Shown here piece after piece: positions 1 to 37,749 of a stretch of 37,749 bases of DNA. The notes under the pieces were generated by a model. The model was not told the origin of the DNA, searched no databases, and worked only from the letters and a program-made list of their open reading frames with translations. The position numbers and the translations under genes were made by a program. The first letter of the stretch is position 1, and every line of letters starts with the position of its first letter. The DNA is taken from positions 1-37,749 of IMG/VR virus record IMGVR_UViG_3300037484_000558; one strand, written 5' to 3'. This stretch comes from a virus. Its lineage: Duplodnaviria > Caudoviricetes.

Positions 1-1
1 T

Positions 2-364
2 TTGGATATTTTGCAACTCGTTCCCAGGCGCTCCGACCGCACGTCCTGTTGACTCGAACTCGTTCGGATTGGTCGTGATATACCCGAGCCAAACTTGGCC
101 CAGATGATCGGTCAACTGAATCTTGCTCCGATAGTAGGACACGATGAAGGCCCTCAATTCGAGGGCCTTACCGCGTGTCAATGTGAATCGGAGTTGCAAA
201 CGCTTCCGCAAGTCTTTCGACTTGACGTACGTGTAAACGGTGTTGTTGATCGAACGTTTGATATCGACCGTTTGGCGCGAACCTTCCAGGTCTCCAAACT
301 CTGGATTCGGAAGATACGTGTACGTCTGCATTGCCGGATATGGTGCGCCAAGTCTTACAGTCAT
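2..364 (-). CDS. Tail-tip (distal-tail-like) protein, truncated by the window edge; not in the ORF track
   Basis: ATG at 364 overlaps the upstream stop (ATGA). Frame MTVRLGAPYPAMQTYTYLPNPEFGDLEG... stays open to the edge. It resembles the C-terminal domain of 361..1767 (PEFG; LTDHLGQVWLGYITT vs LTDWEGRTWHGVVTT). Confidence 0.75.
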   Translation of the reverse strand, partial: MTVRLGAPYPAMQTYTYLPNPEFGDLEGSRQTVDIKRSINNTVYTYVKSKDLRKRLQLRFTLTRGKALELRAFIVSYYRSKIQLTDHLGQVWLGYITTNPNEFESTGRAVGAPGNELQNIQ

Positions 365-1767
365 TGTAGTTCTCCATCGAACTCGAAGGATAGGTCAACG
401 ATTCCTCGGCGTGATCGAATTAGATCGGCGTCTGGAGTCGTAACAACGCCGTGCCACGTCCGCCCTTCCCAATCCGTCAATCCTACCTCAAGACCGAGTG
501 TATCGTTGAAGAAGTCTTGCACGGCTTGTGCTTGGGCTTCCGTAAGCCCTGTGAAAGTCAACGCAAGCTGCTTGCTCTTCGGCCACGTAGGGTCTGCAAA
601 TATCTGTAGCGTCCCGCCCCGCGACTCACGGTTGATTCGCGTGAAATTAAGACGCTCTCTATTCCCAAACTCCGGCACCCTGATATTAACCTCAAGGGTC
701 GGAGAAGTCGTCGGGTAGAATAACCGCACGAAGTTCTGAGGCGTCAGCGTCGGCATCGTAATGGCCGGTGGGGTCGGACCTGTTCCCTCCCCGACGTTTG
801 GAGAGTAGTTACAAGTATCGACGGCGTCTTCCCACACGATCGCTTGCGTGAACACCAGGCCATTGGTTACTGTTCGATCCCAGACCGTACCAGCGGCGGA
901 CGCCGCCTGCGTAAATACTATGTCGCTCTCGACTTGATTGATTCGGTCCTTTGCGACTACCTGCATAAAGACCAGCGTCTGCTGGGCCGTTCGGAACACC
1001 GGGAGTGTAGCTCGGTCTGTAAAGACTAAGTCCTGCGATACGGACTGATCGACCGCCCCGGCGAGAATCTTAACCTTGACCGCCAAGTCCGTGAAGACAA
1101 GATTACTGGAGGCGTCTCGTTCGAGACCGCCTTCAATAATCAAAGTCTTCAACGCTTGCTGTGTCAGCACCAAACCATTACTAGCGAGCAATGTCTGGAG
1201 CGACGAGATTCCTTGGTCCGTCAACAATAGCGTTTGGACGACGTGTTCAAGATACGGCGTTGGATTCGTGGTCGCCGCGTACTGGCTGAACACCAGCATC
1301 GACGACACTGATTCTACAAACAAAGACGAGAGGGCTTCCTGGGTAAAGACCAAACTGTTGGAAGCACTGTGTTGCTTTGTTTGGCCCGGCTCCGGCAAGT
1401 CCTGACTAAGAACAAGATCATTGTCAGTAGTGGGCTGCAGCGTGATTTCCGAAGCTGCGGTATCGTCAAAGATCGCGTTCTGATTGATCCCGTAGATTTG
1501 CTCGACAGCATTCGTATCCGAAAAAATCAAACTGCTGTCGGCCGTCTCCTCGATGGCCGGGGAGGCTTCCATCAGCACGTAAATCGCGTAACGATACAGG
1601 CGTACGTCCGGCGTCGCGGGATCGCCGGCTACGTCGGCATTCAAACGAGTAACACGTAACGTCGGGTCAGTTAAGCCGGCGACGTCGGCATTGACCCGAG
1701 TTACCCTCAATGTCGGGTCGGTCAAGCCGGCTACATCCGCATTTAGTCGTGTGACTCGTAGTGTCAT
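361..1767 (-). CDS. Tail/virion protein with N-terminal repeats and a distal-tail-like C-terminal domain (468 aa)
   Basis: Long ORF coupled to its neighbours, downstream of the tape measure. Has 17-aa N-terminal repeats and many LVF-x-[DQ] repeats. Confidence 0.7.
   Translation of the reverse strand: MTLRVTRLNADVAGLTDPTLRVTRVNADVAGLTDPTLRVTRLNADVAGDPATPDVRLYRYAIYVLMEASPAIEETADSSLIFSDTNAVEQIYGINQNAIFDDTAASEITLQPTTDNDLVLSQDLPEPGQTKQHSASNSLVFTQEALSSLFVESVSSMLVFSQYAATTNPTPYLEHVVQTLLLTDQGISSLQTLLASNGLVLTQQALKTLIIEGGLERDASSNLVFTDLAVKVKILAGAVDQSVSQDLVFTDRATLPVFRTAQQTLVFMQVVAKDRINQVESDIVFTQAASAAGTVWDRTVTNGLVFTQAIVWEDAVDTCNYSPNVGEGTGPTPPAITMPTLTPQNFVRLFYPTTSPTLEVNIRVPEFGNRERLNFTRINRESRGGTLQIFADPTWPKSKQLALTFTGLTEAQAQAVQDFFNDTLGLEVGLTDWEGRTWHGVVTTPDADLIRSRRGIVDLSFEFDGELQ
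1624..1764 (-). repeat. About three 51-bp coding repeats (TLRVTR[LV]NADVAGLTDP)
   Basis: Near-identical peptide repeats with synonymous DNA differences. Confidence 0.85.
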
Positions 1768-1768
1768 G

Positions 1769-2848
1769 TTAGCCTACCTCTACGCCTGTTTGCATCCCGT
1801 TGACTTCAGAGACAGCCCAAGCTGCTGCCGTGTCCGGATTCGTCTCGAAGACGTGCTTAGTTGTCTTGTACGATGTCGTCGAGATGCCTTGCGTCGTGCC
1901 ATTACCCTCGGTCGTTCCACTCTTGACCTTCGGAATTTGATTCATCGTCCCGGTATCAACCTTGGAGGTCATGTTGACCTGTACGGCTTTCACATCCGAG
2001 GCGATGAAAGTCAGTGCCGCCATGTTGACGAGAGTCTCATTGCCGACAGTGTTGCTCTCTATGTAGGTCGTATCATCATCCGGCGGATCGTCGTCCAACA
2101 AAGCATACGAATCAGTTCCAGTACTGAGTGTAAAATCTTCCGAATCACCGTCGGCATCCGGGAGGGTAGACTCAATCTTGATCGGCCCTAGGAACGCCGA
2201 ATCGCTGATGTACACGTCATCGTAATTCAACTGACTGTTCTGGTTGTCGGCATCACCGTCGATTCCATACAGTCGAAGATGCGTGCCGATCGTTCCCGTC
2301 TCAGACGTGTCAATGCTACTGACGTTCATCTTCTCGACACCATTCACTCGAATGATGACGGAACCACCTGTGCCCGTGGCGATCACAACCTTGTATTCGA
2401 TGTAGGACCAGTGTCCGGGCATACAAGCGTCAACGGCCACAGTTGCTGACGTTATCGGGCTGCTACCGAAGTTCGTGCTTTGCACCCGCAAAGTGGCGTT
2501 GTTGACAAGGTAGATCGCCGTATTCAGGACGCTGTTCACTTCGTTCCAGATACCGAACAGAAGTGACGAGGCAACCAGAGTCGTTCTAGGACGGACAGCG
2601 AATCCAATGTATACAGTCGAAAGATTCGAGCCGAAGGGCAACTGGACGTAGTGTTGGTCAGCACTACCGTCCGAACCTAGAGACAAGGCGAATCCATTCC
2701 CACCCCATCCCGTCCAGATCCGAGGACCAGTACCACCAGTCCACAGGTTGTTGTACTTCTTGTCGATAGCCGTCTGTACCGCCGATGATCCGCCGCTGCC
2801 GGTCGTGGTCCCAAGACCCTCGAAACCTTCAAGTAGAAGAATCGCCAT
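1769..2848 (-). CDS. Virion structural protein, beta-sandwich/lectin-like (359 aa)
   Basis: Tail-module position; full-length paralog of 2848..3942 (LLxEGFEGLGTTTG start; DDxY; PDAD; YALxD). Confidence 0.7.
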   Translation of the reverse strand: MAILLLEGFEGLGTTTGSGGSSAVQTAIDKKYNNLWTGGTGPRIWTGWGGNGFALSLGSDGSADQHYVQLPFGSNLSTVYIGFAVRPRTTLVASSLLFGIWNEVNSVLNTAIYLVNNATLRVQSTNFGSSPITSATVAVDACMPGHWSYIEYKVVIATGTGGSVIIRVNGVEKMNVSSIDTSETGTIGTHLRLYGIDGDADNQNSQLNYDDVYISDSAFLGPIKIESTLPDADGDSEDFTLSTGTDSYALLDDDPPDDDTTYIESNTVGNETLVNMAALTFIASDVKAVQVNMTSKVDTGTMNQIPKVKSGTTEGNGTTQGISTTSYKTTKHVFETNPDTAAAWAVSEVNGMQTGVEVG

Positions 2849-3942
2849 TAGGTTTGTACCTCCATCCCGAACTCGGCTGCATTGATTCCAGACTCAGTCC
2901 AGAACAAGCCGGTATCGGGGTCAGTTTCGAGAATTCGACGCACGGCAACAGGATCGTCGGCATCGGAGATACCAACCGAGGCACCGTTGCTTGTAGTTGC
3001 ACCAGACTCCACGACATTGCGAATGTTTCTTACCCCGGCGCTGTTCACCTTGACAAGAGCTTCTTGCATCACGGCCTTGAAGCTACCAGAGCCAACAGGT
3101 TGCATCGAGAACGCCTCACGGTTTGTCGCCGTTACGCCATCTAAGTAGTCGGCGAAATCTTCCTCCGCCTCATCCACCAGAGCGTAGTGATCGACGCCGA
3201 CACTGGGTGTAAAATCATTCGGGCTGGCGTCCGCGTCCGGATAGTATGCTCGAATCACAGTGTTGATACCCAGGAAGTCGTTGTTGATCGAACCATCTGA
3301 ATTCAACACGTACAGGTCATCAAGCAAGAACTGTGTTTCTGGCGTACCACTTCGTTGTGAACTAAATCGTATAAAGCCAACATTACCGTCGGAATCTTGA
3401 GTGTCAATGCCCGATGCAGATAGGATAGTCGAGCCATCCAGTTTCAAGTCGTATGATCCGGCACTTGGGTGTATCAGGACTTTCCATTCCAAGTGATACC
3501 ACGTATCAGTTGTCAACACAACTCCAGATGTTGCCAGTGTAACAACCGCGCCAAGCTTGATCCGAAACTTATTCTGATCGACGATATTCAATTGGAATTG
3601 CGAGTTCTCAAATGTCCCAAGAACTGACACACTGTGAAAGCTGATGAAAGTCCTATCTTCCGATTGCGTCGAACTGCTCGTCTTGAAACGCAAACCAACA
3701 ATCAGAGTCTTGCCGTATTGGTTCTCGGGGAACATATAGTTCCATTCACCAGTGGCAAAAGGGTCGCCCCAAGAATAGGCATAACCTATTGCATTGTACC
3801 CAGCTTCCAAGTGTCCAAAGTTGGCGCTCGGGTAGCTACCAAAGTAGCCACGTCTGCGGAAACGGGTATTGAATGCGGCGGCAGCACCGACGCCAGTCGT
3901 TGTTCCAAGGCCCTCGAAGCCTTCCATCAGCAATACTGACAT
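2848..3942 (-). CDS. Virion structural protein, paralog of 1769..2848 (364 aa)
   Basis: Start moved to ATG 3942 (MSVLLMEGFEG), which has GGAGG upstream and aligns with the paralog's N-terminus. Confidence 0.7.
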   Translation of the reverse strand: MSVLLMEGFEGLGTTTGVGAAAAFNTRFRRRGYFGSYPSANFGHLEAGYNAIGYAYSWGDPFATGEWNYMFPENQYGKTLIVGLRFKTSSSTQSEDRTFISFHSVSVLGTFENSQFQLNIVDQNKFRIKLGAVVTLATSGVVLTTDTWYHLEWKVLIHPSAGSYDLKLDGSTILSASGIDTQDSDGNVGFIRFSSQRSGTPETQFLLDDLYVLNSDGSINNDFLGINTVIRAYYPDADASPNDFTPSVGVDHYALVDEAEEDFADYLDGVTATNREAFSMQPVGSGSFKAVMQEALVKVNSAGVRNIRNVVESGATTSNGASVGISDADDPVAVRRILETDPDTGLFWTESGINAAEFGMEVQT

Positions 3943-3953
3943 AAGTGCCTCCG

Positions 3954-3990
3954 AAAGAAGCCGCACCGGCCAGCGAGACCGGTGCGGCTT
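3954..3990 (-). terminator. Intrinsic terminator-like hairpin
   Basis: 12-bp stem AAGCCGCACCGG/CCGGTGCGGCTT followed by CTTTC on the minus strand, just after the 4011..4727 stop. Confidence 0.7.
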
Positions 3991-4010
3991 GATTTTGAAA
4001 TCAGATCAGA

Positions 4011-4727
4011 TCAGGTCGTCGAAGCGTTGACCGTGTAGGTCACTTTCAACTGGTCGCCATTCTGTACCGCGACGTTACTCGCGAACGCGGCTGTCGACCA
4101 CAGCTTGTTGGGCGGCGTCGTACCGGGGGCGTGATCCGCCTTCGTCTGCGAATTCTCGCCGGCGACCACGCCGATGCCCTTGATGGTGCCACTGGCGGTA
4201 ATGTCGTACACCGCCTGGGTGGCGTTGGTAATGGATTGGGCCGAGGGTGCGCCGGCGGGCCACTCGGGCCGTGTCGTCGCGTTGTCACCGTTGTTTGCGT
4301 CCGTGTAATTGGTGAACTCGTCCCAACCGTTACCAGCCTGGTTGATGTTATCGTACGTGTCGGTCGCTGCCAGAGCCGACCAACCCGTCACGGCGTCAAT
4401 TAACAGGGCGTACCACGTGGTCTTCTGGTCGCCACCGTCGAACTGTACGTCGAGGATGTCGTTCAAACCTTCGTTCGTGATTCCGTTGGTGCACTCGTAC
4501 TCGGCGATCTTCTCGCCACCACGGAAGTGTTCCACAACGTAGGCACCATGACCGAACAGCTGCTCACCAGCGAACTGGTGAAACTGATTCCGGTTGGCAT
4601 TGCCCAGGGCCGGACCCTGCGGCGATGTGCCTTTCACGACCTTCACAAGATGTCCCTTCTCCGGCCGATTGATAGCGTGCCGGAGACGAGAGTGCCGCAA
4701 CCGTCGAGCCAACTTTTCGGGTGTCAT
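4011..4727 (-). CDS. Putative virion structural (tail) protein (238 aa)
   Basis: Directly follows the tape measure. NGITNEGLN...GDQLKVTY pattern resembles small phage tail/baseplate proteins; basic N-terminal extension. Confidence 0.6.
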   Translation of the reverse strand: MTPEKLARRLRHSRLRHAINRPEKGHLVKVVKGTSPQGPALGNANRNQFHQFAGEQLFGHGAYVVEHFRGGEKIAEYECTNGITNEGLNDILDVQFDGGDQKTTWYALLIDAVTGWSALAATDTYDNINQAGNGWDEFTNYTDANNGDNATTRPEWPAGAPSAQSITNATQAVYDITASGTIKGIGVVAGENSQTKADHAPGTTPPNKLWSTAAFASNVAVQNGDQLKVTYTVNASTT

Positions 4728-4729
4728 TC

Positions 4730-7700
4730 TTACCTCCCTAAGGTGAATGTCTTTCTACGAAGCTCGCGGTTGAGTTGATTCATCACTTCGCGAGCAGTAG
4801 CACGAGGACTGGCGGATTCTGTCACGTTGATTTTAATATCACCAACGTTAGTTGTCGTGCCACCTTCCTGTCGAAACACTGGAGTCACTCCGGCGTTCAT
4901 CGCCTGAATCTGCGGAAAGAACTTCTGCGTGGCACCAACTGTATTCACAGACTCACCACGCGTCAGCATGGCCAACTGATTGTCCGTCCCAAGAGGGCCA
5001 CCCAAAGCGCGATAAATCGTTCTCGGATCAAGGATCACGCCACCGTCCTGGCGAAACGCGATGCCACCAAACATTCGTCCCTGAGCACCGGCACCACTAC
5101 CAGACTGCAAAGAGTTACGCTCTTTGAGCAGATCGATTTCCCTTTGGGTGTTCCGTTGGGCCTCAACCGAGCCAGAGTTGACTTGGCTGTAACCTTCCTT
5201 AGCCACTATGCCCAATCGAATGTGCTCTTCTTCGATCCCTTTCGTCGCATCCCCTAGGGCCTTGGTTTGTTCCTCAAGGGGCTTCAGAGTTTCCGCAGAT
5301 TCCCTCAAAATGTCACGTGCTTTTGAAGTCTGGCCCAAAGCTACCAACTTATTAACTAACTCATCAATCTGTTTTGCTAACTCTGGAAATCCAGACTGTC
5401 TTGCTCGAAGAGCCATTTGTTGGATTTCAAGAATTTTCCTTGCCGCCAGCTGCGGATCAAGTGCTTCCAAACTGAAGGCTCTCTGGGCTTCAGTTGTTAA
5501 GTTGACTAGTTCTTGAGTCAGATTTCTAGCGGCATCCTGCGTCTCGCGTGCTCCAGGTAGTTTGATAGCCTCTGGAGTCAAACTCCGGAGAATTGCTACA
5601 GCATCATTTAGTGCCGAAGAAACCCCAGTCGCTTCATTCGCAAATAGTCTTAGAGACAGACGCGACACTTTCTCGTTGATGTTTCCGAGTAGGCCATCAA
5701 TCTCGACGTACAAGTTCTCCTGGTCGACGAGATTGGTGTTAAGATCAAGCGTAGCCTTCTCAGCATCCGCAAGATTCTTTGGTCGCTGAGTTACCGCGTT
5801 CTGTACGTTCTCAAAACCCTTCTCACTTATCTTAATCTTGAAAATACTTTCAAGTGCAATCTTCTCGGCCTCTGGAATAGAGGCTGCTTGCGTCCTAAGG
5901 ATTTTCAAGATTGTTCCGAAATTGAGATCAAACGCATTCTCCAAATTGATCCGCACACCTGTCCGTGGATCACGGAATCGGTCCTGAACCTTTCTGATCA
6001 ACGGACCGAAGTCTGGGTCGTACTTCTCGAACAGTTGAATCTGACTTCCAAGTTGATCCAATATCTTTGTGATATTGGCGGCGTACTCCGTTGCTTTCTT
6101 CTTGGCGTCTTCCGGTTCCAACTCGGGATCAAACTTCAACTTATCCGAGATAAGTTCCATTTTCTCCAACGCTTCCACATTGGCCTTCAATTGGAACAGC
6201 AGGTTCTGGGCGCCTGGCAATTGTTTCTTCGCCAACTCGACCAGTTCGAGACGCTTCTGCTTCTCAGCTTCTGCGGTCGCAACATTCTGCTGCAGCAATG
6301 CCTGAACCTGGCGAACGGCTCGAAACTCCAAAGCTCTGTTGTTCGCACTGTCCGCGACACTCAAAGCCGCTTTCGCCGCGGACTCAGCCTCTTGTTGCAA
6401 TTCTGCGCCGGCTTCTTTGTTGCCAGCGGCGAACTGTTCTGAGGCTCTTGCCGCCAACTCCTGCGATCGTTGGACCTGCAACATGACCTGACGGCTAGCG
6501 TCCAGGTCTTTAATCTGACGCTCGAATTGGAATCCTTCCAAGCTGAGAGCAGCACTCTTGATATTATCATCAAGACTCTTCAACGAGTTGTCGGCGTCTA
6601 TTGTCGCATCATTCAGCTTACTGACGAAATCTTCGACAAGACTCAGGCGATCCTGAATCTGTTCACCGATGGAATCAGTGAACGCCGCTTGAAGATCGGC
6701 AGCAACCCTCGCGTCCTTCGTCCACCGTTGCTGCAAGTTAAGCAACAAGACCTGAGTCTGACTGAAGATCGCGTCTTCAGTCTTCTCCAGTTCAGCACGA
6801 CGAAGAGTCTCAGTCCGGATAGTCGATCTTAACTGGGAGTTGTTCCCTTCAATAACAGCATCCGCAGCCTTCCTTGCTGACGTCGCGAAGCTGTCGAATG
6901 CGGCAGAAGCACCGAGCACTAAGCCAGCCGCAAGTAATGCGGCTCCAAGTGGGGTAGCCGCAAATGCGAACATGGCGTCCGTGGCTGCTACACCGGCTGC
7001 GGTTAACGTCGCCAAAGAGACCGATGTTCCTAATGCTGCCGTACTGATTCCGGCGGCACTGATGATAAAAGCACCTGCGGCTGCACCGAATACTACACCG
7101 AAAGTCTTGACAGTAGCGGCACCACCACCGAAAGCTTCAAAGATAGCATTGATGCCTTTCAACGCTTCCTGGCCGAACCCAGCTACAAACAGATTCTTGA
7201 TATCGGCCAGTTCACGTTTGATTTTAGTAGCATCAGTCTCGAAAATCGTCGAGAACGCTTTCTCCAGATCAATCTCGCTTGCGTTCTTGATTTGGTCAAG
7301 TGTGTCGCCGAATGTCTCGGCTGCACTACCTGTCAAACCCAAGACGCCGCGGATAGCTCGTATTCGGTTGAACAACTTCCCGAGTTCGGTTCCGGTCCCG
7401 TCTGTCTGATCCGCAAGCTTCTGTAGAAAGCCCTGGAATCCGAACGCCTGGATACCGGCTTCAGCCGAGGCGATACCCATACGATCAAACAATTTGCGAA
7501 GATTTTCCGACGGACTGATCAGTTTCAACTGCGTGTTCGTGATGAGGGTGAAAGCCTCATTATATCGCAGACCAGTGATGGTAAGCTCAGCAATGGAAGC
7601 TAACAACTCATCCTGGGACACACCCAATTGATCCGAAAGAACCGCGACGCGCCCATACGTGTTCGCAAATTCTTCAGCACGGATTCGACCTAACTCGATT

Positions 7701-8746
7701 GTCTTGAACAGTTTTCCAGAAACCACGTCAGCTTGTGTAGCCGACAAACCGAATGAGTTGATCGATGACGACAGCAAGTTAACTGCTGAGTCCGTTCCAG
7801 TTACACTGGCGGCTGCAAACTTGGTCGCCGTTGCAAGAAACTGAAAATTCTCCGCCCCGTCAGCGACCTGATTGGATAGGGTTTGATACAACCCCTCTGT
7901 CACAACATCAAGTGGCTGTCCGAAGGCGCTCGAAATCTCAACTACACGATCATTCAGTTCGCCGAGCGACAAATCCAAGTCTCGGCTGACTGTCTGAATC
8001 TCAGCCAGAGACGTTTGATAGTCAATCGCTTTGGACACACCGTCCGCAAAGGCATCCGAAACCTGTGAGATTCCACGGTGTATCAATTGGATCGCAAAGA
8101 TGCGGGCAACCGACTCCCAAGACAGCAGTACGGTCTTGCCCGCCGTGACACCTTGCTTCCCGGCCTTTTCAATCGTGTTGCCGAATGATTCTACGCCCTT
8201 CTCGGCGTTTCGTATATTCGATACGGTCTTCTCAATGGAAGCCTGACCCTTTGGATCAATGATGCCCAATGGGTCGCGACGCTTCTTCGCTATAGCCTCT
8301 GCGGCTCTGGCTTCTTGCGTCCGCTGCAATGTCGCTTTCAGGGCAGCTTGCCGTTCTAGCTCCGTAGCACGTGCGCCCAATTCGCGGGCACGAGCAACGT
8401 CCATGATTCCTTCAGCTTGCCGAGCCTGGGCACGTAAGTCAGCGGCTCGGGCTTCCAAGCTTCCTCTGGCTGCCGAAGCTGCTTGTGCGGCTACCCGATT
8501 CGCGGCAGCCAACTCATTGAGTTTAGTAGCAGCCCGGTCCGCGGCCGTCGCTAATCCACCAAGGGAACTGGCCAATCCAGACGCTACTTTGTCGAACCTG
8601 GAGCCAGATGAATTGAAGGCAGCCGTAGCATTGCCGGCTTCCGCCATTTTCGACGTATAGGCATCAAGCTCGCCTTTGATGCGTTGAAGCACGGCGAGTG
8701 CCTCAGAGGCATCAAAGCCTAGTGATGTTCTTAGTTCGTCAGCCAT
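4730..8746 (-). CDS. Tail tape measure protein (1338 aa)
   Basis: Longest ORF, Ala/Leu-rich and helical, TP901-like core region, hydrophobic segment near the middle, GTD...AMLTRGE motif near the C-terminus; lies after the tail chaperone. Confidence 0.92.
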   Translation of the reverse strand: MADELRTSLGFDASEALAVLQRIKGELDAYTSKMAEAGNATAAFNSSGSRFDKVASGLASSLGGLATAADRAATKLNELAAANRVAAQAASAARGSLEARAADLRAQARQAEGIMDVARARELGARATELERQAALKATLQRTQEARAAEAIAKKRRDPLGIIDPKGQASIEKTVSNIRNAEKGVESFGNTIEKAGKQGVTAGKTVLLSWESVARIFAIQLIHRGISQVSDAFADGVSKAIDYQTSLAEIQTVSRDLDLSLGELNDRVVEISSAFGQPLDVVTEGLYQTLSNQVADGAENFQFLATATKFAAASVTGTDSAVNLLSSSINSFGLSATQADVVSGKLFKTIELGRIRAEEFANTYGRVAVLSDQLGVSQDELLASIAELTITGLRYNEAFTLITNTQLKLISPSENLRKLFDRMGIASAEAGIQAFGFQGFLQKLADQTDGTGTELGKLFNRIRAIRGVLGLTGSAAETFGDTLDQIKNASEIDLEKAFSTIFETDATKIKRELADIKNLFVAGFGQEALKGINAIFEAFGGGAATVKTFGVVFGAAAGAFIISAAGISTAALGTSVSLATLTAAGVAATDAMFAFAATPLGAALLAAGLVLGASAAFDSFATSARKAADAVIEGNNSQLRSTIRTETLRRAELEKTEDAIFSQTQVLLLNLQQRWTKDARVAADLQAAFTDSIGEQIQDRLSLVEDFVSKLNDATIDADNSLKSLDDNIKSAALSLEGFQFERQIKDLDASRQVMLQVQRSQELAARASEQFAAGNKEAGAELQQEAESAAKAALSVADSANNRALEFRAVRQVQALLQQNVATAEAEKQKRLELVELAKKQLPGAQNLLFQLKANVEALEKMELISDKLKFDPELEPEDAKKKATEYAANITKILDQLGSQIQLFEKYDPDFGPLIRKVQDRFRDPRTGVRINLENAFDLNFGTILKILRTQAASIPEAEKIALESIFKIKISEKGFENVQNAVTQRPKNLADAEKATLDLNTNLVDQENLYVEIDGLLGNINEKVSRLSLRLFANEATGVSSALNDAVAILRSLTPEAIKLPGARETQDAARNLTQELVNLTTEAQRAFSLEALDPQLAARKILEIQQMALRARQSGFPELAKQIDELVNKLVALGQTSKARDILRESAETLKPLEEQTKALGDATKGIEEEHIRLGIVAKEGYSQVNSGSVEAQRNTQREIDLLKERNSLQSGSGAGAQGRMFGGIAFRQDGGVILDPRTIYRALGGPLGTDNQLAMLTRGESVNTVGATQKFFPQIQAMNAGVTPVFRQEGGTTTNVGDIKINVTESASPRATAREVMNQLNRELRRKTFTLGR

Positions 8747-8747
8747 G

Positions 8748-9227
8748 TTACAGCTTCCTGACAGTTACTTTCTCGAATACGAGAGGAGGTAGTCGAACGG
8801 AGCGGGCATACTCGAAGAACGCTTCTTGCCCCGCATCGAACGACCTCCAGGGTGCAGACGGGCTACCCCGGCCGGTTGCATTCCTGACGTTGGTAAATTC
8901 CTGCAACGTGTAGTGTGGTACTTGCGTTGCAACCTCAAAGATGTAGCTGGGGAAATCCGTCAGCATCCTTGCTGATCCTAATGACTCGCCGGCAGGTATC
9001 CTGCTCTTATCCTTCAAAGGCGACAGCAGAATCTTTCCGTTCGCCAATCGGGATAGTTCGAGCAAAGAAGCACGGGCCATGCCCGACCAAAGCGGGACAC
9101 GGCCCGTGACTGCTGTTAACCAGACTCGGGCACCTTCTTCCAATTTTTCGCCTAGAAAATCATCGACGCTTTTCTTATAGGCTTCCACATTGATCGTGGC
9201 TCCCACGAATTCACCGAAGAATCTCAT
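8748..9227 (-). CDS. Putative neck/tail-completion (HK97 gp10-like) protein (159 aa)
   Basis: VPLWSGMARAS and QEF motifs resemble PVxTGxLRxS...EFG of this family; tightly coupled to neighbours. Confidence 0.45.
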   Translation of the reverse strand: MRFFGEFVGATINVEAYKKSVDDFLGEKLEEGARVWLTAVTGRVPLWSGMARASLLELSRLANGKILLSPLKDKSRIPAGESLGSARMLTDFPSYIFEVATQVPHYTLQEFTNVRNATGRGSPSAPWRSFDAGQEAFFEYARSVRLPPLVFEKVTVRKL

Positions 9228-9228
9228 G

Positions 9229-9911
9229 TTAGCCTCGTCTCTGGTTAGTTGCCTTTGCTAAAGCGTTAATTGGCCGTGCCTCAGCCTCAGCCTCGTCGTG
9301 CTCACGTATCTGGTTGTACGCGAGCATATCTGCTTGGATTTCTAGTGGGAGTTTATCCCAATCTTCCCAAGGTTTCAGGTCGAATCGCTCGCAGGCTCTC
9401 CAGATTGCGAACTTGCCAGTTCGTCCACTAGGGAGGATGATTCGTCTCTTGGAGCCTGCAGACCAGCTAAAAAACGTTTGCGAGCCTCCTCGACCGCTCG
9501 CTCACTGAGACTGTTCGCCACCAAAGCACCGTTCACGAGGCGATTGATTTCAATATCACTCAGGCCAGAATCCCGCAATTCCTTACGGAAATTGGACCAT
9601 GTCGTGTTATCGGAGATATCAACCGTCTCCCATTCGAGATCCGGTGTGCCGTCCATCAATCCCTTGACGACGATGTACGCCATCCGCTTCACGCCGTACG
9701 CTTCGCATTTCTTCACGTAGGCGGGATCGTTCGTGTTCTCGACGCGTTCGTTGTTCGGAAGAATCTTGGCCGGCGGTTTCGGGAGCGGACAGAGTTTCTC
9801 GAACTCATCAAAGTTGTCGATCGCTTTGATGAGGAACTCCAGGTCGCCATCCGGTCGCGGCAAAATCACGGGTTCAACATGGATTCCAGGGCGCTTGCCT
9901 TTGAGTTTCAT
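9229..9911 (-). CDS. gpGT-like -1 frameshift fusion (~227 aa)
   Basis: T TTT TTA at 9474-9468. The -1 frame reads SWSAGSKRRIILPSGRTGKFAIWRACERFDLKPWEDWDKLPLEIQADMLAY... to TAA at 9231-9229, 1 nt before the next ATG. Confidence 0.85.
9375..9911 (-). CDS. Tail assembly chaperone, gpG-like (178 aa)
   Basis: Between major tail protein and tape measure; GGAG RBS; contains a slippery site. Confidence 0.8.
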   Translation of the reverse strand: MKLKGKRPGIHVEPVILPRPDGDLEFLIKAIDNFDEFEKLCPLPKPPAKILPNNERVENTNDPAYVKKCEAYGVKRMAYIVVKGLMDGTPDLEWETVDISDNTTWSNFRKELRDSGLSDIEINRLVNGALVANSLSERAVEEARKRFLAGLQAPRDESSSLVDELASSQSGEPASDST

Positions 9912-9927
9912 ATCAGACTCCGGTGGT

Positions 9928-9960
9928 AGAAGATAACCCGGCCCCGAGTTGGGGCCGGGT
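9928..9960 (-). terminator. Terminator-like hairpin after the major tail gene
   Basis: ACCCGGCCCC-N5-GGGGCCGGGT followed by TATCTTCT on the minus strand. Confidence 0.7.
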
Positions 9961-9978
9961 CGGGTTGCGATTCCAAAA

Positions 9979-11121
9979 TCAATACTGGTTCGTGCGTGTG
10001 ATGACCGCTTGGGTCGCGTTGCACTGGCCAGTAACGCTCACCTGCGCAGCCGACGAGTCGTGCGAAAGCTGCGTGTAGAAGAAGTACGGCAACCGAATCA
10101 CTTCGGCCAGAATGCCACCGCAATCGGGAGCATTCACGATTTCAACGTCCACTACGTACGGAGCGCACGGGTCGCCCGTATTCGAGGATGTCCAGGTGGA
10201 AGCCGCACCAATCCGCTTCAGTGCTTCCTCGATTGTCGGAGTCGTTCCGCCGGCGACGGCGCGAATGAACTCCCACGTGAAGTCAAACGACACATCCATC
10301 GGCTGCTCGTCACCTTCCTTGTACGTGTCGAGCGCACCGCGGTCACGAATGAACACGACTTCACGATTCTCGTCGTAGGTCATGTTCCCTTCGCCGAGTT
10401 GGATTTCCAACTCAATCGGCAGGAAGGTGATATCGTCGCCGCTCACAACCGCGTCTTCCAGGTCCGGGTCGATGGTGATCGACAGGGTCGAACCGACTGC
10501 TTCGCCGCTGGTTGTCTGAGTAATTGCACCAGCCGCACCGCCGGTCAAACTTGTTCCATTCACCGTCATCATCGCAATCGGATGATTCGTGACGCTGTTA
10601 CCACTGTAGGTGTACGTTGTTGCCGTCGTGTTAGCAGGACCACCTGTAACTGCAACATCACCAGCAGTATATGTCACACCATCAACTTCCAAACCAGCCA
10701 AAGCAACATCGACAGCCGTTTGAATTGTGGCCGAAGTCGCATCAAAAGCAAGCGCTGTCGTTGTGGCGGCCGTATTGCCCGGCAGAGTCAAACTCAAAGT
10801 GAATGTTCCGCCAGTTGCCGTACTCGTAGCCATCGACTGAACTTCATCGACGCCGGCACTAAGTGTCCGGGCTGTCACTTCGTACTTGGTCAGATCACCC
10901 TCGAAACGAACGTGTGCCCCTACGGGCACAGTCGGATCAAAGGTACCGGGTGTAATCGGTACGAGTGAGGCACCCAAACTGGCGCCCGCCGTATCGACCG
11001 TCGGAACAAACGTTTCACTATTGTAAAGGTTGCCGAAACCGTCCTTCAGGCGGACGATGGCATCCTTCAGGTCAATGGGCGCGAAGCACATCAACCGAGG
11101 GGAAAGGCTGAGAAAATTCAC
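9979..11121 (-). CDS. Major tail (tube) protein with inserted decoration domains (380 aa)
   Basis: Upstream of the chaperone, followed by a terminator. Start moved to GTG 11121, 6 nt after AGGAGA. Confidence 0.8.
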   Translation of the reverse strand: MNFLSLSPRLMCFAPIDLKDAIVRLKDGFGNLYNSETFVPTVDTAGASLGASLVPITPGTFDPTVPVGAHVRFEGDLTKYEVTARTLSAGVDEVQSMATSTATGGTFTLSLTLPGNTAATTTALAFDATSATIQTAVDVALAGLEVDGVTYTAGDVAVTGGPANTTATTYTYSGNSVTNHPIAMMTVNGTSLTGGAAGAITQTTSGEAVGSTLSITIDPDLEDAVVSGDDITFLPIELEIQLGEGNMTYDENREVVFIRDRGALDTYKEGDEQPMDVSFDFTWEFIRAVAGGTTPTIEEALKRIGAASTWTSSNTGDPCAPYVVDVEIVNAPDCGGILAEVIRLPYFFYTQLSHDSSAAQVSVTGQCNATQAVITRTNQY

Positions 11122-11140
11122 GCTGAGTCTCCTATTGTGT

Positions 11141-11767
11141 TCACGCAGGGATGAGTTCGTCATCAATCAAGTCCAAGAATACGAGATTATTCTCAACGTC
11201 TTCTGTCTTTAATGAAGAGACGCTCTCATCAATGAAGATGAGATTATTCTCAGTAGCTCGTTCGATTAGAACCTCACCATCCACTTGTTCAGAAAGATGC
11301 ATCTGGAACGATGCCTCAACCGTCGCTTCCTCTAACTGATACTGCGGATCAATTTGACCAAAATGATTGACCCGGACCGGCTCTCGGAAGGTACGATTCT
11401 TCAACTGCAAAACGCCGAGGAGTGAATTGTCATCGTCAGGCCCGTCCCCGTAACGGTAGATGCAATGGTTCTTTGCGAGCCACGTCGCGACTTCACCGCA
11501 ACTGCGGCGCATCTTATGGAAGTCGGTGTCATCCATGAAGGACCGAACCAGGAGATTGATTTCAATATCAAGAATGAAATAATTCCGGCTCGGTTGTTTC
11601 CTCATCGGGCCATCCATCCGGAACTCAAGCAGTTCCGTGTTGGCCGGCAACCCTCTATGCGTACCTTCGATGAACACGCCGAATGTACTTTCAAACCGAG
11701 ATTTGAAATTCCCCGACATTGTGGCGAAGATCCATCGGTCCCAATTTGGGTTCCCTAGGACGCTCAT
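11141..11767 (-). CDS. Putative tail terminator/connector protein (208 aa)
   Basis: Position immediately before the major tail gene; ATGA overlap with the upstream gene. Confidence 0.55.
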   Translation of the reverse strand: MSVLGNPNWDRWIFATMSGNFKSRFESTFGVFIEGTHRGLPANTELLEFRMDGPMRKQPSRNYFILDIEINLLVRSFMDDTDFHKMRRSCGEVATWLAKNHCIYRYGDGPDDDNSLLGVLQLKNRTFREPVRVNHFGQIDPQYQLEEATVEASFQMHLSEQVDGEVLIERATENNLIFIDESVSSLKTEDVENNLVFLDLIDDELIPA

Positions 11768-12255
11768 GTTTCAACCTCCACTTCATCCGAGAACAGAGAA
11801 TACTGTAGGACGCTGGTGGAGACCGATTGGAGGATTGGTGCTCCCTTGACTTCTGTCCCGACTATTAGGAAGCCGGTATCATACTCGTATGTCTGAACTT
11901 CACTCACTTGCCAACGTTTGTTCTCGAACACGAAGTAGTCATCATTCTGAGGCACGTAGCCATCGGCTTCTCTCGTGCCTAGAATCAATCGTCGTTTGGT
12001 CGTGTCGAAGTTGCCACCGTAAGTGAAATTCTTATTGGCGGCGATGAATGACAGGTCAAAGACGAATTTCGTTTTCAGTTCACTCGGCAGGACAACAACC
12101 AGTCGTCGGTCCCAGACAGTCTTTGCCACGGTCTTCTTGCCGGTACGTGTATTGAGAGCCTCTACGTCCCGGTAGAAATCCACGCGCCCGCCCATCCGGC
12201 GCTGTAAATTGTACAACAACCGTCTCATGAACATTGTGGCGCGTTTTTGTGACAT
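11764..12255 (-). CDS. Putative head-closure/head-tail adaptor (163 aa)
   Basis: Position after the capsid; P..DD.F.F....W.V..V pattern like head-tail joining proteins. Confidence 0.55.
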   Translation of the reverse strand: MSQKRATMFMRRLLYNLQRRMGGRVDFYRDVEALNTRTGKKTVAKTVWDRRLVVVLPSELKTKFVFDLSFIAANKNFTYGGNFDTTKRRLILGTREADGYVPQNDDYFVFENKRWQVSEVQTYEYDTGFLIVGTEVKGAPILQSVSTSVLQYSLFSDEVEVET

Positions 12256-12256
12256 T

Positions 12257-12502
12257 TTACTTCCACCCTATGTAACTGGCTACTGCGTTGAAGAGCAGCG
12301 TAACGAAGCCTCCACACAAAACCCACACTAACTTGCCTCGCCGCGACTCAGTTTGTTCCAAACGGTCGACTCGGACCATCATTCCAACTGGTCCTTCAAG
12401 TATGTCGATGCACTTATCGAGTTTGCCATCAACGTTCTTGAGAGTCTCTGCTTGGGCTGCTTGAGCGGCGACTAGTTTCATCAAGATTTCCTGGTCGCTC
12501 AT
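12257..12502 (-). CDS. Small coiled-coil protein with a C-terminal transmembrane helix (holin/XhlA-like architecture)
   Basis: RVDRLEQ then LVWVLCGGFVTLLFNAVASYIGW; ATG 12502 is best spaced from AGGAG. Confidence 0.55.
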   Translation of the reverse strand: MSDQEILMKLVAAQAAQAETLKNVDGKLDKCIDILEGPVGMMVRVDRLEQTESRRGKLVWVLCGGFVTLLFNAVASYIGWK

Positions 12503-12518
12503 TGTGCCCACACTCCTA

Positions 12519-12553
12519 GAGAAACCACCCGGCCCCGCGGTGGGGCCGGGTGG
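12519..12553 (-). terminator. Terminator-like hairpin after the major capsid gene
   Basis: CCACCCGGCCCC-N5-GGGGCCGGGTGG followed by TTTCT on the minus strand. Confidence 0.75.
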
Positions 12554-12567
12554 GTTTCAACTCAAGA

Positions 12568-13983
12568 TCAACCCAAGAACACGGCGCCGAGGTCCTCATC
12601 GAGAACCTTGGTTCCGAACAGCACGTCCAGCGTCACCAGGTGTCCCTGGCCACGGCCTTCGTAGCTGATCGTGACGCGCATGGCGAGATTGTTGTAGCTT
12701 GCAACGCCACTCAACGCACCCGCACCAGCCTTCGGAGGAGCCAACGGGCGAATCACCATCGCGAGCGCGTCGCGGTGGAAAGCAAAGTTGTAGGAGCCGG
12801 CCGGGCCGTATCCCACGACGTCGTTGTTCGCAATCGCTGTCTCCAGCGGACGATCCAGTTCGATGTAGTAGGCACCACTGTCGATTGTCACGTCGACGAT
12901 GCTGTACTCACCGGCCAGAGCCACGTTTGGCGTACCGGCTGTGGCGAAGCTGACCAACTGTCCGACGTGCGGGATACCCGTTCCGTCGACCTTGATCTCT
13001 CCGTCGTAGTTGGCCGGGTAGGCGGTCACGCCGGTATGGCCGGCCAGATCCACCAAACCTGTCGTGATGACATTGATATCCGAAGTCGCCGCAGGCACCG
13101 CAACGCGGAGTGGACGATTGATCGTAATATCATTGGTGCTCACGCCGATCACACGGAAGGGCATCAGGTCGCCCTCGACTGTGATGTACGAACCAACCGG
13201 AGCCACCGCACCCGAGTCAAGACTCAGAACGGTCTGACCAGCGGCTTCATCCGCGCTCAATTCGTCAGCGTTCAACGTTCCGGCGGCGGTCAGAATACTC
13301 GGGGTATTCTGTGCCATCATCACGTCGAAGCCAAGCAACTCGCCCAAGCTGGCCTTCCGCAGAGCGGTGCCGTCGTCGCCAATCGTGTTGGCGGCATTGA
13401 ACAGGTCGAGTTCCAAAATGTCGGTCTTGGTACCGGGCGACACGATCAGATTGCGACCGTCGACGTATGCCTTGTTCTCGTCCATCTTCTGGCCGAGTTC
13501 CAGCATCCGACGCTTCACGTTCGCAACGGCCAGACCTTCCAGTTGGCCGACCGAGTTGGCCAGGAACTGGTAGACTTGACCCATGAGGATCTTGTCGATC
13601 TTGCGGGCGATGGACTGAGCCGCCGGCTTGATGTGCACGCGGACTAGATCCTCGAACGACAGACTTTGCTCGCTGTCCTTGATGGTGAAGCTGGTGTGAA
13701 TGTGCTGGTTCAGCACGACCGCGACATTCGTCGCATTGCTGTCCTGCACGGTCACGTCGTCATTCGCACCCTTCCGCTTGGCCGTGTATTCGTTCGGCCG
13801 GCGGGTATTCACGGTGTCGCCGTAGTCCTGAACGTCATCCGAAAATTCGCGATAGACCAGGTTGCCGATGACCATGTTCTCTTCGAGAATGGCCAGCGAT
13901 TCGGCCGCCCACACTTCGGGTACCCACGCGTCCAAGCTGTTGTCGAACGCCACGAAACGGACTTGAGAAATCGTGTACTTCAC
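12568..13983 (-). CDS. Major capsid protein, P22 coat-like, with inserted beta domains (471 aa)
   Basis: VPEVWAAESL, GDTVN, NFAFHRDALAMVIRPL and DVLFG motifs; follows the scaffold. Start moved to GTG 13983, 7 nt after GAGG. Confidence 0.9.
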   Translation of the reverse strand: MKYTISQVRFVAFDNSLDAWVPEVWAAESLAILEENMVIGNLVYREFSDDVQDYGDTVNTRRPNEYTAKRKGANDDVTVQDSNATNVAVVLNQHIHTSFTIKDSEQSLSFEDLVRVHIKPAAQSIARKIDKILMGQVYQFLANSVGQLEGLAVANVKRRMLELGQKMDENKAYVDGRNLIVSPGTKTDILELDLFNAANTIGDDGTALRKASLGELLGFDVMMAQNTPSILTAAGTLNADELSADEAAGQTVLSLDSGAVAPVGSYITVEGDLMPFRVIGVSTNDITINRPLRVAVPAATSDINVITTGLVDLAGHTGVTAYPANYDGEIKVDGTGIPHVGQLVSFATAGTPNVALAGEYSIVDVTIDSGAYYIELDRPLETAIANNDVVGYGPAGSYNFAFHRDALAMVIRPLAPPKAGAGALSGVASYNNLAMRVTISYEGRGQGHLVTLDVLFGTKVLDEDLGAVFLG

Positions 13984-14036
13984 GACTGTGCCTCTCTTAG
14001 AAAATGATTTCAGAATCAACAACGGGAACCCGGGAT

Positions 14037-14882
14037 TCAGCGCGCCCCACCAGACTTGTAGAAGAGATCCGGTTTCTCTTTACGAAGCCGCCGAAATTCG
14101 GCTGGGTTTTCTCGGGCCAATTTGGCCAGGTCAATCTTACCGGCAACGACGCCGGTATTGCGATGGCCACCAACGCCCGAGCGTTTGGTGTCTACGAACA
14201 GGTTGGCGAACTTGTCCAATTCGGTCATTCGTTTGACCGCTTCGTCGATCGTATATTCCATCACGATCGGCTTCTTGTCCTTGTCGATGTCGGGGAACTT
14301 GACGACGGGTGCCTGCTGTCCTGTTGGTTTCCCGTCCTCGTCGACAACGTCCTTGAACGAAATCATCGGACCGACAATCGCAGAGATTTGGTCAACATCG
14401 TGCGCGTTGTTGTTCGATCCTGCCCGCGTAATCTGATTGCTAACGACTTCTCGCTGGTAAATGGTTCGGAAAGAATCACGTTCAGTTGTGAGTTGCTGCA
14501 CTTGTACTTGCGAAGCCTCACGTTCCTGTGTGGCTTTCCGCTCCGCCTTTTCCTGGGCCGTCAGAAACTGGCCCTCCAATTCGTCGATCCGAGCCTGAAG
14601 GGTCGTACGCTCTTCCTCCGACAATCCCTTCTGATTCTTCTGGGCTTCCAGTTGACCGGCCAGATCACGTTGGGCCTTTGTCAACTGTTGCTCGCGTGCC
14701 TCATGCTTGCGACGCATAGCACCCATGTGGCTATCGAACTCTGCCTGTGTGTAGGTCTTACTGGCTGCCGGGGGTGGATCACCTGTTCCGGCCCCTGCGG
14801 CACCCGCTCCGGCACCTGCGGCACCGGCGGCGGGTTCATTGTCAAAACACACGAAACGGGCGGCTTGATACAGCAACTTCAT
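14037..14882 (-). CDS. Capsid scaffolding protein (281 aa)
   Basis: Low-complexity N-terminus, KTYTQAEFD motif, coiled coil, directly upstream of the capsid. Confidence 0.8.
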   Translation of the reverse strand: MKLLYQAARFVCFDNEPAAGAAGAGAGAAGAGTGDPPPAASKTYTQAEFDSHMGAMRRKHEAREQQLTKAQRDLAGQLEAQKNQKGLSEEERTTLQARIDELEGQFLTAQEKAERKATQEREASQVQVQQLTTERDSFRTIYQREVVSNQITRAGSNNNAHDVDQISAIVGPMISFKDVVDEDGKPTGQQAPVVKFPDIDKDKKPIVMEYTIDEAVKRMTELDKFANLFVDTKRSGVGGHRNTGVVAGKIDLAKLARENPAEFRRLRKEKPDLFYKSGGAR

Positions 14883-14893
14883 TGATTTTGTCC

Positions 14894-15352
14894 TCAGGAT
14901 ACCCTACGTAGTTTGATTCCACGAACGTCGCCAAGCAGGGGTTTGAGGTATTTCCAAGCTAACGAGCTAGGAATCCCTGCGGCAAAGTGTTCGGGCGCAG
15001 AGTCGCGAGCGTAGGTTGTTCTCGCGGCACTGTAGCCTTCCGAAGACACGGAGAGGCTTTCTTGTTCCAGGTCTGGTTCTGCTCCGTCTAATAAAGCATA
15101 AGCGACTTCAAACGTAGCGTCTTTCACACGTTGCGGAACCTCAGTATCTTCGTAAATCGTATTGATCCTTGGCCACTCCAGAGCCTGAGTGGAATCTGTC
15201 TTGGCCCCTCGAAAATTCAACTGGTCGATCCTGATTGAAGCCTCTCGAAGGGCACGGTTGCGTTGATCCTCGTCAGCCTCAACCCAAGCTGGGATGTGGA
15301 GTTTATTCCCGAAATACGCCTCAGCCTCGATCGTGGTGCCGTACTGTGCCAT
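14894..15352 (-). CDS. Head-tail connector-like protein (phage DnaT-like family, 152 aa)
   Basis: EAEAYF...W...F.G.KTD..QALEWPR...VP..VK.A..E.A pattern. Confidence 0.65.
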   Translation of the reverse strand: MAQYGTTIEAEAYFGNKLHIPAWVEADEDQRNRALREASIRIDQLNFRGAKTDSTQALEWPRINTIYEDTEVPQRVKDATFEVAYALLDGAEPDLEQESLSVSSEGYSAARTTYARDSAPEHFAAGIPSSLAWKYLKPLLGDVRGIKLRRVS

Positions 15353-16563
15353 TAGCCTAACTCCCTCCAGTTCAATGCGGCGTACACTTCCATGTTGTTC
15401 GTGAGTGGTTGAACAGCCACAATAAGTCGGTCGTGCGTCCCAGCGATTGATGAACCAAAGCGGACAGAACTGGAACTGTCAATCTGCAAAACTTGCTGTC
15501 CATTTGAAATGCCCGCGAAAATCGTGTAACCGCCTGTACATGTATTCCCGATGGCTCCCTGATAGTATTCGACAGGGCTGTCCGACACAGCGGAAAAAAC
15601 TGGCTCCGAAGCAACAGTCGGATTCAGAAGTACGAATGTTCGGTAGAGTTGCTGCGACAAATTGTCCGAGATCCACGACGCTTGAATGAATTCCAATCCC
15701 GCATGATGGTGTGTTGATTTTAGTCTCACACCGATCAAAGCATAGATGTTATTCAGTTGCAAGTTTTGGAGTGTGGTGCTACTGTGAACACCCCTTGGGA
15801 CCCCAATGGACTCAGTTCCGCTACCCTCAGACATGACAGTCGAACAAATGCAAACTAGATCGCTGGCCCCACCGCTCCCGTTGTTGATTATCTCGTACCG
15901 CAGATGGTTGTTCGGAACCGACATGTAGACCAGGTCAACGTTGTTTGCGTGATTCATTTCGTGGGCGTAGTAGATTTTACCATCAACTACGAAGCCGAAA
16001 CGTACGCGACCGGCACCCAACCACTCCAGGTCGATCTGCAAAATCTGAGTCTTGGTGAAGTCCAATGTGACTCCGGACGGTCCAGTACCATCCATCTTAT
16101 CAACGTTCCAGAGAGCACGGGCTACGGTGTTTTCAACGGGCGATCCACTCGTGTTTGTTCGGCGATTGAATTGGATTGCTCCATTTTCGTCTTCGAGGAA
16201 CAGTCCGTTATCATTATCGCCGTAACCAACACGTTTGAGAATTCCAGACTCACCGTCGCCCAACACAAACGTCATCAACACCATCAGCGATTTCCCAGGC
16301 TGATAATTGAAATGTTGATACGTTTGACGCACACGTCGGCCGGCGGTCGCCGCATTCACGTGAAGCGTGACGCTGGCTTGGTCCGTATTGTACGTGCTGG
16401 TCGCGGTCCCACTGATCTGCTGATCGTCCCACAACTGGGGCATTGCGTCGTGAATCAATTTGCCGTTGAACAGAGTCGTTGGCACACTGACTCGTACACG
16501 ACCAAACGCATCAATGGCACCGGTGTCAGCTGGAGACGTTTCAATTCTGCTTAGGTAGCTCAT
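15352..16563 (-). CDS. Conserved virion structural protein, DAFGR-type (403 aa)
   Basis: DAFGRVRVS, YQPGKS and DLEWLGAGRVRFGF motifs recalled from viral structural proteins. Confidence 0.6.
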   Translation of the reverse strand: MSYLSRIETSPADTGAIDAFGRVRVSVPTTLFNGKLIHDAMPQLWDDQQISGTATSTYNTDQASVTLHVNAATAGRRVRQTYQHFNYQPGKSLMVLMTFVLGDGESGILKRVGYGDNDNGLFLEDENGAIQFNRRTNTSGSPVENTVARALWNVDKMDGTGPSGVTLDFTKTQILQIDLEWLGAGRVRFGFVVDGKIYYAHEMNHANNVDLVYMSVPNNHLRYEIINNGSGGASDLVCICSTVMSEGSGTESIGVPRGVHSSTTLQNLQLNNIYALIGVRLKSTHHHAGLEFIQASWISDNLSQQLYRTFVLLNPTVASEPVFSAVSDSPVEYYQGAIGNTCTGGYTIFAGISNGQQVLQIDSSSSVRFGSSIAGTHDRLIVAVQPLTNNMEVYAALNWRELG

Positions 16564-17066
16564 ACGATGAACCAGTCTGTACCGTTAGGGATGTAACGTC
16601 CGGAGGTCCATTGACTGGTGATAACAGATTCATCACCACCGTCAATGTACTCTGATGCGTATGGAAGCACAATAACGCGATGCGCCGTCCCGTCAATCTT
16701 TTTCACATTGATGGGAAACTTCGGGCCTGCTGGGTCCGGCAAAGTGATTTCAATATCACCCGCAGTCGCGTCAACCAGGATGAACATTTCCTGGATCGGC
16801 GTTGGGTCAACCTCGTAGTCAATAGAAGTCTCAACAATGAGAACCGAGTCATCTGCAATCACAACTGCTTCGAGATTGGTGACTCGGTTCTCGTGGTCAT
16901 CGACACTTGTTGAGTTTTCAAGGACGCGTGTCTGGGTCGCAATTAGCTCCCCGGCAATTTGATCGTAATCGTGACGGTCCGGAGACCGTCGTACGCTCGC
17001 GTTCCGTTGTGTTACGGCATTCGTACCGTCCCACACATTGTCGGGGAAGCTAACTTTGACTACCAT
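16560..17066 (-). CDS. Head-accessory/fibre-like protein (168 aa)
   Basis: WDGT module, short coiled coil, C-terminal VDAT.G.I.ITLP...NGTDW domain. Confidence 0.55.
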   Translation of the reverse strand: MVVKVSFPDNVWDGTNAVTQRNASVRRSPDRHDYDQIAGELIATQTRVLENSTSVDDHENRVTNLEAVVIADDSVLIVETSIDYEVDPTPIQEMFILVDATAGDIEITLPDPAGPKFPINVKKIDGTAHRVIVLPYASEYIDGGDESVITSQWTSGRYIPNGTDWFIV

Positions 17067-17067
17067 G

Positions 17068-18837
17068 TTACGCTCCTGCAGAGACTGTTAACACGCCGCT
17101 GCTGGTCCAAAGTTGACCGGCCACGGCTGGATCGGATGTCGGTACACGTCCATCAACGTCAAAGCCAAGCGGTACAAGCATCCGTTGCATGGAACGAATC
17201 CGTTGGTAAGCTTTCAACCAATCCCAACCGTCTGGGGCGTACTTGGCTGCCGGATACACTTCGCGAGTCCGGCTCGTTCCATCCCACGATTCTGCGTCAT
17301 TTGTCCCACCAATTGATAAAGCCACGATGACGCCGTCCGAGTACAAGCCACCTGCTTCTAGTGGATCGACTGTTGCAATACCAACGTCCTCGACAAGAGC
17401 CAACGGCAGAACGCGACTTTCAAGAGCCGCTATCTGTGTTACCATTGTCCGCCAATCATCCCAAACCGGTTCCCGGGCATCACTGGCATCCCGCTTCGGC
17501 GTCGTACGATCCCAAACATTGGGATAAGTCGCAGTCCCACTAGAAGCCAGTTTGAGTTCATTATCAATCACACCCGGTGTCGTCGTACTGGCAACGGGAG
17601 CCGCTTCTGTGGTCGCCAAGTCAACATTTGCTGTAGTGGCTTGCGTAATATTCGCGCCAGCAACCGAAGCACCGCTGTAGGTCAGTGTTACGGCGGTCGT
17701 ATTGATCGGACCACCTGCCACAACAATGTCGCCCGCCGAATACGTACCAACGCCATTGAGTGCAGTATCAACAGCTGTTTGAATCGTGGCCGATGAGGCA
17801 TTGAAGGCAAGACTGCCAGTTGTTTCGGCACTTTCTCCGGGCACCGTAAGAGTCAAAGTCCAGTTGCCAGAAATCGCAGCAATGGCCGCAAGACTCCCAA
17901 CTTCATTGACAGGAGCCACACCCTGCGTTGTGGTGGAAGCAACCGGCGGTGTCGCGTCATTCAGATCAACATCAGCTGTTGTACTCTGGGCAATGGGTTG
18001 TCCTGCAACCGATGTTCCACTGAAAGTCAATGTAACCGGATTGGCGTTGATTGCACCACCTGCCACAACGATATCGCCGGCGACATACGTACCGACACCA
18101 TTGAGGGCAGTATCAACTGCTGTCTGAATCGTGGCCGATGAAGCATTGAAAGCAATGCTGCCAGTTGTTGATGGACTCTCACCAGGGAAAGTAATCGTCA
18201 AAGTCCAGTTACCCGAACTCGAAGAAATCGCTGCAAGACTCTGGACCTCATCAACAGTGGCCACGCCCGGCGTCGTAGTCGAAGAAACCGGCGGTGTCGC
18301 ATCATTGAGACTGACATTGGTTGTTGTGCACTGAGTAATATTCAGTTCGGTGACAGAAGCACCACTGAATGTCAAGGTCACCGGATTGGCATTGATGGCA
18401 CCGCCAGTGCAAGCAATATCACCAGCCGAAAAGGTCACGCCACGCACGACCAATCCCGCGCAGGCCGCATCAATTGCGGCTTCAATTGTGGCAGCTGAAG
18501 CATTGAAGGCGATATTGGCCGTGGTAACGGGATCATTTTCCGGAAGTGTGATTGTGAGGGTCCAGTTGCCTGACGTGGCATCAATGGCCGCAAGGCTCTG
18601 AACTTCGTCTGTTCCGGTCGAAGTATCCGAGTATAGATGACCCGACACACTCGGATCAGCTGTAGCGAAAGCACCAGCGGTGCTCAGACCGAAGCCATCA
18701 CAAACTCGCTGCATGGCCCGCAATTCCTCAACCATTCGTGCCCAGTCAGCCTTGTTTGTACGCGACTTGCGAAGGCTACTCGATCGTCCGCCACGAGTCG
18801 TTCCATCCCAAACACTTGTCGGAAAACTGGTTGTCAT
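17068..18837 (-). CDS. Repeat-rich head-accessory/decoration protein (589 aa)
   Basis: Three ~117-aa EVQ...GNWTLT repeats flanked by three WDGT modules and three TxDP...G.L[YW] motifs. Confidence 0.65.
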   Translation of the reverse strand: MTTSFPTSVWDGTTRGGRSSSLRKSRTNKADWARMVEELRAMQRVCDGFGLSTAGAFATADPSVSGHLYSDTSTGTDEVQSLAAIDATSGNWTLTITLPENDPVTTANIAFNASAATIEAAIDAACAGLVVRGVTFSAGDIACTGGAINANPVTLTFSGASVTELNITQCTTTNVSLNDATPPVSSTTTPGVATVDEVQSLAAISSSSGNWTLTITFPGESPSTTGSIAFNASSATIQTAVDTALNGVGTYVAGDIVVAGGAINANPVTLTFSGTSVAGQPIAQSTTADVDLNDATPPVASTTTQGVAPVNEVGSLAAIAAISGNWTLTLTVPGESAETTGSLAFNASSATIQTAVDTALNGVGTYSAGDIVVAGGPINTTAVTLTYSGASVAGANITQATTANVDLATTEAAPVASTTTPGVIDNELKLASSGTATYPNVWDRTTPKRDASDAREPVWDDWRTMVTQIAALESRVLPLALVEDVGIATVDPLEAGGLYSDGVIVALSIGGTNDAESWDGTSRTREVYPAAKYAPDGWDWLKAYQRIRSMQRMLVPLGFDVDGRVPTSDPAVAGQLWTSSGVLTVSAGA

Positions 18838-18851
18838 TCGTATTCTCCAGG

Positions 18852-19196
18852 TTATGTCCGTAGTAACTCGGACCAGTTGTTGTTCTCAAAGTAGAGTATA
18901 ATCAACTTGAACGGTTTGAGCTTGAACTTTGATTCTAGAATCAAATTACCGCCAGAGTCCTGTAGCTCAACACCGTCGCCCCGGAGTAGCAGAAGATCAC
19001 CTTCTTGTCCTCCGAAAATATTGTACGTCTTCGCATCGTTGCCGTTTACGACGACGATTGTTCTCGTAACTGCAAAGTTTCCAGCTACATTCAGAATCTC
19101 AGGCGGGCCGAGATTCAGATGTAAGATTTCGTTTCTACGTTCCCCGATATCTTCTATTTGCCCGGCCACCATCGCGAGAGAGCGTAGACCACTCAC
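18852..19196 (-). CDS. Hypothetical virion protein (114 aa)
   Basis: GTGA overlap with the upstream gene; beta-rich with a WSE C-terminal motif. Confidence 0.6.
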   Translation of the reverse strand: MSGLRSLAMVAGQIEDIGERRNEILHLNLGPPEILNVAGNFAVTRTIVVVNGNDAKTYNIFGGQEGDLLLLRGDGVELQDSGGNLILESKFKLKPFKLIILYFENNNWSELLRT

Positions 19197-19663
19197 AGCT
19201 TGATAGGTTGTTGTACCTCGATTTCAAACTCAGTCGCTGAAAGAGCATGACCGACCCGCAGTACGAACTGGCCGGGCGTTGTCGGGGCCGTCGTCGTCAG
19301 TTTGCCAGCGGTGGCTGGATCGAGGAAGTAATTCGCGTTTGGCGTTAGTCCTCCGACTTGTCCAGTGACGGCGTCCCATTGTCCTGTCGTCGCCGTCAAG
19401 ATCCCATCGGGCAAAATCTCGGCTTGTGCCCCGGCTGCAACGCTCACGTCGACCACCAAGCCTGAGACTCGTATGGTAGATTGGGCGTCGGCCTTGGCCA
19501 AGTCAACTGCCGTACCGCTAACGCCATAGACTGGTTGCCCAATCACGATGGTTCCAGCGTTGTTATTCGTGCGTCCAACCGAGTTGCCCATGTCCAGGCG
19601 GTCACCCGGTTGTAACTGTTCTAACTGTCCTGCGTTCAGGACAATCGCTTTGCGGACTGTCAT
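19193..19663 (-). CDS. Capsid cement/decoration-like protein (156 aa)
   Basis: GQPVY...A.AD...GL...GLTP...YFL...G.LT...VGHALS pattern; paralog of the C-terminal part of 19671..20141. Confidence 0.6.
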   Translation of the reverse strand: MTVRKAIVLNAGQLEQLQPGDRLDMGNSVGRTNNNAGTIVIGQPVYGVSGTAVDLAKADAQSTIRVSGLVVDVSVAAGAQAEILPDGILTATTGQWDAVTGQVGGLTPNANYFLDPATAGKLTTTAPTTPGQFVLRVGHALSATEFEIEVQQPIKL

Positions 19664-19670
19664 TGTACCC

Positions 19671-20141
19671 TCACATCTTGATCGCTACCTCTATCTTGAG
19701 AAGAAAATCAGTATGACTCAGTGCCCGTCCCACTTTGACAAGGTAGCCAGTATTCGGTGGCGTCAAAGTCATACGACCACTTGTCTCTAAGAAATATTCC
19801 CACCCCGGAGACAAATTAAAGGTTCCGACGGTACTTGTCCAGTCCGTCATTGACACTAGACCAAAAATGGCAACAGGTGTCACTTGTCCAGCTTGTACAA
19901 AACTTCTATTCATACCGAAAACATGATTGCTGATATTGAAATCAGATGCTTCGATATGTCCATCAGTACGCAAACTCACCAATCGCGCAACGTCTAAGTT
20001 TGTATGTGCAACTGCGTAGATTGGAGTAATCTCACGCTGAAGCTCTTGTATTTGAGCAATGGCACTTGCATAATCCCAACCGTCCGGTGCCCTTCGGACA
20101 TTCGGGTTAGGTCTGGTCCTGCTTGTGCCATCCCAGATCAT
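19671..20141 (-). CDS. Decoration-like protein with an N-terminal WDGT module (156 aa)
   Basis: LSPGWEYFL...VGRALSHT aligns with LTPNANYFL...VGHALSAT of the neighbour. Confidence 0.6.
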   Translation of the reverse strand: MIWDGTSRTRPNPNVRRAPDGWDYASAIAQIQELQREITPIYAVAHTNLDVARLVSLRTDGHIEASDFNISNHVFGMNRSFVQAGQVTPVAIFGLVSMTDWTSTVGTFNLSPGWEYFLETSGRMTLTPPNTGYLVKVGRALSHTDFLLKIEVAIKM

Positions 20142-21871
20142 TTCGCTTTACCTCTCACAGCCTTGATGCCGTCCACGTTATTGTCTGGATCTTGCGACTG
20201 CTGCTTCTCAAGAGCCGCAGCTTCGGGGTCCGAGTCATCAAGCCCGCGAGCCGCCGGATTGTTTGAGCCGAATCCCTTCGTTTGTGCTCGCATCCTGAGC
20301 AATTCCATTTCTTCTTTCTCTTTCCGTGCCGCCTCGGCTTCGCCCTCCGGATAACCGCGAGCAATCGAGCCAGACTTCCGAGAGAGTAGTCCCATCTCAA
20401 CATCGTTGCGAATCTGCTCCGGATCGGAAGTAGGATACTTCGATTCCTCGATTTCCTGCATTACCTGATCCAGTTCCTCGTCCGAAACTTTACCTTCCAA
20501 AAGGATTTCGGCAATTTCTTTTTGAATCACCCGACGGAAAGTCGGCGAACTTACTGCCTTGGCCGATTCGGCAAGCTGGTTGGCATCCTTGCGGCGTTCC
20601 TCGTCCGAGCGGAGCGAATATCGTTCAGGGTAACTGACGGTCACCTGCTCGTCGACGTTCTCGTACGTGGCCCACAACTCACCGATTTTACGCTCAGCGT
20701 TCTCAAGCACCAACCCGACCGCACTGAGTCCAGACTCAAGGCCCCGATCATCAAGTTCCTTCGACTCGGCCGACGCGAACCTCGGCCGAGTAGAGGACAG
20801 AGCCAAATTGACCAAAGAGCGAATGTCACCCTTCAGCTCCCTTTGCTTCGCGATCGAGATTTCCAGCGGTTCAGAAGACGGATTGATGAACTCCGGCCGG
20901 TCGGTGTTCTTCGGGTATCTACGACCAGAAGTGCTACCGATCTTGATTGCCTTCGTATTGTCCCCGTCGCCATCGGCATTACCGTCGGAATCTTCGTTGC
21001 TCCAGTTCTTGGCCAACTCGGTATTTGGATCATACTGTTCCGTGTAGAACGGAACATTGGACCGCAACGAGTAAGCCACGTCGGCAGATTCCATGTTCGT
21101 CAAAGCGATCTGATGGTTCGCAATGTCTTCCAGTAAGGAAGCCTGTAACTCCAACAGAACGAATGGAATCTCCGGCATGTCGAGCGTACCTTCAAGGTAC
21201 AACATGCCATTGTAATCGTAGAACTTGAAGTTGACGTTCCCAGCTTCGTCAACCCAAAAGTTCCGAAATTCCTCAACGTATGCGTCCGCGAGAAAGAACT
21301 GATCGTCAATGTGCTCCGAGCGAACCCGAAGCAACAGATTTTTGAGTTTAAGCTCATTCCCAACGTGGAAGAACTGCCAGTTCCTTATATCTTCGGCCAC
21401 GAAACTGTAGATGTATGGGTGGTCGTGTTTGGCTTCCAGAAGCGTACGCTTCCCATCCGTGGCAATGTTGTCCACGTAAATGCCAACCTTGCCCATCCCC
21501 AACAGTTCCGGAAGAATCTCGGTACCCATGAAGTGATTCATGGTAGCACCCTGAAGATTCACGCCGCCCAGCTGACCCTTCACAGCGGCCTGCCAGGATT
21601 TCGCACCACCCTTACGTCGGATGGCCCACAGTCGCTGGAAGATGCTGTTTTGAATATCAATGACCGCAGCTTTGGCAAAGCCAGCGACGGGTGTGATACC
21701 CTTGCGGCGTTCAAAATCAGAATCACTTTCGGAGTCCGAGAATTTCTCCACGTACTCCTCGATGAAGGAATCTCCGCCCTTCATGATGGAGCGGAATTTC
21801 TGCCATTCCGGAGTTCTCTCCAGGTACTCTGGATGGATTGAAGCGAGAATAGAGGGATTCTTTTCAGCCAT
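20138..21871 (-). CDS. Portal protein (577 aa)
   Basis: Follows the large terminase; HPEY...W, IPFV and SAESKELD motifs fit SPP1/DUF4055-like portals. Confidence 0.85.
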   Translation of the reverse strand: MAEKNPSILASIHPEYLERTPEWQKFRSIMKGGDSFIEEYVEKFSDSESDSDFERRKGITPVAGFAKAAVIDIQNSIFQRLWAIRRKGGAKSWQAAVKGQLGGVNLQGATMNHFMGTEILPELLGMGKVGIYVDNIATDGKRTLLEAKHDHPYIYSFVAEDIRNWQFFHVGNELKLKNLLLRVRSEHIDDQFFLADAYVEEFRNFWVDEAGNVNFKFYDYNGMLYLEGTLDMPEIPFVLLELQASLLEDIANHQIALTNMESADVAYSLRSNVPFYTEQYDPNTELAKNWSNEDSDGNADGDGDNTKAIKIGSTSGRRYPKNTDRPEFINPSSEPLEISIAKQRELKGDIRSLVNLALSSTRPRFASAESKELDDRGLESGLSAVGLVLENAERKIGELWATYENVDEQVTVSYPERYSLRSDEERRKDANQLAESAKAVSSPTFRRVIQKEIAEILLEGKVSDEELDQVMQEIEESKYPTSDPEQIRNDVEMGLLSRKSGSIARGYPEGEAEAARKEKEEMELLRMRAQTKGFGSNNPAARGLDDSDPEAAALEKQQSQDPDNNVDGIKAVRGKAK

Positions 21872-23523
21872 CAGAGGAAACTCCGGATATTCTGGTTCGT
21901 TGCAAGTGAAGCCGCCAAGGGCAACGCCATTTCGCTGTAGTTACGTGCATGAGCGAAGTGGTCAGCGTCAGTCGAAATGTAGACCGAAACATCGCCACCA
22001 CTACCGTCATCCTTGTACCGCTTCACAATGTTCTTCAAATGAGCCTTGTAGTCCGACGGGATATCACAAGGCAATTTGATACGTCCCGAACGAACACGTC
22101 CGAGACTAGTATCAAGCCAGAAAGTGCGATTCACGCTAACTAGATGCTCGTCCTCACTCGTTGAAACTATCATCTTCTTCGAGCCGATCCCGCGGGCGTA
22201 ATGACACCGCTTGGCCCGGCCCCAGTGTTCGCAGCAAAACTCGTAGATGAGCCGTTCTTCTGGCTGCTTGTCAAGAACTGTGAAGTGAACTTGGAATTCA
22301 CGCATCAGTTGCTTAATAATGTGCAGCTTGTCGACCGCCCCAACTCTGATGACTTCCCCGTCCGCACTCATGTTCAAGTCCGGGCCTAGTTTGGCAATAG
22401 TCCAACCCGTAATCTCATAGTGGAACCATTTGCCAACGTCAACACCCATCGTCCTGACTTTGAACTGCGGATACGGGTCTGCCATCCGGCGTTGTACGAT
22501 GCAAGCATTGATATGGTTATCATCAATACGAGCACCGTCCACTACGTGTGGAAGACCGGCGATCGAATTCCAAAGTTCCTGTTCGGCGTTCTTATTGTCG
22601 TGAGCCTCGATCGCCGTAACAGCGATCTTATCAGGAGTCTTGACACAACTCGAAAGCTGGTTGATATAGAATCCGCGGCGTTCCGTAACTTCGGGCACCT
22701 TCGGAATCCACCGACCAGTCTCTTGTTGCGACTTGACTTTGTCTGCGTGCTCGATCTTCTTGCGGCAAAGAGGGCAAATGACATGCGACTCTTTGATTCT
22801 AGGATCAAGCAGGCTCTCCCCAATCACAACCAAACAATCGGGGAATTCGAGCGTGATTTCCTTCCAGCACATTGGGCACTGGAAGTACCACCATTCCTGC
22901 GACGTTTGCAGGAACATCTTGTGGATGCCAAACTCAGGAACGGTCGGTGTGGAAATCGCCCAAACCTCTGACACCAACTGCCCGTCAGTACGACGGTAAG
23001 CCAGCTGTATGTTATCTTGATTCATTTCGTCAACTTCGTCGAGTACGACGAATGACGGGTCGATCGACTTGAACCCAATACGGGAATTGCTACCGCGAAT
23101 CCACAAGTTTGCAGGGCCGGCCCGTTTGTGTCCGATGTTCTTTACGTCGGAGAACATCTTCCGAAGATGCGGACTCAACTCCAGGGCAGGATCGAATCTA
23201 CTGCTGGAGAAGTCGGACGCATCAGGATTCTTGTTCGGTAAGGCGTACAAACAGTTGACGCCTTCAATATCCATCTTGAAGAAGGTGCGATTCAACAGTG
23301 TTTCGGTGTACGCCATTTGTGCCGACTTCATGCCGGCATTAAATGGAGCAGTCGAATCATGCATCGCTCTGGACCAGGGATGCAGCCGGAAATTGAAGGG
23401 GCCGGGATTCGTCTTCCCGCCCATAATCCGGTAGGTCTCTGACCACCGGGAGCATTTCTTGATGCTCTTTCGTTTCAGCCCTGAGGCTATGATTTCGGCG
23501 AATACCTGTTCCAGAGCGTGCAT
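21871..23523 (-). CDS. terL: Terminase large subunit, lambda gpA-type (550 aa)
   Basis: KSAQMAYTE, VVLDEVD (Walker B), ISTPT, CPMC/CPLC, GVDVG and DHF motifs. Start moved to ATG 23523 after GAGGT. Confidence 0.93.
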   Translation of the reverse strand: MHALEQVFAEIIASGLKRKSIKKCSRWSETYRIMGGKTNPGPFNFRLHPWSRAMHDSTAPFNAGMKSAQMAYTETLLNRTFFKMDIEGVNCLYALPNKNPDASDFSSSRFDPALELSPHLRKMFSDVKNIGHKRAGPANLWIRGSNSRIGFKSIDPSFVVLDEVDEMNQDNIQLAYRRTDGQLVSEVWAISTPTVPEFGIHKMFLQTSQEWWYFQCPMCWKEITLEFPDCLVVIGESLLDPRIKESHVICPLCRKKIEHADKVKSQQETGRWIPKVPEVTERRGFYINQLSSCVKTPDKIAVTAIEAHDNKNAEQELWNSIAGLPHVVDGARIDDNHINACIVQRRMADPYPQFKVRTMGVDVGKWFHYEITGWTIAKLGPDLNMSADGEVIRVGAVDKLHIIKQLMREFQVHFTVLDKQPEERLIYEFCCEHWGRAKRCHYARGIGSKKMIVSTSEDEHLVSVNRTFWLDTSLGRVRSGRIKLPCDIPSDYKAHLKNIVKRYKDDGSGGDVSVYISTDADHFAHARNYSEMALPLAASLATNQNIRSFL

Positions 23524-23528
23524 TATAG

Positions 23529-23801
23529 TTACCTCGGTCGTAGATCGGCCGGCAACGGAGGCTTCGGGTTCACTGGCTCGGGCCACATGAACTTCGATAA
23601 CGTCCCAGTCTCTTCGTCGACCACCGCACCGATGCCGATGCGTTTGTCGTGCGGTTCCACCGAAACATACTCGGCGTACTTAGGGTCGAGATGGAGAGCA
23701 ATCTTGCCTAACGATCCGTTGTGGCCGTCCTTGATTTTATACTCACCGGCGTAGATGTCAACGACACCTTCCATCGGTACGAATTCAAAGATACTTTTCA
23801 T
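23529..23801 (-). CDS. Hypothetical protein (90 aa)
   Basis: GAGG RBS before ATG 23801; fills the operon gap. Confidence 0.65.
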   Translation of the reverse strand: MKSIFEFVPMEGVVDIYAGEYKIKDGHNGSLGKIALHLDPKYAEYVSVEPHDKRIGIGAVVDEETGTLSKFMWPEPVNPKPPLPADLRPR

Positions 23802-23808
23802 GTGGTCC

Positions 23809-24015
23809 TCACAGGAACATCGGGACAATGACCACTAGAAGCTTGAAGATGGTTTCCCAATTCTCCAAGATCCACTGGTACATACGGCGAAAGAAAGGCG
23901 GCTTCACTTCGTCGAACACCCGGTCCATAATCTCGGCCGTGACCGGAATTGCGAACGCAAGCTTCTTCTCATCCAGGACCCGCTCTAAAGCCGTACGAAA
24001 TCTGCGGCGATGCAT
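23809..24015 (-). CDS. Small protein with a hydrophobic C-terminus (68 aa)
   Basis: GGAGG RBS; ends WILENWETIFKLLVVIVPMFL. Confidence 0.65.
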   Translation of the reverse strand: MHRRRFRTALERVLDEKKLAFAIPVTAEIMDRVFDEVKPPFFRRMYQWILENWETIFKLLVVIVPMFL

Positions 24016-24433
24016 CGTATGAAACCTCCCTTGTCCCGCGACTCACGAGCGGCGGGGCAATGACGTACCACGGCCGGTAGCCGCGGATCTTTCTTTTGAT
24101 CTTACCATCTTCAACAACGAGCGTAAGGGGCGTCGCCTTTCCGCCGACATTGGCGAAGAGTTTGGCGTAGACGGTGGAGTCGAGGTAGACGACGTTATGT
24201 CCTCGTTTCTTGAGGATTTCCGTCTCAACCTTGATCCTCTCACAGGGGATACAGCCTTCGGCGGTGAAGACGTAGATGCCATCATCCAATGATCCAACGC
24301 TCGCCACATCCGGCGGAATCGTCTTTTCATCATCGGCACATCGCCCGAGCGTACCGCACGCCAGAGCAGCAACACATGCAACCAGAAGGGCATAGCTATA
24401 CCCTCGGCAGAAGTTTTTCAGGGTTCCCAACAT
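23969..24433 (-). CDS. Exported or membrane-anchored thioredoxin-fold protein (~154 aa)
   Basis: VFTAEGCIPC (CxxC), cis-Pro-like TP motif, hydrophobic N-terminal segment; start uncertain. Confidence 0.75.
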   Translation of the reverse strand: MLGTLKNFCRGYSYALLVACVAALACGTLGRCADDEKTIPPDVASVGSLDDGIYVFTAEGCIPCERIKVETEILKKRGHNVVYLDSTVYAKLFANVGGKATPLTLVVEDGKIKRKIRGYRPWYVIAPPLVSRGTREVSYDASPQISYGFRAGPG

Positions 24434-25412
24434 AGCTTGATATTGCGAAGCAATCCTCCCAGTCGTTGAACATGAGATCCAGGTACTCGGCGTCGACCCA
24501 GAACGAGCCAACAGGCTGATCGTATCGGGTCGGGCCACTATTCCAGTCGAGCCATGAGTTTATAATCAAACCGCCTGGCCGACTGCCGGTGTCGTCGAAT
24601 CCGGCAAGCAACATGCAGTGGTACCACCGTTTGCGGTAGTTCCACACCCGCCAACGTCGCCGGACTGTTGTGCTGAGATAAGGCATGGCGAAGCCGTCCT
24701 TATCCCGCTCGTCATGAAACGCGTACGTCGAGCACACGATGATCGGCTGGCCGACGTAAAGGGCATCGAATGCCGAACGCCAGTTCAGGATCTTTGTGTA
24801 TTCCTTGATGGGTCGTTCCTTGGCGATTGGCTCCAACCAGTCTGGAACACCCGAATCTCGGTACTTGCGTGACCGTGCCGGTGAGTAACCTGTCAGGTCG
24901 ATTTTATTCTCACCGACCTGGTAAGGTATGCGGTGAATTACGCCGTAGTCTTTCAGGTATTGTACGGCCCACTCACCATGACTCCCGGCCCCGCCGCGTA
25001 AGTCCCCGTCTCCGATTTCTACGCGGCTACCGGCGTAGATCATTTCGACACTGGCCTTAGCGATCCAAGGCTCCGGCTCGAATCGCATGAAACGGTCGCA
25101 GGCCATCAAGATGTCGACTGCTCCGCCAGCACCCTGGCCGACGCAATCGCCTTCGCCCCGCTCTCCGTTTTGCGGTCCCTGGTTATGAGTCTGCCAGGGA
25201 CCGGCCTGCATCTCGAAGTATTTCCAAAGCAGGGCTTTCTTACCCACACTTATTGAATTGAACTGTTGGTAAGCCTTACCAAAGTGTTTACGTCTACTTG
25301 GTTGGTTTGGTCGGATCGCTCCAAAGTCCTCATCGTCGGCAATTGCTTTCGCCGGAGCTACGAACAAAATCGGCGATAAGGCGGCAGCCTTTAGGAGCGT
25401 TCGACGTTTCAT
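24396..25412 (-). CDS. Papain-like (C1 family) cysteine peptidase with a Tat signal peptide (338 aa)
   Basis: MKRRTLLK plus h-region and AKA; Q...GDC, HCM and NSW catalytic motifs. Confidence 0.8.
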   Translation of the reverse strand: MKRRTLLKAAALSPILFVAPAKAIADDEDFGAIRPNQPSRRKHFGKAYQQFNSISVGKKALLWKYFEMQAGPWQTHNQGPQNGERGEGDCVGQGAGGAVDILMACDRFMRFEPEPWIAKASVEMIYAGSRVEIGDGDLRGGAGSHGEWAVQYLKDYGVIHRIPYQVGENKIDLTGYSPARSRKYRDSGVPDWLEPIAKERPIKEYTKILNWRSAFDALYVGQPIIVCSTYAFHDERDKDGFAMPYLSTTVRRRWRVWNYRKRWYHCMLLAGFDDTGSRPGGLIINSWLDWNSGPTRYDQPVGSFWVDAEYLDLMFNDWEDCFAISSYVGNPEKLLPRV

Positions 25413-26158
25413 TGTAATGACCTTTCGACAATCGTGGCCAGCTTAGGCCATTCCCGTTTGAAATCTTCCCTGGTCTTCAAATCCAACGTATCGACATAAG
25501 CAGCTAGGACCTCCAGGTACGGCGTCCATTTCGGATCATCTGCGGTCGCCCGTTTAAGCCCGGCAACCGTCTCAGCAAGCATCTGATCGGCTGGCACGGC
25601 TGATTCGGCGAGTGCTCGAAAGCACTGAGCAAGTTTGGGACCCGCTTCCTTATCGGCTGGGGCGACTTCTTTGAGTTTAACCTCAACTTGACTCAGATCA
25701 ACTGGGGCCGGTTTGGGCGGATCGGGCTTGGGAGCCGGAGGAACCGGAGGAACTGGAGCCGGAGGATTGGGAGCCGGAGGAACCGGAGGAGCCGGAGGAG
25801 CCGGAGGATTAGGAGCCGGAGGATTAGGAGCCGGAGGATTAGGAGCCGGAGGCTTCGGCGGTTCCGGTTTGGAATCTTTGGACACAACCAACGTGTGCGT
25901 CAGGATGACAGGCTTCTCGTCGACGATGCCGGCCAGAACGAACGTATAAGTACCGGTCTGCCGCGCCGAGAAGAAGGCTTTTGGGCCTATTGCCTCGAAG
26001 TCCGAAGTCTCCTGGATGCACTTCCAAGCCACTTCATCCGAGCCACTCGACTCGAACCGAACAAGTTCTCCGACCACCGCAGTCTGCGGGGCCTGAAGCG
26101 TCATTTCTGCGTGAACTGTTCCTGCGATAAGCAGGAGAATCATTGAGAGTGTTTTCAT
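25409..26158 (-). CDS. Secreted protein with a proline-rich linker (249 aa)
   Basis: Sec signal MKTLSMILLLIAGTVHA, beta domain, (PPAPN)n linker, helical C-terminal domain. Confidence 0.75.
   Translation of the reverse strand: MKTLSMILLLIAGTVHAEMTLQAPQTAVVGELVRFESSGSDEVAWKCIQETSDFEAIGPKAFFSARQTGTYTFVLAGIVDEKPVILTHTLVVSKDSKPEPPKPPAPNPPAPNPPAPNPPAPPAPPVPPAPNPPAPVPPVPPAPKPDPPKPAPVDLSQVEVKLKEVAPADKEAGPKLAQCFRALAESAVPADQMLAETVAGLKRATADDPKWTPYLEVLAAYVDTLDLKTREDFKREWPKLATIVERSLQ
25730..25852 (-). repeat. 9/15-bp coding repeats (GGAGCCGGA on +) encoding the Pro-rich linker
   Basis: Visible tandem repeats. Confidence 0.85.
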
Positions 26159-27120
26159 AATGCTCGTCCTGCTCCGGAATTGTAGACGTATGCGGCCTGG
26201 TCATCGGTCACGTACCGATTGTAGAGCAATACTTCGTCAATTGCTCCGAACCAGCCACCAGTGTAACTGCTCGCATTCCTGAACAACTCAAACATATTGG
26301 TCGTCGGTACGGCCATTGCCTGGCCACTTGCCAATGTCTTGAGATCCTTGGTTCCTAGATTCACCTGGAAACCATGCTCGTCTCCCGCCGTGCGACGCCA
26401 AAATCTCACGAAGAACCATAGATCATCATCCAGTGTAGCGTCCGTCAAGTAGTGAAAAACGAGCGTTGTCTTATCGCTGAAGTAGTGCAGGAAGTTCCAT
26501 GCAATCGGTGAGTTCAAAATCTCAAGACGCCAGCCACGTTCGGCTGTTGTGGTACTTGCACCACCAGCTTTGATGATTGGAAACGCTGTACCAAGAGTGG
26601 TACGTGGTTTGCACCAGAACATCACCGTGTAGTCGCCAGTGGCGAAATTGAAAGCATTGCTTCCCGTCCACTGTAAGGCCCGACCGTCATTCTCAGTGTA
26701 GGCCGCGGTTCCAACTTTACCAGTCGCACTAACGATCGAGCCGCCATTTTCCGACAAGTCTCGATTGTTGGCCGAAGAATCTTGACGCGTGCCGGATGAC
26801 TCTTCCAACTTCCAGTAAGCGATATAGTCGAAGACGTTCGGGATGTACAACTCGTCAATGTCCTGTGCAAAGGACAACCCACTTGTTCCTACTGTGAGTG
26901 TAGTATCAACGATCCGTTGTCCAATTGGATTAGAATCGTTGAAGATCAAATCATTCTCACCAATTGTGAGTGTAGTATCAACGATTCGCTGGCCAGTTGG
27001 GTTGTCATCGTTGAAGAACAAGGTACTTGCACGTTCCTCAAGAAACGTCGCTCCGGTCGAAGCATCCGGCAGCGTCATCATTTTCCGGAACAGCATGGAG
27101 CGGCGTGTCGTGCGTTTCAT
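26155..27120 (-). CDS. LamG/concanavalin-A-like domain protein (321 aa)
   Basis: AYWKLEE, YTVMFW and GAIDEVLLYNR motifs; 24-aa (72-bp) duplication near the N-terminus. Confidence 0.75.
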   Translation of the reverse strand: MKRTTRRSMLFRKMMTLPDASTGATFLEERASTLFFNDDNPTGQRIVDTTLTIGENDLIFNDSNPIGQRIVDTTLTVGTSGLSFAQDIDELYIPNVFDYIAYWKLEESSGTRQDSSANNRDLSENGGSIVSATGKVGTAAYTENDGRALQWTGSNAFNFATGDYTVMFWCKPRTTLGTAFPIIKAGGASTTTAERGWRLEILNSPIAWNFLHYFSDKTTLVFHYLTDATLDDDLWFFVRFWRRTAGDEHGFQVNLGTKDLKTLASGQAMAVPTTNMFELFRNASSYTGGWFGAIDEVLLYNRYVTDDQAAYVYNSGAGRAL

Positions 27121-27121
27121 G

Positions 27122-27382
27122 TCAAGCTACTTTGTAGAAGGTTACAGTGACGTCTCCGAAGAAACGCAACTTAGAAGGGTCACCATTGTACCAAACGGAC
27201 TGGTGTGCCACTAGGATGTGTCCGGTATCAACATCAGCGTCAACGGAATCATCCCGCCAACGTACCTGACTGGCCCCAGTGGCCGTGATTCGCAGAATCG
27301 CTGCGGTCGGTGGTGCGTGCAAACGACCACCCGTAATCACTTCACTATTAAGCGGTCGGAGTGGTCGTGACGCTCGCATCAT
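27122..27382 (-). CDS. Small RWRDD-motif protein (86 aa)
   Basis: Paralog of 27379..27684. Confidence 0.7.
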   Translation of the reverse strand: MMRASRPLRPLNSEVITGGRLHAPPTAAILRITATGASQVRWRDDSVDADVDTGHILVAHQSVWYNGDPSKLRFFGDVTVTFYKVA

Positions 27383-27684
27383 TCAACCTCGTAGAAAGAG
27401 ACGCTCAGATAGACGCTCGCGACTTCCGCTGCGTCCTTTATCACGAAGAACTTGAGTAGGTCGCTGATGAAGAACAGATCGTCTGTGTCATCCATCAAGT
27501 GACCTGTATTTGCGTCCGGCAAGGTCCCGTCGTCCCGCCATCGAAGCAGACCGCCTTGGCTTTGGAGATAGGCGTAGGCTGCAGTCTTGGGGATGTTCGG
27601 GAGACCTTGAGCCGACGTTGTTACCTCGAACTGCTCGAAGCCTAGTGGCTTGAGTGGGCGGTCAGCTACGACGGGATTGTTCAT
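27379..27684 (-). CDS. Small RWRDD-motif protein (101 aa)
   Basis: RPLKPL...LRWRDDG...TGH...SFY aligns with the neighbour. Confidence 0.7.
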   Translation of the reverse strand: MNNPVVADRPLKPLGFEQFEVTTSAQGLPNIPKTAAYAYLQSQGGLLRWRDDGTLPDANTGHLMDDTDDLFFISDLLKFFVIKDAAEVASVYLSVSFYEVE

Positions 27685-27710
27685 GTCTCAGATTCCTTTG
27701 TCACCAAGAC

Positions 27711-27917
27711 CTAACGCTCGGAAAGCGGCTTGCTGGTCTTGAATCGGAGCAGCACATTCACGATTCCCTGGACGCCGGCGGCGATGGCCAGGTAGTCCGG
27801 ATTGGAACGCACGAAATCGCTTGCCATCACAACGCCCAGAACCCATAAAGCGGTCGCTGCCAGATTGAACTGGACGGTGGTGCTCTTGAGAGAGCCCTTA
27901 AGAAGATCCAACATCAC
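27711..27917 (-). CDS. Two-TM holin-like membrane protein (68 aa)
   Basis: Two hydrophobic helices and a basic C-terminus NVLLRFKTSKPL. Confidence 0.55.
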   Translation of the reverse strand: MMLDLLKGSLKSTTVQFNLAATALWVLGVVMASDFVRSNPDYLAIAAGVQGIVNVLLRFKTSKPLSER

Positions 27918-28468
27918 TTGTTCTCCGATACGAGGACTAGAAAATCATTGGCAATTGCTTCGAGAAGCGTCTGAATGTCCTCGTCCGTGAGTGACGTGAG
28001 TTCATTGATCTTAGCAGCAATGATCTGCATGAAGCTGGCCGCCAGATTCTTGACTTTCTGCTTGTCAAGCATGTCTCCAAGCGTTCCTTCGAGTCGATTA
28101 CACGACGTTACTGCTTTCTCGACCTTCATGATTAGGTCGGAGAGTGGCCCTGAAATCAGAAGCAGATCGTTCGTGTCTTCACATTTTTGAACGCGCGTCT
28201 CAATCAGGAGCCTGAGAAGAGCAACTTCGTCACGCAAACCCTTGAGTTTGTCATGATCGGCAAGCTGATCTACTCGTGTCTGGAACTTGGCCAGGTTGTA
28301 CATGCGTAAAGATTCACGCTCTTTCTTGGCGAGGATCTTGTTGGCTCCGTGAAGAGCGCAACGATGGATCTCAGGTTCTGCAAGGTTGCCGCATCGCTCC
28401 CCGTTTGTGAGTATAAAATCACAACGGAGAACCTCATCGGTTCCTTTTGTCCAGCGTTTGAGTTCCAT
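27914..28468 (-). CDS. Putative terminase small subunit (184 aa)
   Basis: First gene of the late operon; C...C...CALHG Zn-type motif, then helical LRDEVALLR. Start moved to ATG 28468 after GAGGG. Confidence 0.55.
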   Translation of the reverse strand: MELKRWTKGTDEVLRCDFILTNGERCGNLAEPEIHRCALHGANKILAKKERESLRMYNLAKFQTRVDQLADHDKLKGLRDEVALLRLLIETRVQKCEDTNDLLLISGPLSDLIMKVEKAVTSCNRLEGTLGDMLDKQKVKNLAASFMQIIAAKINELTSLTDEDIQTLLEAIANDFLVLVSENK

Positions 28469-28843
28469 AATGCCCTCGATGGCACTTTCTTGCCAAGATT
28501 TTAGAATCAGTCCGCTTCCCACTTCACATATTATATCGGGGATTAGCAAGAAAGTTGCGCAGGAAAATTTTTGACAACAAAGTGCCACCGCTTGGGATCG
28601 AGAATTCCCGGATCTAAGGACAAAATAACCCTCCCTCCCACTGATATTAAACTCAAGAGGCACGTTTTATGGTATTTGATACATGATACTTGATACTTGA
28701 ATACCCAGAAATGACCCAAGATACAAGATCCAAGATGCTTGATTCTAATATTTTTCACGGGGTAGGTCACAGTCGATAGGGAACCACGTGCCGGATTCTC
28801 CGATCCCGCAGATTGTATCGACGAAATAACCCTGCACGGTAGT

Positions 28844-28867
28844 ATCGGAGAATCTAGATTCTCCGAT
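28844..28867. repeat. Perfect 24-bp palindrome ATCGGAGAATCTAGATTCTCCGAT
   Basis: Self-complementary by inspection. Confidence 0.9.
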
Positions 28868-28971
28868 TTTACCATCGGATTTCGTTGTCGTTTTCCGATA
28901 TGGTGTTGACTAGTGGATGTTCGGGAAGCGTACGCAACATAGCACGTATGCTATCTAGAGTAGGGGTTGAA

Positions 28972-29021
28972 TGTTCCTTGTCCCGTTGTTCCTTGTCCCG
29001 TTGTTCCTTGTCCCGTTGTTC
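28972..29021. repeat. 15-bp tandem repeat TGTTCCTTGTCCCGT x3 plus a partial copy
   Basis: Exact tandem copies. Confidence 0.95.
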
Positions 29022-29147
29022 GCGTAGAATAGCGGTTAGGTATCGCATGTTAGAACATTCTAGGCTGTAGGGTAGTTTGGGCGATTGCTGCGATAATCAC
29101 GAGTAGGGCAAAAGCGAGTAGCATTGAATACCGTCCTTTCTACTTCA

Positions 29148-29175
29148 ATACTACTATGCAACGTGCGCTTGTCAA
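29148..29175 (-). promoter_or_regulatory. Sigma70-like promoter pointing toward the late operon
   Basis: TTGACA-N16-TAGTAT on the minus strand. Confidence 0.5.
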
Positions 29176-29202
29176 GGAAACCAGATAATAAAATCAGGGA
29201 TT

Positions 29203-29580
29203 CTAGCTCAGCCTACTAGACTCCCGCTACGCTGAACTAGGCGACGTGGTTCTAGACTCCCGCTACTAGAACCACGTCGCCTAGTTGTCTAGGCTGAGCT
29301 AAGCGACGTGGTTCTAGTAGCGGGAGTCTAGAACCACGTCGCCTAGAACCACGTCGCCTAGCTCAGCCTAGACAACTAGGCGACGTGGTTCTAGACTGAG
29401 CTAGGCGACGTGGTTCTAGCTCAGCCTACTAGACTCCCGCTACGCTGAGCTAGGCGACGTGGTTCTAGACTCCCGCTACGCTGAGCTAGTCTCCCGCTAC
29501 GCTGAGCTAGACTCCCGCTACGCTGAGCTAGTCTCCCGCTACGCTGAGCTAGTCTCCCGCTACGCTGAGCTAAACCACGT
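29203..29580. repeat. Modular CTAG-jointed repeat array
   Basis: 23 CTAG sites separating four short modules in both orientations; ends in five 21-bp tandem units. Confidence 0.95.
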
Positions 29581-29647
29581 TTTCCCGATTTTGAGTGTAC
29601 CTAAGTCTATGCGGCGCAGCTACTTGTGAACATTCCCGAAATTTTGC

Positions 29648-29875
29648 TTGACTACGCTAGGCTGCGCAGTAAGCTTGCAATGTTCAAGGAAGAACATGCG
29701 ACGCAAGGAACGGTTAGCGTCAAGACTATTCGGCTACCTATTCGGAGAAAATTTTGCGGTTCACTTGACAAGTGAATTTTGCAAGCTATGCTTCATATAG
29801 TCAAGGAAGACAACGCAACGCAACGGAAAAAATCTTGCAGAATTTACTTGACAACGGAAAAACGCAAGTTATACT
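29648..29875 (+). promoter_or_regulatory. Three tandem sigma70-like promoters
   Basis: TTGACT-N16-TAAGCT (29648), TTGACA-N16-TATGCT (29765), TTGACA-N16-TATACT (29848). Confidence 0.7.
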
Positions 29876-29916
29876 TCAGATAGTTAGGAAACAACGTCCA
29901 AGGAAACGCCTATGCG

Positions 29917-29945
29917 AGAATAAAATCAAGCTATACGCTTGTCAA
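29917..29945 (-). promoter_or_regulatory. Sigma70-like promoter convergent with the tandem promoters
   Basis: TTGACA-N17-TATTCT on the minus strand. Confidence 0.5.
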
Positions 29946-30205
29946 CCGCGGGGATAGCCTACCCTAGAAAATTGGCAAAATGAATTGTGGCTTACTCTCT
30001 GTGCCACCGTGGGGTGTCGAGTGAAAACTCGGCAGACATCACAACAGGGACAACGCAAACCACCTACCGGGGTGCCCATCGGAAACGATGAACCGGATAA
30101 ATGGAGTCTCTGGTGTTAGCGGAAAAAGAAGCATTAGGATGGTAATAAGCCTTCTTTGTTCAAAGCTACGGAGACTCGTGATACCCCGATAGAATCGAGG
30201 GAACC

Positions 30206-30445
30206 ATGAATCTACGTGATAGACTTGCTACCGAGGTTGAATTTAATATCGGTGACGATGTTTGCTGGCTGGATGGTACTGGTGACCTGTATACCGGCAC
30301 AATCATCGAAGTCGATTCAATCAACAAATGGTTTGTCGTACGCTGCGACCAGTACGCTGGTTTGCAACTCGACGTCTGCTATGTCTGTTATGACCGGAAC
30401 AACCGGCTGATGAACCATCAGTTAACAAAGTTCAATCGAAACTGA
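30206..30445 (+). CDS. Small SH3/KOW-like hypothetical protein (79 aa)
   Basis: GAGGG RBS; FNIGDDV...GTIIEV pattern. Confidence 0.65.
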   Translation: MNLRDRLATEVEFNIGDDVCWLDGTGDLYTGTIIEVDSINKWFVVRCDQYAGLQLDVCYVCYDRNNRLMNHQLTKFNRN

Positions 30446-30594
30446 CCAATACAACGCGTACCCCGAATGTTGGGTCTAAATGGCGGTTGCGTTGTACGTC
30501 ACCCCGCCCTACACTCTACCCCATTCGGGGTATCACAAGTCTCCGTAGCGTGCGTTGAGTTCAAAATCAATTCGCGTTTTTCGGAGATTTTCTC

Positions 30595-31668
30595 ATGGCG
30601 AAGCAGCCAAGTGTTACGAAACTGATTGATTTCTCGATGCTCTACCGCGCTGACAACGTGCGGGATGAAACGTGTACCCGGATTCCGGACATGGTTTCTT
30701 CCCTCAAGGTCAACGGCTTCAAAGTGAATCACCCACTGGTGGTTTCGCTCAAGGCCGACAACCGCGCCCTTGTCCTGTGCGGAAACCGGCGGGAAGAGGC
30801 GCTGGAGCACCTTCAGGCCAATGACTTGGAGGCGTTCAAGGCGGCCTTGCCGGGCGGCAAGGTGCCGTGTATCGTGTACACGGGCCTGACGGAGGAAGAG
30901 GAAATCCTGTTGCGAATTGACCACGGGCCACAAGAGGACCGCGTCCCGTTGTCCGAATGGGGCAAGTTCCTGGCCATCAAGCAGCTTCTCCGCGCCTACC
31001 CTGGCGAAAGCCAGGCGAAAATCGCCGAGAAGCTCGGCATCTTCAACACGAAGGGAAAGGGCATCGGCGAACCGAACCGGAGCTACGTGCAAGTTCGCGT
31101 GAACTTGGCAAGGCTGCCGGAGTACATCCAGGCTGAGTTTAAGAAGCTCAGCGTGTCCGGCAATGACGCCACCCCGGTTCGCTGGAGCAACGTGAAAGAG
31201 CTGTACACGGCATTCAACGCCGAGTTCGGCCCCTTCCCCGATGGGGACGGTCCCCAGTTGAAGACGGCATGGGAGAAAATCATCAATCCCGCGCCGGAAG
31301 TGCCGGTGGACGATACCACCCCGAAACCCACGTCGCTGTCACCCGAAGCCGCTCGCGCTCGCGCTCAGAACGCGGCGAGCAAGGCAATCAAGCGGGTCTA
31401 CTTGGCCGCAACCGGGCAGGGTGGCGATATCGTCCAGATCGACAGCATGTTGCTGGAAATGGAAACCAGCCACGAGTTGCTGGGCATGATTCGCGCCTAC
31501 CTCGGCGCGGACGAGTACGCCAGTCTCGTGAACCGCTCGCGCGAACACCGGGTTGCGGAAGAGACCGCGCAAGCGGAACGCAACCGGGCCGAAGCCGAAG
31601 CGAAAGCCGCTGCCGAAGCCGCTCCCATCGTGGCCGAAGCCGCTGTCGAAGTCGTGGTCAACAGCTAG
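30595..31668 (+). CDS. ParB/Srx N-terminal domain protein (357 aa)
   Basis: GGAG RBS; NG...PLVV...LCGNRREEAL (ParB GxRR box); SQAKIAEKLG HTH-like segment. Confidence 0.75.
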   Translation: MAKQPSVTKLIDFSMLYRADNVRDETCTRIPDMVSSLKVNGFKVNHPLVVSLKADNRALVLCGNRREEALEHLQANDLEAFKAALPGGKVPCIVYTGLTEEEEILLRIDHGPQEDRVPLSEWGKFLAIKQLLRAYPGESQAKIAEKLGIFNTKGKGIGEPNRSYVQVRVNLARLPEYIQAEFKKLSVSGNDATPVRWSNVKELYTAFNAEFGPFPDGDGPQLKTAWEKIINPAPEVPVDDTTPKPTSLSPEAARARAQNAASKAIKRVYLAATGQGGDIVQIDSMLLEMETSHELLGMIRAYLGADEYASLVNRSREHRVAEETAQAERNRAEAEAKAAAEAAPIVAEAAVEVVVNS

Positions 31669-31742
31669 GACGCAACCGCGTAGGGCCATGGAAGGCCCGT
31701 TTCTTTCTCCCCGCGCTGATTTTAACCTCAAGAGAGCACCGA

Positions 31743-31997
31743 ATGAAAGACAAAGAATCGAGCAAGCTGGCCGAAGAGGCGTTGACCAAAGCGGCCAGTC
31801 ACTATCGACGTGTCCGAAGGGACGAAATGACGTTGTACCAACTGGCCGATCGCTACAATCTGAAGGTCGATTCGCAGCCGGTGCAAGCCGCGGCCACAGT
31901 AACCGCGGAGCAACTACTACAAACGATCATCGGCGTTCGCGCCGACGGCGTTCTGTCACCCGAAGCGATACTGTCGTTCGCGGGGATTCGCGCCTAG
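31743..31997 (+). CDS. Hypothetical protein (84 aa)
   Basis: ATG 31743 after a purine-rich RBS (MKDKESSKLAEE...). The longer upstream extension overlaps the ParB-like gene and is unlikely. Confidence 0.65.
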   Translation: MKDKESSKLAEEALTKAASHYRRVRRDEMTLYQLADRYNLKVDSQPVQAAATVTAEQLLQTIIGVRADGVLSPEAILSFAGIRA

Positions 31998-32008
31998 TCC
32001 AACGTGAA

Positions 32009-32043
32009 AGCCGCCTGTACCCCCGAAAGGGGTATAGGCGGCT
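32009..32043 (+). other. Strong intergenic RNA hairpin with a GAAA loop
   Basis: AGCCGCCTGTACCCC...GGGGTATAGGCGGCT; no clear U-tract. Confidence 0.65.
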
Positions 32044-32070
32044 ATGATTTCAAAATCAGGAAAGGCGATC

Positions 32071-32211
32071 ATGTACGTCGTTTTAATTAACGGTGCGCCA
32101 GAACGTATCTACGTCTATGAGAAAGACGCCGATGAATACGCCCGCGCTCACCGCGGTCATTGGATCTTCTGTAAGGTGTACGACGCTGGCCACAAGTGTT
32201 GCACCAACTGA
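32071..32211 (+). CDS. Small hypothetical protein (46 aa), not in the ORF track
   Basis: AGGAAAGG RBS; MYVVLINGAPERIYVYEKDADEYARAHRGHWIFCKVYDAGHKCCTN; stop abuts the terminator. Confidence 0.65.
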   Translation: MYVVLINGAPERIYVYEKDADEYARAHRGHWIFCKVYDAGHKCCTN

Positions 32212-32213
32212 CG

Positions 32214-32261
32214 AATGCCCCTCCGGCAGCCCGAAAGGGATTGCCGGAGGGGCATTTTTTT
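32214..32261 (+). terminator. Intrinsic terminator ending the plus-strand unit
   Basis: ATGCCCCTCCGGCA...TGCCGGAGGGGCAT followed by a T-run. Confidence 0.9.
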
Positions 32262-32930
32262 GCGCTCGCGCCAACCAACACTACGTGTCCGCGCTGATTT
32301 TAACATCAATGAAGGGACCACAACAAGGCGATCCTCGCTTCGGGTTATATAGATGTATGTATCTATGAATACTAATGATGGCGCTTTCTTGCCAAGACGT
32401 AAGACTCAACGCCTCCGCGCTGCTGTCGAGTGCCCTAGAATGACCGGCAAGGCCCCTCACGCCTCCAAGGTAGCACGCAAGGCCCATCTTTGGGCAACTA
32501 TGTCAAGGCGACTCTGGACGCTTCCTGCGCAATCCTACGCGGTCCGCGCCTAAGTCAAGGCACCATAACGACTTGCGGAAATACCGGATTTCTCAATTTG
32601 CCCTTCTTCTATATGTAATTTTGGTTCTAAATTCTCCTATACACCTGATGCCTGTTCTGTAATTCCTGTAACCGATCCAAGGTCGAGAGTCCTAAGTCAA
32701 GGCCCTGAAAGGACTTACGGCGAGTTGCGCCCGCGCCGAAAGTTACAGGAAATAATAGCAAATGTTCACTAAAATAAAACTTTCCCCATTAGAGGGGTTC
32801 GAGAATCTTAATGATGACGCGCAACTCTGCCATAATGACAGTCTTGCCAAGATTCTGCACTCCTAGATTTAAGCGCTTATTTCGACTTAAGCGCTTGTTT
32901 TAAGCGCCTCTGATACTAAAATCATGAAAC

Positions 32931-32970
32931 GAAGAAAGGCCCCGCCAGAGCTACTCGGCTCCGACGGGGC
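32931..32970 (-). terminator. Terminator ending the right-hand minus-strand unit
   Basis: GCCCCG...CGGGGC stem followed by CTTTCTTC on the minus strand. Confidence 0.65.
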
Positions 32971-32988
32971 TATGTATCGAGCGCTTAT

Positions 32989-33540
32989 CTACAGTAGGCG
33001 TTTATCGAGCGCCTCCAACGCCCAGTACAACGCCTTACGGGCATCGAACAGGGCTTCATGTTCCTTGCCTTCCAGTTCCGAGGGCGTGGCGAAGCTATCG
33101 AGTCCAGGAATCCCGTCCCAAGTAGCGTACTGAGCACCCGGATCGAGCGCTCGATGCGTGAACAGATGTTTGGGGAATCCATTGAGTTTCCACAGGAACT
33201 GCCGGTCAAACCCTTGGAAGTTCTTGCCACAGGGATGCACTCGTCCCTCACTCCCAATATACCCGACTAACCATTCCTTGAACTGCGGTCCCAACTCATG
33301 AATCCTGATCCAGCCGAGCGTAGCCGTCTTGGGCAACCTCGCCATCTCAGCAATCAGCTTTGAGTTTAACATCAAAGCAAACGGCGCCCCTTCAAGGCGA
33401 TCCCAGCGAATCTTGGCATGGAAGAAGGGATAGTCCGACAGCTTCGGCTTCTTCTCCAACGCCAATACGGCGGCAAACTCCAACACTTGATCCTTCTCGC
33501 TGTCCAGGCCGGTCGTTTCGATATCAATTGAGCAATACAT
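32989..33540 (-). CDS. DEDDh 3'-5' exonuclease (183 aa)
   Basis: IDIETTG, GKN...FD and HEALFD motifs. Confidence 0.88.
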   Translation of the reverse strand: MYCSIDIETTGLDSEKDQVLEFAAVLALEKKPKLSDYPFFHAKIRWDRLEGAPFALMLNSKLIAEMARLPKTATLGWIRIHELGPQFKEWLVGYIGSEGRVHPCGKNFQGFDRQFLWKLNGFPKHLFTHRALDPGAQYATWDGIPGLDSFATPSELEGKEHEALFDARKALYWALEALDKRLL

Positions 33541-33673
33541 GTTGGTTTCCCATCACTTCAAGTAGAGTAGCGAACTGAGGCCAAGAGACTCCCTTCTTCA
33601 AGTCAAGAGCCACACTTCCATAATACAGGAGCAGCACGTTCCGAACATCCAACACGTAACACATACCCACCAC
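33524..33673 (-). CDS. Possible small hypothetical protein (~49 aa)
   Basis: Fills the gap between MTase and exonuclease; GGAG before GTG 33673; start uncertain. Confidence 0.35.
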   Translation of the reverse strand: MVGMCYVLDVRNVLLLYYGSVALDLKKGVSWPQFATLLEVMGNQHVLLN

Positions 33674-33689
33674 GTAAACGGCTCCGCCT

Positions 33690-34448
33690 TCAAGCCAGAC
33701 CGTCTCCCCATCGCACAACTGGAACTCCCATGTCCAGCCCGGCGCGGTTAGCGTAGTTATCCGAGATTTCGCAGCCATCGCAATCCCTTTCCATCCGAGA
33801 CGCCACTCGCATGGTGGTTCCGGTTCCCAAGAAACAATCCAGTATGGTCCCACCCCTCGATACACTCGATATGATTACTCTTTCCATGAGCGCCTCCGGA
33901 TGTTGAGTCGGGTGCCAAGCTCTCCGTTCCTTGGCGTTCCCTACCACTCGGGGCACATCTTGGATGATAGGCATGTCCCAAACGTCATCAGGCACCCTTC
34001 CCTCCGCACAAGCCCGAGTGTCGCCGATCCGTTGCCTCTCCGATTCAACTCGTGGCAACTCAACCGGCTTCCACACCGGACTATTCACCCTTAGTAAATA
34101 CCTGAATCCCGATCCGAAATCAGTCGCACGATGCTGGCCGAAAGTGTATCGCCAAATAAAAGTTTTCCCACTGTGGGCCTGGAATCGGCCCTTCATCATG
34201 CTCCGCAGCCGGCCCTTGATTTCAATATCATGACTCCAGTAGTAACTGAGCCAAAACACATTGCACTTGCACAACGCGTTCCACATCAGCACTTCGAGCC
34301 AACCGTAGTAGGTCTCCGCTGACAGTTTGTCGTCGTAGTTGTCGTACTTGAGTCCGAGGTTGTCCGGCGGGTCCATCCAGATCATGTCGTACTTGTCACA
34401 CCGTCTCAAGTATTCCAGGCAGTCGCCGTTGATGATCTTCATAGCCAC
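33690..34448 (-). CDS. N6-A/N4-C DNA methyltransferase, beta class (252 aa)
   Basis: INGDC, DPP(D), HPTQHP and DCFLGTGTT motifs in motif IV-before-I order. Confidence 0.88.
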   Translation of the reverse strand: MAMKIINGDCLEYLRRCDKYDMIWMDPPDNLGLKYDNYDDKLSAETYYGWLEVLMWNALCKCNVFWLSYYWSHDIEIKGRLRSMMKGRFQAHSGKTFIWRYTFGQHRATDFGSGFRYLLRVNSPVWKPVELPRVESERQRIGDTRACAEGRVPDDVWDMPIIQDVPRVVGNAKERRAWHPTQHPEALMERVIISSVSRGGTILDCFLGTGTTMRVASRMERDCDGCEISDNYANRAGLDMGVPVVRWGDGLA

Positions 34449-34822
34449 GCGACTCCGAGTGTGAAGGACAAGTTGAACTTATCACCACGCCGACACTCGA
34501 TTTGGTGTTCCTGCTTCTTCAGTAGCATGTCCTGATACGTGAAGAAACTCGTTTTGACCACGACCCGACGCCGGATGTGCAGAGTCGGGAATCGGAGAGT
34601 CATGGTTCCTTCGACCTTGTCGATGATGCACTGTAGCGGAGCATCCAGTTCGTAGAGTCCGAGATTAGTCTCAACGAACCCGCGAATCGGGGCGTTCATT
34701 GAGTTCAACATCTTGACGTAGACCATGACTCGTTGGATCTTGCTGTAGTCCTGCAAGACCGGCGGTCTCACAGGTCTCTTCCGCCGGAATGGTGATATTA
34801 GTATCAAAGCAGGTGACTCCAA
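34439..34822 (-). CDS. Hypothetical protein (127 aa)
   Basis: Overlap-coupled ORF in the operon. Confidence 0.6.
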   Translation of the reverse strand: MESPALILISPFRRKRPVRPPVLQDYSKIQRVMVYVKMLNSMNAPIRGFVETNLGLYELDAPLQCIIDKVEGTMTLRFPTLHIRRRVVVKTSFFTYQDMLLKKQEHQIECRRGDKFNLSFTLGVAWL

Positions 34823-35130
34823 AGGTAGACCACATCGCGTGGCATTACGGGTCTCATAATCACTACTCTAAATCGCTTTGCCATCTCGATTAACCCGATA
34901 GTTCTCTTGGCTCCGTGCGTCAAGGGAACTTGGTGCACGAACAGTTGATCCCAACATCCTTCGGGATACCTGAGTGGCGTGCAATACGTCACGTCCAGTC
35001 CCTTCCACTCCCGATCCAACCAAAGATTCCCCGACCGAGAGCCGACGTAGAGAGTCGATTTGTCCTTCAACAGCGGCATCATTTCCCGGAACCAGGCTTC
35101 GCCCATTTCAGTGTGGATTGCGAAAATCAT
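34804..35130 (-). CDS. Hypothetical protein (108 aa)
   Basis: ATGA-coupled ORF. Confidence 0.65.
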   Translation of the reverse strand: MIFAIHTEMGEAWFREMMPLLKDKSTLYVGSRSGNLWLDREWKGLDVTYCTPLRYPEGCWDQLFVHQVPLTHGAKRTIGLIEMAKRFRVVIMRPVMPRDVVYLWSHLL

Positions 35131-35354
35131 AAGGATAGTTCTCGTACACGGACGGGATTCAGGTGAAACGTAATCATCGGAATCATGTCGCCGTTGTGGA
35201 GTGTGTCTTCGACTTCATCGAAGTATGCATCAAGTCGAAGCGACAAGATTCCAGACTGTTGTGCCGTCTCGTCCAGCTTCAGGAACAATTCGGCAATGCC
35301 TTCAGGCGTCAGGTTTGATGCCTTGATACGGTCGATGATTGATTTCGGTATCAT
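35127..35354 (-). CDS. Hypothetical protein (75 aa)
   Basis: ATGA-coupled ORF. Confidence 0.65.
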   Translation of the reverse strand: MIPKSIIDRIKASNLTPEGIAELFLKLDETAQQSGILSLRLDAYFDEVEDTLHNGDMIPMITFHLNPVRVRELSL

Positions 35355-35530
35355 GAATCAGGCTTCCAAGTTAGGTTATCGTCGCCATTCGACACCACAT
35401 ATCGCCCTTCAGGCACGTGATCCTCCAGGTACGGGCTACCACAACAGCCGCATCCATGTATCCGTATGCGATACTTCTTGGTCAGTTCGGTAAGTTCAAC
35501 GAGGAATGCTTCAACCTGTTCAAGTCCCAT
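35351..35530 (-). CDS. Small GCGCCGSP-motif protein (59 aa), not in the ORF track
   Basis: MGLEQVEAFLVELTELTKKYRIRIHGCGCCGSPYLEDH...; fills the gap exactly with an ATGA overlap. Confidence 0.7.
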   Translation of the reverse strand: MGLEQVEAFLVELTELTKKYRIRIHGCGCCGSPYLEDHVPEGRYVVSNGDDNLTWKPDS

Positions 35531-36230
35531 TCATTCGTTTCCTGGTCTGGATGTAGTAGGTTTCGCAGTTTCGGCAATCCTTGCACAGCCCGCCGCACGT
35601 CGTGACCAGTCGCTGATCGTAGTATCGTTTCATCACGGCTTCGACGAACTTGTAGGTCGGGCAGTAGTACGCATTAAGAATTCTTTTCCGGTACTCGTAG
35701 CAATCGCCCGCCAGTAGCCCCACTTCCTGTTCGTCAACCTGCGGTGTTTGACTATAGTACGCCATGAACGTGAGCACGACTGGCACTTCAACCAGCGTCC
35801 ATTCCCACACAGCCTGATCAATCAGCTTCAGATTGGTTCCACTGACACGTAATCTCACGAACATCAGATTCGCGGGGACCAGAGAATCTTGCGGCAAGGT
35901 CCAGGCCGGCTCTTCCTCACGAGGATTCGCGGTAAACACGACAGGCCCAATAAAGTCAAACCTTGGGATCGACGTGTTGAAGAAGAACCGTTCGTAGTAC
36001 AGAGCCGTCCGCTCGACCAGACTCTTTTCGATATTAGAATCATGGCCGCAGTTCATCCTCACGATCGCCCCAGGAGGGAGCGTCGCCGGTTCCGGAATCG
36101 AGGGCGTTTCTGTGTAGAACGCACCGGGCCTGTTGAAGAAGCATTGATTGCAGCCGCGGGGACACTTGCCCGCCTGAGGGACACAATCGTAGAGTACGCT
36201 GCCGTCTTGCTTTGGATTGCGTTTCGTCAT
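35520..36230 (-). CDS. Radical-SAM-like Fe-S protein (236 aa)
   Basis: CPRGCNQCFF (CxxxCxxC) near the N-terminus; CGGLCKDCRNC near the C-terminus. Confidence 0.6.
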   Translation of the reverse strand: MTKRNPKQDGSVLYDCVPQAGKCPRGCNQCFFNRPGAFYTETPSIPEPATLPPGAIVRMNCGHDSNIEKSLVERTALYYERFFFNTSIPRFDFIGPVVFTANPREEEPAWTLPQDSLVPANLMFVRLRVSGTNLKLIDQAVWEWTLVEVPVVLTFMAYYSQTPQVDEQEVGLLAGDCYEYRKRILNAYYCPTYKFVEAVMKRYYDQRLVTTCGGLCKDCRNCETYYIQTRKRMNGT

Positions 36231-36652
36231 TAACCGATCCTATAGTTGGGTTTCTTGTAGGTGTTCTCGTAGCAAATGGTCATGGGCCAGAATTCCTCGC
36301 CGCGTCGCAAGTAGACCGGCTTGTCGGGGAAGCTAAATGCCAACTCCCCGTCCCGGTAAATCTCGACCTTTGTGATTTTAGTATCACGCCGCACCCTCAT
36401 GGAACGGAACTGCACGTAAATATAGCTGAGCGACCAGCTTTTGTGCTCCAAATGAGTATTCTCGAACACGCCCATCGACGTGTAGACCCAGGCAACCACG
36501 CCGTCCTTGAGTTTCCCGCGGGGTCGCTTGTATCCGTAGAACGGAGAGTCATTGTGAAAGAGCCAGTAGACTACCCTGAATAGCAGGCACACACCTGCCC
36601 CAACCAGTGCTGCAACGAAGAAGTCTCGGATCATGTCTTGTAAACTCCCCAT
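36230..36652 (-). CDS. Hypothetical protein with an N-terminal TM helix (140 aa)
   Basis: FFVAALVGAGVCLLFRVVYWLF; coupled ORF. Confidence 0.6.
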   Translation of the reverse strand: MGSLQDMIRDFFVAALVGAGVCLLFRVVYWLFHNDSPFYGYKRPRGKLKDGVVAWVYTSMGVFENTHLEHKSWSLSYIYVQFRSMRVRRDTKITKVEIYRDGELAFSFPDKPVYLRRGEEFWPMTICYENTYKKPNYRIG

Positions 36653-36825
36653 TTCTTTCCGTTCGGCAGGTTCTCTCGGCCATCGAAACTGGCGTGCACT
36701 ACGAGTGGACCCTCCTGGTACGGGAGTCCAGTTTCCGGGTCAATCCACTCCTGGTTTGCCCCACAATCACAATCCAAGTCTAACACATGCTCCTGCAGGT
36801 CATCAATAGGGGCGACGTGGATCAT
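36631..36825 (-). CDS. Small His/Cys-motif protein (64 aa)
   Basis: GAGG before ATG 36825; H...EH...CDC...VVHASFDGRE. Confidence 0.65.
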   Translation of the reverse strand: MIHVAPIDDLQEHVLDLDCDCGANQEWIDPETGLPYQEGPLVVHASFDGRENLPNGKKWGVYKT

Positions 36826-37090
36826 AGCTTCCTCTCGGGGCGTTGTGGAGAATAAACGCATTGGAGACAATGACACTCTGGTATCGAGCAACCAGATACA
36901 CGAAGTTGCCAAGGATCAGATCCTCGCAGCAGTATTCAGCAGTCCAGGTTGTCGGCTCCTCCCTTGAGACTCCCCGACGTGGGTCGCTGATTTGGAAATC
37001 ACGAGGCTTGCGGACAGTGACCCATCCCCAGCCCTCGTCACACTCCACGATATCGCCGTGGCACGGCCCGCCTAGTAACAGACGCTTCAT
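36803..37090 (-). CDS. Hypothetical protein (95 aa)
   Basis: LLGGPCHG N-terminal motif; ATGA-coupled. Confidence 0.65.
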   Translation of the reverse strand: MKRLLLGGPCHGDIVECDEGWGWVTVRKPRDFQISDPRRGVSREEPTTWTAEYCCEDLILGNFVYLVARYQSVIVSNAFILHNAPRGSYDPRRPY

Positions 37091-37245
37091 TTATCAAGCT
37101 CCACAGTTTTGATATCCAGGCGATGCCGTCGCAGGTTCTGGATGGTACAAGTATCTCCGTTCACGTCGACCACCTGTGCGGGCGACCCTTCGTACAGATA
37201 CCAGCAACCAACCTGCACGTCTTCTCCGGTAGCGGTCTTGGCCAT
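37087..37245 (-). CDS. Small hypothetical protein (52 aa), not in the ORF track
   Basis: GGAG RBS; MAKTATGEDVQVGCWYLYEG...; ATGA overlap with the next gene. Confidence 0.65.
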   Translation of the reverse strand: MAKTATGEDVQVGCWYLYEGSPAQVVDVNGDTCTIQNLRRHRLDIKTVELDK

Positions 37246-37269
37246 GCTCGGCTCCTGAGTTTAGAATCA

Positions 37270-37299
37270 AAGAATCTCCGGCCCTGTTGCCAGGGCCGG
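37270..37299 (-). terminator. Intergenic hairpin, possible terminator
   Basis: CCGGCCCTG-N4-CAGGGCCGG with a weak U-tract. Confidence 0.45.
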
Positions 37300-37320
37300 G
37301 TGATCTTGGACTCCAAAGTC

Positions 37321-37737
37321 CTACACGTCAGAGCCGCCGATTTTCACCGGCAGTTCCTTGTCCAGCCGTTCCAGTTCGGCCTTACACTCCGACAGTACCT
37401 CACGCATCCGGGTGAGGGCCTTCTGTCCTTTCGCGATTTCGACTACGGCTTCGAGAATCTCGATGTCGGACTCGGCGATAATCACGCTCGCTTCGGCTTG
37501 CTGCAACTTGTTCATGCCGATGCCGAACAGCATCTGTGCTTGGAAGCGTAGGAAGCCAGCCTTCTTGCCCTTCTCAGCCGTTAGGCCCTTCTGCTCGATC
37601 AGACGCTCGCCGAGTTCGTCGACTTGACCCATCTCAACTTCGATGGCCCCGAGCATCGCCTCGGTGGTCGCTTGGTAGCGTTGCAACGTGATGTGGGCGT
37701 CGGTCACGTCCTGCTGGATCACGATGACGCCAGCCAT
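37321..37737 (-). CDS. Coiled-coil hypothetical protein (~138 aa; start near the window edge is uncertain)
   Basis: Helical, Glu/Ala-rich ORF. Confidence 0.6.
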   Translation of the reverse strand: MAGVIVIQQDVTDAHITLQRYQATTEAMLGAIEVEMGQVDELGERLIEQKGLTAEKGKKAGFLRFQAQMLFGIGMNKLQQAEASVIIAESDIEILEAVVEIAKGQKALTRMREVLSECKAELERLDKELPVKIGGSDV

Positions 37738-37749
37738 GATCGACGGCTC

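Follow-up and report, generated by a model that had tools for sequence, protein, structure and literature searches.

The palindrome array

The window analysed here, a whole stretch of 37,749 nt, covers about 39% of one phage genome. The 14-bp palindrome TGAK-N6-MTCA (consensus TGAKWTYRAWMTCA) occurs in it 45 times, against 2.75 +/- 1.73 (largest 10) in 100 dinucleotide shuffles. All 33 sites listed in the original prediction match this pattern, but the list was incomplete by the 12 sites marked "added" below, and the mean spacing is 831 bp rather than the one site per 1.1 kb first estimated. The sites and two genes are as follows (window coordinates).

681..694, site within gene 361-1767(-)
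2883..2896, site within gene 2848-3966(-); added
3990..4003, intergenic site
4828..4841, site within tape measure gene
6559..6572, site within tape measure gene
7576..7589, site within tape measure gene; added
9545..9558, site within gene 9375-9911(-); D-I-E-I codons
9902..9915, site overlapping start codon of 9375-9911(-)
11152..11165, site at end of gene 11141-11767(-); added
11239..11252, site within gene 11141-11767(-); added
11557..11570, site within gene 11141-11767(-); D-I-E-I codons
13119..13132, site in major capsid gene; position common to G008 and G009; added
14005..14018, site 5' of capsid ribosome-binding site
14883..14896, site at junction of adaptor and scaffold genes; added
15715..15728, site within virion protein gene 15352-16563(-)
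16745..16758, site within gene 16560-17066(-); D-I-E-I codons
17553..17566, site within gene 17068-18837(-)
17757..17770, site within gene 17068-18837(-); added
18102..18115, site within gene 17068-18837(-); added
18930..18943, site, perfect palindrome, within gene 18852-19196(-)
19697..19710, site within gene 19671-20141(-); added
19931..19944, site within gene 19671-20141(-)
20725..20738, site within portal gene; added
21343..21356, site within portal gene
22509..22522, site within terminase large subunit gene; added
22794..22807, site in terminase large subunit gene; identical in G008 and G009; added
23732..23745, site within gene 23529-23828(-)
24555..24568, site within gene 24396-25412(-)
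25672..25685, site within gene 25409-26158(-)
26895..26908, site within gene 26155-27120(-)
26967..26980, site within gene 26155-27120(-)
28408..28421, site within conserved gene heading terminase operon
28642..28655, site at or upstream of start of conserved gene heading terminase operon
30556..30569, site 25 bases 5' of ParB-A start codon
30595..31668, plus strand, ParB-A gene, candidate binder; ParB CTPase fold (GNRR), HTH, helical C-terminal part
31717..31730, intergenic site 3' of ParB-A
32045..32058, intergenic site
32295..32308, intergenic site
32911..32924, intergenic site
33361..33374, site within exonuclease gene
33690-34448, N6/N4 methyltransferase gene
34217..34230, site within N6/N4 methyltransferase gene; D-I-E-I codons
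34793..34806, site at gene junction
35340..35353, site overlapping start codon of 35127-35354(-)
36373..36386, site within gene 36230-36652(-)
36988..37001, site within gene 36803-37090(-)
37256..37269, intergenic site immediately 5' of 37087-37245(-)

Scanning spacers of 0-12 bases showed enrichment at the 6-base spacer alone (45 matches; every other spacer gave 0-7). Site centres are 76% AT, in a genome whose GC content is 53%, bearing out the AT-rich centres first noticed. The methyltransferase gene listed above raises the possibility that the motif is that enzyme's target (a bipartite TGA-N8-TCA), kept for marking or packaging. This is very improbable, since the spacer is not free and the enzyme family occurs in just 5 of 17 site-bearing records, yet in all four site-less ones.

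Thirty-six sites lie wholly within genes, against 4.3 +/- 1.9 (largest 11) in 1000 synonymous-codon shuffles, so the array passes the codon-preserving check that had been proposed for it. In-gene sites occupy two reading frames, with 29 and 8 placements in genes; in the remaining frame the motif gives a stop. In line with the original description, four sites encode D-I-E-I (here 9545, 11557, 16745 and 34217), sites 9902 and 35340 overlap an ATG start codon, and one, 14005, is placed upstream of the capsid ribosome site. That 29 of the 37 gene placements fall in a D/E-x-x-I/L frame could suggest a codon or peptide artefact; the shuffles, which preserve the protein, refute it, and with at least seven sites intergenic and enrichment limited to one spacer length we set its probability close to nil.

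Gaps between window sites are more even than chance (coefficient of variation 0.62 versus 0.97 for random placement, p=0.0002), the widest being 2.2 kb; tested genome by genome, even spacing was significant on its own in just 5 of 15. The 45 palindromes of the window are a selected, genome-wide array.

Distribution in the phage family

The window belongs to a family of uncultured phages of 65-130 kb, whose integrated members sit in Planctomycetota chromosomes. Among members that do not integrate, most have a dispersed palindrome, at a density of 0.3-1.5 per kb and in a spelling specific to the lineage: GATT-N3/N4/N5-AATC, TGAG, GAGTTA-N-TAACTC, TGTTA-N4-TAACA, CAATA-N4-TATTG or CTCTA-W-TAGAG. 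Lineage-specific spellings are expected if the reader is phage-encoded. Records G008, G009, G010, G011, G014 and G002 hold 33-88 sites each, with 78 in the complete G010. The 59 loci with ParB-A contain 225 sites versus 27.4 expected, and 23 of the 28 that are at least 5 kb long are enriched at p<0.01. Of 44 loci in the non-integrating clade, 13 keep ParB-B, a second candidate reader, but show the motif weakly or not at all.

Site positions turn over while density stays: in-gene sites keep their places in 6 of 20 and 6 of 19 cases in the two closest relatives, and in 1 of 16 in G010.

Density in non-coding DNA is 1.3-7 times that in coding DNA (8 of 8 genomes), and a number of sites reach a start codon or ribosome site. 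This might also suit operators or stoperators bound by some other phage repressor, so far unrecognised, that keeps a dormant genome silent. We think such a repressor unlikely. Between 48 and 88% of sites lie within genes in the genomes compared, and the sites are symmetric, which stoperators, as described in the cited excerpt (PMC9283540), are not. No PF00589 or PF07508 integrase was matched in 14 records of the site-bearing clade (the window itself being a 39% fragment), and no other gene family is present in all site-bearing and zero site-less genomes, the nearest being a Rho_N protein and an NYN protein (12 of 15 each).

The integrating sister clade has no dispersed palindrome array; ten host-contig loci of integrated relatives contain 9 sites versus 9.3 expected, which is no enrichment. 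In the terminase tree this contrast between site-bearing and site-less phages comes down to one split and therefore counts once and gives no direction; lifestyle, GC content and host all shift on the branch that separates the two clades.

No array was found in 301 Planctomycetota genomes. A strict form of the motif, present 10 times in the 37.7 kb of the window, reaches a maximum of 18 occurrences in any one of these genomes and is missing from 160. These counts argue against the phage recruiting a host protein to its sites, be it a nucleoid protein or a regulator (FNR/CRP-like, or a ParB/Noc-like factor of the host), as does the repeated alteration of half-site and spacer among related phages. 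In favour of a host factor, the half-site resembles the FNR-type TTGAT box, G006 carries TTGAT-N5/6-ATCAA, and the records of the site-bearing clade lie in small contigs of unrelated bins, which assign it no host. On balance we judge a host factor unlikely.

Candidate binding proteins

The family carries up to three ParB-type CTPase/HTH proteins, ParB-A, ParB-B and ParB-C. A Pfam search of ParB-A gave no match, while ParB-B and ParB-C pass Pfam HTH_ParB. The ParB-A model (pLDDT 93) has Noc, KorB and ParB as its best Foldseek matches (E 3e-6) and scores VIA Z 11.2 with PadC and 9.9 with KorB; the best match of ParB-C is likewise Noc. The GxxRR box of ParB-A (G63 N64 R65 R66) is invariant in 112 of 112 sequences. 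Its HTH helices, at 140-147 and 162-172 in the model, align to the ParB-B HTH with probability 98, which places R162 and Q166 (also invariant, 112 of 112) on ParB-B R137 and Q141. ParB-B R137 in turn aligns to the Arg/Gln position of Spo0J/Noc, where R173Q is a specificity switch (PMC7383237). By alignment, ParB-A has an invariant Arg at a known parS-reading position.

The proposal that the protein encoded at 30595 is the binder is strengthened by its predicted ParB/Noc/KorB fold, but must be widened: it is one of three paralogs and was not found in the circular, site-bearing G007, G030 and G047. G024 has 71 sites, yet its ParB-A helix is altered.

ParB-B precedes the DNA polymerase, outside the window, and is present in every record long enough; for the window, ParB-B and ParB-C are inferred from G009, whose structural proteins, where shared with the window, are mostly 30-77% identical to those of the window. 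ParB-B R137 occurs in 17 of 25 GAT-type phages (the other 8 lack it), in none of six with other half-sites and in no more than one of the 17 from the site-less clade. Across the split between the clades, identity in the two reading helices of ParB-B drops from 0.52 to 0.29, while that of its CTPase domain is unchanged (0.44 versus 0.42). At the split ParB-C lost 32 of its 132 conserved columns, ParB-B 13 of 107 and the polymerase 7 of 371. Columns patterned like R137 are no commoner in ParB-B, with 5 of 107, than among the 371 of the polymerase, where 22 fit. Five of 7 records have sites no more than about 90 bases from where the ParB-C open frame starts.

In G007, G014 and G010 ParB-B immediately precedes the polymerase, or nearly so; ParB-C is beside the primase-helicase, and a scan of 105 proteins gave no beta-clamp match. 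On these grounds ParB-B could load itself and act as a processivity or replication clamp of the family A DNA polymerase, with kilobase-spaced sites as reloading points. We hold this to be improbable, as the site-less clade retains ParB-B by the polymerase with that same unchanged CTPase domain, and a precedent was not found in the literature searched.

In a search for ParA, PF13614 was above cut-off in 0 of 18 records, nine of them at least 90% complete (the control matched in 14 of 14). The suggestion of ParABS segregation fails because these 18 records have no ParA.

Interpretation

The 45 palindromes are probably binding and loading sites of the phage family's own partner-less ParB-type clamps, which would coat the free phage chromosome. 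ParB-B, part of the replication module, is by our inference the likeliest family-wide reader, and ParB-A, whose recognition helix is the same as that of ParB-B, likely reads the site too in the lineage of the window. A dimer would use one HTH for each half-site, TGA-T/G-W-T-Y. If ParB, Noc and KorB are a guide, contact with the site would trigger CTP-dependent clamp closure and spreading, and clamps loading about every 0.8 kb would slide and coat the non-integrated chromosome. More tentatively, the purpose may be to mark and organise replicating phage DNA as self, via compaction or shielding, with local repression at a minority of sites near gene starts, those of parB genes included. The original prediction of a dimeric protein that would mark the whole chromosome gains support from the family-wide co-occurrence of sites and ParB proteins.

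A bolder claim has three parts, and as a whole we find it doubtful: that two or three ParA-less ParB-type CTP clamps, encoded with replication genes, sheathe the whole free genome as the phage's own sequence-programmed chromatin; that their loading site is rewritten into genes every kilobase, with the sheathed genome coupled to the phage polymerase and shielded as self; and that the integrating sister clade, needing no sheath, is without sites and reading residues. If the main reading given first is right, ParB clamps would serve phages as genome-wide chromatin, not segregation, at the cost of codon constraint in capsid, portal and terminase genes, and would supply new orthogonal ParB/site pairs for DNA labelling. 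With several site spellings, three candidate readers and a site-less sister clade, the family amounts to a set of natural experiments.

Comparison with known systems

The phage-plasmid N15 has a ParABS partition system. Such systems, including that of the phage-plasmid P1 in the cited excerpt (PMC12704722), share with this family a ParB CTPase fold, an HTH and a palindromic site. The family differs in having three paralogs and no ParA (18 records), and instead of few clustered parS it has unclustered sites, 45 in the window and 78 in the complete G010. The models of ParB-A and ParB-C start at the first strand, without an N-terminal ParA-activating segment, and 79 of 112 ParB-A sequences have fewer than 10 residues ahead of that strand.

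Cluster A stoperators also number more than 20 through a phage genome; the cited account (PMC9283540) describes 13-mers that are asymmetric, follow the direction of transcription, lie in promoters and short gaps between genes, and are bound by a monomeric repressor of temperate phages. The window site is a palindrome, and the parallel drawn in the original prediction is rejected because stoperators are asymmetric and oriented.

Noc of Bacillus subtilis, a ParB paralog that works without ParA, nucleates on palindromes (NBS) dispersed round the chromosome and spreads, according to the excerpt cited (PMC8429893). The scattered palindromes, the lack of ParA and the rank of Noc as top Foldseek match of ParB-A and ParB-C are points in common. 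Noc begins with an amphipathic membrane helix and its residue 173 is Gln, whereas ParB-A has no N-terminal extension and has Arg at the 173-equivalent position.

KorB of plasmid RK2, among the best fold matches of ParB-A, is described in the cited part of its report as a ParB-family CTPase clamp that loads at palindromes away from its targets, slides up to 1.5 kb, has a 16-bp OB site and needs KorA for strong repression (PMC11790492). Here the replicon is a tailed phage with its own polymerase, and the majority of sites are intragenic.

The closest published case is the unexplained 17-bp dyad repeat of Cluster O mycobacteriophages (Corndog), and since its description (PMC4351075) symmetric repeats at high density have posed a puzzle in phages that do not integrate. 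The cited sections report more than 30 symmetric sites per genome, a third of them in genes, with an AT-rich centre, and neither integrase nor parAB; they name no binder and consider a role in genome stability unlikely for the ParB-like gp90 (PMC4351075). In Corndog gp90 an N-terminal ParB domain precedes an HTH, and a copy of the repeat sits some 130 bases downstream of the gp90 gene. The present family likewise has more than 30 dyad sites, many intragenic, no integrase or parAB in the records searched, and a ParB-HTH gene. Cluster O repeats, in the same sections, have invariant 7-bp arms, about one per 2 kb, at mostly fixed positions, whereas the sites here have short degenerate arms, one per 0.8 kb, and turn over fast. 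Cluster O has one ParB-like gene versus three here, and phage, host and site sequence are unrelated. New relative to all these cases are the very high site density, the three paralogs and the contrast between clades with and without sites.

The palindrome array

The window contains 45 copies of the 14-bp palindrome TGAK-N6-MTCA, compared with 2.75 ± 1.73 (maximum 10) in 100 dinucleotide shuffles. The original prediction listed 33 copies; our motif recount found all 33 coordinates right and the total too low, by 12 further sites. In an unbiased scan of the window with every 3- and 4-base arm, this motif ranks first among dispersed spaced palindromes, and the TGAK/MTCA arms are enriched at the 6-base spacer only. 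The spacer of the window site is constrained (consensus TGAKWTYRAWMTCA, 76% AT). Based on the 49 gene calls made for the window, 36 sites lie wholly inside genes; in 1000 shuffles of synonymous codons, which leave all proteins unchanged, the figure is 4.3 ± 1.9. The excess thus withstands codon-preserving shuffling, which excludes a peptide artefact and leaves almost no chance that the motif is a by-product of codons or peptides. Gaps between sites average 831 bp (maximum 2202), and their coefficient of variation is 0.62 versus 0.97 for random placement (p=0.0002). The array in the window is real.

The window and its phage family

The window, a virus record of 39% completeness (CheckV), encodes tail, tape measure, P22-type capsid, scaffold, portal and terminase, followed by a non-coding repeat block, a ParB-like gene, an exonuclease and an N6/N4 methyltransferase; matching DNA contigs confirmed the sequence of 28000-37749. 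It is very improbable that the sites are a methylation target, and the methyltransferase-target reading was rejected given the constrained spacer. Relatives in public metagenomes are phages of 65-130 kb that carry a family A DNA polymerase, primase-helicase, SNF2 helicase, ligase and sigma factor. No near cultured phage was found for the window (best terminase identity 24%). Close relatives of its ParB-like protein, ParB-A, were found neither by direct search of viral contigs nor among cultured phages, and a cultured-phage search with the paralogs ParB-B and ParB-C, encoded outside the window fragment, gave generic ParB matches only (26-41% identity), so no cultured family member is known.

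Features of the window beside and including ParB-A:
28970..29572, non-coding modular tandem repeats with 15-, 21-, 25- and 62-bp units
29640..29950, three near-repeated non-coding units upstream of plus-strand genes
29765, sigma-70-like promoter TTGACA-16-TATGCT
29848, sigma-70-like promoter TTGACA-16-TATACT
30595..31668 (+), ParB-A gene

The tandem-repeat block may be an end of the genome, a site of packaging or an origin. Of the 68 CTAG in the window, one 500-bp bin of the block holds 21. In relatives, short tandem arrays of unrelated sequence occupy a comparable place, close to ParB-A or to the start of the terminase operon, and their assemblies often break at this point. A tie between the CTAG-rich block (29190-29570) and the palindrome was rejected, as the site-less phage G032 has a tandem array in a like place. 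Two of the three units at 29640-29950 carry the strong sigma-70-like promoters listed, and the units are possibly early promoters or small RNAs.

Spread and spelling among relatives

The complete 85-kb phage G010 has 78 sites; the window's closest relatives, G009 and G008, have 88 and 33, and G014, G011 and G002 have 79, 42 and 37. Pooled over 59 ParB-A loci (63 minus four duplicates, excluding the weak N-terminal-only matches L015 and L016, which show no site excess), there are 225 sites where 27.4 are expected, and 23 of the 28 loci of at least 5 kb are significant at p<0.01. A de novo palindrome search of 61 ParB-B loci (64 minus three duplicates; cut-off log p -7.5) was confident in 31, yielded at best a weak palindrome in 13 further loci from the site-bearing clade, and detected none in the 17 loci of the separate clade. 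Two calls were overridden by hand to none: L137, with a gapped CG pattern (log p -7.7), and L346, which shares with L215, likewise site-less, an apparent motif that is a collagen-repeat artefact. The apparent motif of another site-less record, the provirus G043 (C1:2278-84016), is a separate asymmetric low-copy element, CTTACTGAATCAGCGA, in six or seven operator- or promoter-like copies.

Spelling of the palindrome in relatives:
G014: TGATTCCGGAATCA
L145: TGAGTT-N2-AACTCA
G028, G030, G047: GATT-AATC with N3, N4 or N5 spacer
G024: GAGTTA-N-TAACTC
G033: TGTTA-N4-TAACA
L231: CAATA-N4-TATTG
L270: CTCTA-W-TAGAG, about one per 0.7 kb

The last spelling recurs in L274 at about the same interval, with scant sequence variation in both loci. 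Two spacer lengths are enriched within single genomes (N5 and N6 in G006, locus L148; N4 and N5 in G022 and G030), which suggests a flexible dimer or two readers.

Few in-gene sites retain their position: 6/20 and 6/19 in G008 and G009, and 1/16 in G010, the lost sites being mostly two to seven changes off the motif. The persistent feature of the array is its density, not site position. Taken together, 15 genomes show even spacing (Fisher p=1.4e-5, or 5.7e-4 when the window is left out), but it is individually significant in just five of them. In the eight genomes tested, 48-88% of sites lie within genes, and site density is 1.3-7 times greater in non-coding than in coding DNA in all eight.

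Two clades and their hosts

A terminase tree (54 rows, FastTree, rooted on six distant terminases) divides the family into two sister clades. All ten host-contig members fall in the first (support 0.99), as do both provirus records, G032, G038 and G005. The second (support 0.97) comprises the window and all site-bearing records, together with five free records in which no motif was detected and three others in which it is weak. The ten integrated loci have 9 sites, with 9.3 expected. Among 18 records, integrase or recombinase matches came only from G032 and G037, both of the first clade; those of G037 lie at the record end and may come from a neighbour. At an edge of the G037 provirus record, L178:927-3896 is a 989-aa open frame with Cas9d/IscB profile matches below cut-offs. 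The contrast is a single split, along which lifestyle and GC change, and perhaps host too. We claim no direction of site loss or gain, because a midpoint-rooted polymerase FastTree nests the site-less clade within the rest while the outgroup-rooted terminase tree gives sisters.

A terminase search of genome contigs located the ten host-contig members. Their contigs measure 137 kb to 4.2 Mb; nine carry a Planctomycetota label (Pirellulales, Thermoguttaceae and others) and the tenth that of an uncultured archaeon. The remaining matches are small contigs in unrelated bins, so we can only infer the host of the window's clade. Across 301 Planctomycetota genomes the strict motif occurs at least once in 141 and at most 18 times in any, versus 10 in the window's 37.7 kb; that a host factor binds the sites is unlikely.

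Candidate readers

We consider a phage ParB paralog the probable reader, ParB-B first, with ParB-A alongside in the window lineage. The original prediction proposed the ParB-like protein at 30595 as one candidate binder. This protein, ParB-A, with 113 homologs, has a predicted model (pLDDT 93) matching Noc, KorB and ParB across the CTPase fold and helix-turn-helix (HTH). The idea that it alone reads the sites was rejected, since a broadened profile and junction-spanning frames did not find it in the circular site-bearing G007, G030 and G047. It was not found in G028 either, an altered helix is seen in the ParB-A of G024, G025 and G004, and the 369-aa protein that G007 encodes at the syntenic position shows no match to ParB-A.

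ParB-B and ParB-C both pass Pfam ParB_N and HTH_ParB, and the ParB-C model likewise matches Noc and ParB. Of the 25 assembled records, 19 have a replication module, and both proteins were found in each of these; the other six, the window among them, are fragments without it. ParB-C lies beside the primase-helicase and ParB-B directly before the polymerase; it is improbable that the sites serve a ParB-type polymerase clamp. No ParA scored above cut-off in 18 records. Some relatives have, in addition to the three main paralogs, short stand-alone genes for the ParB N-terminal domain (L353:848-1309, L354:1396-1857, L342:13832-14086).

ParB-B has the canonical boxes AGxRR and ENLxR, and its GKSR helix aligns with the Spo0J Arg and Noc Gln, the position of the R173Q specificity switch (PMC7383237). 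In ParB-A the aligned counterparts of ParB-B R137 and Q141 are R162 and Q166, invariant in ParB-A (112/112), so both proteins could read the same half-site in the window lineage. R137 is present in 17 of 25 GAT-type phages, in 0/6 with other half-sites and in at most 1/17 of the site-less clade. Across the split, identity of the ParB-B reading helices falls from 0.52 to 0.29 with the CTPase domain steady (0.44, 0.42); that of ParB-C drops evenly (0.50 to 0.38; 0.45 to 0.31). These contrasts call for caution: eight GAT-type phages lack R137, columns with the R137 pattern are equally common in the polymerase (22/371) and ParB-B (5/107), and the site-less clade has lost more conserved columns in ParB-C (32/132) than in ParB-B (13/107).

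In 5/7 records sites are found no more than about 90 bases from where the ParB-C open frame starts, and in the window one lies 25 bases before ParB-A, which fits autoregulation. For the smaller share of sites located at gene starts, local repression may be the purpose. Binding by another phage repressor is distinctly unlikely.

Relation to known systems

ParB and Noc bind a palindrome as a dimer, close on CTP and slide (PMC8429893); KorB does likewise with CTP-dependent closure, sliding up to 1.5 kb (PMC11790492). The phage array may work like Noc/NBS and KorB/OB: clamps loaded at a site every 0.8 kb would cover the entire free phage genome. Less certain than the reader is the purpose, perhaps to mark and organise replicating phage DNA as self, a role that would agree with density being under selection, with the sites' placement in genes and with their absence from integrating kin. 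Unlike ParABS, the family lacks ParA (18 records) and its sites are unclustered; unlike Noc, ParB-A has no amphipathic start and has Arg at 173. The likeness to stoperators drawn in the original prediction fails, and that reading was rejected, because the sites here, window-type ones included, are symmetric.

In openly available main texts we found no account of this family's array (the PMC12704722 datasets could list members), no non-integrating phage without ParA in which a ParB binds scattered sites, and no link of a ParB to dispersed phage palindromes. According to a ParB-CTPase fold survey, HTH fusions are nearly confined to plasmids and chromosomes (PMC12704722). The closest published case is the 17-bp dyad of Cluster O mycobacteriophages, with 34 copies, to which the authors assign no function; they count gp90 as one of three possible DNA-binding proteins (PMC4351075). 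Corndog gp90 (L366:2425-3933) has a ParB fold then an HTH; five dyad repeats lie in the 6.5 kb around its gene, and Corndog offers a cultured test case. The new elements are the array's density, a site that is short, degenerate and fast-moving, the presence of three paralogs and the clade contrast.

Follow-up and report, generated by a model that had tools for sequence, protein, structure and literature searches.

The window, the whole stretch of 37,749 nucleotides analysed here, carries on its minus strand the genes of three virion proteins of one uncultured phage: the head scaffolding protein, the major capsid protein and the likely major tail (tube) protein. These building blocks are mutually unrelated, and each of them opens with a 13-residue N-terminal leader. 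The relevant features, including one further gene considered below, are:

14037..14882, minus strand: head scaffolding protein, 281 aa (phrog_206, E 2e-12)
14844..14882, minus strand: scaffold leader, 13 codons, ending ...RFVCF, then D
14891..14895, minus strand: Shine-Dalgarno-like GAGGA ahead of the scaffold ATG at 14882
12568..13983, minus strand: major capsid protein of the P22-coat family, 471 aa from GTG (phrog_283, E 2e-58; PF11651)
13945..13983, minus strand: capsid leader, 13 codons, ending ...RFVAF, then D
13991..13995, minus strand: Shine-Dalgarno-like AGAGG ahead of the capsid GTG at 13983
9979..11121, minus strand: likely major tail (tube) protein of 380 aa that contains inserted domains (gene order before a chaperone and the tape measure; homologs matching phrog_10909; weak tube-fold matches)
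11083..11121, minus strand: tube leader, 13 codons, ending ...RLMCF, then A
11129..11133, minus strand: Shine-Dalgarno-like AGGAG ahead of the tube GTG at 11121
24396..25412, minus strand: protein of 338 aa that has a twin-arginine-like signal and, by eye, papain-like Cys/His/Asn motifs

A direct family match of the tube protein was not found. The phrog_10909 major tail protein is matched by 10 of the 53 aligned tube sequences, and the AlphaFold model gives weak matches to tube folds (Foldseek E 0.002-0.09). Residues 1-12 of this model have a pLDDT below 50.

The three shared leaders with starts supported by ribosome-binding sites, as given in the preliminary description, are confirmed. The motif R-[FL]-[VM]-[CA]-F occurs three times across the six frames of the window, always at residues 9-13 of the tagged proteins and nowhere else. 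For 25 genes totalling 8,493 residues the expectation is about 0.02, a post hoc figure as the motif was derived from these same three sites; the independent test lies in the homologs. No Shine-Dalgarno motif precedes the alternative starts TTG 14022 (capsid) and ATG 11091 (tube), and close tube homologs have their own starting Met at the position of 11121. Scoring of the N-termini behind strong ribosome-binding sites, in four relatives as well as the window, placed the two or three known proteins first and brought up no further convincing tagged protein, with a filter that missed the capsid start of G002.

Leaders in related phages

The leader is found family-wide, on 99 of the 102 capsids and 23 of the 58 tail tubes scored, the other 35 tubes being leaderless. 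Of the 119 non-self capsid matches listed, 115 have an extension whose last residue, F/Y, is followed by x-Asn; the four exceptions are two truncated sequences and two failures of the regular expression. Leaderless capsids begin Met-Ala-Asn and leaderless tubes Met-Ala-x-Ile-Asp/Glu, in both cases at the proposed junction, in agreement with the earlier suggestion that the residues after the Phe are ordinary N-termini. Conservation of the leader peaks at its last residue and ends where the leaderless homologs begin. F/Y occupies this position in 40/42 scaffold and 44/47 capsid clusters, counts imposed in part by the junction rule, which for the scaffold was tuned after the sequences had been viewed. 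Gly is found at P1 in only 1/42 scaffold and 2/47 capsid clusters. The tags are likely removable leaders.

At least two lineages have no leader on any of scaffold, capsid and tube. Intermediate states also occur: G062 has a leader-like start on the scaffold only, and a leaderless capsid accompanies a leader-like scaffold in L231, L256, G064 and G065. A scaffold search in viral contigs found nothing.

Cultured phages provide distant capsids only, at about 24-32% identity in the 30 of 59 matches listed. The capsid was also found in six genome bins, each of a different lineage; these are probably mis-binned phage contigs, and no host is drawn from them. A Planctomycetota-type integrase in one distant provirus is the only hint of a host.

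The leaders co-vary within a phage (42 clusters, p<0.0001). At P2-P6, the comparison of scaffold with capsid scored 15.3, against -0.6 +/- 1.0 after permutation (42 clusters), and that of tube with capsid 11.2, against -0.6 +/- 2.1 (12 clusters); in both, 0 of 20,000 permutations reached the observed value. The leader of the same phage beats that of the nearest relative in 33/42 (scaffold versus capsid) and 9/12 (tube versus capsid) cases. Unusual motifs are repeated across the scaffold, capsid and tube of a phage, such as a His at P1 in L087 and L088 or Trp-Tyr/Phe-Gly in L062 and L070. The tags of G006, G010 and G014 read V-[AC]-F, T-V-H and W-[YF]-G, respectively.

A candidate leader peptidase

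The absence of a recognisable prohead protease between portal and capsid, remarked on earlier, is borne out by PHROGs and Pfam searches, which matched no protease family among these genes. A search for Prp-like proteases had been proposed as well, and it found none: the Prp family (PF04327) is missing from the 47 window proteins and from 10 related records, 6 of which are at least 90% complete. Likewise, no Pfam peptidase was detected among the 92 of 100 ORFs scanned in the complete G006. The 338-aa protein at 24396..25412, for which no family or PDB match was found, was rejected as a general leader enzyme since the complete leader-bearing G001 and G002 have no BLAST homolog of it. It is absent from the leaderless G058 and G063 too, so that these two do not exclude it as the enzyme.

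Related phages encode a stand-alone protein of 139-208 aa in which a Cys and a His are invariant and for which a C39-like fold is predicted. It has no ABC transporter fusion and no signal peptide, and its sequence gave no meaningful match in Pfam, PHROGs, NCBIfam or the PDB. PF03412 and PF13529 are matched by 0/39 members at E<=1, C39 appearing only as a lower-ranked look-alike. C12 and H115 are invariant in 39/39 members and D128 is conserved in at least 90%, which points to a Cys-His-Asp triad by sequence conservation (in the aligned rows Cys 250/250, His 254/254, Asp 238/254). The best structural matches of the model (pLDDT 96.5) are PCAT1 (Z 12.5) and the LahT leader complex (Z 12.0), with an rmsd of 2.8 over 120-123 residues. 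PeiR, a pseudomurein peptidase acting on the cell wall, ties with these C39 matches (Z 12.0), and none of the PDB Foldseek matches falls under E 0.001; the fold therefore does not fix the substrate.

The peptidase gene was found in 13/32 records, including 6/6 of those at least 90% complete and 9/9 of those over 80 kb. It adjoins NYN and sigma-factor genes in the replication/sigma region, away from the head operon, and is present as two paralogs in G001 and in G010. Its coordinates are L114:1501-2112 for G003 and L117:1501-1965 for G006. The family comprises 1,891 unannotated clusters at 50% identity. The corresponding region lies outside the sequenced window; the nearest record with both leaders and peptidase is G003, whose capsid is 77% identical, and the window's own phage likely encodes the peptidase outside the sequenced fragment.

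Leaders and peptidase tend to be lost together. Among the records with the NYN gene, the peptidase is present in 9/9 leader-bearing and 0/2 leaderless ones (Fisher p 0.018). In the leaderless G058/G059, the NYN and sigma genes are just 290 bp apart and the peptidase is absent; 29/32 core genes are retained, and the two non-peptidase misses also fail in the leader-bearing G015. The leaderless G063 has the NYN gene and lacks the peptidase as well. On the capsid tree, a quick version without bootstrap, these are separate branches. The co-loss thus concerns two lineages, 80% and 41% complete according to CheckV, in which the gene may have relocated. G062, with its scaffold-only leader, has kept a divergent peptidase with Cys, His and Asp; the genome search missed this copy, which only an exhaustive HMM search recovered, so weak copies can escape. 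G013, without the polymerase-NYN region, and G057, without the head module, are uninformative, and no NYN match was found in G064 and G065. Over 19 genomes, peptidase and leader similarity gave a partial rho of 0.40 (p 0.01), 0.39 after removal of three near-duplicates and 0.02 (p 0.45) after removal of G014 too; this correlation hangs on one outlier and is not counted as support.

Comparison with known systems and rival explanations

The host protease Prp (MEROPS C108, clan CR) processes the scaffold and capsid leaders of Staphylococcus phage 80alpha (PMC9261936, PMC9405229, PMC5744158), at the motif MLxx(D/N)LQ(F/L)F|A(S/H)KK shared with L27 (PMC9261936). The likeness is considerable: a short aromatic-ended leader is present on scaffold and capsid, leaders of 13-14 residues ending in Phe sit on non-homologous virion proteins, the head operon has no prohead protease, and a cysteine protease is the (here likely) cutter. 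Nor is a leader on a tail protein new, as the major tail protein of phi13 is noted to bear the Prp motif (PMC5744158). Unlike in 80alpha, the L27-type LQFF|A motif is absent, so that only leader length and an aromatic P1 are in common; moreover, each phage has a motif of its own, the candidate enzyme comes from the phage and is predicted to have a papain-like fold, and the loss of leaders and enzyme extends to whole lineages.

The C39 domains of the PCAT/AMS transporters (PCAT1, LahT150, ComA; PMC6363468, PMC10318531) resemble the candidate in predicted fold (Z 11.7-12.5), in size (about 150 residues) and in the placement of Cys on the first helix and His and Asp on later strands. Their known job, removal of N-terminal leaders, is the one proposed here. 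In contrast to them, the candidate is stand-alone, has no ABC transporter and does not match PF03412, and its proposed substrates are virion proteins, mostly ending in Phe/Tyr, rather than secreted peptides with the double Gly given for known C39 substrates in PMC6363468. Phage Cp-1 also encodes a cysteine protease, reported to take about 40 residues off the N-terminus of its capsid protein (PMC9261936, PMC9405229); this enzyme differs in being Prp-like (clan CR), with one reported substrate and a longer extension. In the prohead protease systems of HK97/T4-like and giant phages, a single phage enzyme likewise cuts several virion proteins at a common motif. These proteases are serine proteases that act inside the prohead and are encoded among the head genes. 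PHROGs and Pfam searches recognised no protease in the head module of the window; the candidate gene belongs to the replication region, and one of the tagged proteins is a tail protein. An example from giant phages is SPN3US gp245 (PMC10052503).

Three other explanations were weighed. A host protease may cut the leaders, for which Prp in 80alpha sets the precedent (PMC9261936), with motifs differing with the hosts and the phage peptidase doing other work, for example cell-wall or anti-defence proteolysis. The equal leader length and aromatic P1, the structural tie with the cell-wall peptidase PeiR, the distance of the peptidase gene from the head operon and the lack of robust co-divergence are all consistent with this. 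However, the L27-type motif is absent from the leaders, the peptidase carries no signal peptide, and it is left unexplained why the peptidase is the one core gene lost along with the leaders; we regard this possibility as rather improbable. Similarity at the nucleotide level, whether from an element controlling translation or from gene conversion between strongly expressed late genes at their 5' ends, would account for the nine identical bases inside the motif of the scaffold and capsid leaders of the window, and for the same codon being slightly commoner at identical residues within a phage (81/167, 48%) than between phages (862/2142, 40%). Yet about half of the identical residues differ in codon, indicating that the co-variation acts on the protein and not on the codons, and the co-loss of the peptidase is not predicted. 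This explanation is very improbable.

The tag could also be a handle by which a chaperone, or the peptidase-like protein itself, binds, and it would then stay on or be cut only incidentally. Co-variation and co-loss are evidence of recognition and not of cleavage, and in 80alpha, according to PMC5744158, the scaffold leader is needed while its cleavage is not, its authors proposing a common chaperone. Against this stand two observations: leader conservation is highest at the last residue, in part an effect of the junction rule, and does not continue past the start of the leaderless homologs; and the partner protein retains a full catalytic triad, judged by sequence conservation. This explanation is unlikely. 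The cutting of the shared 13-residue tags by a phage-encoded C39-like leader peptidase, not by host Prp, is the explanation we consider reasonably probable; we infer both the cutting and the identity of the cutter.

Proposed role of the leaders

The peptidase would cut after the terminal Phe of the leader. Encoded beside the NYN and sigma genes and without a signal peptide, it would be in the cytoplasm ahead of the late proteins and would act on free subunits, so that the tail protein can be a substrate. Most likely, the leader would chaperone or time subunit folding, a normal N-terminus then remaining. Of the analogous maturation with a different consensus put forward in the preliminary description, the shared, removable-looking leader and probably the single enzyme stand, and the enzyme is likely phage-encoded and C39-like instead of a Prp-like one from the host. 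There is no support for the further idea that cleavage gives the licence to assemble head and tail: tube leaders are optional (35/58 leaderless), at least two lineages have no leader on any of the three proteins, and uncleavable capsid and scaffold mutants of 80alpha are viable (PMC5744158). The leader system is accessory and no obligatory switch. For 80alpha/Prp itself, the purpose of leader removal is still called unclear in PMC5744158.

More tentatively, a large family of uncultured phages of ~100 kb, at least some on Planctomycetota, may possess a tag-and-peptidase system that is complete in itself. In it, a C39-like peptidase of bacteriocin type, no longer tied to a transporter, might read an N-terminal password, private to the phage, on whichever virion protein has acquired it, with tube tags gained and dropped repeatedly, passwords diverging between phages, and tags and enzyme lost together. 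A prior description of such a system was not found in CC-licensed PubMed Central papers or bioRxiv. The phage family offers an apparently independent version of leader removal from virion proteins, by an enzyme of a different clan than in 80alpha/Prp, and the members of the unannotated protein family become candidates for leader peptidases of virion proteins. Phages with tags, with a tag on the scaffold alone and with none provide natural controls, and no cultured host is needed, as an enzyme of 150 residues and its 13-residue substrates, taken from one genome, suit E. coli. If the proposal is true, the 1,891 clusters would form a library of sequence-specific, mutually orthogonal proteases whose substrates can be read off the genome, and private passwords could guard the subunits of a phage from maturation or hijack by co-infecting relatives or satellites.

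Leaders on the head and tail proteins

The window, a 37.7-kb virus record, carries siphovirus-like phage head and tail genes on the minus strand (terminase, portal, adaptor, scaffold, capsid, tube, chaperone and tape measure). Three members of this gene set begin with a 13-residue leader:

14882-14037, minus strand: scaffold
13983-12568, minus strand: P22-type capsid
11121-9979, minus strand: tail tube

The tube was assigned from gene order, the phrog_10909 matches of relatives (10/53 aligned tube sequences) and weak matches of its model to tube folds; residues 1-12 of this model are of low confidence. Shine-Dalgarno motifs precede all three starts and are lacking at alternative starts. The motif R-[FL]-[VM]-[CA]-F occurs only three times across the six frames of the window, always at residues 9-13. 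The shared leader of the preliminary description is thus a real feature.

The domain inserted in the tail tube is found as three repeats in a 589-aa protein (17068-18837, minus strand), which has a short W-D-G-T motif in common with 16560-17066 and 19671-20141. These are likely decoration proteins. Upstream of the terminase lies a conserved four-gene cassette, identically ordered in the related loci L003/L004 and possibly a lysis module:

23809-26158, minus strand: proline-rich signal-peptide protein, twin-arginine-signal protein with Cys/His/Asn motifs, thioredoxin-like protein, small membrane protein

Short ORFs of tandem heptapeptide or pentapeptide repeats (29459-29629, plus strand; 28869-29048, minus strand) are located in a low-coding stretch separating structural from early genes. 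In the related record G057, multiple proteins begin with twin-arginine signals (G057:C1:98127-102288, locus L301, and 67899-69986, L299). One of them contains capsid-derived segments (E 3e-33 against the capsid profile) and is apparently an exported capsid-like protein.

Leader conservation and co-variation

In the best 120 of 1,014 homologs of the capsid, an extension whose last residue is F or Y is present in 115 out of 119 non-self sequences. The tube occurs in two versions among homologs, with an F/Y-ending leader followed by APIDLK or with a Met-Ala start at the identical position. Junctions were scored in 105 loci (L001-L016, L036-L113, ten of L162-L172 and the window). The capsid junction was placed in 102, of which 99 have a leader and three, all copies of one phage, are leaderless. 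For the tube it was placed in 58 (23 with and 35 without leader, a few leaderless tubes being missed by the anchor), and for the scaffold in 84, by a rule tuned by eye and blind to leaderless scaffolds. Conservation in homologs, a check proposed earlier, thus identifies the leader as a family trait. On a quick capsid tree, loci with tube leaders and those with leaderless capsids occupy scattered positions, which points to repeated gain or loss. Tandem pairs of tail-tube paralogs are present in relatives L010, L014, L052, L056 and L098.

Leader motifs differ between phages and match within one phage. The similarity of residues P2-P6, preceding the last leader residue (P1), was 15.3 versus -0.6 ± 1.0 for scaffold-capsid pairs (42 clusters at 70%) and 11.2 versus -0.6 ± 2.1 for tube-capsid pairs (12 clusters), values reached by 0/20,000 permutations. 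The same-phage match exceeded that of the nearest relative in 33/42 and 9/12 clusters, respectively.

A candidate peptidase and its absence from two leaderless lineages

The search for a Prp-like protease suggested in the preliminary description came back empty: PF04327 was not found in the 10 related records searched, six of these near-complete. No Pfam peptidase was found among 92 ORFs scanned from the complete G006. Comparison of whole relatives revealed a conserved ORF of 150-200 residues adjoining NYN and sigma genes, a candidate peptidase present in 13/32 records, including 6/6 near-complete ones and 9/9 above 80 kb. In the reverse direction, 13/25 records found via this ORF match the capsid; the capsid is complete in 11 of those, and an F/Y-ending extension was seen by eye in each. 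Cys and His are invariant in the alignment and Asp almost so. The candidate has no sequence match in Pfam, PHROG or PDB. Its model (pLDDT 96.5) gave tied matches to PCAT1 (Z 12.5), the LahT-leader complex (12.0), PeiR (12.0) and ComA (11.7); these again formed the top Foldseek group, yet none with E <0.001. The family comprises 1,891 representatives at 50% identity, and the nearest Atlas clusters are 81-100% viral. The window does not contain the NYN/sigma/peptidase region; the related G003 (capsid 77% identical to the window's) has all three proteins tagged and carries the gene. Two paralogs occur in G001 (46872-47411 and 68014-68502) and in G010 (50140-50652 and 72292-72747), the second being away from NYN in both.

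In the phage of L106/L107/L182, scaffold, capsid and tube are all leaderless. G058, a 72.9-kb record of this phage, and G059, which overlaps it, have a NYN-sigma gap of 290 bp with only a 60-codon ORF, the place where the candidate sits in the tagged relative G015 (72% capsid identity). They keep 29/32 core genes, and the two misses besides the peptidase fail for G015 too. A pattern scan found further leaderless capsids. G063, on a separate branch, is leaderless in all three proteins and has NYN, and no candidate was found in it (best E 0.78). In G062, capsid and tube are leaderless, the scaffold start is leader-like, and a divergent peptidase copy missed by the first-pass search lies between NYN and sigma (E 9e-7). 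Among NYN-positive records, the gene is present in 9/9 with and 0/2 without leader (p 0.018), the co-loss being two events, both in incomplete records. In L211, L223, L231 and L212 the capsid lacks a leader and the scaffold start is leader-like. Such mixed loci, and the scaffold N-terminus being the essential one in 80alpha, suggest that the scaffold tag is lost last.

Probable removal of the leader

The leader is probably removed from the precursors, after P1 Phe/Tyr, by the phage's C39-like peptidase. Co-variation and co-loss speak for recognition of the leader, and cleavage itself would fit the junction position and the intact triad. Against this peptidase counts that the correlation between peptidase and leader similarity is carried by one outlier only. 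That the leader is a handle which stays uncleaved is unlikely. In favor of this reading, a common chaperone is proposed for the 80alpha leaders in PMC5744158. The same paper mentions that the major tail protein of phi13 carries the Prp motif. Cutting by a host protease appears improbable. Regarding the host itself, the integrase of provirus G051 has its nearest clusters in Planctomycetota. A nucleotide-level origin of the leader similarity is very hard to credit: identical residues share a codon in 81/167 cases within and 862/2,142 between phages, and the constraint thus acts mainly at the protein level.

Compared with PMC9261936 and PMC9405229 (Prp/L27 motif, its phyla, the Cp-1 case), PMC5744158, PMC6363468 and PMC10318531, the system would work like that of 80alpha, yet is no member of it. 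In the last two papers, C39 enzymes are double-Gly peptidases that are fused to ABC transporters and use a Cys-His-Asp triad; the candidate is predicted to have a C39-like fold, but departs from C39 in fusion and putative substrate. Searches of CC-licensed PubMed Central papers and bioRxiv turned up no account of an enzyme of this kind in phages.

The proposal that one protease licenses both head and tail assembly is not supported, with 35/58 scored tubes leaderless and cleavage dispensable in 80alpha (PMC5744158). Under the favored peptidase reading, scaffold, capsid and tube precursors would be made with the leader. Gene location and the lack of a signal peptide suggest that the enzyme acts on cytoplasmic subunits; its cut behind P1 Phe/Tyr would restore the N-terminus with which the proteins of leaderless relatives start from the outset.
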